This document shows, piece after piece, positions 1-64,000 of a stretch of DNA of 64,000 bases. The position numbers and the translations under genes are program-made. Location of the stretch: assembly GCA_049841135.1 (NCBI GenBank), contig JASGHK010000008.1, forward strand, positions 147,272 through 211,271, in the 5' to 3' direction. Within the stretch, counting starts at the first letter, position 1; each line of letters starts with the position of its first letter. Below the pieces are notes generated by a model. It saw nothing but the letters and a program-made list of their open reading frames with translations, did not search any database and had not been told where the DNA came from. The stretch is from Myxococcales bacterium (lineage in GTDB: Bacteria; Myxococcota; Myxococcia; Myxococcales; UBA5297).

Positions 1-1971
1 TCCTTGACCACCTCTAGGAGTTCCCTCGCTGCCGCCTTCGCCTCCTCCGGGGTCGGTTCGGCAGGGACCGGCGCGCAGGGGCCGCTCGGACGGAAGAGAA
101 GCCCAGTCGCCCCGTCATAGCCCGGCTTGTCGATGATGCTGCCATCCGGCCGGAGAGATGGAGAGCCGATCACGCCGCGCAACTCGCGCACTCCTGGCCA
201 GTTGCCGCGACAGAGCGTGGCCGCGATGACTGTCCCTGGAGGGTCCATCGCGACAAGGCCCTTATCGGTTTCGTGGGCCCACCGCAGGAGGGCGCTGGCC
301 ACCTCCCAGAGCTGAGCCGCCGACAACTCGCGGACCACGGGCGCGCCAATCTCGCGGCGGCTGTGCGCGTTATCGGGTTGGCCTTCCCAGGCGGCCACCA
401 TCACGAGGTGCCCGTTGCGCTGATACACGTCCGGATGCCCAGCCAAAGCCTCGGTCAGCGCGGCAACCGATAGATGCCCATCGCTTGGGCGCCAGACGTG
501 GATCGGTCGCTCGTCTCCCCTCACCCTCGGGAGATCCCACTTCTTCCGCGCCATGCGCTTGAGTGTGCCGATCTTCTCGCCGGTCTTGCCCGACAAGAGC
601 CGCAGCCCCTCGTTGCGGTCCATTCTCGACGTGCGGGCCCTGGGCCTCTGCAAGTAGTTTCAGAACGCGATCGATCGCGTCGCGGAGAACGCCCTGCGGT
701 GAGTCCTTGGAGACCCCGGCCAACTCCTGATTGACGCGCCAGACGGTCGCGGGAGTCGCCGCTGCTATCCTCTCCTTCCACTTCTCGATGCCGTGCCGGT
801 GGATGAACTCGTCCGGATCAAGGTCATCAGGCAACCGCTCGACAACGAACGCGGCGATGCCCGCGCGTTGCAGCGCTTCGATGTTGGCGAGCGTGCCACG
901 ATCCCCGCCGCCGTCCGGGTCGCCACAGACACAGACCTTCTGCACTCCTCGCCGCCGCACCGTCTCCGTCTGCTCGCCGTTCAGTTGCGCCGAAACGGAC
1001 GCCACCACGCTGCTGTCTCCGCGAATCTGGGCAAAGGCTGCGTCGTTCACGCCCTCTACAAGAACGATCTCGCGGTTGCCATCCTCCAACGCGCGGTCGA
1101 GGAAGAAGGGCGACCGCTTCGTGTTCTCTCCAGGCAGGGCGAGAGTCTTTGGAACCCCCGTCTCCTTCCATTTCGTGGCTGCCTGTTTGTCGGGGGGCAG
1201 CGCCTGCCATGCGGCCCACTCCTCCTCGCGATCCTTCGCCCACGCCGCAGCGTCGCGCTTCTCTGGGGGTACCTCTGTGTGCCAGCGACCATAGAGGGTC
1301 AGCGGTCGACCGAACTCATCGTTCCAGAGATAGGTGATGAACCCTTCAAACTTGCGCCAGAGCAAGCAGGCCTCTCGCGCCTCGCCAAGATCGGCCCCTG
1401 CCCTGTGTAGCGCTTGCTCGACACGGGCCGCAGACAGATAGAGGCCCAAACCCAGATCGCGGATTTCGGCGTCGGTGTAGTGGCGCCCTTCGCGCAGGTA
1501 AGATCGCGCCCGTTCGCCCTCTGGGCTCCACAACTCCGAGACGCAGAACTCTTGGGCCACAGCTAGGGCCGTGCGGCGCTCCTCGCGTCGCCGTGCTTCC
1601 TCGAGCTGCTCGGGCGTCTGGTCTCGGTCCAGCGGGGAGGCGTCTACGCCCGCCAATCCAGCGAGTTTGCGGATTGCGCGGATGAAGTCCTCGCCGGTCG
1701 GCTTGCGGCCACCGTTCACGAGGTCCAAGAAGCGAACGCCCGCGTGGCCGTGCGTCTTGATCCACCAAGGGCGGTTTTCGTAGACGCAGAGGCGCTCCGG
1801 GTTCTCGTGCCCCACAGACTCGGGGAATCCGGCCGGCCACTTCGTCGCCTCCCAGCGGCGCCCCTTCTTCACCCACCCGAACTCGGGGAAGGCACGGTCG
1901 AGGTTGCGAAAGAGAGCGGGCAGCACCTCGTCCTCAAAGAAGGTGCTCGGCTTCAGGTCGGGGATGCTCAC
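1..1971 (-). CDS. TOPRIM-domain DNA primase-family protein (phage/plasmid type). It continues past the left window edge and is disrupted by indels.
   Basis: DnaG-like TOPRIM motifs EIVLVEGVNDA and VCVCGDPDGGGD in the 370..1971 ORF. Downstream, well-formed protein sequence continues in other minus frames to position 1 (…LLSGKTGEKIGTLKRMARKKWDLP…GYDGATGLLFRPSGPCAPVPAEPTPEEAKAAARELLEVVK). Frame switches at ~606-609 (C4 homopolymer), ~361 and ~300. Confidence 0.55.
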
Positions 1972-2255
1972 GACTCACCCCCGTCCGCGCCAACGGCCTG
2001 CTTCGGCATCGAAGGCTCTGCGCCTTCCGGCCGAGTCCGCAGCTCGCCACGTTGCAGCCCCAACGCACGTTCGACGCGAGCCACCCAGTCGCCGGGAGGC
2101 GTGGCCACTCCCCGAACCCACGCAGAAAGCGTGCTCGGTGACACGCTGAGTCGCTGCGCAAGTTGGGCCTGGGTGAGGTCCGCCAGTGCGAGCGCCGCCA
2201 GATACCGCCTGTGATCCAGTTGCACCATTTTCAGCCTCCGTTGCCGCGCGAACAT
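1968..2255 (-). CDS. XRE-family helix-turn-helix transcriptional regulator
   Basis: HTH signature LTQAQLAQRLSVSPSTLSAWVRG. Overlaps the primase start by 4 bp, so probably co-transcribed. Confidence 0.6.
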   Translation of the reverse strand: MFARQRRLKMVQLDHRRYLAALALADLTQAQLAQRLSVSPSTLSAWVRGVATPPGDWVARVERALGLQRGELRTRPEGAEPSMPKQAVGADGGES

Positions 2256-2321
2256 CGCGGCATCAACGGAAGGCAGGATGCGACTGGCGGGTGGGCTAAT
2301 CGACGGAACTAGGCGGTCGTT

Positions 2322-3161
2322 CTAGCTGCCCTCGTTTCCGCCTATTCCCTGGAGACGATCGTTCCGGAGACGAGCACTCTCGGCGTGCTCCTTGCGCCAG
2401 CGACCGATGCGCGCCTCTTCCTCGTTGACGTCACCGCAGGGGGGCTCTAGCCCAGCCACCACGGACAGCGCAGCAATGTCTCTGTAGGAGATTGCCATGC
2501 CATGCTTCTCTGCTGTCCCGAGTAGGGCTTGGGCGAAGGTTCGGCGTTGGTCCTGAGTGTAGGCGGACTGGTGCGCCGGCCCCTGTTGCTTGGCGTAGTC
2601 TTCAACGTCCCCCAAGTAGCAAGCCATGCGGCGCAACGTCTTCACAAACAGCGGCCACTCGGCAGCGAACCCGGGAGGCCAGGTCTTCCCCGGCGGGCCG
2701 ATCTTCCGGCACGACAAGTAGGCGTGCGCGAGTTCTCTCGCCAGGGCAGGCGACGCGTCCAAAAGGCGCCGATCGGCCACCAGACTAGGCAGCATCTGGG
2801 CGCATATTCCCTTCGCGTTCGTGATCAGGAGACCCGCCCGCTCGTCGCCATGAGTCGCAACGAGATAGGCGGTTGCTGTTTCGAGGCTCGCGGTCGCTGA
2901 TGGCTTCGCCTTTGGCCCAGTCTTCGCCCGCGCCTTCTTCGGAGCCGAGCGAGGCGGCGGGTCTGCGGAGGCTGGCCGCGAGACCTTGGCAGCAGGGATC
3001 GGAGGGAGTTCGACGCCGAGCCTGCGCGCGATTTCCTCGCCATCGGCGCATCGGTAGCAACTCGCCCGGGGACCCTTCTCGCGCTCGTGCCTCTGGCGCT
3101 TCGGACAGTCCTTCTCGGGAAGTTTGCACCGCAGTTTCCTGCAATAGAACGACGCGCCCAT
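2322..3161 (-). CDS. Hypothetical protein with an N-terminal Cys-rich (zinc-finger-like) segment
   Basis: ORF with a GGGAG RBS before MGASFYCRKLRCKLPEKDCP…CYRCADGEE. No family recognised. Confidence 0.4.
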   Translation of the reverse strand: MGASFYCRKLRCKLPEKDCPKRQRHEREKGPRASCYRCADGEEIARRLGVELPPIPAAKVSRPASADPPPRSAPKKARAKTGPKAKPSATASLETATAYLVATHGDERAGLLITNAKGICAQMLPSLVADRRLLDASPALARELAHAYLSCRKIGPPGKTWPPGFAAEWPLFVKTLRRMACYLGDVEDYAKQQGPAHQSAYTQDQRRTFAQALLGTAEKHGMAISYRDIAALSVVAGLEPPCGDVNEEEARIGRWRKEHAESARLRNDRLQGIGGNEGS

Positions 3162-3238
3162 GTTCCGCTCCCACAGCGGCCCCAGGTGAGAACCGGCGGC
3201 GGGCAGGCGCACTGGGGATGCGCTTTTCGGGAGCTACC

Positions 3239-3646
3239 CTAGCCCGCGCCGTTCAACTTGGACTCTACGCCTGGCCGTGCTGCTTCTCCCATTTGTGGAA
3301 CGAGGCCAGTTGCGCTTGCTGGCGGGCGCTGAAGCTGGCAAATGGGCGTGGTCATCGCTGCGTTGAGGTCCGCGAAGGTCGTCTTTCCGGTGCGCTCGCA
3401 GTAGGCGCGCTCCCGCATGTGGAACTGCTGGGCGGTGATCTCGACGTACCAGCGAAACGCGGGGTCCCGGCCGATGCCCGCCGCGATGCGCTCCGACGTG
3501 AGGATGGGCAGTTTGTTGGCGGCGGCCTTCACCTTCCTGGCGACCTCGCGCAACTCGGCGTCGGTGACAGGCTTGACGATGATGGCGGTCTCCGCGGCCG
3601 CGTTCTTGCTCTGCGAGGCTGGACGGTTCAACTTGGTGGTAGCCAT
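3239..3646 (-). CDS. Hypothetical protein
   Basis: 135-aa ORF in the same operon orientation as the RHH and primase genes. No recognisable domain. Confidence 0.35.
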   Translation of the reverse strand: MATTKLNRPASQSKNAAAETAIIVKPVTDAELREVARKVKAAANKLPILTSERIAAGIGRDPAFRWYVEITAQQFHMRERAYCERTGKTTFADLNAAMTTPICQLQRPPASATGLVPQMGEAARPGVESKLNGAG

Positions 3647-3761
3647 TGCGTCGCTCTCCGTGTTCGGCGCGGTGGTGAGGGCGGGGGTCCGGTTGCCGCC
3701 GGGCCTCCGTCCGTTCCTCCTTCCGGCGCGCCAGAACCCGGAGGGAGGAGGAAATCTTCGA

Positions 3762-4022
3762 CTAGCCGATTCCCCTCTTGGCCCTCTCTTGACGCGAGCC
3801 CATGCCCTTGACGGCGCTTGGAGCTCGGGGTGGGGCGATGCCCTCCTGCTTCTCTACAACCGGAAGCCCGGCGAGCAGAATCATGCGAACCACGTCCGTG
3901 GTCGTTGGCGCCAGTCCGGGGCGGGAGAGTTTCTCCTTCACCACCTCCAGGCGCTCGAAGAGTTCATGCTCCAACCTGATGGCGATCTGCGTCGTGTTCG
4001 GCGTCTTGTTCGTGGGCACCAT
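3762..4022 (-). CDS. Ribbon-helix-helix (CopG/Arc-like) DNA-binding protein
   Basis: AAGGAG RBS 6 bp upstream. N-terminal beta-strand plus two helices: TTQIAIRLEHELFERLEVVKEKLSRPGLAPTTTDVVRMILLAGL. Divergent from the resolvase gene. Confidence 0.5.
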   Translation of the reverse strand: MVPTNKTPNTTQIAIRLEHELFERLEVVKEKLSRPGLAPTTTDVVRMILLAGLPVVEKQEGIAPPRAPSAVKGMGSRQERAKRGIG

Positions 4023-4142
4023 GCGCGGCTCCTTGATCGTTGGAAGGAGTCTATTGGCGGTCGCAATATTTGTCAACCACGCATTGCGCGCATTGCTGGG
4101 TGGTGCTACTGTCCAAGTCGCACCCGCTCGGAGGTCTGCCCG

Positions 4143-4784
4143 ATGCCCAAGAGTCAGCCCGCTGCCGCCTGCTACCTGCGCGTCTCCAGCGACCGCCAGA
4201 CCGTCGAGAACCAGCGGGCCGAGGTAGAGGCGCTCGCACGGGCCAGGGGGCTAATGCCGGTCTTCTACGAGGAGACGGAATCCGCGGCGAAGAAGCGGCC
4301 CGAGTTCGACCGGATGCTGGCCGAGGTGCGGCGCGGAAAGGCTTCGGCCGTCGTCGTCTGGGCGCTCGACCGCCTACACCGCTCGATGGCGGGCGCAATC
4401 AACGACGTCTTGGAACTCGACCGCCTCAACGTGCGCGTCCTGTCGGTGCGGGAGCCCTGGCTAGACACGTCCGGCCCAGTTCGCCCCCTCCTCGTCGCCA
4501 TCTTCGGCTGGGTAGCCGAGCAGGAGCGGGCCCGGCTCATCGAGCGGACGAAGGCAGGAATCGAGCGCGCACGGGCCGAGGGGAAGCGGCTGGGGCGTCC
4601 GCCCACGTCGTCTATCCTTCTGCACGCGGCTCGCGATCTTGTCGCCGGGGGCGCGACTGTCGCGGCGGCAGCACGAGCCAAAGGCGTGTCCCGCGCAGCT
4701 CTCCGGCGCTTCCTGTCCGCTCAAGGTGGCCGAAAAGGTGTCTCCGGGGACCCCACTGGCGAGGCCCAGATTCCCGCCCCTTAA
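4143..4784 (+). CDS. Small serine recombinase (resolvase/invertase family) with a C-terminal HTH
   Basis: Catalytic-serine motif YLRVSSDRQ near the N-terminus. Resolvase-like core (VVVWALDRLHRS, ERTKAGIERARAEGKRLGRP). The in-frame ATG at 4143 sits inside the longer 3417..4784 ORF. Confidence 0.8.
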   Translation: MPKSQPAAACYLRVSSDRQTVENQRAEVEALARARGLMPVFYEETESAAKKRPEFDRMLAEVRRGKASAVVVWALDRLHRSMAGAINDVLELDRLNVRVLSVREPWLDTSGPVRPLLVAIFGWVAEQERARLIERTKAGIERARAEGKRLGRPPTSSILLHAARDLVAGGATVAAAARAKGVSRAALRRFLSAQGGRKGVSGDPTGEAQIPAP

Positions 4785-4900
4785 GGTGGGCGACCTCGGG
4801 TGGCCGGAAAGGGTCGTTATCGGCCGCCGGGTCTTCCCAAGCCCGCCACTTGCCGGCGCGCTCCCGTGGCAAGAGACTGAGGCACGGGGAGGTACATGCG

Positions 4901-5224
4901 ATGGCTAAGCGCGAAGCGGGGCGAGCCGTGGTGATCGACGGCTCCTATGGAAGTGACAACGTCTTCAGCCTTCGAATCTTCACGACCCGCGGCAAGCCGC
5001 TATCGCCAGGCGAGACAGATCGGCTGCTGAACGTGATCTCGGAGTATTTCCACGCCATCGGCTTCACTGCCATGAAGGTGGGGACCTACCGCCGCAACCG
5101 CCAAGGGGACGAGTTCCGCTTCCAAGTTGTGGAAAAGGGAGAGAAGTGGATGCCGGTCGAGCCTGTTGACCTGTCTAAGCTCCGAAAGCCGAAGCGGCAG
5201 CCGAAGACGAGGCGACGGCTCTAG
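4901..5224 (+). CDS. Hypothetical small protein
   Basis: GGGAGG RBS before ATG 4901. 107-aa ORF with no recognised domain. Confidence 0.35.
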   Translation: MAKREAGRAVVIDGSYGSDNVFSLRIFTTRGKPLSPGETDRLLNVISEYFHAIGFTAMKVGTYRRNRQGDEFRFQVVEKGEKWMPVEPVDLSKLRKPKRQPKTRRRL

Positions 5225-5274
5225 AGACCGCGAGCCGCAAGCGACGCACATCGTTCGAAGCCGCGTTGGCCGTG

Positions 5275-6351
5275 TTAGCGGCAGCAGGCGGGGCGTCCAG
5301 CAAGGACTTGCGCACAGGAGCCACTTGCGGCGAGCGGGGACTTCCAGAGGCTGTGGTCAGTCCACGTCGACGGCAATCCCATCGACGTTGCGAACAATGG
5401 ATCCTTGTCCACGCTCTGAAGAAGTCTTGCGGCGTCCTGCGCCCACTGCTCGCCTCCTGGCACTGGCTTAGTGAGGTGACGAAGGATGCTGAGGACACAG
5501 AAGACCCTCGTGTTCCCGAATTGCCAAGTTGGATCCTTCTTGGGCAGCAGCGGCTTGATCGACAGCTCGCGATTCCAAAGCCGCCCATGGTGTGCGCAAA
5601 CGTTTCGAACGTAACTGAGCGATCGAAGCCATGAGACGGCGACGATGGCGGTGACCCCGAATTCGCCGGCGATTGGCAATCTGTCGCCGGTCAACATGTT
5701 CTCAAATAGCAAAGAGAGGCTACCGAACGACATGACCTCTGATGCCATCCAGATCGGGATTGACGGGAAGCCGTTGTACTTCGACCGGAAGTGCCCCAGG
5801 AAGTTCTCGCGAGCGCGATGAGTTTCTTTGCGCAGCGAGTCGATCCAGTCTCTGTGTCCCACGGCCCATGAGTGGTCGAAGTTGCGCGCGTCCTCGTGGG
5901 CGAAGGCCCCATGCCTATGACCGAGTTGGTAGGTGATCTTCGTCCGCAGCAGGATCTCTACCCGCTGAATCGCATCGAAGACACACAGCCGCAAGCGTCG
6001 ATCGAACTCGTACAACTCAATCGCTCGCTCGAACGTCGCTCCCGCAATGAACGTGTCGTCGGGGTGCTTGAACGGGTGCCAGTAGGCGCTAAGGCGGTAG
6101 TAGCTGATGCGCGCCAAGCGCTCCAACGCACGCGGACGGTCGGCTACAGCAAGACCGCGACGCTCAAGAAGGGCGAGCTGGTCACTGAAAGTCAGCGCTT
6201 GCTTGCTGTATGGTTGCCCCACAGTTGTCAGTGTGGCTGTTCGCCAAGACGCTGGGCAAGAAAAAACCGGCCTGAGGCGCGTGGCCCTTGCGGACCAGAG
6301 GCGTGGCCGGTGTGTTGAAGGCATTTTGCGTCCCACAGGTTGTGGGGTCAA
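5275..6351 (-). CDS. Abi-like abortive-infection protein (Abi_2 / AbiD-AbiF family). The N-terminal start is uncertain.
   Basis: Family hallmark YSKQALTFSDQLALLERRGLAVADRPRALERLARISYYRLSAYWHPF followed by a conserved helical body. The true start is probably internal (TTG/GTG around 6225-6235). Confidence 0.7.
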   Translation of the reverse strand: MTPQPVGRKMPSTHRPRLWSARATRLRPVFSCPASWRTATLTTVGQPYSKQALTFSDQLALLERRGLAVADRPRALERLARISYYRLSAYWHPFKHPDDTFIAGATFERAIELYEFDRRLRLCVFDAIQRVEILLRTKITYQLGHRHGAFAHEDARNFDHSWAVGHRDWIDSLRKETHRARENFLGHFRSKYNGFPSIPIWMASEVMSFGSLSLLFENMLTGDRLPIAGEFGVTAIVAVSWLRSLSYVRNVCAHHGRLWNRELSIKPLLPKKDPTWQFGNTRVFCVLSILRHLTKPVPGGEQWAQDAARLLQSVDKDPLFATSMGLPSTWTDHSLWKSPLAASGSCAQVLAGRPACCR

Positions 6352-6413
6352 GAGGGAGATGTGTTAGCCGTTGGGGGTGTTTGCCCAACCCCTCGTCCTT
6401 GCTCGTCTTCTGC

Positions 6414-6677
6414 CTAGATCCCCTCCCGCATCACGCGCTCGATCTCCGTCCACGGCACCTTCCAGCGTCCATTGATGCGGATGGCGCGGATCCGCTTGCA
6501 GGCGACCAGTTCGTGCAGCGTGTCGTTGCGGCTAACGCCAAGCATGGATGCGGCCTGCGCAAACGAGAGCAGAGCACGCGGCGGGCGGCGCTTGTGTGAG
6601 AGCAACTCGTCCAGCTTCCGCTCGATGCGGTCCAACTGCTCCCGGAGAGCCTCCCACTCTGCCTTGGTCGGTTCCAT
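6414..6677 (-). CDS. AlpA/excisionase-family (HTH_17) DNA-binding protein
   Basis: LLSFAQAASMLGVSRNDTLHELVACKRIRAIRINGRWKVPWTEIER matches the Xis/AlpA helix-turn-helix pattern. Confidence 0.6.
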   Translation of the reverse strand: MEPTKAEWEALREQLDRIERKLDELLSHKRRPPRALLSFAQAASMLGVSRNDTLHELVACKRIRAIRINGRWKVPWTEIERVMREGI

Positions 6678-6793
6678 ACGAGCGTTCTAGTGCCTCGCGG
6701 ACTTCACGTCTCGTCTCGCGTGGCGCGTGGGCTTTGCGCGGCTGTCTCGCCGGGGCGTAGCATCCTCCCAAGCCGTCAACCGGGGAGGGACCG

Positions 6794-7408
6794 ATGCGAA
6801 TCGCCGTTGTGCTTGCGGGCGCTGTGAGCGCTGTTCTGGTCGCCCACCTCGGGGCTGGCCGCGCGTCAGCGGCCGAGCCCAAGAGGCGCCCCGATGCGAG
6901 CAAGGCCGTCACGCTAGATACTGAGCTTGGTTCTCTTCTCCAGGCAATGACCACCAAGTTGGCTGCTGGGGATTGCAAGGCCTCCACATGCGCGAAGGCC
7001 AATGAAGCAGCACGGAAGTCAGAAGCGGCACTGTCGCCATACCCGGTCGGTTCCTCCGCTGACTTGAAGTGGCACGCAGCCACTAGCAAATGGGCCACGG
7101 ACTTGGCGAGGCTGTGCCGAGATGCACGCCAGGAATCTGTTGATGCTGACGAAAACTTTGAGACACGCCTAAAGATGCGAGAGAAGCCGGTCTCTGACTG
7201 CGAAGGGAAGTGGCTCCTCTCTTCGTCGCTCGACGCGACCGCCAAGATTCTTCGGGCTGCCGCAAAGTCCCTTCCTGATGCGGAGGCGAGCAACAACACC
7301 GCGAATGACATGTACGAGCGGGCCGACGTCTTCGCCGCTGAGGCACTCAAGGCAACCAAATACTTCCACGCGGCCGGATGCTTCGTTGTCGAGACGACGG
7401 GTCCATAG
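6794..7408 (+). CDS. Secreted hypothetical protein
   Basis: GGGGAGGGA RBS. N-terminal signal peptide MRIAVVLAGAVSAVLVAHLGAGRASA. No family assigned. Confidence 0.45.
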   Translation: MRIAVVLAGAVSAVLVAHLGAGRASAAEPKRRPDASKAVTLDTELGSLLQAMTTKLAAGDCKASTCAKANEAARKSEAALSPYPVGSSADLKWHAATSKWATDLARLCRDARQESVDADENFETRLKMREKPVSDCEGKWLLSSSLDATAKILRAAAKSLPDAEASNNTANDMYERADVFAAEALKATKYFHAAGCFVVETTGP

Positions 7409-7515
7409 GCGCGAGACCGTTCTACCGATTGCTTCGTCTTCGGGGGCTTCGTCCTCATCGAACCAAGAAGCGTCCCCCCCCCCACCTTGCACTTGAGCCG
7501 TCGGGGAAGAGAGCC

Positions 7516-8814
7516 TCACTCCGTCGGGCAGTCGCCCGTCTTGGCCGTCAGCAGCCCATCCACAAACGTCAGCGTGCACGTTCCCTTGGCCGTGGTTACC
7601 GCCAGGTGCGTGGTAAGTCCCTGCCGCCAGTCGGTGTCGTAGCCGTAGAGAGTCGGGAAGTAGCCGCCGCCGAGCGCGTAGACGGTACCGTTGAACAGCT
7701 TGTTCCCGGCGAAGGTCTGGTCGGCCGTCGTGACGTGGCCTGCCTGCGATGCAGATGCGGCCTGCGTCGTCAGTGGGCTGCCGGCGGTTCCAGCGCCAGT
7801 GATGGGAGCGGAGACGTGCAGCGCCGCCGCCAGGCTGACCGACGACCAGACTGAGCCAGCGTCGCAGACCATGAGGAGTTGGTCAGTGGTGTTCCATGCC
7901 AGCGCGCCAGCGGCGCACACGGCCGGGAGGCTGCCCACCGTGTAGGAGCCGACGCGAACGGTCTGCGAGAAGTCGCCAGTCCAGCCGGATACCGTGCCCT
8001 GTACTGTGGCCCCATAGGCGTTGATGGTGTGCGTGTAGCCGCCGCCAGTCACGGTCAGCGTTGGGGTGGTGACCGAGGTTGAGAAGGTCTTGGCACCAGC
8101 CGCGGTCTCGTTCCCAGTGAGATGCAGCGCGTACGGATCGGACTCAGACACGCAGACCGGAGGCCCGTCCGAGGCCGTGGTCTTGAGGAAGGTGCCAGAG
8201 TCGCAAACTGGCCAGCCGCTTACCTTCCCGAGCCCGACGCCGTCGATCTCGCCGTCGCTGACGCACGGCCCCTCCAGGCAGTACAGGTTCCCTGCTGCGC
8301 TTGCCCAGTTCACCCAGTCGACGCAGGTAGGCGAGGCGCCGCCCACGGACGCGAGGTTGTACCCGGAGCCGCAGACCGGCCACTCACTGACCTTGGCAAG
8401 GCCGACCGTGGAGATCTCGGAATCGGCCACGCAACCGGAGCACTGGAGGTCTGCCGCAACGCTGGCCGTGGGGGCGTTGGTCGCGCAAGTCATGGCGCCA
8501 GTGCTCACGTTCCATCCGGTCATGAGGCCGCTGCCGCTGCAAGTCGTGCTGGCGCCGTTCCCCTTCACTCCGCCGAGGGTCGATGCTGACGCAACAGGAA
8601 GCGTGTAGCCGGGAGAAGTACCGCTGGGCGTGCAGTTGGTCCAGGCACCGCTACGGCAACACCAGACCTGGGCCGGGTTCGTCTGAGTGACCCAGACGCG
8701 TGACCCTACGCAAGTGCCGGAAGGGATGCCCTCGGCCACATAGACCGGAGGTCCCTGCAGTGCTTGCAACGCAAACGCAACCGCTACTGCGGCGCCTGAG
8801 CCAAGACAGTCCAT
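7516..8814 (-). CDS. Secreted cysteine-containing repeat protein (fibre/lectin-like)
   Basis: Start MDCLGSGAAVAVAFALQALQG (signal peptide, GGGAG RBS). Internal ~45-aa repeats (EISTVGLAKVSEWPVCGSGYNLAS / EIDGVGLGKVSGWPVCDSGTFLKT). Thr/Gly-rich beta-rich C-terminus. Confidence 0.5.
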   Translation of the reverse strand: MDCLGSGAAVAVAFALQALQGPPVYVAEGIPSGTCVGSRVWVTQTNPAQVWCCRSGAWTNCTPSGTSPGYTLPVASASTLGGVKGNGASTTCSGSGLMTGWNVSTGAMTCATNAPTASVAADLQCSGCVADSEISTVGLAKVSEWPVCGSGYNLASVGGASPTCVDWVNWASAAGNLYCLEGPCVSDGEIDGVGLGKVSGWPVCDSGTFLKTTASDGPPVCVSESDPYALHLTGNETAAGAKTFSTSVTTPTLTVTGGGYTHTINAYGATVQGTVSGWTGDFSQTVRVGSYTVGSLPAVCAAGALAWNTTDQLLMVCDAGSVWSSVSLAAALHVSAPITGAGTAGSPLTTQAASASQAGHVTTADQTFAGNKLFNGTVYALGGGYFPTLYGYDTDWRQGLTTHLAVTTAKGTCTLTFVDGLLTAKTGDCPTE

Positions 8815-9254
8815 GACCAACTCCCATCCGAGTTTTGAAGGCAGATCAAAAGTTGCTCCGGAGTGCCTTCGTCCTGCACACGTACAAAGCGGCCAAGCCA
8901 GTTTGGACCTGGGGCCGGAAGCAGTTCGGTCTTGCCGGGCACTGCGCCCGAGGTGACGAACCGCGGCGGGTACATCGCTACCGTGTTCCAAGACCACCGA
9001 TGCTCATTGTTGGTGCTCGCGTCCTGCAGACAGACCTGCAACTGCTCGGGGGTTCGGAGGCTGTCCCAGACGCGAATCAACTCGCCAGCCTGGGCCTCGC
9101 CTGCCTTGAGCCGCTTCGCTGTCGTAACCCTGGGCGGATAGGACATTGCCCAAGCAGTAAGGACACGGAGAGCGGCGATAACCTGGTCCTGGAACCGAGC
9201 TAGGACTCCGTCGTTGACGTGGAGGCGCATGGGCTGCGGGAAGTTCCGGGGCAT
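8784..9254 (-). CDS. Hypothetical protein with two copies of a ~30-aa CLQ…SWSW repeat
   Basis: Repeats IRVWDSLRTPEQLQVCLQDASTNNEHRWSWNTV and VRVQDEGTPEQLLICLQNSDGSWSWTVL. Paralogous to the adjacent upstream gene. Confidence 0.45.
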   Translation of the reverse strand: MPRNFPQPMRLHVNDGVLARFQDQVIAALRVLTAWAMSYPPRVTTAKRLKAGEAQAGELIRVWDSLRTPEQLQVCLQDASTNNEHRWSWNTVAMYPPRFVTSGAVPGKTELLPAPGPNWLGRFVRVQDEGTPEQLLICLQNSDGSWSWTVLAQAPQ

Positions 9255-9274
9255 GGCGTGCGGCTCCTTGAGGT

Positions 9275-9571
9275 TCAGGCCTTCGCCACTGTTGCCCAGT
9301 GCCACGAGTCGTCGGCCCGCTGCAGGCAGATCACCAGCGAATCCGCCTCGCCCTCGTTCACCAGCCGCACCATGCACCCCTCGAAGAACGCGGACGGGGC
9401 CGGGAGCGCCTGGGGCGTGTAGCAGGGGAGGCGCCGCTTGAACCGAGCGAGCAAGACACGCGGCAGGGCTCGGAGGGCGGCCCACAATTCAGCCAGAAAT
9501 TCCCGATTTCGATTCATTTGTAATTCTTTCATTGTTTGCGTGCGCCGAGCAATCAGACAATCCGGCTTCAC
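9275..9571 (-). CDS. Hypothetical protein, a paralogue carrying one CLQ…SWHW repeat
   Basis: VRLVNEGEADSLVICLQRADDSWHWATV plus an N-terminal helix similar to the neighbouring gene. The start may be at an internal Met (MKELQ). Confidence 0.4.
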   Translation of the reverse strand: MKPDCLIARRTQTMKELQMNRNREFLAELWAALRALPRVLLARFKRRLPCYTPQALPAPSAFFEGCMVRLVNEGEADSLVICLQRADDSWHWATVAKA

Positions 9572-9682
9572 TCTTGCTGAATACTAGCGAAATTCATTCT
9601 TGATATTGCATTCTATCACGCGATAGCCCTAATCGAGCGTATAATTATCATCAACAAATCGCATCAAATAGGAGTCTTCCCG
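9486..9682. promoter_or_regulatory. AT-rich intergenic island, likely a divergent promoter region inside the acquired element
   Basis: ~200 bp of roughly 35-40% GC in a 70% GC background. Contains TATAAT-like hexamers (tataat, tattg) and short inverted repeats. Lies between divergently oriented genes. Confidence 0.45.
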
Positions 9683-9940
9683 ATGGCTGAGAACGAGCCC
9701 GCGCCGCGCCCTGGTTCAGTCGTGCCGCTCCCACCTCGACACCGCAAACTGCGAAGCGCCGCGAACGTGCGCAGCCTCATGGCGTGGATCGTCCGGGAGT
9801 TGGAAGCCAACCGCCTGGACCCCGAGCGGGCGCGCGCCATGACCATGGCTGCCCAGACGCTGCTCAAGTCCATCGAGACGGCCACGCTTGAGAAGAAGAT
9901 CAAGGACTTCGAAGCCAGCCGGCGAGCGGGCACGCTGTGA
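9683..9940 (+). CDS. Hypothetical small protein
   Basis: AGGAG RBS directly upstream. 85 aa. First gene of a three-gene operon. Confidence 0.45.
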   Translation: MAENEPAPRPGSVVPLPPRHRKLRSAANVRSLMAWIVRELEANRLDPERARAMTMAAQTLLKSIETATLEKKIKDFEASRRAGTL

Positions 9941-10206
9941 ACTACAAGCGCATGCGCCGGAGGGTGGAGCGCCTCATTGCCCAGCTCGAACAACGGCAGG
10001 GCGCTGCAGCCGTCAACAACCAGGTCCTCGCGCGCGAGCCCAAGCCGCCCGCACTGCGCATCGCCGGGCCGGTGGATGCCACTGCAGCCGACTGGGCCGG
10101 GAGACTGCTGCGCCTACCTCCCGAGGTCCGCCGCGCCGCGGTTGAGCGCATGGGCCAGGTGCTTGCCGAGGTCGAGCAAGACGCAGCGAAATCTTCGGGG
10201 AAGTAG
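9937..10206 (+). CDS. Hypothetical small basic protein
   Basis: GTGA start/stop overlap with the preceding gene. 89 aa. Confidence 0.4.
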   Translation: MNYKRMRRRVERLIAQLEQRQGAAAVNNQVLAREPKPPALRIAGPVDATAADWAGRLLRLPPEVRRAAVERMGQVLAEVEQDAAKSSGK

Positions 10207-10262
10207 CGGCCGGTTTTCATAATTTGCACTCGCGGGCTCGCGCTCGCAGTCGAGGTGAAGCG

Positions 10263-10727
10263 ATGCCTACCCTCCGCTTGCCTGAAGCCCCCTCGCTTCG
10301 AACAGAGCAAGGCCTTTGGGCCCTCGGGTATCGCTGGGTGTGGGGTATCGCAGCCTTCGGGCTCGCTCGTGACGGACAGCCGCAGAGCATCCACGCCGCA
10401 GCCGTCTTGCTCCCCGAGGACTTCAAGCCGGCAGACCTGGCGCCCGAGGTCATCCGCCAGCGCGTGCGAGCGTGCGCGTTCGGTTCGGCCGAGGTCACGA
10501 GAGGCGCACCCCTTCGCCGGGTAGGACTTCGGGCCGCACAGCGGGCGGTCGACGCCCTGGGCCTGCCGCTCGACTACCTGCTACGTGGCTTCTCGTATGA
10601 CCTGCCGGGCACCTACGTTCCTGGCGAGCACATCGAACAGGGCGAGCAACGGTGTCTGAGCATCGCCGCAGCCGCAACCCTCGCCGGATTGGCAGTCCGG
10701 GAACGGATGGCACAGTCTGGCGCGTGA
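10263..10727 (+). CDS. RNase HII-like protein with substituted catalytic residues (predicted inactive)
   Basis: GAGGTG RBS. RNase HII-like blocks are recognisable: VWGIAAFGLARDG (where RnhB has GVDEAGRGP), DYLLRGFSYDLP (RnhB YVLIDGNRCPKLP) and EQRCLSIAAAATLAG (RnhB GDSRVPEISAASILAK). The D-E-D-D catalytic positions read A-A-R-E. Confidence 0.45.
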   Translation: MPTLRLPEAPSLRTEQGLWALGYRWVWGIAAFGLARDGQPQSIHAAAVLLPEDFKPADLAPEVIRQRVRACAFGSAEVTRGAPLRRVGLRAAQRAVDALGLPLDYLLRGFSYDLPGTYVPGEHIEQGEQRCLSIAAAATLAGLAVRERMAQSGA

Positions 10728-10728
10728 C

Positions 10729-11124
10729 CTACTGCTTCGCGGCACCCGCTGCCGCCGGCTGCGTCTTCTTCCACTCCTCAAACGCCGCCTTGGCCTGCCT
10801 GTCCTGCTCCTCGGCGCTGAGCGGGGCGATCTTTTCAGTAGCCGTGACCGGGTTGGCGGCAGTGGGCGCTACGGGCACTTGGGCCGGCGGGGTGGCGCAC
10901 TGGATGGCGATGAAGCCGTTGACGCTGGTTGCCTCATCAATGATGTAGCCGTCGGGGCACGCGTCCCCAGCGCGCGCGACGCAGTTGGAGTGATTCCGGC
11001 ACCTGATCCCCAACCAGTCGGCGCCATCGGGCCCGCGGAAGACGTCGGTCCGGGCCCTGCTCGCGCAACTCAGGGTGAGTGCAAACGCTACGACAACGAC
11101 TGCGAAGCCGGCGCCGCGAATCAT
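10729..11124 (-). CDS. Secreted hypothetical protein
   Basis: Start MIRGAGFAVVVAFALTLSCASRA (signal peptide). Cys-containing small domain, then an Ala/Pro-rich tail. Confidence 0.45.
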   Translation of the reverse strand: MIRGAGFAVVVVAFALTLSCASRARTDVFRGPDGADWLGIRCRNHSNCVARAGDACPDGYIIDEATSVNGFIAIQCATPPAQVPVAPTAANPVTATEKIAPLSAEEQDRQAKAAFEEWKKTQPAAAGAAKQ

Positions 11125-11545
11125 GGGAAAACCCCCGCAGCGGGAAAGATAGCACGGCGCCAATCTCGGGTCGGCGGTCGTGCTCCCGGGCGCACCACCC
11201 ACGTTCCGCGCCGCGACGTTGCCCTGCTCCGCACGCTCTCTGCCTTCCCTTGGCCCTCTGTCTGCAACGGGGGCGCTGGACGGGTTCTCGATGGAGGGAG
11301 GGCGGCGGGATGACAGCGGACAGGATGTTTCGGAAGCTCGCAGCGCTGGCGCTGGCCGTGGGCGAGTTGGAGCTACAGACCGCCCAGAAAGAGCGCGACT
11401 GGCAGCGAGTCCGACGGGCAAGACTGCTCCTAGCCGCAGCCGAACGGTTCGCCAGCGCGCTGCTCAGCACGGGCGTTGAGGTCCACTTGACCTTGGATGG
11501 GCTCTGACCCCGAGGTGCTACAGTGCCGAGCGGGAGGCCTAGACC

Positions 11546-12196
11546 ATGACTCGGCTCGTAGTCGCTGCGATCGCATGCCTTGTGGCTGCCAACTGCACGG
11601 GCCCGGCGGGGGCGCAAGGGGCAAAAGGAGAACAGGGGCCCCAAGGCGTAGTTGGTCCGACTGGCGCGACTGGGGCAACGGGGGCTACCGGAGTAGCAGG
11701 CGCGACAGGGGCCCAAGGAGACCCAGGCACCAAGGGCGATCAAGGTGAACAGGGAGCGAAGGGCGACCCCGGCGCAGCATGCAGGCAGGCAGTCTTGAAG
11801 ACAGCAAATGGCGCCGTCGTTGGAGTGGGAGTGGCGCCGTTCGGGCCTCCCAACTTCGATACGACCGTGACCGCGTTCAACACTGCGGCCAACAAGTTGA
11901 TGGTCGTGCGGCTGGACACCGGACGCCTGGACGTTCGCGCCGTCGTCTACTTCGAAGACGCCTACTGCGGCGGGAAGGCGTGGATTGAGAAGACAGGAGC
12001 CGTCCTAGTCGAAGGCGAGAGCACGACGCGTCTCTTCGCCCCCACTTTCACCAAGGCTCAGTCCTTCCAAGCGGGCTCGATGATCGCCATGCAGGGATGC
12101 ATCAGCAACAGCAAGTCCGGCACTGGCTATCCCGTGACGGAAGTGACCGACCCCGCCTATCCCTACGCCACGCCGCTGGAGATCGTGCTCCAGTAG
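11546..12196 (+). CDS. Collagen-like triple-helix repeat protein (secreted/lipoprotein)
   Basis: Signal peptide [19 protein letters not shown]. About 25 Gly-X-Y triplets ([28 protein letters not shown]…). Globular C-terminal domain. Confidence 0.65.
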
Positions 12197-12298
12197 CCCT
12201 CTCAGACCGCCCGGCCGGCGGGCACAGATTCTCGCGAGCTGCCACGCGGGTGACTCGGCGTGCAGCGGGTCTCGCTAGCTCGAACGTAGGATCGCGCA

Positions 12299-12625
12299 AT
12301 GCCCGAGAAGAAGCCCCAGGAACTCCGCGTGAGGATCGTCAACACCTGCGCCAACGAGGCGGAAGAGGAGGACGTGCGGCGCGAACTCGTGCAATGGATG
12401 CTGCGAGTAGACGCCCGGTGCCAGGCCGAGGACGCCCTGGTCAAGCACACCGTCAACGCCATGACTGCGGATGAGCGCGAGCGGATCCGAAGCATCAACA
12501 TCGCAAACACCCGGGCTGAACGGTTACGGGTCTGGAGGGACTATGTGGCCTGGCTCCAGCGAGTGAAGGCCGACGTCGGAGGGAACAAGCATCAGAAGAC
12601 GCCTCGCGCAAGGCGGCGCAGTTGA
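12299..12625 (+). CDS. Hypothetical protein
   Basis: 108-aa ORF, charged and helical. No family recognised. Confidence 0.35.
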   Translation: MPEKKPQELRVRIVNTCANEAEEEDVRRELVQWMLRVDARCQAEDALVKHTVNAMTADERERIRSINIANTRAERLRVWRDYVAWLQRVKADVGGNKHQKTPRARRRS

Positions 12626-12655
12626 CCTGTTCGTGGAAGCGAGCGCTTAGGGGGT

Positions 12656-12895
12656 GTGCCGATGCCTGACGACAAGAAGCCGAAGCCCCATTGGCAAGAG
12701 GAGGGAGAGCTTCCCACCGATGAGTGGGTGAAGCAGATGGCAGCCGAGATCAGGGCCAAGCGGGAACGGAAGCGCCAAGAAGGCAAAGCGCAGAAGCAGC
12801 CACCGACCACGGACGACCCGCCCATGTTCAGACTTGGTGGGCAACCGCCTGTTGAGCCGCCACCTCGGGACCCGCCCGAGGACGAAGAAGGCTAG
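12656..12895 (+). CDS. Hypothetical small charged protein
   Basis: 79-aa ORF rich in K/E/P. Confidence 0.3.
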   Translation: MPMPDDKKPKPHWQEEGELPTDEWVKQMAAEIRAKRERKRQEGKAQKQPPTTDDPPMFRLGGQPPVEPPPRDPPEDEEG

Positions 12896-13353
12896 TCTTC
12901 GACACCCAGACGACCCGAAAGAGGAAGCGCGCGAATCGCGTCCCTGTCTCCTTTGGACAGAGGGATCTTCTTCGCCCGAGCAGCGATAGCGGCCCAGTCG
13001 CCAGGTTGGGTTGGCGCGGCTCGTTCGTCCTTTGGCCGTGGTGGCAACTCGCGCACCGGGTCTTCTTCAAGTGCCGCTACCACGGAAGCACGGAAGACCA
13101 TCGTGCGTCGGCCGATTCGTCTGGCTCGACGGACCACTCCGTCCCGAATGAGCGCGAAGACGTGGGTGCGCCCGCAGCGGAGGAGTGTGGCCGCCTCATC
13201 GACGGTGACCACGAGTGGTTTCTCGACGGCATCGTTGGGCCGAGAGGCTTGGTCTTTAGTTGCTGAAGACTTCGCCTCGACCAGCGCCACGAGTCTCCGG
13301 GTCAAATGGACGAGTTCGACCAGCAACTCCCGTTCAGTCTCAAGAGTGGGCAT
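12892..13353 (-). CDS. AlpA/excisionase-family (HTH_17) DNA-binding protein at the element end
   Basis: [47 protein letters not shown]. Located directly next to the comM junction. Confidence 0.6.
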
Positions 13354-13539
13354 GCGCGAAGCCTAGCCCGACGCGCCAGGAGGCCTCAGGACGAACGTGC
13401 AGCGTGGCCCATCTGGGAGCCCAACCCACTACCTGTGACGCGCAGGAAGGGCTGTTTTGGCGGTTTGGCGGGCCACGGCGGGCGGGCCTTCCTACACCGC
13501 GACCGAGAGGAGAAACGGTACCCCGGACATATGTCCCGA

Positions 13540-14426
13540 CTGGGTTGATGCTCGGGCCGCCTGGCTCTGGGAAGACGATGCTCGCCAAGCGCCTGCCCAC
13601 CATCCTGCCGGGCATGAGCTTCGAGGAAGCGCTCGAGACGACGAAGGTCTACAGCGTCGTGGGCATGGTCGGCGACCGCTCGCTCATCTACGAGCGCCCC
13701 TTCCGCGCGCCGCACCACACCATCAGCGACGCTGGCCTCATCGGCGGCGGCTCGGTGCCGCGGCCGGGCGAGGTCTCGCTCGCGCACAACGGCGTGCTCT
13801 TCCTGGACGAGCTGCCCGAGTTCAAGAAGAACGTCCTCGAGGTCCTGCGCCAGCCTCTGGAGGACGGCAAGGTCACCATCGCTCGCGCCGCGCAGACCAT
13901 CACCTTCCCCTCGCGGATGATGCTGCTGGCGGCGATGAACCCCTGTCCCTGCGGCCACGCGGGCAGCGGCACGCACCCCTGCAACTGCAACCCCAAGGAG
14001 GTCCTGAGTTACCGCTCGCGGATCAGCGGGCCGCTGCTGGACCGGATCGACCTGCACGTCACCGTGCCGCCGGTGCGCTACCGCGACCTGACGCCGCAGC
14101 GCGAGGGCGAGACCTCCGCGGCGCTGCGCGAGCGAGTCCAGCAGGCGCGGGCGCTGCAGCTGACCCGCTTCCTGCGGACGCCGGGCACCCACTGCAACGC
14201 GCAGATGACGCCCCGGCAGATCCGCCGGTTCTGCGAAGTCGACGCCGAGGGCGCCTCGCTGCTGCAGAACGTGGTCGACCGGGTCGGCATGAGCGCGCGG
14301 GCCTACGACCGCATCCTCAAGGTCGCCAGGACGATCGCCGACCTCGACGGCTCCGAGGCCATCCGCTCGAGCCACGTCAGCGAGGCCATCAGCTACCGGA
14401 CGCTCGACAGGAAGCTTCCGGCTTGA
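13540..14426 (+). pseudogene. comM: comM/yifB (Mg-chelatase-like AAA+ competence protein), 3' two-thirds only. The N-terminal Lon-like domain is missing.
   Basis: Homology begins abruptly at Walker A ([17 protein letters not shown]) and runs through the ChlI AAA+ and C-terminal domains (AAMNPCPCG…). The ~200-aa N-terminal domain is absent, and the upstream DNA encodes the oppositely oriented Xis-like gene. Confidence 0.75.
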
Positions 14427-14524
14427 AGGGCGCCGCCGGCGCGCCTCCGGAGGATGGGCCTCCGGGGCGCGGGCGGGCGGCGGTTCACACGACGAGCCCT
14501 GGGCAAGGGCGGGAGGGGAGAGGC

Positions 14525-15572
<1,048 letters not shown>

Positions 15573-15743
15573 CCAGCGGGACGGACGTGTCGGCGGGCTC
15601 GCCGCCAAGGGAACATGGGTGGCTGGGTGAGGTGGGGTGGCGAGTGACGAGCGAGGGCCCGGAGCCATTCCGGTTCCGGGCCCTCTTGGTCGGGGCAGGT
15701 CAACCGCGCGCTGCGAGAGCGGCGCAACCGAGGAGGGGACGCA

Positions 15744-16205
15744 ATGTCGATGGCAAGGGCGATGGGGCGGGAGCGCGAAGCGCGCCGGTGGACCGGAGCC
15801 ACGATCATCCCGGCGGTGCACGGGGCCGCGCGCTGGGCGATGGGCGAGCATGCTGCGGTCCGCGAATACCTCGAGGCGCAGGAGAGCGCTCACGGCCAAC
15901 CTGGCGAGGTGCCTGAGAGCGAGATCGGCCGGCTGGCCGCGCGGCTCTACGAGAGCGGTGCGACGCGCGAGGAGCGCAAGGAGCTGCTCGCGTTCCTCGC
16001 CCACCACGGCACGGCCCGGGCGACCAGCGAGCTGCAGCGCTTCGTCGAGCGCTGCGAGCCCGGGCTCTTGCGCTTCGCGGAGCTGGCCTACGAGGAGGCG
16101 CTCGGCCGGGCCCAGCCCGCAGCGCGAACGCTGGGCCGCCAGGAGCCCTGCCCGTGCGGCAGCGGCAGCAAGTTCAAGGACTGCTGCGCGCGGGGGCTCT
16201 CATGA
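15744..16205 (+). CDS. SEC-C motif domain protein
   Basis: C-terminal [13 protein letters not shown] metal-binding SEC-C motif. Confidence 0.55.
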
Positions 16206-16519
16206 GGACCGCCCTCGTCGCCCTGCTCGCGGGAGCACTGCTCCTCGGGACTGGCTGCTTCATGCGCCCCTGGGCCATCGAAGAGAGCGACCGGATCGAC
16301 CGGCTGCTGGAGCACGAGGTGGACGACGCCGACGGCGAGGCGTTCGCCGGCGTCTCCACGCCGCGGTGCCTAAGCCCCACCGCGGTCGCGGAGGTCGAGC
16401 ACCGCTCGAGCACTGCCCAGACCAAGAAGGCGAAGAAGGGCAACTCGAAGGGCTCGAAGGACATCGTCTCCTTCTCTTCCCTCACGCCCGGCTCGAGCAA
16501 GAGCGGGAAGAAGCGCTAA
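16202..16519 (+). CDS. Small lipoprotein
   Basis: ATGA overlap with the upstream gene. Lipobox LLLGTGC after a signal peptide. Lys-rich tail. Confidence 0.45.
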   Translation: MRTALVALLAGALLLGTGCFMRPWAIEESDRIDRLLEHEVDDADGEAFAGVSTPRCLSPTAVAEVEHRSSTAQTKKAKKGNSKGSKDIVSFSSLTPGSSKSGKKR

Positions 16520-16546
16520 GGCTCCTGCCGGCACTCGAGGGCTCGC

Positions 16547-17191
16547 CTAGAGGAAGCTCTCGGGGACGTAGACGATGTCCCCGGGCTGCATGAAGAAGTT
16601 CTTCTCCCGGCCCTCGCCGATCGACTCCACCGGCACCTTCACCTTGCGCTCGTCGCTCTGGAGCGTCTTCTCGTCGACCACGACCCGCGTGACGATCACC
16701 GAGTCCTTGGCAGCCATCTTGGTGAAGCCGTTGGCGAGCGTGACGGCCTGGATGATGGTCATCTGCGGCTCGAAGGCGAAGGTCCCCGGCTTCTGCACCT
16801 CGCCGAAGACGAACACCTTCTGCGAGTTGTACTCCTTGAGGAAGACGGTGACCTGTGGGCGCTTGAGGTAGCCGTTCTTGAGGCAGCTGGTGAGCAAGTC
16901 CACGAGCGCACTGGAGGATAGCCCCGAAACCTTGATGCGGCCGCAGAACGGGTAGTCGATGGTCCCCTCGGTCGCCACCCGGAACGCGCCCGACAGGTCG
17001 GGCTCCTGGTAGACCCGGACCTCGAGCACGTCGCCGACCCCCAGCGCCGAGTTGGCCACCGGCTGGCTGCGAGCCATCTGGTCGCGGGTCGAGTAGCTCG
17101 GGACTTCCCGGCCAGGCGTCTTGCAGGCTGGCGCGACCAGCACCACGAGCGAGGCGACGGCGAGCAGGAGTGCGGAGCGCGAGACGAGCAT
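16547..17191 (-). CDS. Outer-membrane polysaccharide export protein, short OPX/Wza-like (Poly_export + SLBB)
   Basis: Lipoprotein signal (LVAPAC). Poly_export/SLBB-type sequence ([20 protein letters not shown]…[11 protein letters not shown]…[12 protein letters not shown]). Lacks the C-terminal Wza helix. Confidence 0.7.
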
Positions 17192-17261
17192 CGAACTCAC
17201 AAACGCGGGCAGGAGCGCGGGGATTCCCGCGTGCGCGCCCAGCAAACGTTCGGCGGAAGGC

Positions 17262-18509
17262 TCAGTAGATGAACTGGAGCTTCAGGAAGCCTTCGTGCCG
17301 CCAGAACTGGTTGTTGGAGGCATAGACCGAGAGCCCGGTCATGTAGGTCAGGCGGTAGCCGCCGCCGACCGTGACCCAGGGCTTGATCTCGTAGTCGAGG
17401 CCGAGGTCGAAGGCGATGTTGTGCTGGTCCTTGCCCGTCGCCCCAGCGCCGCGGAAGTTCAGGTAGTCGTAGGAGAGAGCGCCGTGGATGGTGAGCTTGC
17501 CGCCCAGGAGAATCCGCCCGTCCAGGTAGACGCGATCGTCGCCGAAGCTGTTGTAGGTGGAGCCACCCGTGGGCTCGAAGGTGCGCACGTAGCCCAGACG
17601 GAGCGAACCCGTCTCGGAGAGGAGGTAGCCGACCTCGGCCTGGCCGATGACGCTGGAGTAGGTGTTCAAGGAGAAGTCCTGCCCCCAGCCGGCGCGCAGC
17701 ATCACTTCCCAGTGCGTGGTGAGCAGACCGGCGACGCCGATGGTCGCCTTGAGGGACAGCATGTCCTTGCTGCGGACCCCACCCACCGAGTTCATGTACT
17801 GCCGAGCATTGAAGGCGGTGTCGAGGATGAGGGCGGTCTTGGGCAGGAACTTCCAGCGGCCGTTCAGGTTGGCCGTGTGGTTCATGTAGTCGAACGCCGA
17901 GACCTGGTCGGGGTTGCACTCCGGCGTGACCGGACCAGTTCCGCAGACCGAAATCTTTGAGTACGGCGAGAAGACCTCGACTCCGAACTTGTACCCTGGC
18001 TCGATGGTGATGGAGCCGTTGTAGGGGCGGATGGAGAGCTTGAGGCGGGCTTCGTTGAAGAGCGAGAGGGTGCCGTAGCGAAGGCTGGGCGAGCTGGTGT
18101 TGCGGTCGGAGCGAACGACGTGATCGCCGACGTCCAGCGCGATCTGTCCGTCGCGGTTGATGGCGAGGTCCAGGTCGGAGTCGATGGCCCAGTGCGACGC
18201 GGCAAGCGTGCCCTTGTTCATCAAGCCGGAGTACTGGACCCAGTCGAAGTTGCCGAGCCAGTTGAAGGCCACCATCGACGACGGCACTTCGAACTTGAAG
18301 CCGGGACGAATGTGGAAGAGGAGGTCACCGGGGATCTGCCCCGAGTCGACCACGGAGACCGCCGAGTCGAACCACGGCTCGAGCTCGATGTAGGGGTGGA
18401 GCCGAGCGCTGCCGAACTTGAGCCCCGGTCCTTCGGCGACTGCTGGCGTCGCAAGCAGAGTAGCCAGCGCAAGGATCGCCAAGCTGGCAGCGCGTGGTCT
18501 GCTCTGCAT
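17262..18509 (-). CDS. Outer-membrane beta-barrel protein, partner of the adjacent short OPX protein
   Basis: Signal peptide [27 protein letters not shown]. Alternating amphipathic beta pattern. C-terminal aromatic residue (…KLQFIY). Confidence 0.6.
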
Positions 18510-18672
18510 CCGTAGTTGCGGCCTCAATCCTGGCTCCAAATCGGCAATGCGGCCCGCCCTAGCGGTGGCCCGGCAGCCACCGGACTTCCTCGACTTTTCT
18601 GCATCCCGCCCGGACCCTCGATCGAGGGCTTTCGCTGAAGCGCTGACTACTTAGCCCAACGCCGTCTCCTGA

Positions 18673-19230
18673 TCAACTGGTGGGACTGGCGGGTGGAGGG
18701 CGGTTCACCGGCGGCGGCGGCGGTGGCGTGACCGTTGGGTCGACCTGGGGCAGGTCGGGAGGCACCTCGACGATGACCTCCGTGTCCCCAGTCTCGAAAG
18801 CGAGCATGCCCACGCACTGCTCCGCCTCAGCCTTCAGCTGCTCGATCTTGGCGCGGGCGATGGTGACCTTGGTGTACTCGTGCTCGGCGGTCTGGGACTC
18901 CTTCTTGGCGACCGCCTCCTGCAGCGAGATGTCCGCCTGCTCGCTGATGCGCAGCAGGCCCTTGATGTTGGTCAGCTTCTCGTTGACGCAGTTGAGCTTG
19001 ACGACGTCCTTGCTCGCGCGTGCTTCCTCGAGCTTGCCGAGGACGACCTTCAGCCCCGCACGCATCTGCGTGAGGAACTCGGTCGACTTCTGCAGCTTCT
19101 CGGGGTCCGGGACGTTCTCGGCCTTCGCCTGTGTCTGGTCGGAGGTTGCAGGAGGCTCCGCGGCAACCGCGGTCCCCATCACCAGCCCCCCGGCCAGAAC
19201 CCCAGCGACGATCGACAGCCGCTTTCTCAT
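18673..19230 (-). CDS. Secreted coiled-coil protein with a Pro-rich C-terminus
   Basis: Signal peptide, heptad-rich central region, then PPPPPPVNRPPPASPTS tail. Confidence 0.45.
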   Translation of the reverse strand: MRKRLSIVAGVLAGGLVMGTAVAAEPPATSDQTQAKAENVPDPEKLQKSTEFLTQMRAGLKVVLGKLEEARASKDVVKLNCVNEKLTNIKGLLRISEQADISLQEAVAKKESQTAEHEYTKVTIARAKIEQLKAEAEQCVGMLAFETGDTEVIVEVPPDLPQVDPTVTPPPPPPVNRPPPASPTS

Positions 19231-19435
19231 CGTGTCGCCTCTGTGAAACCAACGGGTTCAGCCCGATTCAAAAAGTGGGGAATTATACGGACTTGGCTGA
19301 ACCAGTGTCAATGAAGTGTCGGGCTCGACTTCGCTCCGGTTGCAGCAGCTCTCCTGTTGGGTGTCCACCCGCGTTCCGGGCATTCACGAAGGCTGCAACA
19401 CCTCGTACCCACATCCGTTTTCACACAAGACGCCG

Positions 19436-22400
19436 TCAGCGGGAGGCAGAGCCCGCAGACGCGGATTGGACGACCACCTCGTTGCTCGAGCCCGAACTCC
19501 CTTCGTTGTCGCCGTCGGTTGGAGTGATGACGCAGCGCCAGATGTCGCCGGCCTTCACGAGCCGTCCCGGAACCTCGGCCGAAGAGGCCGCGAACGACTG
19601 ATCGACGCCGTTCTTCTGCCAGACGAAGCGATAGCTCACCCTGTCGCCATCGGGGTCGACGGAGGCCGTGGCGATGGTGCAGCTGAGCGCTCCCCCAGCA
19701 GTTGGCGCCTCCGGCGAGAGGCGTACGACGGGCGCGGTCGGAGGGCTGTTGCGATACCTGGCCTCGCCTCTGGCCACCGGCCCCTTCGCGGTCCCGTCGC
19801 TGGCGGACACTTCGCACTGGTACGAGTGGCCCTTCTTCGTCGCCGCTGCCGGCAACTTCCAGGGCTCGGCGGCGTCGGCTGCCACGGGCTTCCCCCCAGA
19901 CTTCCAGACGAAGGTGTAGCTGACGCGGTCGCCGTCGGGGTCCTCCGCAGGCTGGGCGAGCCGGCAGAAGAGGTCCTGCCCGGCCTGCGGCTCCTCCGGC
20001 TCGACGACGGCCTTGGCCGCGCCCGGAGCCGAATTGACGACGGTCACCTTGGCCTCGGTTGGCGCGCTCGACAGCTCACCATCGGAGGCGACCGCGGTGC
20101 AGCTCCAGGTCTCGCCGTGGAGCGCGACCCCCGCGGGGATCTTGGTCTGGTCGGCGGAGACCGGGACCGGCTCGCCGTCTCGCATCCAGGTCAACGCCAC
20201 TCGTGGCGTCTCCTGGTCCGGGTCTTTCGCCGCGACCTTCACGACGCAGGAGAGCTCGTCCTTGACCGTTGGCTTCTCCGGCACCAGCGCAATCTGCGGA
20301 GCGACCGGCGCGCTGTCCTTGACCTTGGCGGTGGCTGCGGCACTGCCGCCCTCCACCTCCCCGTCAAAGGGCGTCACCACCAGCTTGAGCACCTCGCCGC
20401 GGCGAAGGGTCCCGGGCTTGAGCGAGGAAGCCTCGGCCGGAAGCTCGACGCGCACCCCGTCCTTGAACCACGCATAGCGGTACCTGATGGCGTCGCCGTC
20501 GCGGTCGGTGGACGGCTGCTCCACCTTGGCCTTGGCGCCCACTTCGGCGGACGGCTCCGAGGGTTCGATGGAGACCACCGGCGCCGTGGGCGGTGTGTTG
20601 ACTGCGACCAGCCGCGCCTTTCCGGAAGGACCGTTCTCCTGGCCGTCCGACGGAGTCACCTCGACCGTCCACACCTCGTGCTTCTTCACCCTGCCCGCGG
20701 GGATGGAAGCCGCGTCCTTGGGCAGGCCTGCGGGCTTGCCGTCCACGGCCCAGGCATAGGCCAGCGACACCGCGTCGCCGTCGAGGTCGGTCGACGGCCG
20801 GTCGATCTTCACGTCCACGGCCTCGCCCGACGGAGGCGCCGCGGTGGAGAAGGAGACCGCGGGCGCCGTCGGACGGGTGTTCTTGACGGTCACGCTCGCG
20901 TTGGCGGGCGGCGAGTCCGCCTCTCCATCGCTGGCGATGACCTCGAGCTGGTACACCTCGCCCTTCTTCAGCCCGCGCACCTCGCGCCCGTCGGCGACGG
21001 CGTCGACCTTCTTCCCCGCCTTCTCGAACGTGAAGCGGTAGGCCAGCTTGTCGCCGTCGGCGTCGGTCGCGGGCTTGTCCACCGCGCCGAGGATGGCGTC
21101 CTGTGTCCCCGGCTCGGCGGGCAGGACGACGACGTGGGGCGCTTCCGGGGCGGTGTTCTGCACCGTGGCCTTCGCCGTCGCCACCGGCCCCTGCAGCTCG
21201 CCGTCGTCGGCGCGGACCTCGACGCTCACCACTTGCTTCTTGCGCGCGGTGCGCGCCGGGACGATATCCACCGACGCGTCGAACGTCAGGGGCGTGCCGT
21301 CCACGAAGAAGCGGTACTGGTACTTGAGCTTGTCGCCGTCGGGGTCGCTCGCCGGCTTCTTGACCACGGCCTTGATCGCGTCGCCCACCTTGGGCTCGGC
21401 GGGCGTGAGCGCGACCTCGAGCGCACCGGGGGCGCTGTCGGCGATCACCGCCTCGATCGATGCCGGGGTTCCGTCGGCCTCGCCGTCGTTGGGCGTCGCC
21501 GTCACCTTCCAGCGCTCGCCCTTGCCGACCGTGCCCGCCGGCAAGTCGGGGGTCGTGAGCGCGCTCTGGACCTGGCCGTTCTTCGACCAGGTCCACCGGT
21601 AGGCGATGGGGTCGCCGTCGGGGTCCACGGAGGGCGCGGAGAGCTTCACCTTCACGGCCTCGGCACGCCGGAGAGGCGTGGTCTCGAAGGCGATGGCCGG
21701 AGGGGTCGGAGGGGTGTTCTTCACGGTGACCGTGGCCTTGGCCGCAGGCGCCTCGGCCTCGCCGTCGGAGGCGACCACCGAGAGCTCGTAGACCTCACCC
21801 TTCTTCAGCCCTCGGACCTCGCGGCCCTCGGCGAGCGCGGTCTCCACCTTCTTGCCCGCCTTCGAGAAGGAGAACCGGTAGCTCAGCTTGTCGCCATCGG
21901 CGTCGGCGGCGGGGCTGTCGATGCCTCCGAGGATGGCGTCGACGTTCCGCGGCTCCCGCGGCAGCACCAGCGCCTTGGGCGGCTCCGGCGCGGTGTTGAG
22001 CACGGTCACCCTCGCCGTCGCCACGGGGCCCTGCAGCTCGCCGTCGTCCGCCCGAACCTCGACGGTCACGACCTGCTTCTTCTTGGCGGTGCGCGCCGGG
22101 ATGGAATCGATCGCGTCGTGGAACGGCAGCGGCGTCCCGTCCACCAGGAACCGGTACTGGTACCTGAGCTTGTCGCCATCGACGTCCGACGCCGGCTTGG
22201 AGATGACTGCCTTGATCGCGTCCCCCACCCTGGGCTCGGCTGGCGAGAGCGCGACTTCGAGCGAGCTCGGCACGCTGTCGCTGGCCATGGCCTCGATGGA
22301 CGCGGCGGTGCCGTCCTCCACCCCGTCGTTGGGGGTGGCGGTGACGCGCCACACCTCGCCCTTGCGTACCGTCCCGGCGGGCAGCTCGGGCGCGGTGAGC

Positions 22401-24946
22401 CCAGCCTGTGCTTGCCCGTTCTTGGACCAGGCCCAGCGATAGCCCACCTTGTCGCCGTCGGCGTCGGTCGACGCCGTGACGATTTTGACCTTCACCGGAT
22501 CCGAGCGGCGCAGAGGGAGCGCCTCGTAGGCCAATGCCGGCGCGGTCGGCGCCGTGTTGCGCACCGTCAGCGCCACCTTGCCCGGCGCCGAGTCGGCCTC
22601 GCCGTCGGAGGCGACGGCGGTCAGCTCGTACAGCTCGCCCTTCTTGAGGCCAGGCAGCTCACGCGCCTCGGAGACGGTCTTCCCTGCCTTGGCGAAGGAG
22701 AAGCGGTAAGTCAGCCGGTCTCCGTCGATGTCTTGGGAGGCGCTCGCCAGCCCCGCGACCAGCGCGTCCTTCTGCCGTGCGTCGGCGGGGACGATGGACG
22801 GCGCTGGCGCAGTCGGGGCGGTGTTGACGATGGTCGCCTGCGCCTTGGCCGCGGGCCCGAGCAGCTCTCCGTCGTCGGCCTGCACCTCCACCGAGAGGAC
22901 CTGCTTCTTTCGCGCGAGCAGCGGCGGCAGCGTGTCCAGGCTCGTCGCCAAGGAGAGCGCCACGCCGTCCACGAAGAACCGGTAGCGGTACTTGAGCGCG
23001 TCCGAGTCGACGTCGGTCGCCGGCTTGGCGATGACCACCTTCACCGGGTCGCCGGTCTTCGGCTTGGCCGGCGTCAGGGAGATCTCCGGCACGGTCGGAG
23101 CGCTGTCGCCCACCGTCGCCTCGGCCGCGGCCGCGGGGCCCTCGGCCTCGCCGTCCGAAGCGGTGACGACCACCGACCAGCGTTCGCCGCGCTTGAGCGA
23201 GCCTGCGGGGAGCTCGTTCGTGGTCATGCCCTTCTGCGGCTTGCCGTCCCGTAGCCAGGTGTACGAGTAGCTGGGCTTGTCTCCGTCGGCGTCGGGCGCT
23301 TCCCCGGCGATCCTGGCGCGCACGGCCGAGGCGCGTCGCGGCACCTCGGGGTCGAGCGCCACCGTGGGGCGGCCCGGGGCGCTGTTGCGGATGACCACCT
23401 CGGGACTCGCCTTCGCCACCCCGCCCGGCGCCGACACCTGGAAGCGCCACTTCTCCTTCTTCCGGGTCTCCTCCTTGGGCACGGTCTGCTTGCCTGCCAG
23501 CGCCGGGACTTCCTTGCCGTCTCTCAGCCAGCGGATCTCGGTGGCCGGCTCGGGGTCGCCGTCGAGGTCGAAGTACCGGTACCTCGCCGTCAGCACATCG
23601 TCGGTCGAAGGCTCGGCCGGCTCGATGCGCAGGTCGGCATAGCCGGGCGGGTTCGGATGCACCCGGCCGTTGCGCGCCGGGTCGTGCCCCTGCTCGCGCC
23701 AGGCGAGCGGCGCGGTGGACTTGCCTGCGCGCTTGACCTTGAAGGCGTGAACCTTGTCGCCGGCGGCCTGGAAGATCACCGTCCCATCGCCGAGCTCGGC
23801 GACCGACGGGCTGCCGATCGCCTCGGCGCCGAGGCGGGCGGGGAATCCGGCTGCCGGCTTGCCGTCCTTGCGTACTGCGTGCAGCTGGCCATCGGAGCTG
23901 GCCACCAGGATCTCGTCCTTGCCGTCGCGGTCGAGGTCGGCGATGACCGCCGAGCCCACGAGCTTCTCGCCCAGCTTGACCGGGAAGCCCTTGAGCTCCT
24001 GGCCCGCGAGGTCGAACAGGTGGAGCCGGCCATCCATGGCGGCGACGGCGAGCTCCAGCCGGCCGTCGCCGTCGACGTCCGCGAGCGCCACTCCGCCCAG
24101 CACCCGCGCGCCCACCGTTGCTGGGAAGCCAGCCCAGGCCTTTCCGTCAGGCCGCACCGCGTAGACCTTGAAGTCCTGCGACGCGAAGGCGAGGTCGTTC
24201 GAGCCGTCGCCGTCGAGGTCGCCCATCGCCGGCTCGCCGCTGACCAGGTACGAGGAGGCGACTGGAAAGCCCAGCAGCCCCACCCCCTTGAGGTCCACCA
24301 CGTAGACCTTGCCGTCCTCGTTACCCGTGGCCAGCGCCATGGCCGACGACGCCCCGAACCGGCCGCCCGCGACCGCGCTCGTCACGGTAGCTCCCAGCTG
24401 GAGCGGGAAGCCCTTCACCGGCGTGCCGGAGGCGCTCGTGGCGTGGAGCTTTCCGCCCTTGCCCCCGAAGACGATCTCGAGCTTGCCATCGCCGTCCAGG
24501 TCGATCAGGGACGGTCCGGCTTCGAAGCCATCCGCAATCTGGAGCGGGAATCCAGCGAGCGGCACTCCGTCCGAGCCCAGGACCGTGAGCTGGCCGTCGG
24601 TTTGGCAGACCGCGACGGCTCCCTTGTGCTGCGGGTCGAGATCGCCCACGGCAGGGGCGCCGACCACGCCCACCTTCTCGCCCAGGCTCACCGGGAAGCC
24701 GGCACAAACCGAGCCTGCGAAGGTGAAGCAGAGCAGCTCGTTGCCGGCCGCGAAGACGGCGCGGCCGCCCTCGGCGGGGTCGAGGACCACGGGCGTCGAC
24801 ACCATTGCCGGGTCCCTGCCCGGCTGTGCCCCTGGAACCCGGCGAGGAAAGCCCGACAGCGCTTGTGCAGCCTGTGCGGTCGCGGGCGCGAGGGCCGCCA
24901 CCGCCACGCCAGCGCAAAGCGAGAGAAGAGAAAGCCCACGGCTCAT
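19436..24946 (-). CDS. Giant secreted adhesin-like protein: N-terminal FG-GAP/beta-propeller repeats followed by ~15 Ig-like tandem domains
   Basis: Signal peptide MSRGLSLLSLCAGVAVAALAPATAQA. FG-GAP-like motifs (DLDGDGKLEIV, DVDGDGRLEL). Recurrent ~95-aa modules (…DADGDKLSYRFSF…GEVYELSVVASDGEA…). Confidence 0.7.
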   Translation of the reverse strand: MSRGLSLLSLCAGVAVAALAPATAQAAQALSGFPRRVPGAQPGRDPAMVSTPVVLDPAEGGRAVFAAGNELLCFTFAGSVCAGFPVSLGEKVGVVGAPAVGDLDPQHKGAVAVCQTDGQLTVLGSDGVPLAGFPLQIADGFEAGPSLIDLDGDGKLEIVFGGKGGKLHATSASGTPVKGFPLQLGATVTSAVAGGRFGASSAMALATGNEDGKVYVVDLKGVGLLGFPVASSYLVSGEPAMGDLDGDGSNDLAFASQDFKVYAVRPDGKAWAGFPATVGARVLGGVALADVDGDGRLELAVAAMDGRLHLFDLAGQELKGFPVKLGEKLVGSAVIADLDRDGKDEILVASSDGQLHAVRKDGKPAAGFPARLGAEAIGSPSVAELGDGTVIFQAAGDKVHAFKVKRAGKSTAPLAWREQGHDPARNGRVHPNPPGYADLRIEPAEPSTDDVLTARYRYFDLDGDPEPATEIRWLRDGKEVPALAGKQTVPKEETRKKEKWRFQVSAPGGVAKASPEVVIRNSAPGRPTVALDPEVPRRASAVRARIAGEAPDADGDKPSYSYTWLRDGKPQKGMTTNELPAGSLKRGERWSVVVTASDGEAEGPAAAAEATVGDSAPTVPEISLTPAKPKTGDPVKVVIAKPATDVDSDALKYRYRFFVDGVALSLATSLDTLPPLLARKKQVLSVEVQADDGELLGPAAKAQATIVNTAPTAPAPSIVPADARQKDALVAGLASASQDIDGDRLTYRFSFAKAGKTVSEARELPGLKKGELYELTAVASDGEADSAPGKVALTVRNTAPTAPALAYEALPLRRSDPVKVKIVTASTDADGDKVGYRWAWSKNGQAQAGLTAPELPAGTVRKGEVWRVTATPNDGVEDGTAASIEAMASDSVPSSLEVALSPAEPRVGDAIKAVISKPASDVDGDKLRYQYRFLVDGTPLPFHDAIDSIPARTAKKKQVVTVEVRADDGELQGPVATARVTVLNTAPEPPKALVLPREPRNVDAILGGIDSPAADADGDKLSYRFSFSKAGKKVETALAEGREVRGLKKGEVYELSVVASDGEAEAPAAKATVTVKNTPPTPPAIAFETTPLRRAEAVKVKLSAPSVDPDGDPIAYRWTWSKNGQVQSALTTPDLPAGTVGKGERWKVTATPNDGEADGTPASIEAVIADSAPGALEVALTPAEPKVGDAIKAVVKKPASDPDGDKLKYQYRFFVDGTPLTFDASVDIVPARTARKKQVVSVEVRADDGELQGPVATAKATVQNTAPEAPHVVVLPAEPGTQDAILGAVDKPATDADGDKLAYRFTFEKAGKKVDAVADGREVRGLKKGEVYQLEVIASDGEADSPPANASVTVKNTRPTAPAVSFSTAAPPSGEAVDVKIDRPSTDLDGDAVSLAYAWAVDGKPAGLPKDAASIPAGRVKKHEVWTVEVTPSDGQENGPSGKARLVAVNTPPTAPVVSIEPSEPSAEVGAKAKVEQPSTDRDGDAIRYRYAWFKDGVRVELPAEASSLKPGTLRRGEVLKLVVTPFDGEVEGGSAAATAKVKDSAPVAPQIALVPEKPTVKDELSCVVKVAAKDPDQETPRVALTWMRDGEPVPVSADQTKIPAGVALHGETWSCTAVASDGELSSAPTEAKVTVVNSAPGAAKAVVEPEEPQAGQDLFCRLAQPAEDPDGDRVSYTFVWKSGGKPVAADAAEPWKLPAAATKKGHSYQCEVSASDGTAKGPVARGEARYRNSPPTAPVVRLSPEAPTAGGALSCTIATASVDPDGDRVSYRFVWQKNGVDQSFAASSAEVPGRLVKAGDIWRCVITPTDGDNEGSSGSSNEVVVQSASAGSASR

Positions 24947-25013
24947 GGCCTAGGATCTCCTGCGGCCGGCCGATGGCCGCGCTGTTCTTCAGTGAGTCCG
25001 CCCGTGGCGCGCG

Positions 25014-25460
25014 CTACAGGCGAGCCGCAAGCCGGACGTTGGCGGCGCGCAGCCGCGACGAGAGCACCCGGGCGATATTCATGACCACGAAGGTGAACCC
25101 GTCCCGGTGGTGCTTGCGAAAGGCGGTGAAGTTCTCTGCCGTCAGCTGCAAGAGCACGCTGTCGATGCGGGCGCGGACGGTCGCCGACCGGTACTCCTTG
25201 TCGATGAGCGACATCTCGCCGAAGAAGGCCGGGGGCGCGAGGGTCTGGATGACCTTCAGCTCTCCGGCGTCGTTCTTGCGCAGCACCTCGACCTCGCCGC
25301 TGGCGATGACGTAGAGCGAGTCCCCCAGGTCGCCTTCTTCGAAGACGATCTCCCCGGCCGCGAACCGCCGGGGCCGGCTCATCTCCGCGGCCAGCTCCAG
25401 CTCCGCCGGCGAGACCATCTCGAAGAGCGGCGAGCTCTGCAGCACCTCGAACTTCTCCAT
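25014..25460 (-). CDS. Cyclic nucleotide-binding domain protein
   Basis: cNMP-binding fold: FAAGEIVFEEGDLGDSLYVIASGEVEV…FFGEMSLI. Confidence 0.65.
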   Translation of the reverse strand: MEKFEVLQSSPLFEMVSPAELELAAEMSRPRRFAAGEIVFEEGDLGDSLYVIASGEVEVLRKNDAGELKVIQTLAPPAFFGEMSLIDKEYRSATVRARIDSVLLQLTAENFTAFRKHHRDGFTFVVMNIARVLSSRLRAANVRLAARL

Positions 25461-25526
25461 GTTCTCTCCGGCCCACCATTCTGTGGTGGGACATCGGCAC
25501 CCGAAGGCGCCGCGATAACCCCGGCG

Positions 25527-26567
25527 TTACGCCGACTTGCGGTCCGTCTCCTCGCGCACCCGCCCCTTGCGCCCCTTGAGGAAGTACTCCTCGAAGCGCC
25601 GGTCGCCCTCCGCGTCCGAGGCCTTCACCTCCACGCCCGGCTCCAGGAACTCGACCCCGCGCTTCTGGTCGATGGAGTAGACCGCGAGCGGCTTGACCTC
25701 GATGTTGTAGTTCTGGGAGTCCTCCACCAGCGCCACGCACCAGGCGCGCTTGGGGTTCTCCTTCTGGCGGTAGTAGGCGAACTCGTCACCTTGGGCGCAG
25801 CCGAACCGCTCGCAGGCCTCCTTCATGGCCTCGGCCAGGCGGGTCTCGGCGGCCTCGCGCTCGCGGGCCACGGCGTCGGCCTCGGCGCGCAGCTTGTGCG
25901 CCCGCTGCTTGCGCTCCTCGGCCTGCTTGAAGAGCCGCTCGGCCTCGGCGCGCACCTTCTTGCCCTGGGCGCGGCGCTCGGCCATCAAGAGCGCCAGCTC
26001 CATCGAGCGGCCCCAGATACGTTCCACCTCTTCCCACAGGCGGTTCTTGACCGCGAGCTCGCGCTGATTCTCCTGCGACACCTGGGTCTGGATGCGCTCC
26101 ACGCGGCGCAGCTCGCCGTCGAGCCGGGCGATCTCCGCCTCGAGCTCCTTCTTCTGCGGACCGGCGGGAAGCGCGCTGGCCTTCTCCCGGCGCTGGGCGA
26201 TCTGCTGGCGGGTGACCTCGTTCTGCTTGTCGAGGGCGCAGGCGCGGTACCACTGCTCGCTGGCCTGCACGCGCTGCTGCTCGTAGTCGGCGACGACCTT
26301 GAAGCTGGTGTTGTCCAGCTCCTGGGCCTCGGCGGCCATCTTGGCAGCCGAGTCCTCGAGCTCGCCGGCGCGGTACAGCGTGTCGATGGCGTTCTTCTGG
26401 GCGAGCTCGGCGCGGAAGTCCATGAGCATCGCCTGGGAGAGCAGCTCGTCGTGCCGCTCGCGCGCGTCGTCGCGCTGGAGCCGCACCTTGGCGAGACCGT
26501 CCCACCATCCCTTGAACTCCGGGGAGGCGACGAGCTGCTTGATGTCGCTGAGCGCCTTGGCCTTCAT
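25527..26567 (-). CDS. Hypothetical coiled-coil protein
   Basis: 346-aa ORF with long heptad/charged helices. No enzymatic motif. Confidence 0.4.
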   Translation of the reverse strand: MKAKALSDIKQLVASPEFKGWWDGLAKVRLQRDDARERHDELLSQAMLMDFRAELAQKNAIDTLYRAGELEDSAAKMAAEAQELDNTSFKVVADYEQQRVQASEQWYRACALDKQNEVTRQQIAQRREKASALPAGPQKKELEAEIARLDGELRRVERIQTQVSQENQRELAVKNRLWEEVERIWGRSMELALLMAERRAQGKKVRAEAERLFKQAEERKQRAHKLRAEADAVAREREAAETRLAEAMKEACERFGCAQGDEFAYYRQKENPKRAWCVALVEDSQNYNIEVKPLAVYSIDQKRGVEFLEPGVEVKASDAEGDRRFEEYFLKGRKGRVREETDRKSA

Positions 26568-26689
26568 CGGTTGCGCAGTCTAGCCCATCGGTACGGCTGG
26601 GGAAAATAGGTCCGGCAACGCCCAAAGAGCACGGCCGCCGGCGTCGTTCGCCGGCGGCCGCACGGTTCATCTCACGGTCCTCGGAGGGC

Positions 26690-28070
26690 TCATCCGCCGC
26701 CGGCAGGCGCGAACACGAACGGATAGGCGACCGGGCACTCGTCCTCGGACTTGATGGGGAACATCCACATGCGGATGGTGTTGCGGATGCAGCTGACCAC
26801 CGCCTCGTTGTGCAGGGTGTCCTCCTCGACCTCGGGCATCCCCTGGATGCGTCCGGTGCCGCCGATGGTGAAGCGGATGACCACCTTGCCCTTCAGGCTG
26901 ACGTTGCGCTTGAGCTCGCGCTCGTAGCAGCTCTGGATGGCGCGCAGGTTGCGCTTGACGTAGCGGGCGATCGCGTCGCGGTCGCAGCTTGCCGAGTCGA
27001 CCTCGGGCGCCGACTCCGAGACGAACCCCCGGACTGCGGCCACTGCCTTCTTCTCGCCCAGACTACCCGCAGTGCCGGCGCCGCCGGTGGTCCCCAGGTC
27101 GCCGATGCCTGCCGCCTCGCCCGAGCCTCCGCCCTTGCGACCGCCGCCCTCGGCGAGGTTGTCGGAGTTGGCCACGCCGACCCCGCCGGCGCCTGCGAGC
27201 GCGCTGGCGATGTCCTGGCTGCCGGCCCCGCCGCCGAGCACGTCCTCGATGGCGCCGCCACCGGACCCGTCGCCGATGGCGCCGAGCATCTTGAGCAGGC
27301 CCTTGTTGGCGACGCCCTTCGCGATGGCCGCGCGCTTGGCCTCCTGGTCGACCGGGCCGGTCGGGCCCTTCGGCTTGGCGTTGCCCTTCGGCTTGTCGTC
27401 GCCCTTCTTGTCGTCGCCCTTCTTGTCCGCACCCGTGTCCGACTCGGCCACCTTGGGCTTGGGCGGCTCCTTGGGCTTGTCGGGGACGATCATCTTCACG
27501 AAGCGGTCGGGCAGATCCTCGAGGGTCGAGCTCGGGCTCTTCCTTCTTCTCGCGCAGGCTCACCGCTTGGACCGTGCCGAAGTCCACGAGCAGGCAGGCC
27601 ATGAGGATGCCGAAGAAGACCTTGTCGATGGTGTGCCAGATGGAGCCCTTGGCGATGTCGGGCAGGACCGGCTTGGGCGCCTCGGGGGGCGGGGTGACGA
27701 ACTGGAAGAGCAGCGTCACTTCGCCCAGGGCGATCTTGCCCTTGGCCTGTTCGCTGAGCGGGACCGCATAGGCGTCACGATCCTTCTTGGCCAGTCCCTG
27801 CGCCTTGAGCGCCGCGAAGTCGAGCTGGGTCTCCCCGCTGGAGAGCCGGCCCGCCATCTGGTCGGTGAAGCGCAGGACGTAGCCATTGCCCTTCATCTCG
27901 AAGACCGCGAACGACGGCGGCAGGTTCGAGACCGGGATGACGATGGTGTTCTTGGCGGACTGGCCGACCGTCACCGTGTCGCGCTTCTTGACGAGGCGCT
28001 CCTCGATGATCTTGCCGCCTTGGATGACGCCAATCCGTAGAATCTTTGCGGATTTCTGTTCCGTCGCCAT
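26690..28070 (-). CDS. FHA-like / TM / Gly-Pro-rich linker / TonB_C-like (AgmX/PglI C-terminal domain) protein, GltG/NfsG/PglI-like. Apparent frameshift near 27515.
   Basis: N-terminal FHA-like segment, TM helix IDKVFFGILMACLLVDFG, then after a frame switch (…EPELD | LEDLPDRFVKMIVPD…) a Gly-rich linker and a C-terminal TonB_C-like domain (SCYERELKRNVSLKGKVVIRFTIGGTGRI). Confidence 0.6.
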
Positions 28071-28167
28071 CTGTGCTCCACCTGCCTTCAGGGGCGTGGG
28101 AAAGCGTCCCCGGCTGCTTTGACCACATCGGGGCTCGGTTGGTTCCCGATAACCCCGCCCTGACGAT

Positions 28168-28416
28168 TTAGAACGGGTCCTTCTCGACGCTCTTGACCAC
28201 CTTGGGCAAGAAGCTCTCGGCGCGATCCAACTCGTCGAAGTTCAAGTTGGACCGCTGAAGGATGTAGAAAGCCTGGGGTTTTTGGATTCGGCCCTCGACC
28301 GTGATGGTCTCGAGCCGGATGACCTTCTTCTTCTTGACCTCGCCGGCATGGACTGCTGCCGGCATCGCCAGAGCGATGGCGACCGCGATGGCCCCGACTG
28401 TGCGAGCTTTCACCAC
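28168..28416 (-). CDS. Small secreted protein (GltF/NfsF-like position)
   Basis: 82 aa. Signal peptide MVKARTVGAIAVAIALAMPAAVHA. Confidence 0.4.
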   Translation of the reverse strand: MVKARTVGAIAVAIALAMPAAVHAGEVKKKKVIRLETITVEGRIQKPQAFYILQRSNLNFDELDRAESFLPKVVKSVEKDPF

Positions 28417-28428
28417 CGAAGTGCCTCC

Positions 28429-30451
28429 TCAGTCGTCGGAGATCTTGCCCGAAGAGGCGGGCTTGTTGGAAGGGGCTGCTGCGCCGTCGTCGTCGCCGAG
28501 CTTGCCGCCCGTGTTTCCAGCCGGGGGAGTCGTCGTCGTGTTCTTGGCCGGCTGAGCGCCGTCCTCGTCGTCGCCGAGCTTCGAAGCGGGCTTCGGCTGG
28601 TTCCTGGCTGCCTTCTCCGCGTCGGCCTTCGCCTTGGCATCCGCAGCCGCCTGCTTCTTGGCTTCAGCCGCGGCGGCCTTGTCGGCGTCCGCCTTCGCCT
28701 TGGCGTCGGCCGCGGCCTGCTTCTTCGCATCGGCCTCCGCCTTCTTGGCCTCGGCGGCAGCACGCTTCTCTTCGTCGGCCTTGGCCTTGGCGTCGGCAGC
28801 GGCCTGCTTCTTCGCGTCGGCCTCCGCCTTCTTGGCCTCGGCGGCAGCGCGCTTCTCGTCGTCGGCCTTCTGCTTGGCGTCGAGCGCCGCTTGCTTCTTG
28901 GCGTCGGCCTCGGCCTTCTTGGCGTCCTCGACGGCCTTCTTCTCGGCGGCGATGCGCGCCTTCTCGGCGTCCTCGGCGGCCTTCTTCTCGGCGGCGATAC
29001 GGGCGGCCTCGGCGTCGGCCTTGGCCTTCTCCTCGTCGGCCTTGCGCTTGGCCTCGGCCTCGGCCGCCTTCTTGGCGTCCTCCTCGGCCTTCTTCGCCTT
29101 GCGCAGCTTGTCCTTCTCCTCGCGCTCCTTGCGCCGCTTCTCCCGCTCGATCGCCTTGCTCGCGTCCTTGAGGTACTGCTCGACGGTGTCGTCGCCCTTG
29201 CCGGCTTCCTTGACCTTGGTGAAGTAGGCGATGGCCTCTTCCATGCGCTTGGTGATGTCGAGGTCCTTCATCTCCGCGTCCAGGTAGAGCACGCCGAAGT
29301 TGAAGTAGACGTCGGCCGCCAGCGCCGGATCGAGCTTGATCGCCTCGTTGTAGCGGGCCTTGGCCTTCTCGATCTCGCCCTGGCCGCGGTAGGCGTTGCC
29401 CAGGTTCAGGTGGGCGCTGGCGAACATCGGGGCGTACTTGACCGCGAGCTTCGAGCTCCTTGGCGGCTTCCTGGAAGTTTCCGGCGGCCAGGAGCATCGC
29501 GCCCAGGTTGTTGTGCGCCTCGGGGAAGTCCTCGCGCAGGTCGGCGGCGCTGCGGAACTTCTCCTTGGCGGCGGTCTTCTTCTTCTGCGACAGCAGGATG
29601 ACACCCTGCAGGTTGGGGATCTCCGCGCGGTTGATGTCGATGTGGCCGGCGTTGTCGAGCACCATCATCGCCAGCTCGGTGCGGCTCTGCTTGAAGTAGA
29701 TGTTGGCCAGCACGAACATCGCCGAGACGTTCTGCTCGTCGTTCTTGAGGACCTTCTTGCACTCCGCCGCGCCCTCGTCGAGCTTGTCCTGGGCGTAGAG
29801 CGTCCAGGCCAGGGCGTAGCGCAGGCCCAGCGAGTCCGGGGCCGCCTCGATCCGCTTCTTGAGCTCGGCTTCGCCCTGCAGCGCCCGTCCGGTGCGCACC
29901 AGCAGCTTGGCGTAGTTCTCGGCGGCGCGGTCGACCTTGGGCTTGACCCCGGCTTTCGCCTGCTTGTCGATGGCCTTGAGGTAGCTCTTCTCCGCCAGCG
30001 CGTCCTCGCCCTTGCGCTCGTAGAGGACGCCCAGGTTGTAGTCGGCCCAGTGCGTACGCGGGTCGTCGGTGGCTGCCTTCTGGAAGCGGGCGATGGCGCC
30101 GTCGGTGTCGCCCTTGACGGCCTCGCGCATTCCGTCGTCGAAGGCGTCGCGCACCTTGGAGTCGAGGACCTTCACCTCCTCCTTGGGCGGCTCCTTCCTC
30201 TCGGGCTTCTTCTCCTCCGGCTTCTGGTCGTCGGCCTTCTTGGACTCCGCCCCGGCGTCAGGCGTGGAGATCTCCTCCGGTCGATCGGGGATGTCGGGCG
30301 TACCGGCCTTGACCTCGATCGGGCCGGCATCGCCGGCATCGGGCGCGGCGAGAGGATCGTCTGGCTTGGTCTCGGTGGTGGCGCACGAAGCCGACCAGAG
30401 CCCGAGGCCGAGCAGGGAGCCCAACAAGGTCAGGCGGAGGGCGCTCATCAA
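28429..30451 (-). CDS. TPR-repeat lipoprotein with a C-terminal Ala/Lys-rich TolA-like repeat region. Apparent frameshift near 29450.
   Basis: Lipoprotein signal LGLGLWSASC. TPR helices (…ADYNLGVLYERKG…). The two ORFs join at …AAKELEA | AVKYAPMFASAHLNLGNAYRGQG…. C-terminal repeats are KKAEADAKKQAAADAKAKAD. Confidence 0.6.
28620..28990. repeat. ~87-bp tandem DNA repeats encoding Ala/Lys-rich 29-aa repeats inside the TPR lipoprotein gene
   Basis: Protein repeats KKAEADAKKQAAADAKAKADEEKRAAAEA x3-4 with near-identical DNA units. Confidence 0.5.
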
Positions 30452-33400
30452 TCCCGGTCCTCTCCGAGCTTGCCCGCGCCGGCGGGCTTCTTGACGGCCG
30501 GCCCTTCGACGGTCTCGACGAGCGACGACGGGTAGAACGTGGTGGGCACCGGCACCGAGCGCGCCTTCTTGAGGACCTTGAAGTCCGAGCGCAGACGGGC
30601 CAGCGACTCCTGCGTCCTGTCACACCACTCGTTGTCGACCAGTTGCTTCTCCAGACACTCCTTGGCGGTGGTCTGGTAGGCCTCGACGGCCTTCTCCTCC
30701 ATGCCGGTCACCTTCTCGACCAGGGTCGAGCGGTACATGTCGCAGCCCTCGTCGCCGTAGGCGGCCTTGATGTCCGGCGGGCACGGGCTCTCGACCAGCG
30801 TGGTGGCGAAGCGCTCCAGGACGAAGCCCTTCTTGTAGGACGCCGCGAGGATCCACTCGACGCTCTTGAACTGGTAGACCTCGCTGTAGCTGTCCTGCAG
30901 CTTCTTGGCCTCCGTCAGCTTGGCCTTGAACGCGTTCTCCAGCGCCCTGCCGCGGCCGGTGAGCTTGATGTCGTCCCACTTCTTGAACTCGACCTCGGCG
31001 AGCTGGAAGCGGGCGTAGCCGGCGGCGGAGGAGGCGGCCTCCTCTTTGCCGGTGAGGCCGCGCTTCTTGTACTCCTGCGTCGAGGTCAGGTACGAGGCGC
31101 GCGCGCCGGTCTCGTTGCGGAGCGTGCGCTGGCAGTCGCCGATGCGCTTGTAGGCGTCGACGACGCGCTCCGACTGCTTGGCGTCCTTGGAGAACTTCTT
31201 GATGAACTCGTTGAGCGACTGAATCTCACGGCCGCAGTCGTTCATCTTTTCGTAGATGGTCGCCGCCTTGTAGAGGTTCTTCGGCGCGTCCTCGTCGGAG
31301 GGATAGAGGTCGGCGAAGCGCGTGAACTGCTTGGCGGCGTCCTGGTAGCGCTGCAACGCCTCGAGCAGGCGGGCCAGGTTGTTGAGCGCGGCCGGGCGGT
31401 CCTTCGACTTGGCGTACTTGTCGACGAGCTCCTTGTAGCGCTCGACGGCCTTCTCGTGGTCGTAGCTGTTCTCGGCGTTGACCGCGACGCGGAAGAGCGC
31501 CACGTCGGCGAGGTCGGACTTCGGGTACTCCTTGTAGATGCGCTCGTAGAGCTTGAGGGCCGACTCGAACCGGCGGGCGTTCTCGCGGCAGACGGCGGCG
31601 TTGTTGAGGGCCTTGTCGGCGAACTGGTAGTCCTTGTTGCGCTCGACCAGGTCCTCGTAGAGCTTGCCGGCCTCGTCCCACTTCTTGTCGGCCATCAGCT
31701 TCTCGGCCTGCTTGAACATGGCGTTGTCGCCGAAGCCGCTCAGGATCTTGCCGGCGTCGCTCTTCGGGTCGACCTTCGACTTGCCGTCTTTGCCGCCCTT
31801 CAACAGGTCGTTGGTGAACTGCGTGACGGCGACCCAATCCTTGGTGATGAGGAAGGTCTCCAGGGTGAGGTTGGAGGCGAACTTGGCGAACTCGCTGCCC
31901 GGGTAGCTCTCGGCGATCTGCGCGAAGCGCCGACGCGCCTCCTCGAAGTCCTCGTAGACGTAGTAGGCCTCGGCCGCGCGGTAGGCGATCTTCGGGGCGC
32001 CCTCGTGCCTGGGCTGCATCTTGATGAAACCGTCGCCGGCGGAGACGAACTTCTTCCACAGGTCGGGCAGCGGCTTCTTCTCGACCGAGCGGCTCTCGGC
32101 CCAGTCGCGAGAGGTGAAGACCGGCTTGGTCTCGAGCACGGGCGGGCTGGCCTTCTGCTGCGCGTCGATCTCCTTCTGGTACGCGAGCACCGCGTTGTAG
32201 GCGGAGTCGGCCAGGAAGCGCGTGTCGGCGGTCGAGTCGCGCACCGCCTCGAAGTGCTTGGCGGCGGCGAGGAACTGCAGCGAGGAGTAGAGGCAGTCGG
32301 CGAGGTAGTACTCGAGCTCGTAGGCCACCTTCGAGTGCGGGAAGCGCTTGAGGTAGTCGTCGTAGCCGCGCGCGGCGATCTCGAACTCGCGCTTGGCCTG
32401 GTCGAGCTTGTCGTTCTTGACGTGCTGCAGCGCCTGCTGGTGGTGGTAGATGGCCGCCGAGTAGAGGCTCTTCTCCGAGAGCTCCTGCGCGCCCTTGATC
32501 ACGTCCGAGTTGGACTTGTTCTTCTCGTACCAGGGCGAACCGGGGGCGTAGTTCTTGACCGAGAGCTCGCGCTCTCCGAACGCGCCCTCGAAGTCGCGCT
32601 TGCCCTGCTCGTAGGCCTTGACGATCTTGTCCTGGATCTGCGGGGCGTTGGCGTTGGTCGGGTCCTTGGCCAGGTTCTGCTTGTAGGCGGCGATGGCGTC
32701 GTCCCACTTGGTCTGGTCGGAGTAGACGTCGCCCAGGCGCTTCCAGAGCTCGGCCTCCCAAGGCCGCAGCCCGATGCGCCCGAACAGCTCCTGCGCCTTG
32801 GCGATGGAGCCCCACTTCTCGTCGGCGAACGAGATGGCCATGTACTGCAGCGCCTCCGTCCGCAGGTCGCCGCCGGCTTCGTCCTCACCCTTCTCCTTGC
32901 TCTGCTGGTCGTAGAAGTCCACCAGCTGGACGAACGAGTCGACAGCCTTGTCGAAGTTGTCCATGCGGTAATACGTCCAGCCCAGCTTGTAGATGGCCTT
33001 GTCGTAGAGCGGGTGGTCCTTGAAGGTCGCCGCCTTGGCGTAGGCCTCGGCCGCGTTCTCGAGCGCCTGCGGCTCGCCCACCGCGTCGAAGTAGTACTCG
33101 CCCAGGCGGACCCAGGCCTCGGGCACGTAGCGCGAGGTGGGGTACATCGCGATGAGGCGCCGGAACGTGTCGCGGCTCTGCTCGAGCTCACCCTGCTTCT
33201 CCAGGCAGAAGCCGAGCAGGTAGCGCGAGGCGTCGTTGAACCGGTAATCGGGGAACTTGGTGATGAGGGTCTGGTAGAGCTCCACCGAGCGCTGGAAGCT
33301 CTGCTTGGGCTCGGGCGGCGCTGCGGCGAGCTTGCCGGACTCGACGAGCTTGAGCTGCTCCTCGTAATCCTTCATCGCCAGGTTGTAGTCGTCCTTGGTC

Positions 33401-33993
33401 TTCTCGTAGTAGAGCTCGGCCAGGCGGAACATCACGTCCGGCGTGTACTTGGGCTCGTCGGGGTAGCGCTGCAGGAACTCCTCGAACATCGCGATGGCGT
33501 CCAGGCGCTCCTTGCGCTCGAGCACCTCGATGTCGCTGATGGCCTTCTCGTAGCTGGCCTCGAGCCCCTTGCGCTTCTCCTCGTACTTCTTCTCGATGAG
33601 CAGCTGGATTTCCTTGCGGTACTCCTTGGCCTGCTCCTCGTACTCGCGCACCGTCTCGGCGAGGTCGGCGTACTCCCTCTCCTCGTCGGGGGTCTTGCCC
33701 ATGCCCTCAAAGCGGCCGCGCTCGCGGCGCTCGCTGGGGACGACCGTGGCCTTCTTCTCGTCGGTGGCGCGCTCGGCGTCCGACTTCACCTGCGGACCGG
33801 ACGCGGATGCGGCACCCTCCTGGCCATCCTTGCCCGGGCTTGCCGAGGCGTCCTTATTGGCCTCGTCACCCTTCTTTCCATCGGCCTTCTTGGCCTCCGC
33901 CTTGGCCGCGGCGGCGGGGGCCTGCGCCGGGAGGGCGAGGACGGCGGCGAAGGCGAGGGCGATGGCGAAGGCGAAGGCGAAGGGTCGTCGCAT
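30448..33993 (-). CDS. Large periplasmic TPR-repeat protein (1181 aa), GltD/NfsD/AgmU-like
   Basis: Signal peptide MRRPFAFAFAIALAFAAVLALPAQA. Dozens of TPR-like helical hairpins. ATGA overlap with the downstream gene. Confidence 0.65.
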   Translation of the reverse strand: MRRPFAFAFAIALAFAAVLALPAQAPAAAAKAEAKKADGKKGDEANKDASASPGKDGQEGAASASGPQVKSDAERATDEKKATVVPSERRERGRFEGMGKTPDEEREYADLAETVREYEEQAKEYRKEIQLLIEKKYEEKRKGLEASYEKAISDIEVLERKERLDAIAMFEEFLQRYPDEPKYTPDVMFRLAELYYEKTKDDYNLAMKDYEEQLKLVESGKLAAAPPEPKQSFQRSVELYQTLITKFPDYRFNDASRYLLGFCLEKQGELEQSRDTFRRLIAMYPTSRYVPEAWVRLGEYYFDAVGEPQALENAAEAYAKAATFKDHPLYDKAIYKLGWTYYRMDNFDKAVDSFVQLVDFYDQQSKEKGEDEAGGDLRTEALQYMAISFADEKWGSIAKAQELFGRIGLRPWEAELWKRLGDVYSDQTKWDDAIAAYKQNLAKDPTNANAPQIQDKIVKAYEQGKRDFEGAFGERELSVKNYAPGSPWYEKNKSNSDVIKGAQELSEKSLYSAAIYHHQQALQHVKNDKLDQAKREFEIAARGYDDYLKRFPHSKVAYELEYYLADCLYSSLQFLAAAKHFEAVRDSTADTRFLADSAYNAVLAYQKEIDAQQKASPPVLETKPVFTSRDWAESRSVEKKPLPDLWKKFVSAGDGFIKMQPRHEGAPKIAYRAAEAYYVYEDFEEARRRFAQIAESYPGSEFAKFASNLTLETFLITKDWVAVTQFTNDLLKGGKDGKSKVDPKSDAGKILSGFGDNAMFKQAEKLMADKKWDEAGKLYEDLVERNKDYQFADKALNNAAVCRENARRFESALKLYERIYKEYPKSDLADVALFRVAVNAENSYDHEKAVERYKELVDKYAKSKDRPAALNNLARLLEALQRYQDAAKQFTRFADLYPSDEDAPKNLYKAATIYEKMNDCGREIQSLNEFIKKFSKDAKQSERVVDAYKRIGDCQRTLRNETGARASYLTSTQEYKKRGLTGKEEAASSAAGYARFQLAEVEFKKWDDIKLTGRGRALENAFKAKLTEAKKLQDSYSEVYQFKSVEWILAASYKKGFVLERFATTLVESPCPPDIKAAYGDEGCDMYRSTLVEKVTGMEEKAVEAYQTTAKECLEKQLVDNEWCDRTQESLARLRSDFKVLKKARSVPVPTTFYPSSLVETVEGPAVKKPAGAGKLGEDRD

Positions 33994-34016
33994 CGGAAGA
34001 GTCTCAGCGGGGCGCG

Positions 34017-36385
34017 CTACTCCACGTCCTTGAGGACCTCCTTGAACTCGGTGTCCAGGCCCTTGAGCTCGCGGTCCTTCTGCTTGGCGAGGTTCTGGAT
34101 CTGAAGGGTCTTGTCCTGCTTGCGGGTCCAGGCCACGTCCACCAGGCCGACGTCGGCCTTGAGCACCAGGTCGTAGAACTGCCGGCGCACCCGCTTGAAG
34201 CTCTCGAAGGCGATGGAGCCGACCAGGTTCTGGGCGTTGCCGGCGACGGTGGTCACCTCGGCGTCATAGGCCTTGAGCAGCTCGGTCTCGGTTCGCACCT
34301 TCTCGCGCATCGCCTCGGCCTTGCGCTTGACCGCGTCGCGGATGGTGGCCTTGGCGTTCGCCGAGCGGGTCTGGAGGGCGGCGATGGTGGTCCGGACCTG
34401 GTCGACGTTGCTCAGCACCGCGCGGCTGGAGTCGGGCAGCTCGGTGCGCAGGCTGGCCAGGAGCTCCTTCTCCCGCTGCAGGGCCTTCTCGTAGCGCTCG
34501 CGCAAGGAAGCGTCGGCGGTGCCGGTGAGGCCCAGCTTGGCCTTCTCGTCGCGCATGGCCTTCTGCGTCACCTGCAGCTCTTCGCGCAGCCCGTCGGCGA
34601 TCTCGCGCTCCTTCTTCATGCGCTCGACCTCGTCCTTCTCGGTCTGGGCGTCGGGCTTGCGCTGGTCGCGGGTGTCGGCCAGGTACTTCTCTACCGCCGC
34701 GAGCACGGCGTACAGGCTCTCGACCTGCAGGCTCAGGCGGTACGCCTCCTGGTCGAGCCGGGTGATCTCCTGGCTCATCCGCATCCGTCGCGCCTCGAGG
34801 TCCTGCTCGCTCTTGGGCAGCGACTGGAACTGGGCGTCCAGCCGCTCGCGCTCCGCCTTGACCTGCTCGAGCTTCCTTCTGCAGGTCGCCCAGCCGCGTG
34901 CCGCCCACCAGGCGCTGCTCGACCGCGAGCAACTGCTTCTCGACCTGCGCCAGCGAGCTGTCCACGGCGTCCGCGCGGTTGAGGCCCTCCTGGTACTGCG
35001 GGAAGAAGCTCGAGCGCGCGCTTGTCCAGCACCTCGAACAGGCGGGTGGCGACCTCGTTGGACTCGATGACGCCCTTCTTGCTGGCGTCGATGTCCCCGG
35101 TCATGCGCACCGCGTCGGCGACGTCGCGGCTGGTGGTGGCCCACTTGACGGCGATGGGCGGCAGGAAGGCGGTGATGTCGAAGGTCTTGCCCGACTCGGC
35201 GATGACCTGCTGGAAGTAGCGCACCGGGTCGGGGTGCGCCTTCAGGCGGCCGTCGATGTTGTCGTACACCTCGAGGTAGGTGTTGATGACCGCGGTGTAG
35301 CTCTCGTTGGCCTCCTGGTACTTGCCCAGCTTGAGCAGCAGGTGCCCCTGGAGGATGCGAGCCTCGGGCGCGAGCACCGAGTCGGGTGCGGCGAGCAGCA
35401 GCTTCTCGCAAGCCTGGTTGGCCTTCTCGTACTCCGCGGGCCCACCGGTCTTGGCCCGCCGCACGTGCGTCCAGGCGATCTCGTAGAGCGCGTCGACGAA
35501 GTTGTCGGAGTTGTAGTCGATCTCCTGGTACCGGTCGATCGCCTCGGTGTACTTGCCGAGCTCGAAGTAGACGCGACCCAGCGACAGGTTCGCCTGCTCG
35601 TGGGTCTTCTTCTCGCGGGGGCTGTTCGCCGGAATCTTGAGCACGCGCTCGAAGGCGGCGGAGGCCGCGGCCATGTCTCCCGACTGCACGGCGAGCACGC
35701 CCAGGAAGTAGGCAGCCTGCATCGCATAGGCGCCGCCCGCGTCGGCCACCGGGCCAAAGACGGCCTGGGCGCGCGCGATCCGGTCCTTGTCCGGCACGTC
35801 GGTGCGGCGGAAGAGCCACTTGGCGTAGACGTAGGCGAGCTCGGCAGGCAGCGCGCCGCCCGGGCCCTTGGCCTGTTCGATGTACTGGTCGATGCCGGTG
35901 AACTCGTTGATGCGCCCGCTGATCTCCAGGTAGCGGCCCAGGGCGTCCCGGTAGTGGTCGCCCCGCTGGTTCATGTGCTCGCGAAAGTAGAGCCGCGCGC
36001 CCAGGTAGTTCTGCTGCTGGTAGAGCGCCTCCGCGAGCATATAGAGCGCGTTGGCGTACTCGCGCATGCCGCGGAAGGTGGCGCTGCCGACGAGGTCGTA
36101 GAAGAGGACCGAGGCCGCCTGGTAGTTGTTGAGCAGGAACTGGATCTCGGCGTCCGAGTAGCGGCGCTTGAGCGCCTCCTGCTCACCAGGCTCGTTCTTG
36201 TAGGTGTACTGCTGCTCCACCACCTGCAGCCGCGCCTCGATCTGCCCGAGGTCCTTGCGCACCCGCTCGACCTCTGCGCTCTCCGCTGCCGTGTCGACCG
36301 GCGCCTGTGGCTGCGCCGCCCTCACCTGACTGGCCGGGGCCAGCGCCGTGAGCGCGAGGACGAGCGATGCGAGGGAGAGACGCAT
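34017..36385 (-). CDS. Secreted TPR plus long C-terminal coiled-coil protein. Two or more apparent frameshifts (~34868 and ~34968).
   Basis: Signal peptide MRLSLASLVLALTALAPASQVRA. TPR-like N-terminal half. Three ORF fragments (34775.., 34264.., 34017..) join into one continuous coiled-coil. Confidence 0.55.
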
Positions 36386-36399
36386 GGACCTTGGGGTGC

Positions 36400-37194
36400 C
36401 TACTTGGTCTCGGCCGCCGCAGCGGGCTTGTCGGTGGGCGTAGCGTCCGTCGCCTTGGTGTCGGAGGCCGGAGCCTGGGAACGTCCTTCGGCGCCCTTGT
36501 CCTTCTTCATGGCGGCGTCCGTGGAGCGCTCCAAGTCATAGCGGACGGAGGGGCGGTCCTTCAGGTCGGTGGTGATGCCGCCCTTCTCGTGGCCGACCAC
36601 CTTGACCGTGGTGATCTTCCCGGGCTCGGCGTCGAAGGTGTAGCTCGACTGCACCTTGAACTTGTAGCCCTCGAGGTAGCTGAAGATGCCGAAGCCGTGG
36701 CCTCGGAACTGAAGCTTGACCGCGATTTGGTGCTGGCCAGGGACGATGCGGCCGTTGAAGATCTCGAACTCTTCCTTCTTGTCGAGGTCGCCGTCGACGT
36801 CGACCTTGGTGTAGACCGGCGCACCGTCGAGCGCGTAGGCCACCGATTCCAAGTAGAAGGAGCTGCCCATCTCGTTGCGGTGGACGAGCACGGCCTTCGC
36901 GCCCTGGCTGATGGAGCCACCGCCGAGGACCGACTCCTGCAGCAGCAGCAGGCGGGCCTTGGTCCTGAAGATCTTCTCCTTGAGGTCGTTGACCTGCTCC
37001 TCCATCGTCTTGACGCGGATGGAGAACTCCTCGTCGGAGGTCTGCGGCACGGGTGCCGCCGCGGGTGCGGCCGCCGCAGCCGGGTCGGAGGCAGGAGCGG
37101 GAGTTGCCGGAGCGGGCGTCTCACCAGCCTGGGCGAGAGTCCCCCAGGAGAGGAGAGCGATGGCTGCGAATACGGTCAGGCCTTGGGCTTTCAA
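36400..37194 (-). CDS. Secreted hypothetical protein (coiled-coil N-terminus plus beta-rich domain)
   Basis: Probable TTG start with an AAGGA RBS. Signal peptide MKAQGLTVFAAIALLSWGTLAQA. Confidence 0.4.
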   Translation of the reverse strand: MKAQGLTVFAAIALLSWGTLAQAGETPAPATPAPASDPAAAAAPAAAPVPQTSDEEFSIRVKTMEEQVNDLKEKIFRTKARLLLLQESVLGGGSISQGAKAVLVHRNEMGSSFYLESVAYALDGAPVYTKVDVDGDLDKKEEFEIFNGRIVPGQHQIAVKLQFRGHGFGIFSYLEGYKFKVQSSYTFDAEPGKITTVKVVGHEKGGITTDLKDRPSVRYDLERSTDAAMKKDKGAEGRSQAPASDTKATDATPTDKPAAAAETK

Positions 37195-37651
37195 TGTTGC
37201 GTCCTTTGGAATGTCTCGGGCTGCATTGGCCGAGCTTCCCCCTACTGCAAAGGCCGCCAGGAATCGGGACCTTCTACCATCCGGCAAGACCCACTGTCAA
37301 TTTGCGAAACGCCCAAAAGGTCCCCTGCTTTCGAGCACTTCCAAGCAGCCCCCGCTTGCTTGCCAGCCCTGACCGACGGAGGTCGCACCCCCCTTGGTTG
37401 CCGGCGCCACCCAGCATGATCAGGGTTGGTCTTGGGCAGGTAGGACACGGCAAGGGCACGCACGGTCGGCGACTTCATCAGGCGGGCGCTCGGTTGGCTG
37501 CACGGCATCTCCGCTCCCAGACAGTCCAGGGCCTCCAGCCCACAGAGGCTACCCATGGATGTACCCGGCCACGACTTTTTGGATCGCGCCTGGGGTTTCG
37601 AACCTCGACCACCCGAACCAATCTGATCCCCAAGCCGACCCCGCAAATGAC

Positions 37652-37683
37652 GAGCCCCGCCGCGCCTCAGCGCTGCGGGGCTC
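37652..37683 (-). terminator. Hairpin 20 nt downstream of the mglA stop; possible operon terminator
   Basis: 9-bp perfect stem GAGCCCCGC…GCGGGGCTC with a 14-nt loop, followed on the transcribed strand by GTCATTTGCGG (weak U-tract). Confidence 0.3.
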
Positions 37684-37703
37684 ACCGATGAGTCGGATTT
37701 GTC

Positions 37704-38291
37704 TCAGCCGCCCTTCTTCAGCTCGGTCAGGACGAGCTTGGCGACGCTCTTGAGGGTGTCGAAGACGCCCACGCCGGTCGGCGCGACGGCCTGGTACTCC
37801 GGGACGTTGCGCGGATTCAGCAGCCGGCGCAGTTCGTCGACCGTCGCCACGTTCGGCAGGTCCCGCTTGTTGTACTGCACGACGAAGGGGACCTTGTTGA
37901 GGTCGTAGCCCTGCTCGGCCAGGTTGACCCGGAGGTTCTCCATCGACTCGATGTTCGCCTCCATGCGCTCGATTTGGCTGTCGGCGACGAAGACCACACC
38001 ATCGACGCCCTTGAGGATGAGCTTGCGGGAGGCGTCGTAGAAGACCTGGCCTGGCACCGTGTACAGGTGGAAGCGGGTCTTGAACCCGCGGATCTCGCCG
38101 AGCGAGAGCGGCAGGAAGTCGAAGAAGAGCGTGCGCTCGGTCTCCGTGGCGAGGGAGATCATCTTCCCCTTCGCCTCGGGGTTGGTCTTTGCGTAGACGT
38201 ACTGGAGATTCGTCGTCTTACCGCACAGGCCAGGCCCGTAGTACACGATCTTGCAGTTGATCTCGCGCGACGAGTAGTTGATGAACGACAT
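37704..38291 (-). CDS. mglA: Ras-like motility/polarity GTPase MglA
   Basis: 195 aa. [29 protein letters not shown]… is near-identical to the Myxococcus MglA signature (P-loop [13 protein letters not shown]). Confidence 0.95.
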
Positions 38292-38300
38292 GGGGCGTGC

Positions 38301-38780
38301 CTACTCGCTGAAAAGGTTGTCGATGTCCGAGTCGGTGATCTCTGCGAAAGGCGAGCCCGAGCCAGGCGCTTCCACCTTCTTGAGGAGCCCCTCAAAGATC
38401 TTGGTGAGCTCGTCGCAGGCCTTGCGCGCCCTGAGGCGCACCAGGCCAATCCGGTTCTTGTCCTCGAAGATGATTACGAGGATGACCCGGCTGGCGACGA
38501 GGTTGATGTAGATGCAGTCCTTGTCGCCTTCGTGGAACTGGGTCGTGAAGTCCTTCTCGCCGATGAGCTTGGCGAGGCCGCCGGTGGCCGCGATGTTGCC
38601 AGCCGTGAGCGAGGCCAAGGAGGTCGTGTCCAGGTCCTGGGTCTGACCCGTCGCCGCGATCAGTTGTCCGTTCTTGTCGACGAGGAAGACGACCTTGGCG
38701 TTGGCGTCCTTGGTGAGGCGCTCGCAAACGACGGTGATCTGATTGAACTCCTCTTCGTACATCACCATCTGCGGGTTCAT
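38301..38780 (-). CDS. mglB: MglB, Roadblock/LC7-family GAP for MglA
   Basis: 159 aa. Roadblock fold sequence immediately upstream of mglA, matching the conserved mglBA operon order. Confidence 0.9.
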   Translation of the reverse strand: MNPQMVMYEEEFNQITVVCERLTKDANAKVVFLVDKNGQLIAATGQTQDLDTTSLASLTAGNIAATGGLAKLIGEKDFTTQFHEGDKDCIYINLVASRVILVIIFEDKNRIGLVRLRARKACDELTKIFEGLLKKVEAPGSGSPFAEITDSDIDNLFSE

Positions 38781-39026
38781 CAGCTTCGCCTCGTTCTAGA
38801 TCGCGACGGGAACCCGCATGCGTGAGCCGGGTGCGCCGTTCCCCGCCTGCATCCTATGGACAGCGATGTGAGTGTCTACCAGACGGTGGGAGGGTGCGCA
38901 AGCGCCCTTCTCGGCGCGTTTTCAGGGTGTTTCGTCCTCGCCCGGCCGCGTGCCGGCAGGCCTGCCTGGCTGACGGGCGCTCGGCTCCATTGACAGCGCG
39001 CCGGGCTGCGGCGAGCGTGGCGCACC

Positions 39027-39695
39027 GTGAGAGAGACGAGCACCCAGAGGGCGGGCCGGGCAGCCCAGATCTTCGAGCGTCTGGCGAGCGCCTACCCTGA
39101 AGCGGCCACGGAGCTGGACTTCGGCACGCCGCTCGAGCTGCTGGTCGCGGTCCTGCTGTCGGCGCAGTGCACCGACGTGCGCGTGAACCAGGTGACGCCG
39201 GCGCTCTTCGCCCGCTTCCGCAGCGCCGAGGATTTCGCGCGCGCCAAGCCCCAGGAGATCGAGCCGTACATCAAGACCTGCGGCCTCTACCGCAACAAGG
39301 CCCAGGCCATCGCGCTGGCGAGCCGGGCCATCGTCGCGGAGCACGGCGGGCAGGTGCCGACCTCCCGCGAGGCACTGGTGCAGCTTCCGGGCATCGGCAA
39401 CAAATCGGCCGGCGTCATCTCCATGCACCTGTCGGAGACCGAGCACGCCTTCCCAGTGGATACGCACGTGGCGCGGCTGTCGTTCCGGCTGGGCCTGTCG
39501 AGGGCCGATCGCCCGGACGACATCGAACGCGACCTGCGCGAGCTGCTGCCGCGGGGGCTGTGGAAGCCCGGCCACCACCAGCTCATCCTGCACGGCCGGA
39601 GAGTCTGCACCGCGCGCGCCCCCAAGTGCCCGCAGTGCCCGCTGCTCGACCTGTGCCCCCGCAACGGGCTCCCGAAGCTGGCGAAGGAGGAGTAG
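39027..39695 (+). CDS. nth: Endonuclease III (DNA glycosylase/AP lyase)
   Basis: HhH-GPD motif LPGIGNKSAGVI. The [4Fe-4S] cluster loop CTARAPKCPQCPLLDLC. GTG start. Confidence 0.9.
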   Translation: MRETSTQRAGRAAQIFERLASAYPEAATELDFGTPLELLVAVLLSAQCTDVRVNQVTPALFARFRSAEDFARAKPQEIEPYIKTCGLYRNKAQAIALASRAIVAEHGGQVPTSREALVQLPGIGNKSAGVISMHLSETEHAFPVDTHVARLSFRLGLSRADRPDDIERDLRELLPRGLWKPGHHQLILHGRRVCTARAPKCPQCPLLDLCPRNGLPKLAKEE

Positions 39696-39698
39696 GCG

Positions 39699-40262
39699 CT
39701 ACAGGCCGGGCGTCGAGAGGCGCTCTGGCTCGGGCTGCTTGCCCTCGGCCTTCTCGCGTTCGCGGTCGGCCTTGAGCCGCTTCATGCGCCGCTTGATGAG
39801 CCCGCGCTTGAGCGTCGAGATGCGGTCGACGAACACCGTGCCGTCCAGGTGGTCGAGCTCGTGCTGCAGCGCGATGGCGAGCAGGCCGGTGCCCTCGACC
39901 TCGAACTCCTTGCCATCCTGGTCGAGCGCCTTGACGGTGACCTTCTCGTAGCGCGTCACCTCTTCCGCCTCGCCCGGGACCGACAGGCAGCCCTCTTCCC
40001 AGACGACCTCACCCTCGTGTTTGACGATGACCGGGTTGATGAGCGCGAGCGGCTTGACGCCCTCCTGCTTGGGAGTGGTGTCGATGGTCACGATCCGTTG
40101 CAGCACGCCAATCTGCGGGGCGGCCAAGCCTACGCCGTTGGCCTTGTACATCGTCTCGAACATGTCGGCGACGATGGCGCGGACATCGTCGTTCACCGCC
40201 TTGACGTCGGTGGCCTGCTCGCTCAGCCGAGGATCGGGCCAGATGAGGATCTCGCGGACCAT
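39699..40262 (-). CDS. def: Peptide deformylase
   Basis: Motifs GVGLAAPQIG, EGCLSVPG, HELDHLDG. Confidence 0.9.
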   Translation of the reverse strand: MVREILIWPDPRLSEQATDVKAVNDDVRAIVADMFETMYKANGVGLAAPQIGVLQRIVTIDTTPKQEGVKPLALINPVIVKHEGEVVWEEGCLSVPGEAEEVTRYEKVTVKALDQDGKEFEVEGTGLLAIALQHELDHLDGTVFVDRISTLKRGLIKRRMKRLKADREREKAEGKQPEPERLSTPGL

Positions 40263-40364
40263 GTCTTTACCTCTCGCCTCCCCAACACAAGAAAGCACGG
40301 GATTATAGGGACCGCAGGGGTCCGCATCCACCCGCCCGTGGGGGATTGCCAGAGGGAGCTGCCG

Positions 40365-43300
40365 CTAGTCCGCCAGGCTGCGGGCGTAGTCCTCGCGCAC
40401 CGCGTCGTCGCTGAGCACGTCGCACGCCTCCGCGAGGCCCCGGCCGATCTCATCGAGGCGCCGGAAGAGCGTGGCGTCGTCGAGGGTGCCGAACCGGTCC
40501 GGGTGGAACTCGCGCGCGAGCTTCTCGTAGGCCTCGCGCACTTCGTAGCCCGAAGCATCGCGGCGCAGGCCCAGCATCTGGAAGTAGTCGCCGGCGACGA
40601 CCTGGTTGTACTTCTCGGCGACGCGGGCGAGGTCCAGGCGCGCCGCCTCCTGCGGGCTCGCGGGGCGCGCGGCCCGGCCCAGCACGGCGATCTCGACCGC
40701 GCCGGCGGCAGCCAACGAGTAGAGCACCTTGAGCGCGCCGGCCTCGTCGAGCCCGCCCTCGAAGAGCAACTCCTCGACCGTGCGCAGCCCGTCCACCATC
40801 GAGGCCAGCCGGCGCTCCCTGGCGGAGAGGCCGAAATAGTCGAGGTCGAAGTTCTGGGCGCGCGGGCGTAGCAGGGTCGCCGGGCCGCCCAGCCGGGCCC
40901 ACAGGCGGGGCGTCGAGAGCTTGCGGCGCACGCCCTCGGTCGCCATGGCGTACGGGTGCATGGGCAGCACCACCCGCTCCTCGGGCGGCGGCGCCTCGGG
41001 CGTGAAGACGTAGGCCGAGGACTCGTCCAGGAAGACGGAGTAGCAGACCTCCTGGACCCGTTTGCGGACCAGCGGGTAGAGCTTCCTGCGGCCGGATGTA
41101 GCCCAGCTCGACCATCTGCAGCGCCAGCCGCCGGGCGAGCCGCTCGTCGCTGACGCGCAGCGCGTGATGCTGGGCTGCGGTGATGAGCCCGCCCCGCAGC
41201 GCCACGTCCTCGAGGCGCTCGACGAGCGAGGTGGAGGAGGCGGCGACCAGCCGGCCGTCCTCGAACCAGAGGGTGCGCTGGGCGTCGAGCCCGGCGACGT
41301 CGACGCGGCCGGTGAGCCGCCCATCAAAGGCCTTGCACAGGAGCGCCGGCGCGTCGAGCTGGGCCAGCGTTCCGCGCGGCGGGAACGGCGGCTCGGTCGG
41401 CTCGAGTGACGGGCCGGTCTTGAACCCGGCCTCGAGATCCACCTGCTCTCCGGCGCCAGGCGTTGGCTGGGCCGGCGGCACGAAGCCGGGAGAGGTCGGC
41501 TCGTCGTTGGCCGGAGCCATCTCGGTGACCCGGAGCGGCCCTCGCCACTTCCCCGAGGCGAACGGGCGCACGTGGCGCGGATCCTCAGCGTGCGGCGGCC
41601 CCTCGTTCGCGAACTCGGGACGGGGTGCGCCGCGCAGCGGCCGGCCGGGGCGGGCTGCCTCGAGCGTCCGCCTCGCGTCCTCCTCGCGACGGCGGATCTC
41701 GGCCTGCTCGACCTCGCGCTCGGCCAGGGCCCGGCGAATCTCCACCTCGCGTGCCTCGCGCTGGCGGCGGGCGGCGTCGGCCCGGTCCTGCAGCTCCTTG
41801 CCGGTCCTCTCCGAGGATTCCTCGAGACGACGCTCCTCCTCCTCGACGGCGGCACGCTCGGCCTCGAGCTTCTTGCGCGCGGCCTCGGCCTTCTCCTTCA
41901 GCTCGCGCTGAGCCGCGGCGGCCTCCTCGATGGATCGGCGCTCCTGGGCCTCGACGGCGGCGCGCTCGGCCTCGAGCCTCTGGCGCGCTGCCTCGGCCTT
42001 CTCCTTCAGCTCGCGCTCGGCGGCTTCAGCTTGCTCGGCGACACGACGCGCCTCTTCCTCGGCGGCGGAACGCTCGGCTTCCACCTTCTTGCGCATCGCC
42101 TCGGTCTTCGCCTTGAGCTCCCGATCGGCGACGGCGGCCTGCTCGGCGACGACTCGCGCCTCCTCCTCGGCGGCGGCGCGCTCGGCTTCCAGCTTCTTGC
42201 GTGCCGCCTCGGTCTTGGCTCGCAGCTCGCGGGCCTCGGCCTCGGCAGCCTCGGCCGCGGCGCGCTGCTCGGCCTCGAGGGCCGCGTGCTCCTGCTCCAC
42301 CTTCTTGCGGGCAGCCTCGGCGCGAGCCCGAAGCTCCCGTTCGGTGGCCCGGGCCACCTCCTGGAGCTTGCGGTTCTCTTCCTCGATGGCCGCGTTCTCG
42401 GCGTCCAGCCGCTGGCGAGCGATCTCCTGGCGCCGCTTGAGCGCCTCCTCGGCGGCCCTGGCCTGCACCTCGATCTGGCGTTCCTGCTCCTCGACCGCGG
42501 CCCGCTCGGCCTCGAGGCGCAGCGCGGCCTCCTCGGCCTGGCGCTGCAGCTCCTCGCGCCGCAGGGCGAGCGCGGTGGTCTCGGCGTCTATCTTGCGGCG
42601 GGCCTCCTCGGTGCGGGCTTCGAGCTCGGCCTTCCGCGCTTCCAGCTCCGCCTCGTCCTGCGCCAGGCGCTGAGCGAGCTCCTCCGCACGACGCTCCTCG
42701 GCGTGGGCGGCCTCTTGGAGCTCCTCGACGCGCAGCTTCTGCGCCTCCTCGCGGGCCTTCACCTCGGCGATCTTCCGGTGCAGCTCCTCCGCGGCGCCGA
42801 CCAGGGCGTCCGCCTGCTTGGCCTCGGCCTCGAGCCTCTTCTGGGCCGCGTCGATCTTCTTCTTGGCCTCGTCGCGCCGGCGCGCGAGGTCCCTGGCGTT
42901 GGCCTCGACCTGCTCGCGCTCCGCGGTCGCCTTGCGCTCCTCCTCCTCGGCGGCCTGCTTCAGCTCCTCGATGCGGCGGCGGTGCTGCTCCTCGGTCGCG
43001 CGAGCCACCTCGACCCGCTCGCGGTGCTCCCCAGCGAGGCGTTCCAGCTCCTCGATGCGGCGGATGTCGTCGTCGGCTCGCTTCTTCTCGACCTCCACCT
43101 GGCGGAGGGCCTCTTCGCGGCGCTCGGCGATCTCCGCGGCCTCGATCTCGAGCAGGGCGCGCTCCTGCGCGGCGCGCTGCTCCTCGTCGAGGGCCGCCTG
43201 CTTCAGGTCGGCGATGCGCCGCCGTTCCTCATCCTCGCGGGCGCGGATCTCCTCGACCAGGCGCTGCTGCTCTTCGGCTTCCCGTCGCAGCTCCTCGGCA

Positions 43301-46300
43301 CGAACCGCCTCTTCCTCCACCCTTCGCTGTGCGCCCTCGGCCTTCTGCTGGGCCTCCTCGCGACGGAGGGCGAGCTCCTGGGCCTCGGCCTCGAGACGCT
43401 CGCGCTCGGCGAGCGCGCGGCGCTCCTCCTCCTGGGCAACGAGGTTCGCGTCCGCCAAGGCTTGGAGCTCGCGCTCGCTCTCTTCCTTCCGGGCCTGGGC
43501 CAGCTCGCGCAGCTCGGCAGCTTCGCGCTCGGCCTCTTCGCGGCGGCGAGCAGTCTCGGCGGCCTCGGCCTCCAGCCGCTCCCGCTCTTCGCGAGCCGCG
43601 CGCTGGGCCTCCTCGGCTGCCCTGCGCAGCGCCTCGAGCTTCTCTCGCTCCTCGGCCGCGACGCGTTCACGCTCTAGCTGCGCCTCGCGCTCCGCCCTCT
43701 CCAGCGCTTCTCTCTCGGCGACCTGCCTTGCCTGCTGCTCGGCGGCCAGACGCTCCAGCTCCGCCTCCTCGCGAGCCTGGTCCTCCGCCGCCACTCGCTG
43801 GAGCTCTTCCTTGGCCTTGGCTTCCGCCGCGACTCGCTCCGCTTCTTCCGCCGCCTGGCGCTCCTGCTCTGCCCGCTCGGCCTCTTCCTTGGCCTTGGCT
43901 TCCGCCGCGAGCCGCTCTGCTTCTTCTGCCGCCTGGCGCTCCTGCTCTGCCCGCTCGGCCTCTTCCTTGGCCTTGGCTTCCGCCGCGAGCCGCTCCGCTT
44001 CTTCTGCGGCCAGCCGCTCCTGCTCTGCCCGCTCGGCCTCTTCCTTGGCCTTGGCTTCTGCCGCGAGCCGCTCTGCCTCTTCCGCCGCCTGGCGCTCCTG
44101 CTCCGCCCGCTCGGCCTCTTCCTTGGCCTTGGCTTCCGCCGCGAGCCGCTCTGCCTCTTCCGCCGCCTGGCGCTCCTGCTCTGCCCGCTCGGCCTCTTCC
44201 TTGGCCTTGGCTTCCGCCGCGAGCCGCTCCGCTTCTTCTGCGGCCAGCCGCTCCTGCTCTGCCCGCTCGGCCTCTTCCTTGGCCTTGGCTTCCGCCGCGA
44301 GCCGCTCCGCTTCTTCTGCGGCCAGCCGCTCCTGCTCTGCCCGCTCGGCCTCTTCCTTGGCCTTGGCTTCCGCCGCGAGCCGCTCCGCTTCTTCTGCGGC
44401 CAGCCGCTCCTGCTCTGCCCGCTCGGCCTCTTCCTTGGCCTTGGCTTCCGCCGCGAGCCGCTCCGCTTCTTCCGCGGCCCGGCGTTCCTGCTCTGCCCGC
44501 TCGGCCTCTTCCTTGGCCTTGGCTTCCGCCGCGAGCCGCTCCGCTTCTTCTGCGGCCAGCCGCTCCTGCTCTGCCCGCTCGGCCTCTTCCTTGGCCTTGG
44601 CTTCCGCCGCGAGCCGGTCTGCCTCTTCCGCGGCTCGGCGTTCCTGCTCTGCCCGCTCGGCCTCTTCCTTGGCCTTGGCTTCCGCCGCGAGCCGCCCCTG
44701 CTCAGCGCGCTCAGCCTCTTCCTTGGCACTGGCCTCGGCCGCAAGCCGTTCGAGCTCCGCGTTCTCGGCAGCTTCCTCCTCGGCGACCTTCCTCGCTGCC
44801 TCCTCGGCCGCCGCGCGCTCCTGGTCGGCTTTCGCTGCCTCGGCCAGCTGCTTCGCTTTCGCCTCGGCCTCGCGAAGCTCAGTCTCCGCCGCCAGCTCTG
44901 CTTCCTTCTCCGCCACGTCGGCAGCGCGGCGCGCCTCCTCGCGCGCCTTGCGTTGTGCATCCTCCCAATCCAGCTCGGGGGCCTCATCCCTCACCGGCGT
45001 CGACCGCTTCGGCGGATCGGGCAGCAGTTCAGGGACCGCTTCGTCCGTCGCCTTGGCCAATTCCGTAGCGAGACCGTCGTCGGAAGCAGGCTCTGCAGCC
45101 GACGCGGGCTCCGAAGACCAGCTCAACTCGTCGGCCAGCGGCTCTTGCGCACTCGCAGTGTCCAGCCTCGGCGACTCGGCCGGCGGCTGCTCCGCCGCTC
45201 CGTCGCCGAACAACGAATCCGCCAGCGGCGCCGACGCATTCGTCTCCGGCGGCGGCTCCGTCACCAACGAGTCGGTGAGCGGCGCGGTCTCCGGCGCTGG
45301 CTGCTCCGCCACTCCATCGCCGAACAGCGAATCCGCCAGCGGCGCCGACGGGTCCGTCTCCGGCGGCGGCTCCGTCACCATCGAGTCGGTCAGCGGTGCC
45401 GACTCCGGCGCCGGCTGCTCCGCCACCCCATCGCCGAACAGCGAATCCGCCAGCGGCGCCGACGGGTCCGTCTCCGGCGGCAACTCCGTCACCAGCGAGT
45501 CGGTCAGCGGTGCCGACTCCGGCGCCGCCTGCTCCACCACCCCATCGCCGAACAACGAATCCGCCAGCGGCGCCGACGGGTCCGTCTCGGGCGGAGGCTC
45601 CGTCGCCAGCGAGTCGGTCAGCGGCGCCGACTCCGGCGCGGGCTGCTCCACCACTCCGTCGCCGAACAGCGAATCCGCCAGCGGCGCAGAATCGTCGATG
45701 GGCGGCGGCTCGGTGAGCAGGTCATCCGCAGCCAAACCAGCGCTCGCCGCCTGTTGAAGGAGCTCGGCCGAAGACACGGCCGGGGCTCCCTCTGCCGGCG
45801 GCGCCGCGAAGAGCCCCTCGGCAAGCGGTGCCGATTCGCCGGCAACCGGGTCCGTCGGCGCGTCGCCGAAGAGGGTGTCCGCCAGCGGCGTGGAGGAGTC
45901 ATCAGCCGCGGGCCGGGGCCCGGCTGGAGGAGGCTCCGCGAGGGGCGAATCGCCCGGCTCGGACAGCCGCCAGGCGGAGGCGACATCGTCCTCGTCGAGC
46001 GCTCGCTGCACCGCTTCCAGGAGCGCCTGGCCGTCGAGCGGCAGGTCGACGACCGCCGCCTCGGGAGCTTCGGAGATGCCATGACCCAGCAGGACGAAGC
46101 GGGTCGCGTCGCCGCGCGGGTGATTGCGGATCTCCTGGTAGATGGCCGCGCCACGCCCGCCGTCCACCTCGGGAGCGAGGACGACCACCGCCGGAGCCAG
46201 GTCTCCGAAGGTGATGACCGCGTCGGCGGCGTTGGTGACCAAGACGCTGTCGACGCCCTCGCGCTGGAGGACGCGCTTCGCGGGGGCGATGACCGCGATG

Positions 46301-46332
46301 TCATCGTGGACGAGGAGGACGGGGCCGGCCAT
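40365..46332 (-). CDS. Giant (~1990 aa) protein: N-terminal receiver-like domain, acidic 38-aa repeats, very long E/R/A-rich coiled-coil (26-aa repeats), C-terminal DnaJ (J) domain. Apparent frameshift at ~41095.
   Basis: N-terminus [28 protein letters not shown]… is REC-like. Repeats [26 protein letters not shown] x11. C-terminus [32 protein letters not shown] (HPD motif) lies in the 40365..41855 frame, joined at …GYIRPQ | KLYPLVRK. Confidence 0.6.
43790..44700. repeat. Near-perfect 78-bp tandem repeat array (~11 copies), coding for the 26-aa coiled-coil repeats
   Basis: Unit CCTGCTCTGCCCGCTCGGCCTCTTCCTTGGCCTTGGCTTCCGCCGCGAGCCGCTCCGCTTCTTCTGCGGCCAGCCGCT recurs with 1-3 substitutions per copy. 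Confidence 0.8.
45190..45720. repeat. 114-bp tandem repeats (~4.5 copies), coding for acidic 38-aa repeats ([38 protein letters not shown])
   Basis: The protein shows four to five near-identical 38-aa units. The DNA is correspondingly periodic. Confidence 0.65.
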
Positions 46333-46399
46333 GCGGGGATGATTCTACCCCGCGCTGCTCACCCGTCCACGAAACGGCCCGGGTCGGGTTGGCGGCGCC

Positions 46400-47557
46400 T
46401 CAGGACGCGGGCTCGGCCGGCTTGGCCTGGCTCGGCTCGGTCGCCGCTGGCGCTGCCGCCGGGACGTCGGGGCTGTCGAGCAGGATCTGCTTGAGGCGAT
46501 CCAGGCTCTCCCGCGTCTTGGCGATGAAGGGGTTCTCGGCCCCGATGCGCTCGGCGGCGGCCAGGGTCCGCTCGTAGATGGACATGGCCTTGGTCACCAG
46601 CACCCGCACCTTCTTGTGCAGCTCCTCGCGGTAGATCTGCTGCTGGTCGGCGTCGAGCCCCGGCGGGACCTTGGCGTTGAGCATGGCGTCATAGAGGTCC
46701 TCGTAGAGCGCGCCGATGCGGAAGCCGGCGGCGGTCGCCCACTGCCCCTCGCCGATGCGGATGGCGCGCAGGTAGTGGCCCTGGGCCGACAGGAGCATCT
46801 CGCACTTGTTCTCGAGGTCCTTGCCCAGCTTGTCCTCGCCCTGCTCGGGGTCGAGCTCCACGCGCTCGTAGAAGATCCGGTAGATCTCGCCCAGGAAGAA
46901 CTGGGCCTGGCCCGGGAAGTACTCGTCCAGGCGGTCGGCTTCCTTCTTCTCCGACCAGTAGTTGAGCGAGTCGCGCAGCGAGGTCTCGGCGGCGTCCAAC
47001 TCGCCGCTCTCGAGCTGGCAGATGCCCTTGTGCACCTTGGCCTCGAGCCGCTTCTGGGAGGAGATGTCCTCGCGCCCGGCGACCACGTTCAGGATCTCGA
47101 TGGCCGGCGCGTACTGGTCCAGGTGGTAGTAGCACTCGGCCAGACGGAACGCGGCGTCGAGCGAGTCGCCGGTGCCCTTGGCGGGGTCGGCGAGCGGCTT
47201 GAAGCGCTCGGCGGCGTCGGCGAACTTCGACAGGCGCTCGAGCGAGAGGCCGGCGTTGAACGCGGCATCGGCGCGGTGCTTGGAAGCCGGGAAGGTGTCC
47301 GCCAGGCGGCCGAAGCAGCGGGCGGCCTTCTCGTAGTCCTGCGCCGCGAAGGAGCTCGTCCCCAAGGCGAAGAGCTCCTCGTCGTTCATCCCGGCGAGCT
47401 CCAGCTCCTCTTTGCCGCCCGGGGTCACCAGGACGGGCTCGAAGCGCAGCACCTCGGGCTCGCCCGCGCCGGCCTTCGCGCCACGCGTGGAGGCGCACGA
47501 AGGGGCGAGGAGCAGGCAGGCAGCCGCGAGGAGCGTGGACCAGAGGATGGAGCGCAT
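46400..47557 (-). CDS. TPR-repeat lipoprotein
   Basis: Lipoprotein signal MRSILWSTLLAAACLLLAPSCAS. TPR-like helices throughout. Confidence 0.6.
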   Translation of the reverse strand: MRSILWSTLLAAACLLLAPSCASTRGAKAGAGEPEVLRFEPVLVTPGGKEELELAGMNDEELFALGTSSFAAQDYEKAARCFGRLADTFPASKHRADAAFNAGLSLERLSKFADAAERFKPLADPAKGTGDSLDAAFRLAECYYHLDQYAPAIEILNVVAGREDISSQKRLEAKVHKGICQLESGELDAAETSLRDSLNYWSEKKEADRLDEYFPGQAQFFLGEIYRIFYERVELDPEQGEDKLGKDLENKCEMLLSAQGHYLRAIRIGEGQWATAAGFRIGALYEDLYDAMLNAKVPPGLDADQQQIYREELHKKVRVLVTKAMSIYERTLAAAERIGAENPFIAKTRESLDRLKQILLDSPDVPAAAPAATEPSQAKPAEPAS

Positions 47558-47696
47558 CGGATTCTCCGACAGGACTTCGGTCCGGCGCTTCGCTTCCCTC
47601 CGAACCGAAGTCATTGTGGCCTCCCGGTTGCCCGTAGGACAACGGGTGAGCCCGAATGGTTCCCGGCTCGCTCCCCTGACGCAACCCTTCGTCTGC

Positions 47697-48095
47697 CTAC
47701 CCGGCGATCGTCTTGACCCACACCTGGCGCCGGCGCGGCCCGTCGAACTCGCAGAAGAAGACGGACTGCCAGGTGCCGAGCTGGAGCTGCCCGTCCTCGA
47801 CGATGACCGTGACCGATGGGCCGACGAGGGAGGTCTTGGTGTGCGAGTCGGAGTTGCCCTCGCCGTGGCGGAAGCCCTCGTTGGGCACCGAGCGCTCGAG
47901 CGCGAAGAGCAGGTCGCGCCGCACGTCGGGGTCGGCGTTCTCGTTGATGGTGATGGCCGCCGTGGTGTGCGGGCAGTAGACGGTGACCAGGCCGCTCTTC
48001 AAGCCTTCCTGCGCCACCAGCTCCTGCACCCGGCGCGTGACGTCGACCAGCTCGCAGCGCTGCCGGGTGGAGATCTCGAAGGTGGTCTTGGGCAT
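47697..48095 (-). CDS. YjbQ/UPF0047-family protein (secondary thiamine-phosphate synthase-like)
   Basis: MPKTTFEISTRQRCELVDVT…GLVTVYCPHTTAAITINENADPDV…HTKTSLVGPSVTV matches the YjbQ family pattern. Confidence 0.7.
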   Translation of the reverse strand: MPKTTFEISTRQRCELVDVTRRVQELVAQEGLKSGLVTVYCPHTTAAITINENADPDVRRDLLFALERSVPNEGFRHGEGNSDSHTKTSLVGPSVTVIVEDGQLQLGTWQSVFFCEFDGPRRRQVWVKTIAG

Positions 48096-48187
48096 GGCCT
48101 GCCCTCCTTGGTCGTTCGTGGCTCTCGGGGAGGGCGTCTTTTCGCTCGGAGCCCCGCCCGACGCAAGCGCGTCGTGGCGCCGGGCCG

Positions 48188-49333
48188 CTATCCGCCGAAC
48201 AGGTGACGGTTCAGCTCGCGCAGGCTGGAGACGTCGTACACGTCGGAGTCGAAGCGCGGGACGCTGACGAGCGGGGTGGGCGCGCACGCCTCGGCGAGCC
48301 GGCGGACCTCGGCCTCGTCGAGCTCGGAGAGCATCTCCGCCTCGGTGAGCGCCTGGGCGAGCCGCGCCCTGGGAGACTCGTCGAAGCCTTGCGGCGCTGC
48401 GTTCTCCAGGAGCCTGGCGAGCGCCTCGACGTGCTCGGGCGAGGCGCCGGGGCGGCCCGGCTCGACGTGCGGGTGCACGCGGTTGGCCACCACCGCCGCC
48501 ACCGGCATGCCGTCCTGCTTGAGCAGGGTGTGGAAGTAGATGGCCTCGTCCACGGTCAACGGCGACGGGCTCGTCACCAGCACGAAGGCCGACTTCGGCG
48601 AGGCGAGCATCTCCTTGACCTGCTGCGCGCGGCGCTTGAACACCTCGTACATCGGCGCGAGCGAGAGCAGGAACTCGCTGAGCTCCTGCAGCACCTCCAT
48701 GCCGGTGAAGCGCGACAGCGTCTTGATCATGTAGCCGCCGGTGAGCTGGAACATCTTCAGCCCCATCCGGCCGGCCTTGAGCGCCGGCGCCAGCATGAAG
48801 CGCACGGTGTCGTCGCCGAAGAAGTCGAGGACGCGGTTGGGCGCGTCCAAGAAGTCGAGCGCGTTGGTGGTCGGCGGCGTGTCGAGCACGAGCAGGTCGT
48901 AGTCGCGGCTCTCGGAGAGCTCGACCATCTTCTCCATCGCCACGTACTCCTGGCTGCCGATGAGCGCCGAGGAGAGCTGCTGGTAGAAGCGGCTCGACAG
49001 GATGGCGTCGCGCTTGTCGGGCGGCGCGTGGCGCAGGATGAACTCGTCCCAGCTGCGCTTGAGGTCGAGCATCATCGCGTACAGCTCGCCCTTGGCCTGC
49101 AGCCCCGCCGCGGCCAGCTTGTCGGGCGGCACGCGGGTCTCGACGTTGCCCAGCTCGGTCAGCCCCAGTGAGTTGGCGAGCCTTCGCGCCGGGTCGATGG
49201 TGCAGACCACCACCTTGCGTCCCTGCGCCGCGGCGTGGACCCCGATGGCCGCCGACAGCGTGGTCTTGCCCACCCCGCCCGAGCCGACGCAGATGAGCAC
49301 GCGCTTGTGCGCGACGACCTCGGCGAGGCTCAT
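48188..49333 (-). CDS. ArsA/GET3-family P-loop ATPase (second of a tandem pair)
   Basis: Deviant Walker A VLICVGSGGVGKTTLSAA, then an ArsA-like body. 38-bp spacer from the upstream paralogue. Confidence 0.6.
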   Translation of the reverse strand: MSLAEVVAHKRVLICVGSGGVGKTTLSAAIGVHAAAQGRKVVVCTIDPARRLANSLGLTELGNVETRVPPDKLAAAGLQAKGELYAMMLDLKRSWDEFILRHAPPDKRDAILSSRFYQQLSSALIGSQEYVAMEKMVELSESRDYDLLVLDTPPTTNALDFLDAPNRVLDFFGDDTVRFMLAPALKAGRMGLKMFQLTGGYMIKTLSRFTGMEVLQELSEFLLSLAPMYEVFKRRAQQVKEMLASPKSAFVLVTSPSPLTVDEAIYFHTLLKQDGMPVAAVVANRVHPHVEPGRPGASPEHVEALARLLENAAPQGFDESPRARLAQALTEAEMLSELDEAEVRRLAEACAPTPLVSVPRFDSDVYDVSSLRELNRHLFGG

Positions 49334-49371
49334 CGGCGGCGCCGGGGGCGACGACGGGGAGGACGGGACGC

Positions 49372-50292
49372 TCACGCTTTCTCCACCAGGCGGGAGACCC
49401 GCTCGACCTCGGCGCGGCCGAAGCGGCGGGTGAAGAGGAAGGGGACAGGGACCGGGGAGAGCTCGGTGTCCACCAGGAGCTTCTCCGCGTAGCGCTCGCT
49501 CATCGACGCGCGGACCTCGCGGGCGAGCGCCGCGCGCGCCAGCGGCGAGAGCTCGCCCTGCACGGCCGCCAGGCGCTCGCGCTCCTCGACGCTGAAGCGC
49601 GAGCGGACGTAGCCGTTGAGGAAGAGCGCCGCCGGGGTCATGCCCACCACGTCGCGCAGCTCGCGGTTGAGGTCGATGGTCTCGTTGACCGGCATCGCCT
49701 CCGGCAGGGTGACCAGCGCCACCGCGGTCTGCTTGGGGTCGACCAGCGTCTGGTGCATCTTCTGCGCTTCGTTCGCCATGGGCCCGGCAGGCATGGTCGT
49801 CGCCAACACCTGGGGCAGCCGCAGCAGCAGCGCGCCGTGGCCGGTCGCCGGCGCGTCCAGGACGACCAGGTCCCACTTCGGCCGGCCGTCGGGGCGCCGC
49901 TCGCCGACGTGGTAGAGGATCTTGCCCAGCATCACCAGCTGGGCGAGCGAGGGCACCGCGCGCAGGAAGTAGCGGACGATGCGGTTCTCGAACACCGCGT
50001 TGTAGATGGAGCGGAACTTCAGGATCATCAGCGCGTACTCGCGCATGGCGGCCTGCGGCTCGACGTTGACCGCGTCGATGTTCTCCTCGAGCGCCGCCAC
50101 CTCGTTGCCCACCGGCCGCCGGCCCAACAGCGCGCTGACGCGCTCGCGGGTGTTCACCTCGGCCACCAGGACCTTCTTGCCCGCGCGCGCACCGGCGAGG
50201 GCGAGCGCCGCGGACACGGTGCTCTTGCCCACGCCACCCTTGCCGATGACGACCACGAGGTGCTTGTCGAGCAGCATCGGGCGAAGACCCAA
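49372..50292 (-). CDS. ArsA/GET3-family P-loop ATPase (first of a tandem pair). Start uncertain (TTG 50292 or ATG 50277).
   Basis: Walker A LVVVIGKGGVGKSTVSAA. ArsA-like motifs DAPATGH…. Confidence 0.6.
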   Translation of the reverse strand: MGLRPMLLDKHLVVVIGKGGVGKSTVSAALALAGARAGKKVLVAEVNTRERVSALLGRRPVGNEVAALEENIDAVNVEPQAAMREYALMILKFRSIYNAVFENRIVRYFLRAVPSLAQLVMLGKILYHVGERRPDGRPKWDLVVLDAPATGHGALLLRLPQVLATTMPAGPMANEAQKMHQTLVDPKQTAVALVTLPEAMPVNETIDLNRELRDVVGMTPAALFLNGYVRSRFSVEERERLAAVQGELSPLARAALAREVRASMSERYAEKLLVDTELSPVPVPFLFTRRFGRAEVERVSRLVEKA

Positions 50293-50506
50293 CCATCGGC
50301 CCCATGGGGTGTCAACGATTCGCCGGGCCCCGCCCTGAGCCGCAACCGCCCGAAATCACCCGGTTTCTTGGGGGCCGCCGCCAGGCCATTTCGGCAAACC
50401 CCCATACTTGCTCGGCAATTCTCTGCCGGCCCGCATCCATATCTATGGGTCCGCGTCCCCGATTGCTCGGTCAGCGGTCGGCCTTCCCGGCTGGACCGGC
50501 CGATCG

Positions 50507-50947
50507 TCAGTCGAGGTACTTGCCGGAGATGTAGTCCCGCAGGCGGTGGTTCTCGGTGTTGGTCTCCTGGTGCAGCGCCTTGAGCACGTCTCCGATGGAG
50601 ATCAGGCCGACGATCGCCCCGTTCGTCACGATGGGCACGTGGCGGATGCGCCGCTCGGTCATCGTGACGCGCACCGATTCGACCTCGTCGTCAGGCCTGG
50701 CAACGATCACGCCGTGGGTCATCGCCTCCCCGACCGGGATGGCCGCGACCGACTTGGGCTGCAAGTTGAGCATCCGGACGATGTCGCGCTCGGAGAGCAC
50801 GCCGACCGGGCTGAGCGTCTCGTCAACGACGATGAGCGCCCCGACGCGCTCGGTCGAGAGCCGGCGCGCAGCGTCGAGCAGGCACTCGTCCGCCCGGGCC
50901 GTGACCACCCGCCTGCCCTTCTCGTCCAGGATCTCGTGGACCTTCAT
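50507..50947 (-). CDS. CBS-pair domain protein
   Basis: Two CBS motifs (…VGALIVVDETLSPVGVLSERDIV… and …RIRHVPIVTNGAIVGLISIGDVL). Confidence 0.7.
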   Translation of the reverse strand: MKVHEILDEKGRRVVTARADECLLDAARRLSTERVGALIVVDETLSPVGVLSERDIVRMLNLQPKSVAAIPVGEAMTHGVIVARPDDEVESVRVTMTERRIRHVPIVTNGAIVGLISIGDVLKALHQETNTENHRLRDYISGKYLD

Positions 50948-51066
50948 GGCGCCCCCCCCAGGGGTCGGCCGGACGCACCGGCACCTTCACCCCGCCACCA
51001 CGAGGTTGCGCTTTCCGCACAGCCGCTCCACTCGCCCGTTCGTGAGCGAGCGAGCAGCCGAGACAG

Positions 51067-53067
51067 CTACTCGCCGTCCAGCTCGCCCTCCTGGACGGCC
51101 CGAACCGCTGCGGGCTCGAGGTCGGGCAAGGGCTGGATGGGGACGACCCGGGTCGGCGCATCCACCGGCGCCGGGGGGAGCGCCGCGAGCTGAGCCGGCG
51201 AGGTGAGCGCTCCATAGGGGACGGCCATCAGCATCTGCCGACCGTCGGCCCCGGTGCCCGCAGGGACGTAGACGACCGGCCAGGGCGTGACCGGGGTTGC
51301 CGGCGTCGCGGCGGGCGCGGGGACCGAGGAGACGGGGACAGCCGGCGGGGAGCCCGACTGGCGAGCCACGTCCGAGAGGTCGACGACGCGCGTGGTGAGC
51401 ATCACGTGCGGATCGGCCGGGTCGAGCTGCCTCCAGCGCAGCTCCTGCTCCGGGCGGCCGTACGCCCGCGAGATCGCCCGGCGCATGCCGAGCTCGGTGC
51501 AGAGCACCGGGCGGCAGCGGCGCCCGACCGCAAAGCCCACGGCGTCGCGCTTGGCGAGGTCGGCGGGGTCGGCCATCGCGACGTAGACCCAGCCGTCCTT
51601 GAGCGCGACCGGCAACGCCAGGAGCTTGAGCGCGGTCTCCTGGGAGAAGCGCTCCAGGAAGCTCCTTGGGCGGCTCGAAGCCGAGCAGTTTCTCGTCGGT
51701 CACGAAGGGGACCGCGAGCTGGCTGGCGAGGGTCGCGAGCACCTCGCGGGCCGGCGCCAGGTCGAGCCTCGATGGCCCACTCCCCCACCCGGCCCCCTTC
51801 CCGGCGCTGCCGCTGGAGGATGGTCTGCAGCTGGCTCGCGGTGATGACCCCGCGCTCGACCAGCATCTCGCCCAGGCGCTGGCGCTTGGCCGGACCGCCA
51901 GGAGGAGCTGGGGCAACCTTGACCGCCGACGACGACGGCTTCGGCGCGGTGCGGCTGGGCGGAGCAGCGGCGTCCTCCCGCAGCGGGCGGCCCGCGCCCT
52001 TGAGCTCAGTGTCCAGCCGGACCCGGTCGGGGAAGAGCCGGCGCACGCGCGCCGCCAGTTGCTCGGGGCCGACCCGGCTTCCCCGCCGGGAGAGGACCTC
52101 CCGCAGCGACTCGGCGAGCTGGCGGGCGTGCTCGTAGCGTCCTGACGGGTCCTTGGCGAGCGCCCGCCGCAGGATGGGCATCAGCTCGGAGGTGCCTTCC
52201 GCCGGCTCGCCCAGGGCGGCGTCGTCATAGGCGATGAGCTCGCCGATGGCCTGGGCGGCGCTGCCTCGTTGCTTGAACAGTGGCCGTCCGGCGAGCAGCT
52301 CCCACAGGAGCGCGCCGGCCAGGAAGAGATCCGACCGGTGGGTCGGCTCGCGCCCCGCGGCGAGCTCGGGGGCGATGTAGCCGAGCTTGCCCTTGATGAG
52401 CCCAACCTGGGTCCGCTCGCGGCCGTCGGCGCGCGCCACCCCGAAGTCGGCGAGCTTGACGATCCCGTCGGAGGAGACGAGCACGTTCATCGGGTTCACG
52501 TCGCGGTGCACGACGTGCAGCGGCGTGCCCTGAGGGCCCTTGGCGTCCCAGGCATACGCCAGGGCGTCGGCGACGGCAGCCACGACGTACACCGCCTCGT
52601 CCAGGCTGAGCGGGTCGCCGGCAGCGCGGGCGGCGTTGACCACGCGGCGAAGGTCGGACCCGTCGACCAGCTCCATCACCAGGTAGGGCTGCCCACCGGT
52701 GACCCCGTAGTCGAGCACCTGGACCACGTTTTGGGTGCGAAAGGTAGGAGCAGAGCTTGGCCTCGCGCAGGAAGGCCTCGGCGCTCTCAGGGTCGCGCGC
52801 AAGCTCGGGCAGCAGACGCTTGATGGCCACCGGCTTCTCGAAGCCCCCCGTGGCCACCCGCTTGGCCAGAAAGACTTCCGCCATTCCACCTGCAGCCAGC
52901 TTTCGGATGACTTGGTATTGCCCCACGCCCCGCCTCCCCGCTCGCTCGCCTGGAGGGCAAGTTGGCGTCCCGGTCGCGATGGAGAAGCGCCTCCCTGGGG
53001 CGTCCGAGCGCCTGTACGGGGCCCTGGACTCCTTCAAGTTCGTGATCGATCGGGATCTATCGCCCAT
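51067..53067 (-). CDS. Ser/Thr protein kinase fused to a C-terminal T2SSE_N/MshEN-like domain. Three or more apparent frameshifts.
   Basis: Kinase subdomains I-II (LAAGGMAEVFLAKR…VAIKRL), then after a 1-nt indel in a T4 run at ~52730: HRDVNPMNVLV, DFG, APE. C-terminal GspE_N-like sequence (LGEMLVERGVITASQLQTIL…LPVALKDGWVYVAMADPADL…RAISRAYG) is spread over three frames (switches at ~51765 and ~51655). Confidence 0.6.
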
Positions 53068-53217
53068 GCGCGGCAAGAAAGCGGGCAACGGCTGAGGATG
53101 CCCTCGCCGGTCTGCCGCTGTCTTCAACGTTGAGAACGACAGCCCGATGCTCCCGGCCACCGGGCGTGGAGCGGGCCGCGCGGGCGCTCAGCGGAGCCCA
53201 CCGGTCCCGGGCCCCGG

Positions 53218-56200
53218 TCAAGGCATGGGGACGTCCACCTCGACCGACTGCTCGCCGACACCGGCGATGTCGACGTCCGTGCTCGCCTGGGTGCGCTTCT
53301 TTCCCGCCCCGCAGTTGACGAGCAGGTGGTAGCGCCCGGCGTCGATCGCCTTGAACGTCAACGTCCCGCTCACGGAGCGCGCCGAGGGCGGCAGGCTCAC
53401 CGAAGCGCCCTGGCCCGGGCCGGGCACGAAGACGAGCATGCCGCCGCAGGAGTCCGAGCCAGCGCCGGCCCCCTTGAGGGTGGCGACCAGGGTGGCCCCG
53501 TCCGCTTTGGGGCGCAGGTCCAGGGTCGCCTCGCCACCTTCGGGGACCTCCACGTTCGCCGTGATGCGCTCGCCCTGATCCGCGCCGGCCGGAGAGGTGG
53601 TGCTGACGCGCCAGGTTCCTCCGGCCAGCCCTCCCAGCTCGAAGGTGCCGTCCTCGCCGACCTCGGCGATGGCGCGGCCGCCCCCCTTGCTGCTGGCGAA
53701 GAGCAGCGCCCGCTGGGGCCTGCCGGCCCGGTCGAGCACGCGGCCGCGCAGCGTCGCGCCACGGGAGAGGACGGCCGAGACCTCGTAGATGCCGGGGACG
53801 ACGTCGATGAAGGTGCTCTTGTAGCGCGGGTGGTCCAGCGTCAGCCGTGTCATCCCCTCCTCGATCTGCATGGAGAAGGCGCCGGACTCGTCGGTCACGG
53901 CCGCCGCCGCGGGTCCCGAACGGCCCCGGCCGAGGACCATGCCCGAGGGTCGGGCCTCGCCGAGGTTCACGCGCACCCCGGCGATGGGCGAGCGGGTGTT
54001 CGCCTCGAACACGTGACCCGAGACCTTCCGGCCTTTGGTGAGGACAATCCTCCCCGCGTCGTAGTCGGCGTCCTCCATCACGGTGAAGCTGCGCACCCCC
54101 GGCGCGAAGCCGGGCGCAGTGACCGTCAGCGCCATCATCTCCGAGCGCCGGATGGGCACCGCGAAGCGCCCTTCGGGATCGGAGAATGCCTCGCCGTTGG
54201 CCTCGAAGGAGGTCACCGGGAAGCCCTGGACGTCGAAGACCTGTCCGCGCAGCGCCGACAGGCCCGGGAGCACGACTCGCACGTCCTGGGCGCCGGCCCG
54301 CACGCCGCTCTCCTCCGCGCGCTTGTGGAGCCGCTTGGTCGCAGCCAGCCGCCAGGTCCCCGGGCCCAGGCCCTTGACCGTGAAGGTGCCGTCCGCCGCC
54401 GAGGTGGTCGACCGGAACGAAGGCCTTCGCAGCGTCCCGGTGATCTCGCCGCCGCCCTCCTTCATCAGCGTCACCCGGGCCTCGGGGACGGGACGACCGG
54501 CGGCGTCGACCGTCGTCCCGGCGATGGAGAGCGTGGGCGCGAGGACGAGGCGGACCTCGGCCTCGGCGCCGGGCAGCACCTCGACTCGCGCGGTCGCGTA
54601 GGCCGTCGCGGCGCCCAGCGGATCGCCCTGGGGTGTCGCCTCCAGCAGCCAGGGGCCCTCGGCCAGGTTCGCGAAGCGGAACTTGCCGGTCGCGTCCGCC
54701 CGAACGCTCTGGCGCCCGCCCCGCCCCGCCGCGCCTTCGCCGCGGCGGTCGCGGGGGGCGGAGAGCTCGACGCTGGTCCCCGTGACGGGAGCCCCGCGCT
54801 CGTCGACCACCTCGCCCTTCACCGCGCCCGCGGTCAGAAGCTGCAGCTCCACCTTCTCGTCGGGCGCGTGGACGGTCTGGGGCTTGTGCCCGAAGCCCTC
54901 CTTCGCGGCGGTGAGGACGTAGGCGCCCGCCCCGAGCCCCTCGACGCGGAAGGCGCCATCGTGCCCTGAGCGCGCGGTCGCCCTGCGACGCTGCAGCACG
55001 CTCTCGACCAGCGCCTTCTTCGTGGCGCCCGCGGCCGGCATCGCCGCTTCCTGACGGACGGTGATCTCCACCGCCTCCGCCGGCCGTCCCTGGGGATCGA
55101 CCACGCGGCCGGCGAGCAGCGACTGCGGCTCCAGCGCGAAGTTGGCCTGCCCGTTCCCGCCGGCGGCGACCTCGACCAGCACGACGGCCGACTCGGCGAA
55201 GGAGGGCGCCGTGGCCTGCAGCGAGTAGGGCCCGGGCGCCGCGGAGGTCACCGACCAGGTGCCGTCCGCGGCGCAGGGCGCGACCCGCCGCGCGATGGGC
55301 AAGCCGGGCACGCCGGAGACGGACGGACGACGCAGCCAGTAGCTGACCTGGGCGCCCGGGACCGGCTTGCCGTCCGGACCATGCACGGTGCCGTGGAGCG
55401 AGGTCGAGACGCCGAGGTCGAGGACGAGGTCTTCCTTGCGCTCGCCGGCCCCGAGCACCACGCCTTCGGAGACCGAGCGGCCTTCGGCCTGGGCGGTGAC
55501 GACCACGCCCCCGCCGGCGCCGAAGTCGGTGAAGGAGAACCGTCCGTCGGCGTCGGCGCGCCCCTCCACGTGACACCGCGCGGCCTCCACCCGGACGTAG
55601 GCCCCGGGCGACTTCGCTCCGCCGGAGATGACCATGCCCGCGACCACCGCCTGGCTGTCGAGCCGCACGTCGAACTCGGTCTCGTCCGCGCCCAGCTCGT
55701 CCGTCGCGCGCAGGTCGGCCCAGGACGCGACCACGCGCCAGGCGGAGCCGGGCGGCACCGGGCCGATCGCTGCGCGCCCCGACGGGTCCACGCTGCCCTC
55801 GAAGAAGCGGCCGAAGTCCGCGGAAAGCGCGAGCACCGTGACTCCCCCCGCGGCACCGGAGGGGGCTTGGACGGTGCCGGTGAGCACGACGCCCGGCTGC
55901 ACCGGCACGTCGACACCCTGGGAGTCGACCGCGACCCCAGCGAGGTGGCCGACGCCCGCGGCCGACTCGGCCCACAGGTCCACCCGGGTCCCGGCGGCCA
56001 GACCGGCGAGCGCGAAGGAGCCGTCGTCGCCTGCGTGGGTCAGCGCCAGGAACTGGGACGCGCTCCGGTGCGCTCGGAGGACGGCATCGCTCCTGGCGCT
56101 CAGGGCCTGGCAGGTGCACGCAGCCGAGGAGAGCCCGCACTCTCCGTCGCACGGGCAGGACTGCTCCTCGCGTTCGGGAGCGGGCGCGGTCCAGGCCGGG

Positions 56201-56406
56201 AAGGCGCGCACCAGGCTCTTGGGCGCGGTCCGCCCGCGGATCTGCCCCGGTCCCGGCGGGACGGCGGCGGCGCCGGAGGGCCGGGGCAGCGGCGTGCCGA
56301 TGGCGGCGTCGGGCCCGGCCTCGCTGGGCGTGCCGGACTTGACCAGCAACACCAGACCCACCACGCCGGCGACGACGGCGACCAGGACGATGGAGCTGCG
56401 GTTCAT
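53218..56406 (-). CDS. Membrane-anchored protein with an N-terminal Cys cluster and ~8 carboxypeptidase-regulatory-like (CarboxypepD_reg) beta-sandwich repeats
   Basis: TM helix IVLVAVVAGVVGLVLLV. CPCDGECG…CTC cluster. Repeated GRVVDPQGRP…/GEVVDERGAPV…/GTTVDAAGRPV… modules. Confidence 0.55.
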   Translation of the reverse strand: MNRSSIVLVAVVAGVVGLVLLVKSGTPSEAGPDAAIGTPLPRPSGAAAVPPGPGQIRGRTAPKSLVRAFPAWTAPAPEREEQSCPCDGECGLSSAACTCQALSARSDAVLRAHRSASQFLALTHAGDDGSFALAGLAAGTRVDLWAESAAGVGHLAGVAVDSQGVDVPVQPGVVLTGTVQAPSGAAGGVTVLALSADFGRFFEGSVDPSGRAAIGPVPPGSAWRVVASWADLRATDELGADETEFDVRLDSQAVVAGMVISGGAKSPGAYVRVEAARCHVEGRADADGRFSFTDFGAGGGVVVTAQAEGRSVSEGVVLGAGERKEDLVLDLGVSTSLHGTVHGPDGKPVPGAQVSYWLRRPSVSGVPGLPIARRVAPCAADGTWSVTSAAPGPYSLQATAPSFAESAVVLVEVAAGGNGQANFALEPQSLLAGRVVDPQGRPAEAVEITVRQEAAMPAAGATKKALVESVLQRRRATARSGHDGAFRVEGLGAGAYVLTAAKEGFGHKPQTVHAPDEKVELQLLTAGAVKGEVVDERGAPVTGTSVELSAPRDRRGEGAAGRGGRQSVRADATGKFRFANLAEGPWLLEATPQGDPLGAATAYATARVEVLPGAEAEVRLVLAPTLSIAGTTVDAAGRPVPEARVTLMKEGGGEITGTLRRPSFRSTTSAADGTFTVKGLGPGTWRLAATKRLHKRAEESGVRAGAQDVRVVLPGLSALRGQVFDVQGFPVTSFEANGEAFSDPEGRFAVPIRRSEMMALTVTAPGFAPGVRSFTVMEDADYDAGRIVLTKGRKVSGHVFEANTRSPIAGVRVNLGEARPSGMVLGRGRSGPAAAAVTDESGAFSMQIEEGMTRLTLDHPRYKSTFIDVVPGIYEVSAVLSRGATLRGRVLDRAGRPQRALLFASSKGGGRAIAEVGEDGTFELGGLAGGTWRVSTTSPAGADQGERITANVEVPEGGEATLDLRPKADGATLVATLKGAGAGSDSCGGMLVFVPGPGQGASVSLPPSARSVSGTLTFKAIDAGRYHLLVNCGAGKKRTQASTDVDIAGVGEQSVEVDVPMP

Positions 56407-56418
56407 CGCCAGCCTCTA

Positions 56419-58095
56419 CTAGTAGTGGAAGCTCGACCCGCCGATGAACTCGCGCAGGATGCTCGAGTGCGGCACTTCCTCGGCGAAGATGGGCACGAAG
56501 AGGGAGAGGAAGCGCAGCAGCCGGTCCGCCTCGACGAAGCTGGGCGAGTCGGTCGGGACCTCGAGCAGGAAGCGCTCGGCGTACGTCTTGAGCACCGCGG
56601 GCTCGTAGACGAGCGCGCTGTTGAAGATGGCGTCCGCCTGCTCCTGGAACGGGAAGATGTGCATCTGCTCGCCGCGCCGCACCGACGGCCACATCTCGAT
56701 GCTGCGCTCGGCGCGGTAGCCGCGGAAGAGCCGGTCGCGCACGATGCGGCGGATGAGGCGCGAGTCGCTGGTGAAGATGCGCTCCGAGTTGTCGACGGTC
56801 AGCTGGGTGAGCGCGCTGACGTAGACACGGAACTTGTGGCTGGCGCTGACCGCCGAGGTCAGCCGCTCGTTCAGGCCGTGGATGCCCTCGACCAGCAGCA
56901 CGTCGCCGGGGGAGATCTGCAGCGAGTGCCACTTCTCCTTCGGCGCCCGCTTGCCGGTGGCGAAGTCGTACTTCGGCGTCTCGACGCGCTCGCCCTTCAT
57001 CAAGAGGTCCAGGTGCTCGTTGAGGAGCGCCAGGTCGATGGCCTCGATGGCCTCGAAGTCGGGTTTGCCGTCGGAGTCGCGCGGGGTCTTCTCGCGGTCG
57101 ATGTAGTAGTCGTCGAGCGAGAGCGCCACCGGGTGCACGCCGTTGACCCGCAGCTGCACGGACAGGCGCTTGGCGAAGGTGGTCTTGCCCGAGGAGGACG
57201 GGCCGGCGATGGTCACGAGCTTGACGCCCTTGCGCGCCACGACCAGGTCGGCGATCTCCGCGACGCGCTTCTCGTGCAGCGCCTCGGCCACCTTGACGAT
57301 CTCCAGCACGCCGCCGGAGATGCACAGCTCGTTGAAGCGGCCGACGTCGCTGACCCCCAGGATCTCGTTCCAGCGCCGCGTGTCCCGGTAGACCTTGAAC
57401 AGCCGCGGCATGTCCGCAACCTCGCGGCCGCGCGCCGAGGGGCCGGGGAAGCGCAGGATGAGGCCGCCGTTGTAGAGCAACAGCTCGAAGCCCTCGAGGC
57501 CCCCCGCCGCCGGCGCCACCGGGCCGTGGCCGATGACGTGGACGTCGCCCACGGAGACCACCGGCACGCTGGAGACGCGCAGGGTCTTGAGCAGGCGCAC
57601 CCGCTCGACGGCGCCCTCGCGGGCGAAGAGGTCGATGGCCTCGTCGATGTCGACCTGCTCCTCCACGAAGGGCCGGTCCTCGGCGATGATGGTGCGCATC
57701 TTCGCCTCGAAGGCGCGGACGCGGTCCTCGGTCAACGGCTGCGGGCCGACCCACTCGAAGAAGTAGCCGTCGCCCAGCGACTGGCCGATGACCAGCCGCC
57801 CGTCCGGCGCGACGTCGCGCACCGCCTGGAGCAGGACGATGGAGATGGACCGCCGGTAGATGACCGTGCCGTCGCGGTGGCCCTCGGGGACCGGGCTGAC
57901 GCGGGAGGCGCCGCGGATGGGCGTCGAGAGCGAGACCAGCCGGTTGTTGAGGACCGCGCCGAGGATGGGGCGGCCTTCGGGGTCCTTGCGGCCCAAGAGC
58001 GCCATCAGCGGCGTGCCGACTGGGACCAGGTGTTCCTGCTGACCGTCGATGCGAACTTTCACGATGCGGGCGGACATGGACAGGATCTGTAGCAC
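56419..58095 (-). CDS. Uridine-kinase/PRK-family nucleoside kinase with an N-terminal TGS-like domain
   Basis: Walker A TIAGPSSSGKTTFAKRLSVQL and a PRK/Udk-like body. N-terminal ~60-aa TGS-like beta-grasp. Confidence 0.6.
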   Translation of the reverse strand: MLQILSMSARIVKVRIDGQQEHLVPVGTPLMALLGRKDPEGRPILGAVLNNRLVSLSTPIRGASRVSPVPEGHRDGTVIYRRSISIVLLQAVRDVAPDGRLVIGQSLGDGYFFEWVGPQPLTEDRVRAFEAKMRTIIAEDRPFVEEQVDIDEAIDLFAREGAVERVRLLKTLRVSSVPVVSVGDVHVIGHGPVAPAAGGLEGFELLLYNGGLILRFPGPSARGREVADMPRLFKVYRDTRRWNEILGVSDVGRFNELCISGGVLEIVKVAEALHEKRVAEIADLVVARKGVKLVTIAGPSSSGKTTFAKRLSVQLRVNGVHPVALSLDDYYIDREKTPRDSDGKPDFEAIEAIDLALLNEHLDLLMKGERVETPKYDFATGKRAPKEKWHSLQISPGDVLLVEGIHGLNERLTSAVSASHKFRVYVSALTQLTVDNSERIFTSDSRLIRRIVRDRLFRGYRAERSIEMWPSVRRGEQMHIFPFQEQADAIFNSALVYEPAVLKTYAERFLLEVPTDSPSFVEADRLLRFLSLFVPIFAEEVPHSSILREFIGGSSFHY

Positions 58096-58200
58096 ACGGA
58101 TCTCGACAGGTCAGGAAGTCGGCCGCGCCGGGCCGGTTGCCAACGGCGCGGCCAGGCTCAATGATCCCCGCCCCACTCCGCCGACGAACGAGGTGACGAC

Positions 58201-58509
58201 ATGCTGGTCCTGCTGGTCGACGTCCACGTCAAGCCCGAGCACCGCGACGCCTTCATCCAGGCCTCCATCGCCAACCACCAGGGCTCGCGCAAGGAGCCGG
58301 GGAACCTGCGCTGGGACTTCCTGCAGAACGAGGAGGACCCCAACCGCTTCACGCTCTACGAGGTCTACCGGGACAAGGCGGCGCTGGAGGAGCACCAGAA
58401 GCAGCCGCACTACCTGGAGTGGAAGAAGGTGGTCGAGCCGTGGATGGCGCAGCCCCGCTCGCGGCAGAAGCTCTCCAACCTGGCGCCGCGCGACGACTCC
58501 GGCTTCTAG
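58201..58509 (+). CDS. Antibiotic-biosynthesis-monooxygenase (ABM) domain protein
   Basis: MLVLLVDVHVKPEHRDAFIQA…FTLYEVYRDKAALEEHQKQPHY is an ABM/YgiN-like ferredoxin-fold pattern. Confidence 0.65.
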   Translation: MLVLLVDVHVKPEHRDAFIQASIANHQGSRKEPGNLRWDFLQNEEDPNRFTLYEVYRDKAALEEHQKQPHYLEWKKVVEPWMAQPRSRQKLSNLAPRDDSGF

Positions 58510-58519
58510 CCTCCGCGCC

Positions 58520-59694
58520 ATGACCTTCGACCTCGCCACCGCCCAGCGCATCGTCTTCGGACGCGGCACCTTCGAGCAGCTCGGAGAGCTCGCCTCGCCC
58601 TTCGGCAAGTGGGCCCTCCTCGTCGCCGGGACTCACCTGTCGCGCACCGGCGAGCTCGCCCGCGCCGAGTACCTGCTGTCCAAGAAGGGCGTCGCGGTCG
58701 AGACGCTGCTCGTTCACGGCGAGCCCGAGGTCCCGGTCGTCGACGACGCGGCCGGGAAGGCGCGCACCTGCGGCTGCGAGCTGGTGGTCGGCATCGGCGG
58801 CGGCTCGGCGCTGGACGTCGCCAAGGCCGCGGCGGCGCTGGCCACGAGCGGCGGCTCGGTGCGCGAGTACCTGGAGGGCGTGGGCACCGGACGCGCGCTG
58901 CGCGCCCGCCCCCTGCCCTTCCTCGCCGCCCCGACCACCGCCGGCACCGGCAGCGAGGTCACCCGCAACTCGGTCGTCGGGTCCAAGGCCGAGGGGTTCA
59001 AGAAGAGCATCCGCAGCCCGATGATGTTGCCGGCGGTGGCGCTGGTCGACCCGGCCCTCACCGACTCGAACCCGCCGGCGCAGACCGCCTCCAGCGGCCT
59101 CGACGCGCTGACCCAGCTCATCGAGCCGTTCGTCTCCACGAAGGCGATGGCCCTGACCGACGGGCTGTGCCTGGAGGGGATTCCGCAAGGCGCGTCCCGC
59201 GCTGCCGCGGGCCTTCGCCAACGGGGCGGACACGGCCGCGCGAGACGATTCTGGCGATGGCGAGCCTGCTCGGCGGCTTCTGTCTGGCCAACGCCGGGCT
59301 GGGCGCGGTGCACGGCATCGCCGCGGCGCTGGGCGCCCGGTTCGAGATGCCGCATGGGCTCGCCTGCGCCTGCACGTTGGCGGCAACGGTGGAGGTCAAC
59401 GTCCGAGTGCTGGAGACGAGAGCTCCATCGAGCCCGGCCCTCGGGCGCTACGCCAGGATCGGCGAGGCCCTGTGCGGACGCGCCTTCGCGACCGAGGCCG
59501 AGGCACGAGCGGCGGCGGTCAAGGACGTCCGCGCGCTCTGCGAGGAGCTGCGGGTCCCCAAGCTCTCTGGCTACGGCGTGACCGAGGCGAAGCTCGCCAT
59601 GCTGGTGGGCGAGTCGAGAGGCTCTTCGATGAAGAGCAACCCCATCGCGCTCGAGGACCCGGAGATCGAGGAGATTCTCCGGGCGTCCCTATGA
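58520..59694 (+). CDS. Iron-containing alcohol dehydrogenase with two closely spaced apparent indels (~59178, ~59235)
   Basis: Fe-ADH motifs GIGGGSALDVAKA, GTGSEVT, LGAVHGIA. The reading frame goes 1 to 3 to 2 within ~60 bp (…GLCLEGI | RKARPALPRAFANGADTAAR | ETILAMASLLGG…). Confidence 0.7.
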
Positions 59695-60254
59695 TCGGGC
59701 CTGTCGTCGCCAAGCACTCTCGGCGGCGCGCAGTCCTCGTCACCTCCACGCTGTTGGTGGCCGCGGCGCTCTCGGCGTTCGGCGTCATCGCGGTCCTATG
59801 CCGCCCTGGCGGTCCGCTTGCCGCTTCGGAGTTCACGCACCTGGTGAGCCTCTTCGTGAACCTGGGGCGCGCGCGGCTCGTGGTCGCCCAGGGCGTGAAG
59901 GCTTCGGACTTCAGGGTGAAGCTCTTCAACACCTCCTGGACCCAAGACCCGTATGAGGTCTTCGACGGTCAGAGGTTCGCCACCGTTCCGACCGAGTACG
60001 GGGAGCACGACTTCCTTGTGGAGTACCGAGGCCAACGGGTCTGCATGTTCCGACACTTCAGGTCCTCCAACTGGCACTTCGCCGACTACGAATTCCGATG
60101 CAGGCCCCACGAAGACTCTGCGAGGTGCGACGTCACCATCACGCAGGGGCCCGGACACAGCGCTCCGATAGTGGTGCCGGAGAGTTGTTCGAACGCCGTG
60201 GCAAAGTGGGATGAGGACCTGCTGTTCCTCGAAGAGAACCGGCGCGGCCGCTAG
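59691..60254 (+). CDS. Membrane-anchored hypothetical protein
   Basis: ATGA overlap with the Fe-ADH stop. N-terminal TM helix VLVTSTLLVAALSAFGVIAVL. Confidence 0.4.
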   Translation: MIGPVVAKHSRRRAVLVTSTLLVAAALSAFGVIAVLCRPGGPLAASEFTHLVSLFVNLGRARLVVAQGVKASDFRVKLFNTSWTQDPYEVFDGQRFATVPTEYGEHDFLVEYRGQRVCMFRHFRSSNWHFADYEFRCRPHEDSARCDVTITQGPGHSAPIVVPESCSNAVAKWDEDLLFLEENRRGR

Positions 60255-60379
60255 CCGGTCGCGGACGGCGCGCAAGGACGTCCCATCGGCGAGCTCGTCC
60301 GTCGAGCCCTTTTGAGCCCTTCCTCCGAAACCGCGACTCCCTCCCGGGATGGCTCGGTTTCATCGCGGAGATCCGGCTC

Positions 60380-61114
60380 CTAACGTGCCGCCGGCCCGTC
60401 GAGCACGACCTTGGCCTCCTCGACCCTTCCCTTGCTCAGCAGCGACGCCACCCGGATGACTCGGTGGATGGGCCGGGTGATGCCCCGAGCGATGAGCAGG
60501 CCGACCGAGAAGCCGCCGAGGATGCTGAGGACGAGGTTGGCGACCAGCAGCCGGATGGTCTTGCCCGAGAGCTGGTTCATCTCCTCGATGAGCGCGAGCT
60601 GGCGCGCCGCGAGCTCGTCGGAGTAGCTCCTGAGGGCGCTGATCAGCTCCTCCGAGGCACGGTCGTACGCATCCATGACTCGGTTTCCCTGGTCCCAGTC
60701 GGCGAGGTAGGCGTGGAACATTCGCTCGCCGGTCGCGTCGAGGGCCTCCAGGCGCGAGGTGAGGGCCTTCAAACGTGCCTGCGCCGCCGAGTCCTCCGCA
60801 GAAAGCCGGCGCAGCTCGTCGAGGTCGGCGAGCGCGTGCCGGAAGCTCGGCTTGGCCTCTTCCCGGACGACCTCGTCCGACCGTGTCAGTGAAGCGTCCG
60901 TGTAGAACTGCCAGACGTTGGCGACGTTCAGCTGCAGGTCCTTGGCTTTGGAAATCCTGGCATTGACCGCGTCGAGCTCCTCCTTGGAGTCGACGAAGTC
61001 CAGGACCTCCAGAAGGATGAGGAGCGAGAACCCCGACACCACGGCGATGACCAGGCCAAACCCCAGAAGGATTTTGGTTTGGATCGACGCGTTTCGAAGA
61101 AGGTGGCCGAGCAC
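60380..61114 (-). CDS. Membrane sensor fragment: TM1, periplasmic helical sensor, TM2, HAMP, with no output domain (possibly truncated)
   Basis: GTG start. TM helices ILLGFGLVIAVVSGFSLLIL and IRLLVANLVLSILGGFSVGLLIA. HAMP start RGITRPIHRVIRVASLL. The ORF stops ~20 aa later. Confidence 0.45.
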   Translation of the reverse strand: MLGHLLRNASIQTKILLGFGLVIAVVSGFSLLILLEVLDFVDSKEELDAVNARISKAKDLQLNVANVWQFYTDASLTRSDEVVREEAKPSFRHALADLDELRRLSAEDSAAQARLKALTSRLEALDATGERMFHAYLADWDQGNRVMDAYDRASEELISALRSYSDELAARQLALIEEMNQLSGKTIRLLVANLVLSILGGFSVGLLIARGITRPIHRVIRVASLLSKGRVEEAKVVLDGPAAR

Positions 61115-61264
61115 GGGCGCTGTCCCTTCTGGGTGATGACGCCTTCGAGCGTCGACACGCTTCGCCGCGGCGATAAGGGACTGGGGTCGCCGCGCCCCAG
61201 TGCCGGCGATTGACCCCGCTCGTCGGCTCACGTTGAATGCTCGGGCGTCCAGCAAGGAGTCTTT

Positions 61265-62137
61265 GTGCCCAGGTTGTCGTCTCTCGTCGCGGTGGTGTTG
61301 GCCGTCCTCGCAGCGTTCCCGGCTCACGGCGCCACGCCCGCAAGCAAGAAGAAGGTGGCGGTCCTGGAGGTGCAGACGCTCGGCACCTTCGACCCCAAGG
61401 CCGTCCAGGGCCTGTCGATGGTGGTGGTCTCCGAGGCGGAGAAGGCGCCGTTGAAGGTCGTCGCCGGCACCGACCTGAGCGCGCTCATCGGCTTCGAGCG
61501 GCAGAAGCAGATGCTGGGCTGCACCGAGAGCTCCTGCCTGAGCGAAGTCGGCGGCGCGCTCGGGGTCGAGTACCTCCTCTCCACGCAGGTGTCGGAGGTC
61601 GGCGGGGTCTGGCTGCTGACGACCACGCTCCTCGACGTGCTCAGGTCGGTCTCGCTCAAGCGCGTGAGCCTCAAGACCGAGCAGGTGCGCTCCCTCGTCG
61701 ATCTCGCCCAGCAGGCGACCCGGGAGGCCCTCGCCGCCCTCCCCGGCAGCAACCCCGCGCCCGCGGCGCCCCCCGCAATCTCCGTCTCGAACCCGGCCTC
61801 GCCCTCTTCCATGTCGGGCACCCGTGTCGCCGGCATCGCGCTGGCCGTCGCCGGAGGGGCCGCGCTCGCCGGAGGCGGCGTCTGCGGAGTGCTGGCCCTG
61901 GGCCAGTTCGACGAGGCCAAGCGCGCCGCCACCGACCAGTCCTTCCAGGACGCCAAGCGATCGGGAGGTACCGTGGCGCTGGCGGCGGACGTGCTCTACG
62001 GGGTGGGCGCCGCCGCCGCCGTCACCGGGATCATCCTCGCGGTCCTCGGCGGGACCAGCCACGCCACCCCTGCCGTCACCTTCGCGCCCTCGGCGGCGCC
62101 GGGTGGAGCGGGGCTGGTGGCTTCGGGAAGCTTCTAG
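61265..62137 (+). CDS. Secreted protein with an alpha/beta N-domain and a Gly/Ala-rich hydrophobic C-terminus
   Basis: AAGGAG RBS and GTG start. Signal peptide …AVLAAFPAHGA. Pattern KKVAVLEV…GADYLL-like. Confidence 0.45.
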   Translation: MPRLSSLVAVVLAVLAAFPAHGATPASKKKVAVLEVQTLGTFDPKAVQGLSMVVVSEAEKAPLKVVAGTDLSALIGFERQKQMLGCTESSCLSEVGGALGVEYLLSTQVSEVGGVWLLTTTLLDVLRSVSLKRVSLKTEQVRSLVDLAQQATREALAALPGSNPAPAAPPAISVSNPASPSSMSGTRVAGIALAVAGGAALAGGGVCGVLALGQFDEAKRAATDQSFQDAKRSGGTVALAADVLYGVGAAAAVTGIILAVLGGTSHATPAVTFAPSAAPGGAGLVASGSF

Positions 62138-62211
62138 CAAGAGCAGCGGGCAGGACTCGTGCGTCGGCGGCCCAGGGCCCTGCGCGTGCGAGCGCATCCA
62201 GGAGAGCAACC

Positions 62212-64000
62212 ATGAGAAGGCTCGTCGTCGGTCTCGCCCCGCTCCTCGCCGCCGTCGGACTCGCCGGCTGCGAGCTCATCACCGACTTCGCCCATCTCTC
62301 CGGACCGGACGCGAGCAGCCCCGGCGGAGACGACGCGGGGATCCGTCACGACGCGTCCGAGGACGACGCCGGGAGCGACGCGGGAGGATTCGGCTGCGGC
62401 AGACACGGGCGCCAGCAGCCCCGACGCCACAGCGAGCCCCTCCGACGCCGGCCAACCCGACGGCTGCACGCCTTTGACGCCTTCCGAGTTCTGCGAGTCC
62501 CAGGGCGCGGTCTGCGGGCAGGTCTCCGGCACCGACGGGTGCGGGCAGCGGCACAGCAACGAGTCCTGCGGCAGCTGCGCTGCGCCCCAGGTCTGCGTCG
62601 ATGGCTCGTGCAAGGGCTGCCTGGCGTCGGGCACCGACTGCTCCCAGAGCAGCGAGTGCTGCGACGGCCTGGGCTGCAAGGAGGCGAAGTGCGCCGCGGG
62701 CTGTGGCGGCGACGGCGCGACCTGTTCCTCCCAGGCCGACTGCTGCTCCTCGGCGCCGTATTGCGTCGGCGGCGCCTGCCGGGCGAGCTGCCCCGGGTTC
62801 GGCGATGCCTGCTCGAAGACCACGGACTGCTGCCCCGGCGGCGAGTGCACCAACGGGCACTGCTGCGCGGGCGGCCAGACCTTCTGCGGCTCGGCCTGCG
62901 TCGACGTCTCGAGCAACCACGACCACTGCGGCACGTGCGGCCACGCCTGCGGCACCTCGCAGACGTGCGCCTCGAGCTTCCTGTGCCTGTCCCGCGGGCG
63001 CCCGGGCGCAGGGAACGAATTGCGCCGAAGCCGACTGCCAGGACACCAAGGACAACGACGGCGATGGCGGCGCCGACTGCGCCGATCCCGACTGCCAGGA
63101 TCAAGTCTGCGGTGCCGCCGCGCGCTGCCTCGCCGACGGGTCCTGCGGCTGCCGGGACGCGGCCTGCGGCAGGGACGCCGACTGCTGCTCTGCGAGCCCC
63201 TACTGCGCCCTGGGGGCGTGCGCGGCGTGCGTGCCCAAGGGTGCCGCCTGCACGTCCACCAGCCAGTGCTGCAACTCGATGACCTGCGCCTCCGGAGCGT
63301 GCTGCCCTGGCACCAACTCACCTTGCGGCTCCTCGAACGACTGCTGCCCGGGCGCATTCTGCGTGAACCACCAATGCAGCCAGACCTGTGGCAACTCCGG
63401 GGCCTACTGCAACGACAGCTCCGACTGCTGCGACGGCCTGGGCTGCGACCCCACGTCCCTGCAGTGCGAGGCCACCTGCGTCAGCGAGACCTACCCCTGT
63501 GCGGCGACCGCCCCCTGCTGCGCGGGCCTCTACTGCGTCGGCACCGAGTGCTCGGCCACCTGCGGAGGCAAGGGCCAGTCCTGCGTCGGCCCCGGCGACT
63601 GCTGCAGCGGCTCCTGCGTGGGCGGCCTCTGCGTGTGCGCGACCGCCGGCCTCGGCTGCATCGCCGACGGCGACTGCTGCGCCCCCACCAACGAGTGCAA
63701 GAGCGCCTTCTGCGGCAGCGGCACCTGCGGCGAGGTGGACCGCGCCGCGACGGCCACCTGCGCCGGCGGACAAGGGACGTGCCAGGCGGGCCTGTGCAGC
63801 TTCCAGCTCTCGGTCAGCATCAGCGGGTCGCAGGTCCAGGTGACGGACCTGGACACGCACACGCTGCTCGCCACCTGCCCCAGCGCGTCGTGCGCGAACC
63901 TGCTCGTCCCCCGGGGACACCGGGTCATGGTGGTGAACACCCGCGCGGACACTGCGCTCGCCTCGGCGACCGTGAACGGAGCTGCGACCGCCTGCACCTC
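62212..64000 (+). CDS. Lipoprotein made of Myxococcus-type cysteine-rich repeats (…DCCxGxxC…). Continues past the right edge. Apparent frameshifts at ~62390 and ~62980.
   Basis: Lipoprotein signal MRRLVVGLAPLLAAVGLAGC. Repeated modules CSSQADCCSSAPYCVGGAC / CSKTTDCCPGGEC / CNDSSDCCDGLGC recovered across three frames. Confidence 0.55.

Follow-up and report, generated by a model that had tools for sequence, protein, structure and literature searches.

The question raised by this 64-kb window (the whole stretch of DNA analysed, a piece of a metagenome-assembled myxobacterial genome) is why unrelated genes on both of its strands shift frame at one recurring short sequence. An earlier note had claimed that the 9-mer GAGCTTCCT always coincides with a +1 frameshift, repaired by deleting one C. 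Four genes, on both strands, do shift frame exactly at GAGCTTCCT with one extra base each, but the window holds five copies rather than four (1.03 expected from shuffles), and the fifth (16551-16559, minus strand) is genuine, reading in frame as GAG AGC TTC CTC TAG where a Wza-like polysaccharide export gene ends. All 12 of 12 orthologs finish in VPESFL or VPESVL, the SLBB_2 profile of this gene is complete without any repair, and an identical protein is annotated as intact in the source MAG (MGC4122088.1). The answer lies instead in a wider set of single-base insertions, +1 only, bound to the two motifs GAGCTC and GATC and absent from orthologs.

Single-base insertions in the window

The window carries 13 single-base insertions, all +1 and all gene-breaking (about one per 5 kb), against which no deletion was found within its coding sequence. 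They fall in recA (one), a Ser/Thr kinase gene (three), an Fe-alcohol dehydrogenase gene (two), a 789-aa TPR gene (two), a Cys-rich lipoprotein gene (two), a giant REC/DnaJ gene (one) and two further genes (one each). Seven had been missed previously (15126, 27527, 51768, 52729, 59181, 59249 and 62390), four of these in GATC. GAGCTC accounts for only 0.76% of insertion slots but has eight of the 13 in it or next to it (P=1.4e-14); GATC, with 1.8% of slots, has four (P=7e-5), and one lies in an A/T run (52729). The two palindromes united hold 12 insertions in 2.6% of slots (P ~1e-18).

Ten events double the A/T pair adjoining the outer G/C, turning GA into GAA or, on the opposite strand, TC into TTC, with GAGCTTC or GAAGCTC as the products of GAGCTC and GATTC or GAATC as those of GATC, while in two a C or G is gained within GAGCTC or right next to it. 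All but one (27527) extend a run by one base, 11 of these from one base to two within the palindrome. A classical homopolymer-length error was rejected on this count, with only 1/13 events, that at 52729 (TTT to TTTT), in a run of at least three.

Penetrance is low (GAGCTC, 11% of sites affected; GATC, 2%) and depends on the flanks: GAGCTC followed by CT, the most error-prone context, is affected in 4/21 copies as compared with 2/119 otherwise (P=0.005). The units are GAGCTC and GATC and not the 9-mer, GAGCTTCCT being an error product and not the target. In the window 25 of 32 GAGCTTC copies and 52 of 56 GATTC copies are genuine in-frame sequence, so unbroken GAGCTTCCT sites, which had been put forward as a refutation, would be no valid one; intact palindromes provide the proper test.

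Comparison with relatives and repair of the broken genes

Five relatives with short-read-derived genomes (L001-L005) were used for DNA and protein comparison. When the window is aligned to the closest relative (~39 kb), the uncompensated indels within genes are seven +1 events, all at GAGCTC or GATC, and the extra base is absent from the relatives at 7/7 sites they cover; a metagenome scan yielded no hits. In orthologs each gene is one ORF, of 789, 664, 457 and >1900 aa, and the repaired genes give gap-free homolog alignments with junction peptides identical to those of orthologs. We found no stop codons or other decay in the broken genes; downstream of the breaks, Pfam domains are complete and identity stays at the level of orthologs. 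At 29451, 35007, 59181 and 59249, where an adjacent base differs in the relatives, the original sequence would presumably have been the intact palindrome.

On the plus strand, recA is split by an extra A at 15126 (GA[A]TC, 15124-15128, inserted base in square brackets), the intact form being AAG ATC GGC; once repaired, RecA gives one Pfam match (profile 1-261/262) spanning the junction at residue ~200. The next four genes lie on the minus strand. The 457-aa gene (26708-28031) is split by an extra C directly beside GAGCTC ([C]GAGCTC, 27527-27533), where L002, L004 and L005 read GAGGGT-GAGCTC; this is the sole uncompensated gap in the gene, and repair yields exactly the L002 protein sequence EEPELTLEDLPDRFVKM. 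In the 664-aa TPR/coiled-coil gene (28432-30450) the extra base at 29451 lies in GAGCT[T]C followed by GAGCTC (29446-29452), one base more than in the same three relatives (repaired QEAAKELELAVKYAP, L002 QEAAKELETAVRYAP), and the choice of the base to remove follows the pattern of the other events.

The 789-aa TPR gene (34018-36400) carries two insertions. The first, an extra T at 34873/34874, is in GAGCT[T]CCT (34869-34877), for which L002 DNA reads CTCGAGC-TCCTTCTGCAG; deleting the T gives exactly the L002 peptide LQKELEQVKAERE. The second, 133 nt upstream in gene orientation, is an extra base at 35006/35007 in GA[A]GCTC (35005-35011), where L002, L004 and L005 are each one base shorter (repaired LDKRALELFPQYQEG, L002 LDKRSLEVFPQYQEG). 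Of two further frameshifts that had been suspected in a GAGCTTC context, that near 29450 was correctly placed, at base 29451, whereas that given as ~34968 is truly this one within GAAGCTC. The giant REC/coiled-coil/DnaJ gene (40368-46332) has an extra T at 41083/41084 in GAGCT[T]CCT (41079-41087); L001 and L002 read GGGTAGAGC-TCCTGCGG with identical flanks, and the L002 protein reads GYIRPQELYPLV.

The minus-strand Ser/Thr kinase gene (51070-52926) is broken three times. Repair of GAGCT[T]CCT on the gene strand (51656-51664), in the MshEN domain, yields an MshEN match of 3-89/90 across the junction and a gap-free alignment to L008, L009 and L010, with codon usage preferring CTC (498) over CTT (59). 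An extra base at 51768, 108 nt upstream, lies in GAGC[C]TC, that is GAG[G]CTC on the gene strand (51764-51770), and its repair, GEWAIELDLAPAREV, aligns gap-free with the same homologs. The third insertion (52729-52732; AAAA on the gene strand), in the catalytic domain, is the only event outside both palindromes; the repaired YLSHPNVVQVLDYG is gap-free against homologs reading LQHANVVQVFDLG and restores a Pkinase profile of 1-254/263.

The remaining events are on the plus strand. Two GAT[T]C insertions, 68 nt apart, interrupt the Fe-alcohol dehydrogenase gene (58520-59692): an extra T at 59181 (59179-59183), where L001 lacks the T and reads GGCA-TCCGCAAGG, and one downstream at 59249 (59247-59251), where L001 reads GACGA-CCTGGCGATGG; the repaired protein matches ADH_Fe_C at 1-193/194. 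In the Cys-rich lipoprotein gene (from 62212 past 64000) an extra T at 62390 in GAT[T]C (62387-62391), close to the 5' end, cuts the signal peptide off from the Cys-rich repeats. This frameshift was predicted by the GATC rule before its detection (after three-frame reading), and its call is based on a lipoprotein signal peptide continuous with the downstream Cys-rich frame and not on orthologs. In the Cys-rich (Stig1-type) repeats, GAGCT[T]CCT (62974-62982) contains one extra base, and the repaired CGTCGHACGTSQTCASSSCACPAG is gap-free against repeats in P0241 (CGACGHACGSAQSCSSGTCTCPSG) and P0243.

These comparisons bear directly on the idea that GAGCTTCCT is itself an error-prone methylated motif with an extra C in every copy, repaired by deletion of that C. 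The 9-mer is over-represented, a +1 frameshift accompanies four of its five copies and no context is hit more often than GAGCTC followed by CT, all as such a motif would predict, but one copy is genuine and nine other insertions, four of them in GATC, lie outside the 9-mer. The extra base, moreover, is T (A on the other strand), as the relatives read GAGC-TCCT and their proteins fit only the T-deleted repair; the K-containing repair proposed earlier, with two of its sites placed ~10 nt from their correct positions (34869-34877 and 41079-41087), has no match to the L002 peptides LQKELEQVKAERE and GYIRPQELYPLV. In its specific form the idea is refuted.

Origin of the insertions

We favour, at a probability of roughly 0.7, the explanation that the consensus of this presumably long-read Myxococcales MAG carries systematic single-base insertions at GAGCTC and GATC, likely linked to DNA modification. 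That the insertions are an artefact of some kind can be held with high confidence; that the artefact is tied to DNA modification is probable, and a nanopore platform seems somewhat likelier than another. The core of the earlier proposal, in which systematic errors of reads, basecalling or polishing arise, possibly at a methylated motif, is thus supported, with two methyltransferase palindromes as the sites. The frameshifts are almost certainly not biological, and the recA, kinase, TPR, dehydrogenase, REC/DnaJ and lipoprotein genes are almost certainly intact in the organism.

GAGCTC and GATC would both be methyltransferase targets in this organism, and their modified bases would distort the raw signal, be it pore current or polymerase kinetics. 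With the worst flanks, chiefly a CT after GAGCTC, the majority of reads would gain an extra base, and read-based polishing would be unable to remove an extra base present in the majority. The effect of the CT flank agrees with a signal governed by a k-mer that extends past the motif, and the source MAG contig of 1,652,613 bp, which carries MGC4122088.1, implies long reads. That recA is among the victims, that single genes hold two to three insertions and that no decay is seen likewise count for an artefact. The myxobacterium Archangium gephyra carries m4C at GAGCTC and possesses a dam homolog (PMC5441343); GAGCTC is an m5C target as well (PMC11954522). In nanopore assemblies consensus errors cluster in methylation motifs, most copies of which are unaffected (PMC6591954, PMC10687267, PMC12392509), and nanopore-only soil assemblies with contigs >1 Mb have needed frameshift correction (PMC12818350). 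Against this explanation, no methyltransferase gene lies within the 64-kb window, penetrance is low, the insertion at 52729 falls outside both motifs, and we found no literature report of insertion errors at methylated bases in SMRT sequencing.

A context-dependent sequencing or polishing artefact that involves no DNA modification is less likely, though it deserves serious consideration. A/T would be over-called in k-mers that include GAGCTC and GATC, possibly through the handling of run lengths and homopolymers by the basecaller, assembler or polisher. Consistent with this, run extension by one base is the rule, one event lies in a plain T-run outside both motifs (52729), flanking context matters and penetrance is low (11% and 2%). 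Published methylation-linked nanopore errors are, in addition, chiefly mismatches, whereas here there are insertions only. Both words, however, are perfect palindromes, typical of Type II methyltransferase systems and classical targets of these enzymes, and since few hexamers (1.6%) and tetramers (6%) are palindromes, a coincidence is unlikely. Far commoner TC/GA contexts are spared, and methylation of GAGCTC is documented within the Myxococcales (PMC5441343).

It is very unlikely that the insertions are real mutations, either scars of error-prone end-joining after restriction cuts at GAGCTC and GATC or signs of recent pseudogenisation. Their positions do match those at which enzymes cleave these sites (GAGCT^C, GAG^CTC and GA^TC), and bacterial Ku/LigD end-joining is known for leaving single added nucleotides. 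Pseudogenes would not be expected to show an unmixed lesion spectrum of +1 insertions, without deletions or nonsense mutations, together with the constraint that is kept downstream. Gene-breaking hits at this rate, with recA included and some genes struck two to three times, would leave thousands of genes dead genome-wide, which is incompatible with a cell abundant enough to yield a 1.65-Mb contig. Similarly improbable is self-restriction, in which a restriction-modification system that was lost or is invading leaves cuts to which Ku/LigD-type repair adds one nucleotide, or its milder variant, in which the artefacts report a non-canonical modification at GA(GC)TC; if self-restriction scars were true, they would record a genome-wide, motif-targeted frameshift mutagenesis event in an environmental population.

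Programmed +1 ribosomal frameshifting or transcriptional slippage, which would decode the frameshifts in vivo and to which their recurrence at a recurring sequence might point, had been discounted in the earlier note and is refuted by orientation and ortholog data: on the gene strand three GAGCTC events read as GAGCTTC and three as GAAGCTC, GATC events are split 1 to 3, the affected genes are unrelated and show neither a slippery run nor a stimulatory element, and in orthologs a single uninterrupted frame, without the extra base, encodes each of these proteins.

Consequences for the MAG

As the affected genes are almost certainly intact, the insertions carry little biological weight. Since a gene is broken about every 5 kb, annotating the MAG would yield false pseudogenes in the hundreds to thousands, and its completeness and pathway calls would come out too low. 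The errors are predictable, which makes a motif-aware, homology-guided fix possible, in which one T/A is dropped from GAGCTTC or GATTC only at frame breaks; blanket deletion of a C, or 'correction' of all copies of GAGCTTCCT, would add wrong residues and break the genuine end of the Wza-like gene. The error pattern also suggests, indirectly, modification of both palindromes by this uncultured myxobacterium.

Relation to known error systems

With prfB-type programmed frameshifting the insertions share a +1 change at a recurrent short sequence, but they do not belong to this class, as their orientation is mixed, they are not conserved in orthologs and no shift-prone codon context is present. The homopolymer indels of long-read MAGs, addressed by proovframe and Homopolish, are the usual cause of frameshifted genes in such assemblies; like the insertions described here they are one-base errors that split ORFs and are found and repaired through homologous proteins (PMC12818350; bioRxiv 10.1101/2021.08.23.457338). 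They concern long runs and are often deletions, whereas here 12/13 events lie in palindromes, 11 take a single base to two, no deletion occurs and only 52729 is of the classical type.

The nanopore errors at methylation motifs (Dcm CCWGG and Dam GATC, as well as GCAGC/GCTGG, fixed by Modpolish) resemble the present insertions in occurring at short methyltransferase-target motifs. They survive read-based polishing, as the present insertions would, and, as here, ignore gene strand and affect only part of the motif copies, with modulation by the neighbouring bases (PMC6591954, PMC10687267, PMC12392509). We found no description in the literature of an error pair at GAGCTC and GATC in a high-GC Myxococcales MAG. 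The published errors are mainly substitutions, while those in this MAG, where methylation of GAGCTC and GATC is putative, are solely insertions, mostly of a doubled A/T by the outer G/C.

Single-base insertions in the window

Thirteen frameshifts were found in the window, all 13 of them +1 and none a deletion. A Ser/Thr kinase carrying MshEN at its C-terminus has three of them; a 789-aa TPR gene, an Fe-alcohol dehydrogenase and a Cys-rich lipoprotein gene have two each; and recA, the giant REC/DnaJ gene, a 664-aa TPR gene and a 457-aa gene have one each. Housekeeping genes are struck repeatedly without other signs of decay. Because the window is ~69% GC, spurious long ORFs are plentiful, and true frameshifts were told from gene boundaries using a self-trained codon model and a check of each same-strand frame switch. 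This model took the place of a fixed-parameter GC3 Viterbi segmentation, which assigned wrong labels to antisense frames and to the first 13 kb; open-frame overlap intervals and a position-by-position +1/-1 scan were likewise discarded as too noisy at this GC, where gene boundaries also scored and two close +1 shifts passed for one -1. After repair, that is removal of the extra base to rejoin the split frame, choosing the longest ORF gave spurious frames in the dehydrogenase and Cys-rich genes, and explicit starts were used for both.

The same-strand frame switches at 9916, 14417, 16182, 17265, 30451, 34020, 36403, 48191, 49379 and 59680 simply mark the passage from one gene to the next, and GAAGCTC at 58467 was rejected as a frameshift, being a gene-end effect with no gap against the homologous DNA L001. 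At ~660 (within ~620-700, minus strand) the codon model passes from the frame of the Toprim gene to that of a downstream ORF beginning MDRNEGLRLL...; this change may be an ordinary boundary, two overlapping genes or one more frameshift, and an intact GATCGATC lies just upstream. The comM-like gene is closed at 14405-14416 by a perfect 10-nt palindrome, GGAAGCTTCC, which has AAGCTT, not GAGCTC, and leaves the frame undisturbed. Positions 1-13500 have a lower GC content (0.64-0.66) and fit the host codon model poorly; with a Toprim primase-like gene (370-1971, minus), a serine resolvase (~4164-4784, plus), an Abi_2 abortive-infection gene (5275-6351, minus) and a collagen-like repeat protein (11546-12196, plus), this region resembles a mobile or defence island that was inserted beside the comM/yifB-like gene (end near 14423) and recA.

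Comparison with relatives

A scan of genome contigs found one relative. The closest, Myxococcales bacterium SMAG_U4749, is a short-read soil MAG whose contig DASXVQ010000025.1 (L001 and L002) is 81-86% identical to the window at the nucleotide level; L004 and L005 come from two more distant MAGs. Split ORFs of the window are single intact genes in the relatives (789, 664 and 457 aa). Over ~39 kb of alignment only seven uncompensated indels lie within genes, each a single-base insertion in the window (27527, 29451-53, 34873, 35006, 41083, 59181 and 59249), and all remaining uncompensated gaps are intergenic or at gene ends. A pattern for the 41084 site accepting both alleles matches L001-L003 locally, L003 being JGI 3300035523 contig Ga0376481_001705, and gave no matches in a collection of metagenome contigs that covers JGI incompletely.

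The earlier note had tied every occurrence of the 9-mer GAGCTTCCT, of which it counted four, to a +1 frameshift repaired by deleting one C. The window holds five copies, at 16551 (minus), 34869 (plus), 41079 (plus), 51656 (minus) and 62974 (plus), against 1.03 expected from dinucleotide-preserving shuffles, and two of the positions first given were ~10 nt off. Six-frame translation places a frame change, each time one base too many, exactly at four of the five. The copy at 16551 reads GAG AGC TTC CTC TAG and closes a Wza-like export gene; since the protein terminates in VPESFL or VPESVL in 12 orthologs, one of them annotated and 100% identical (MGC4122088.1), this copy is genuine and no error. 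Nor is the extra base C: for two copies of the 9-mer the sequence of the relative is CTCGAGC-TCCTTCTGCAG and GGGTAGAGC-TCCTGCGG, and therefore the extra base is T and the intact form GAGCTC. The ortholog proteins LQKELEQVKAERE and GYIRPQELYPLV are identical to the T-deleted repair, while deleting C puts K for E, and codon usage is consistent with T deletion (CTC 498 vs CTT 59, GAG 565 vs GAA 63, ATC 223 vs ATT 10).

For sites lacking a close ortholog, Pfam matches run uninterrupted over each repaired junction, covering profile positions 1-261 of 262 for RecA, 1-193 of 194 for ADH_Fe_C and, in the repaired kinase, 1-254 of 263 for Pkinase and 3-89 of 90 for MshEN. The kinase also aligns gap-free at all three junctions with three homologs of the same architecture; among metagenome proteins its homologs reach 50% identity at most. 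The Cys-rich gene has no Pfam match and only weak, Stig1-type homologs, against whose repeats the repaired junction CGTCGHACGTSQTCASSSCACPAG is gap-free, and its 62390 insertion was located by the GATC rule with purely internal support, a signal peptide continuous with the repeat frame.

The kinase gene region (50969-53239) has no counterpart in L001, which carries ~230 bp in its place, and the gene thus distinguishes close lineages by its presence or absence; its best homologs elsewhere are only ~50% identical. The giant gene (40368-46332, minus strand, ~1990 aa) has an apparently receiver-like N-terminus, judged by eye, 114-nt (38-aa) tandem repeats with GAATC at 45215, 45329, 45443, 45557 and 45671, and a very long Glu/Ala/Arg/Lys coiled coil followed by a DnaJ-like C-terminus. 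Its neighbourhood is conserved in relatives: def, HhH-GPD, MglB-like (Robl_LC7), MglA-like (Arf) and two large TPR genes.

Sequence context of the insertions

With the extra base in brackets, the insertions are GAGCT[T]C, equal to GA[A]GCTC on the opposite strand (n=6), GAT[T]C, equal to GA[A]TC (n=4), and single cases of GAGC[C]TC, [C]GAGCTC and a lengthened T-run; 10 of 13 events double the A/T pair that adjoins the outer G/C in palindromes of the form GA...TC. Eight of the 13 lie in or beside GAGCTC, which offers 0.76% of insertion slots (P=1.4e-14), and four in GATC, with 1.8% of slots (P=7e-5; P about 1e-18 combined). Most copies of these palindromes are spared (8 of 70 GAGCTC and 4 of 234 GATC sites affected), and the window's copies of GAGCTTC and GATTC are mostly genuine (25 of 32 and 52 of 56). 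With CT directly after it, GAGCTC is affected in 4 of 21 cases, against 2 of 119 in other contexts (Fisher P=0.005). The 9-mer is therefore what the most frequent error context yields, which is why it was noticed, and not the target motif that it was taken for.

Origin of the insertions

Insertions that are +1 only, bound to palindromes, independent of orientation (3:3 at GAGCTC relative to the genes), absent from relatives and repeated in housekeeping genes without decay have the profile of a systematic consensus error, as the earlier note had proposed, and not that of mutation or recoding. They are judged to be a sequencing or assembly artefact whose general type is known, its restriction to insertions at GAGCTC and GATC being somewhat unusual. 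The contig carrying MGC4122088.1 ('MAG: Myxococcales bacterium') is 1,652,613 bp long, implying long-read sequencing. Both palindromes are probably methyltransferase targets, whose modified bases would distort the raw signal such that one base too many is called where the flanks are unfavourable. In support, m4C methylation of GAGCTC is documented for the myxobacterium Archangium gephyra, in which a dam homolog is also present (PMC5441343), and in other bacteria the site is a target for m5C (PMC11954522).

A basecaller or polisher bias dependent on context only is the less probable but still serious rival to modification, because the precedents are mostly of substitution type, our literature search for SMRT sequencing turned up no insertion errors linked to methylated bases, and the window contains no methyltransferase gene; against it, both affected words are perfect palindromes. 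Real mutations, such as scars left by end-joining after restriction (the known cleavage positions do fall on the insertion slots), are very unlikely given one gene-breaking event per 5 kb, recA included, and no deletions. Programmed frameshifting, already dismissed in the earlier note, is excluded by the mixed orientation and by the lack of conservation in orthologs.

The artefact is of low biological interest; its practical use lies in correcting the MAG, and it offers a testable hint about the MAG's methylome. Published modification-linked errors are mostly substitutions, in contrast to the insertions only of the window. In favour of the modification link, nanopore consensus errors do gather in methylation motifs (PMC6591954, PMC10687267), with the majority of motif copies spared (PMC12392509), and frameshift correction was required for nanopore-only soil assemblies with >1-Mb contigs (PMC12818350).

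Follow-up and report, generated by a model that had tools for sequence, protein, structure and literature searches.

A frameshifted myxobacterial gene near mglBA that may well encode a 1,988-residue scaffold or tether with pseudo-receiver, PATAN and J domains

The locus and its reading frame

The DNA analysed here (hereafter the window) is a stretch of 64,000 nucleotides from a Myxococcales bacterium of an uncultured lineage (contig JASGHK010000008.1 of assembly GCA_049841135.1). ORF calls and translation place a single coding unit on its minus strand, bracketed by positions 40365 and 46332, as proposed in an earlier note made from the DNA letters. The length of about 1990 aa given there holds in part: a protein of 1,988 aa is obtained when a frameshift is repaired, whereas the unrepaired ORF encodes 1,960 aa, of which the final ~210 (beyond residue 1,750) are out-of-frame nonsense rich in R, P and G. 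Domain mapping bore out the proposed order of a receiver-like domain, acidic repeats, a long helix and a J domain, and the full arrangement from N to C terminus is pseudo-receiver, acidic disordered region, helix, Pro/Gly-rich linker, PATAN domain, middle domain and J domain (Table 1). Two domains that follow the helix and precede the J domain, PATAN and the middle domain (~110 aa), had been overlooked. A 939-aa ORF on the plus strand (43678-46494), antisense to the repeats, was taken to be an artefact of composition.

Table 1. Features of the gene and its promoter, in the direction of transcription (positions in the window; aa numbers refer to the repaired protein)
Feature	Position	Strand	Basis or remark
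Sigma-70-like promoter, TGGACG-16-TAGAAT	46342..46369	-	ends 9 nt 5' of ATG
Pseudo-receiver domain, aa 1-120	45973..46332	-	family profile, AF2, Foldseek, residue mapping
Acidic Pro/Ala/Ser-rich disordered region, aa 121-470	44923..45972	-	net charge -61, 17% Pro
114-bp (38-aa) array, 4.5 copies, 91% identity	45172..45687	-	TRF
Uninterrupted helical region, aa 471-1560 (1,090 aa)	41653..44922	-	composition, periodicity
78-bp (26-aa) array, 11.4 copies, 94% identity	43804..44695	-	TRF
108-bp (36-aa) array, ~4.5 copies, 73-78% identity	41823..42321	-	TRF
Pro/Gly-rich linker, aa 1561-1650	41383..41652	-	translation and composition
PATAN/DUF4388 domain (PF14332), aa 1653-1803, interrupted by the frameshift	40923..41376	-	Pfam
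Frameshift, one extra A	41083..41084	-	inside PATAN
Conserved middle helical domain, aa 1804-1914	40590..40922	-	invariant or near-invariant columns in family alignments
J domain, aa 1915-1982; HPD at aa 1943-1945 (nt 40497-40505)	40386..40589	-	
Stop codon TAG, repaired frame	40365..40367	-	

The promoter-like sequence is the sole match of its kind found by a motif scan within 8.1 kb (chance expectation 0.0), and TGGAC..TAGAAT followed by 9-10 nt and ATG is kept at four related loci (L002, L005, L006 and L007). Its spacing is that of a predicted leaderless or near-leaderless arrangement. Further upstream lies the gene for the TPR lipoprotein noticed earlier; besides its TPRs, the product has a signal peptide and a sequence, LAPSC, that resembles a lipobox. 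The proximity to mglBA was also seen correctly, with mglB and mglA ~1.6 kb downstream, past def and a divergent nth. This adjacency occurs only in the closest clade (L001-L006) and is absent from L007, L009 and Anaeromyxobacter, and the loci compared give a functional linkage to mglBA no support outside that clade. The masABK arrangement that adjoins mglBA in M. xanthus is not present at the window locus.

The reading frame is lost inside the PATAN domain. At 41083/41084 the window reads CAGGAAGCTC, the form with the extra A, as against CAGG-AGCTC in 7/7 relatives (blastn against L001-L007, with protein alignment in agreement); the form expected of an intact 1,988-aa gene is CAGGAGCTC. When the extra A is deleted the translation runs ...YIRPQELYPLV..., and in a GC3 frame plot the value for frame 0 falls from 0.94 to 0.42 while that for frame +1 climbs to 0.98 at ~41082. 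The plot and the comparison with relatives clearly place an indel, and not a true stop, at ~41083. Orthologues in four MAGs have uninterrupted ORFs of 1,904, 2,054, 1,885 and 1,343 aa, and shorter forms of the homologue (620 and 531 aa) are uninterrupted as well.

An error of assembly or sequencing would explain the frameshift, and so would an inactivating mutation of very recent date. Were it genuine, the gene could be a recent pseudogene, or could make a truncated head and helix that ends in ~210 aa of nonsense and has neither a working PATAN nor a working J domain; the protein from this copy would then lack half of PATAN and the entire J domain. We regard this as doubtful but worth serious consideration. 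The extra A belongs to a run of two bases and not to a long homopolymer, and all 10 of the 10 neighbouring genes compared with L002 over ~21 kb are intact, which argues that the assembly is not error-prone in general. Against a genuine frameshift, the codons past the break retain a strong pattern of purifying selection in the +1 frame. Over 238 codons the window and L002 differ by 67 synonymous and 21 non-synonymous codon changes, the differences fall 16/14/70 by codon position, and the frame carries no stop; a real frameshift must therefore be very recent. A lone residual indel is, moreover, a common artefact of long-read data. One continuous gene, disrupted by a single inserted base, is the preferred reading.

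The long helix, its repeats and the acidic region

The E/R/A-rich helix of roughly 900 aa that had been described is present, except that it extends over ~1,090 aa and also contains a third array, the one with the 108-bp unit. Its composition is 27.5% A, 28.5% E and 21% R+K (77% for A+E+R+K), with no proline and five glycines, and hydrophobic occupancy of the a/d positions is 0.06-0.31 across most of its length and never above 0.5. From aa 471 to aa 1140, L/I/V/M/F account for 5-16% of residues, a/d occupancy is 0.06-0.38, and Fourier analysis against shuffled sequences finds no heptad (3.5-residue) periodicity. The same segment carries 0.2-0.3 i/i+4 acid-base pairs per residue and no hydrophobic seam; its charged fraction of 45-59% is below that of classical single α-helix (SAH) domains, and its alanine content is ~30%. 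From aa 1141 to aa 1560 the helix is amphipathic, with a hydrophobic periodicity of 3.55-3.6 residues that exceeds the shuffles. By these measures most of the helix would resemble a single α-helix more than a coiled coil, and the periodicity of aa 1141-1560 suggests that this part of the rod may instead be a dimeric coiled coil.

The segment from aa 471 to aa 1140 is charged, proline-free and without a hydrophobic seam, as are the ER/K helices of myosin VI/X and caldesmon and designed (EAAAK)n linkers, a likeness that is one of composition only. SAH domains are typically tens to ~200 residues long. Unlike these, the helix here runs for hundreds of residues, is Ala-rich (27%) and net acidic, and is amphipathic in its C-terminal third. 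It had been called a rigid spacer, and it is indeed proline-free, but on published persistence lengths for SAH domains a single helix of ~160 nm would be a semi-flexible tether and not a rod.

The eleven 78-bp repeats credited with building the helix are real, but they encode only ~297 aa of it (546-843). Units 4-6 are 100% identical, and the unit ends in [LQR]AAEEA; the 36-residue unit of the other helical array amounts to 10 helical turns of 3.6 residues. As had been anticipated, repeat number varies between lineages, since the arrays differ in both unit and copy number among orthologues. At the place of the 78-bp array, L002 has an 84-bp array of 4.6 copies, and for the 36-aa units the window has those of L002 plus exactly one. 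Both folded ends are 93% identical between the window and L002, and all indels of at least 5 aa fall in the disordered or helical repeats. These alignments show, at the level of sequence, a fast-evolving middle segment in which helix length is set by lineage-specific tandem duplications.

Between the head and the helix, the acidic 38-aa repeats of the earlier note were confirmed (Table 1), and in the disordered region [PS]-L-[AS]-[DE]-x-LF[GA][DA] (the "PLADSLFGD" motif) occurs seven times. The number of copies is eight in L002, 3-4 in L005 and L006, and one each in L007 and the short homologue L009.

A pseudo-receiver followed by a very long helix recalls FrzS and AglZ of Myxococcus xanthus, polarity and motility scaffolds in which an N-terminal receiver fold, its acceptor position occupied by Ala and its Thr87 position by Gly, precedes a long coiled coil; they are myxobacterial, as is the present gene, which here lies near mglBA. 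The protein could conceivably be of this type throughout, the entire helix forming a canonical, parallel, dimeric coiled coil that serves dimerisation and not spacing. FrzS does rank high in both the sequence and the structure matches to the head and has the same Ala and Gly substitutions, and the periodicity of aa 1141-1560 also fits. We nevertheless judge this unlikely, given that aa 471-1140 are poor in hydrophobic residues and show no 3.5-residue periodicity and that the repeat lengths of 26 aa and 36 aa are not multiples of 7. In addition, nothing here corresponds to His92 and Tyr102, the switch residues of FrzS, since α4 is missing from the model and Val94 takes the place of the Tyr; Lys109 is also lost. 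FrzS and AglZ differ further in that the present protein has an acidic LFGD region between head and helix and runs on into PATAN, middle and J domains, of which PATAN and J are both missing from FrzS and AglZ.

The folded ends of the protein

The CheY-like N-terminal domain was correctly recognised as a receiver fold. The family profile matches receivers in the PDB, FrzS included, at E values of 4e-11 to 6e-10, and an AF2 model of the head (pLDDT 90.1) gives Foldseek TM scores of 0.75-0.83, with 0.79 to FrzS (2i6f, rank 5). The modelled fold is (βα)5, but α4 is replaced by a loop of ~10 residues, and the Pfam Response_reg profile (PF00072) reaches just 14.9 bits on the head (E=0.031) against a cutoff of 30.2.

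The earlier note had also asked whether the phospho-acceptor Asp and the T/K residues are kept, and they are not. The position of CheY D57 is occupied by Ala53, that of T87 by Gly83, that of Y106 by Val94 and that of K109 by Leu97, while the acidic Mg2+-binding pair (D12/D13) is retained as D10 and D11. Among 94 family members, 71 have Ser (32), Ala (31) or Cys (8) at the acceptor position and only 10 have Asp, and 91/94 have Gly at the position of Thr87. Residue mapping and this family-wide census rule out a canonical receiver, and the residues at these positions show that the head is unable to take a phosphoryl group by the canonical route. Its A53 and G83 align with A53 and G88 of FrzS (HMMER alignment), the Ala53 and Gly88 reported for the FrzS pseudo-receiver (PMC1974792), which with these substitutions binds neither Mg2+ nor BeF3 (PMC1974792). 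Work has also shown that the FrzS pseudo-receiver recruits SgmX (PMC12632262).

At the other end, the DnaJ domain with HPD stands as first described, with a J fold of helices I-IV, a Pfam match above the gathering score and H1943-P-D; aa 1654-1988 are modelled by AF2 with a pLDDT of 90.5. Class III (C) J-domain proteins and HPD-less J-like proteins such as Tim16/Pam16 are the systems with which it is best compared. The present protein has no Gly/Phe region, zinc finger or client-binding domain, and the HPD is patchy even in close orthologues. Of ten sequences (the window and nine related loci), five have it (the window, L001, L002, L003 and L009), and the His is lost at five of the nine loci. 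In the wider family, the HPD was found in 5/144 representatives, so chaperone recruitment may be irrelevant. A motif scan of the 64-kb window found no Hsp70 gene or signature. The Hsp70 recruitment proposed earlier is thus possible for this protein, whose HPD is intact, but it would not be the conserved function of the family. Because most of the family has lost the HPD, a structural or partner-binding role for the J-like domain appears more likely.

These findings bear on the first model of the gene, in which the J domain recruits Hsp70 under the control of the phosphorylation state of a response regulator. The receiver fold, D10 and D11 and the intact HPD speak for it, but with Ala53 at the acceptor position, Gly83, Val94 and Leu97 at the switch positions, no α4, an acceptor lost across most of the family and an HPD that is not conserved, the model is very improbable indeed, and the proposed phosphorelay input falls with it. 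Of the "very unusual architecture" then claimed, the size is unusual, while the switch from phosphorelay to chaperone does not hold.

The PATAN domain scores 53.5 bits in the repaired frame (Pfam cutoff 25; profile positions 1-117 of 122) and 24.7 bits, as a partial match to positions 1-70, in the unrepaired one. The middle domain that follows is confidently modelled by AF2 as helices and strands, and a comparison with PDB structures returned no match. The presence of a domain astride the break, together with the continuity of all orthologues, identifies one gene and not two, as the earlier note had assumed. Two overlapping ORFs do exist in the sequence as written, but a pair of real genes (one for receiver and helix, one for a small PATAN fragment and J domain), or a variant with programmed +1 frameshifting, is scarcely credible and was rejected, since the break falls within PATAN, frame +1 lacks a separate coding signal upstream of it and translates there to R/P/S-rich nonsense, the 7/7 relatives that are in frame at the site make a recoding signal unnecessary, and neither a stop nor a known shifty motif occurs at the site.

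PATAN/DUF4388 together with a receiver-fold domain is also found in cyanobacterial proteins of the PatA type (PatA, PixG, PixE and LsiR), where PATAN is the output module and an N-terminal PATAN is directly fused to a C-terminal, phosphorylatable REC. Here the order is reversed, ~1,500 residues lie between the two, the receiver is non-phosphorylatable and a J domain follows PATAN. The PATAN proteins PixE and PixG have been reported to bind PilB1 and PilC (bioRxiv 10.1101/2021.06.11.447907).

Relatives and a scaffold model

An exhaustive profile search with the C-terminal module recovered 1,362 cluster representatives at E<=1e-30, mainly myxobacterial, and the module lies at or near the C terminus among the matches listed. 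The domain order of the family is pseudo-receiver, variable linker, PATAN, middle domain and J or J-like domain. One homologue, of 957 aa (WP_248352744.1), belongs to Anaeromyxobacter oryzae, a relative that can be cultivated. Source annotations of its members read only 'response regulator' or 'DUF4388 domain-containing', and protein searches, the profile search and a cluster look-up for a characterised homologue gave only generic names. No study of the architecture came up in literature searches that covered PATAN/DUF4388, DnaJ together with Myxococcus, and MXAN_3211/4965.

Taken together, the locus is probably a single gene, broken by a one-base insertion in PATAN, whose product is a cytoplasmic scaffold or tether of 1,988 aa from this mainly myxobacterial family; in the best reading, it would hold polarity or motility proteins as a long tether or scaffold. 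By analogy, it is plausible that PATAN and the FrzS-like pseudo-receiver give the protein a part in polarity or motility. Like those of FrzS and AglZ, the head would bind proteins constitutively, PATAN would be a second binding module, and the LFGD motifs could offer multivalent docking sites. The helix would act as a long, semi-flexible spacer of up to ~160 nm that keeps the two ends apart. Finally, the J domain, which in this clade keeps both the HPD and the basic residues of helix II, may recruit a DnaK-type Hsp70 locally.

A more ambitious version is conceivable but quite improbable, namely that the whole pseudo-receiver, PATAN and J family consists of unrecognised polarity or motility scaffolds built around a single-helix 'ruler'. 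The length of the helix, tuned by gain and loss of tandem repeats, would set the distance from head to PATAN; the head, with its multivalent LFGD docking, would bind a pole or a GTPase, and PATAN would engage the type IV pilus motor. In the clades that retain the HPD, the terminal J domain would recruit a dedicated DnaK to remodel that machinery. Dedicated Hsp70 systems that work with type IV pilus motors and polysaccharide secretion have precedents in DnaK1-DnaJ3 of Nostoc punctiforme (PMC9239167) and the Hsp70s SglK/StkA of M. xanthus (see also PMC4319316). No sequence or genomic link to either was found here, and the likeness is conceptual only.

For annotation, the labels 'response regulator' and 'DnaJ' are both misleading, as the head is predicted to be non-phosphorylatable and the HPD is usually absent in the family, and at this locus a single-base indel divides the gene into two misleading ORFs. 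The order of pseudo-receiver, linker, PATAN and J-like domain spans more than 1,300 sequence clusters that carry only generic database labels. Within the family, the clade of the window is extreme, with a proline-free helix of ~1,090 residues that arose from recent tandem duplications, and this helix could provide a natural experiment on the evolution of linker length and possibly a source of very long single-helix spacers. Since two modules of the family, PATAN and the FrzS-type pseudo-receiver, are of types already tied to bacterial cell polarity and the control of type IV pili, the family is a candidate component for research on polarity and motility.

Reading frame of the gene

As written, the longest ORF turns into R/P/G-rich nonsense past residue 1,750 of its translation, and the +1 frame is nonsense upstream of ~41082 and well formed downstream, ending in a J domain (…AREFHPDRF…). 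Third-position GC at ~41082 falls from 0.94 to 0.42 in frame 0 and rises to 0.98 in frame +1. The window DNA at the break reads CAGGAAGCTCTAC, the corresponding sequence being CAGG-AGCTCTAC in all seven relatives fetched from metagenomes and MAGs, and the proteins of related loci align across the site without a gap. Without one A (41083/41084), the sequence encodes a protein of 1,988 aa, and the score of the Pfam domain DUF4388/PATAN, within which the frameshift lies, rises from 24.7 bits (profile positions 1-70) to 53.5 bits (positions 1-117 of 122). The orthologues are uninterrupted single ORFs (1,904 aa in the close relative L002, 2,054 in L005, 1,885 in L006 and 1,343 in L007, with short forms of 620 aa in L008 and 531 aa in L009) that share a common N terminus and a C terminus ending …YARSLAD. 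Together with the position of the break inside PATAN and the seven in-frame relatives, this upholds the view of the earlier note that there is one gene, interrupted by an indel and not by a true stop.

Over the 238 codons past the break, the +1 frame differs from L002 by 67 synonymous and 21 non-synonymous codons, with 16/14/70 differences at the three codon positions and no stops, and these codons appear to be still under selection. All 10 neighbouring genes also give single full-length alignments with L002, which leaves two explanations for the frameshift: an isolated assembly error, or a mutation of very recent date. The relatives have no need of programmed frameshifting, which makes it very unlikely here. 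On the metagenomic contig L001, mglB and mglA, otherwise highly conserved, each split into two alignments in different frames (3021-4094). That contig thus carries frameshifts in both genes, which shows that assemblies of this kind commonly contain single-base indels.

The start codon is supported by a promoter-like box, the sole such match in 8.1 kb, which is conserved as TGGAC(G/C)-16/17-TAGAAT, 9-10 nt upstream of the start, in four orthologues (L002, L005, L006 and L007). There is no Shine-Dalgarno sequence, and the arrangement suggests that mRNAs of this gene family may be leaderless or nearly so.

Features of the gene and its immediate surroundings
Feature	Position	Strand	Remarks
Longest ORF	46332..40450	minus	1,960 aa, ATG start
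Second ORF, +1 frame	41855..40365	minus	ends in the J domain
78-bp array	43804-44695		11.4 copies, 94% identity
114-bp array	45172-45687		4.5 copies, 91% identity
108-bp array	41823-42321		~4.5 copies, 73-78% identity
Peptide deformylase gene def	39699-40331	minus	directly after the gene
Promoter-like TGGACG-16-TAGAAT	46342-46369	minus	ends 9 nt before ATG

The two folded ends

The head matches Pfam Response_reg weakly (E=0.031, under the cutoff), and a family N-terminal profile finds solved receivers at E=4e-11 to 6e-10, including that of FrzS (2GKG, 2I6F, 2NT3). Its AlphaFold model (pLDDT 90.1) lacks α4 and superposes on receivers with TM 0.75-0.83, FrzS ranking fifth. When mapped on CheY, D12/D13 correspond to D10 and D11, the phospho-acceptor D57 to A53, T87 to G83, Y106 to V94 and K109 to L97, so neither the acceptor Asp nor the T/K pair is kept. 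Of 94 family members, 32 have Ser at the acceptor position, 31 Ala, 10 Asp and 8 Cys, and 91 have Gly at that of T87. The same Ala/Gly substitutions occur in FrzS (Ala53 and Gly88), which binds neither Mg2+ nor BeF3 and works without phosphorylation (PMC1974792). From its residues, phosphorylation of the head by the canonical route is predicted to be impossible. The substitutions, the missing α4, the FrzS parallel and the family census thus fail to support phosphorelay input.

At the other end, residues 1654-1988 are modelled confidently by AlphaFold (pLDDT 90.5, pTM 0.83), and no solved relatives were found for PATAN (aa 1653-1803) or the conserved middle domain. In the J domain an R comes directly after HPD, and helix II has basic residues. 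The HPD motif is kept in L001, L002, L003 and L009 and is replaced by NPD (L004), SVE (L005), SAE (L006), DPD (L007) and QPD (L008), and conservation outside it is high. The proposed Hsp70 recruitment survives in part: with HPD intact, Hsp70 stimulation is possible in the clade of the window, but it would not be a feature conserved by the family, where only 5 of 144 representatives have the motif.

The expandable middle

Residues 121-470 form a disordered acidic region (net charge -61, 17% Pro) with seven copies of PLADSLFGD, five of them inside 38-aa repeats. The motif is conserved in orthologues, with eight copies in L002, 3-4 in L005 and L006 and a single one in L007 and in the short L009. 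These can be read as putative docking motifs multiplied through repeat expansion.

Tandem Repeats Finder confirmed three arrays, and such arrays are lineage-specific. The repeat encoded by the 78-bp unit ends in [L/Q/R]AAEEA, and units 4-6 are DNA-identical, so this expansion is recent. At the equivalent place L002 has 84 bp ×4.6; arrays of 183 and 189 bp occur in L005, and repeats of 8 aa in L003. Both folded ends are 93% identical between the window and L002. Identity drops to 78% over the helix and to only 63% over the disordered region, and these two regions contain all indels of ≥5 aa, one being exactly one 36-aa unit. The expected variability in copy number is thus borne out between lineages. 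A 939-aa plus-strand open frame with high GC3 (43678-46494) lies antisense to the repeats, where GC skew reaches -0.29 and AT skew -0.86 (43500-45000), and is almost certainly an artefact of composition, the coding-strand repeats being purine-rich.

Residues 471-1560 (1,090 aa) contain no Pro, five Gly, 27.5% A, 28.5% E and 21% R+K. Between 471 and ~1140, only 5-16% of residues are L/I/V/M/F, hydrophobic residues occupy no more than 6-38% of a/d positions in the best heptad register, and no 3.5-residue hydrophobic periodicity rises above shuffled controls. Neither repeat length of the helical region (26 and 36 residues) is divisible by seven. With its low hydrophobics and missing heptad periodicity, the 471-1140 part is predicted to resemble ER/K- or (EAAAK)n-type single α-helices more closely than a canonical coiled coil. 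Periodicity peaks at 3.55 residues in 1141-1340 and 3.6 in 1341-1560, and this part could self-associate. If fully helical, residues 471-1560 would extend ~160 nm at 0.15 nm per residue and would be semi-flexible, not the rigid spacer first envisaged.

Neighbourhood, family and possible role

Genes run in the order CBS – ArsA-like ATPase – TPR – the gene – def – nth (divergent) – mglB – mglA – unknown – TPR – large TPR. L002 keeps this order, and so do L001 and L003-L006, which are shorter or partial, as far as they reach. In all 10 loci examined (L001-L009, L021), down to ~45% identity, def follows immediately, and Anaeromyxobacter oryzae has priA – HEAT – gene – def. This linkage is far more conserved than mglBA adjacency, which is missing in L007, L009 and Anaeromyxobacter. 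Transcription of def may start from a separate promoter, as suggested by a TATAAT-like box at 40303-40308. On the minus strand at 30448-38780, mglB-mglA are followed by a conserved protein without a Pfam match (36400-37287) and TPR proteins of 536 and 1,271 aa, a block kept in L002, L005 and L006. Whereas masABK lies upstream of mglBA in M. xanthus, the window has a divergent endonuclease III gene there. The upstream TPR protein (46400-47614, minus) begins MRSILWSTLLAAACLLLAPSCAST and has a signal peptide whose lipobox, LAPSC, is atypical, making its description as a lipoprotein plausible, not certain. Farther away, a 1,837-aa ORF (19436-24949, minus) probably encodes a large surface or secreted protein, given its FG-GAP, PKD, fn3 and Ig-like domains. 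An ORF at 51067-51699 (minus) has an MshEN/GspE_N domain, such as PilB-type ATPases typically have at the N terminus, and shares ~300 bp with the open frame of a same-strand Ser/Thr protein kinase (51402-53033). PATAN proteins have been reported to co-occur with GspE_N domains.

An exhaustive profile search (E≤1e-30) yielded 1,362 cluster representatives. Among the matches listed, the C-terminal module lies at or near the C terminus, lengths are 234-1,343 aa (median 724), most have an N-terminal pseudo-receiver and many have E/A/R/K-rich stretches; the ~1,900-2,050-aa proteins of the window's clade are the long extreme. The names given to members in public sources go no further than 'response regulator', 'CheY-like', 'DUF4388 domain-containing' or 'hypothetical'. 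WP_248352744.1 of A. oryzae is an example from a cultured organism, and a literature search found no paper on the pseudo-receiver/PATAN/J architecture.

Confidence in the anatomy is high: the two folded ends are conserved, the head cannot undergo canonical phosphorylation, the disordered and helical middle is expandable, and the J fold has HPD in the clade. The feature singled out by the earlier note is real, and its phosphorelay-to-chaperone switch was an over-interpretation. At the cell pole, FrzS and AglZ bind other proteins through their pseudo-receivers, that of FrzS binding SgmX (PMC12632262). In cyanobacteria, PATAN serves as the output module and binds PilB1 and PilC (bioRxiv 10.1101/2021.06.11.447907), SgmX proximity data include M. 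xanthus PATAN proteins, and in Nostoc dedicated DnaK/DnaJ systems are coupled to pilus motors (PMC9239167). By analogy, these precedents tentatively favor a long tether or scaffold that would keep partners apart or bridge distant sites, with Hsp70 recruitment optional. The gene combines known kinds, namely pseudo-receiver scaffolds, PATAN proteins and J-like proteins. Its domain architecture is widespread but unstudied, and among the proteins that share it this one is extreme in size and frameshifted.
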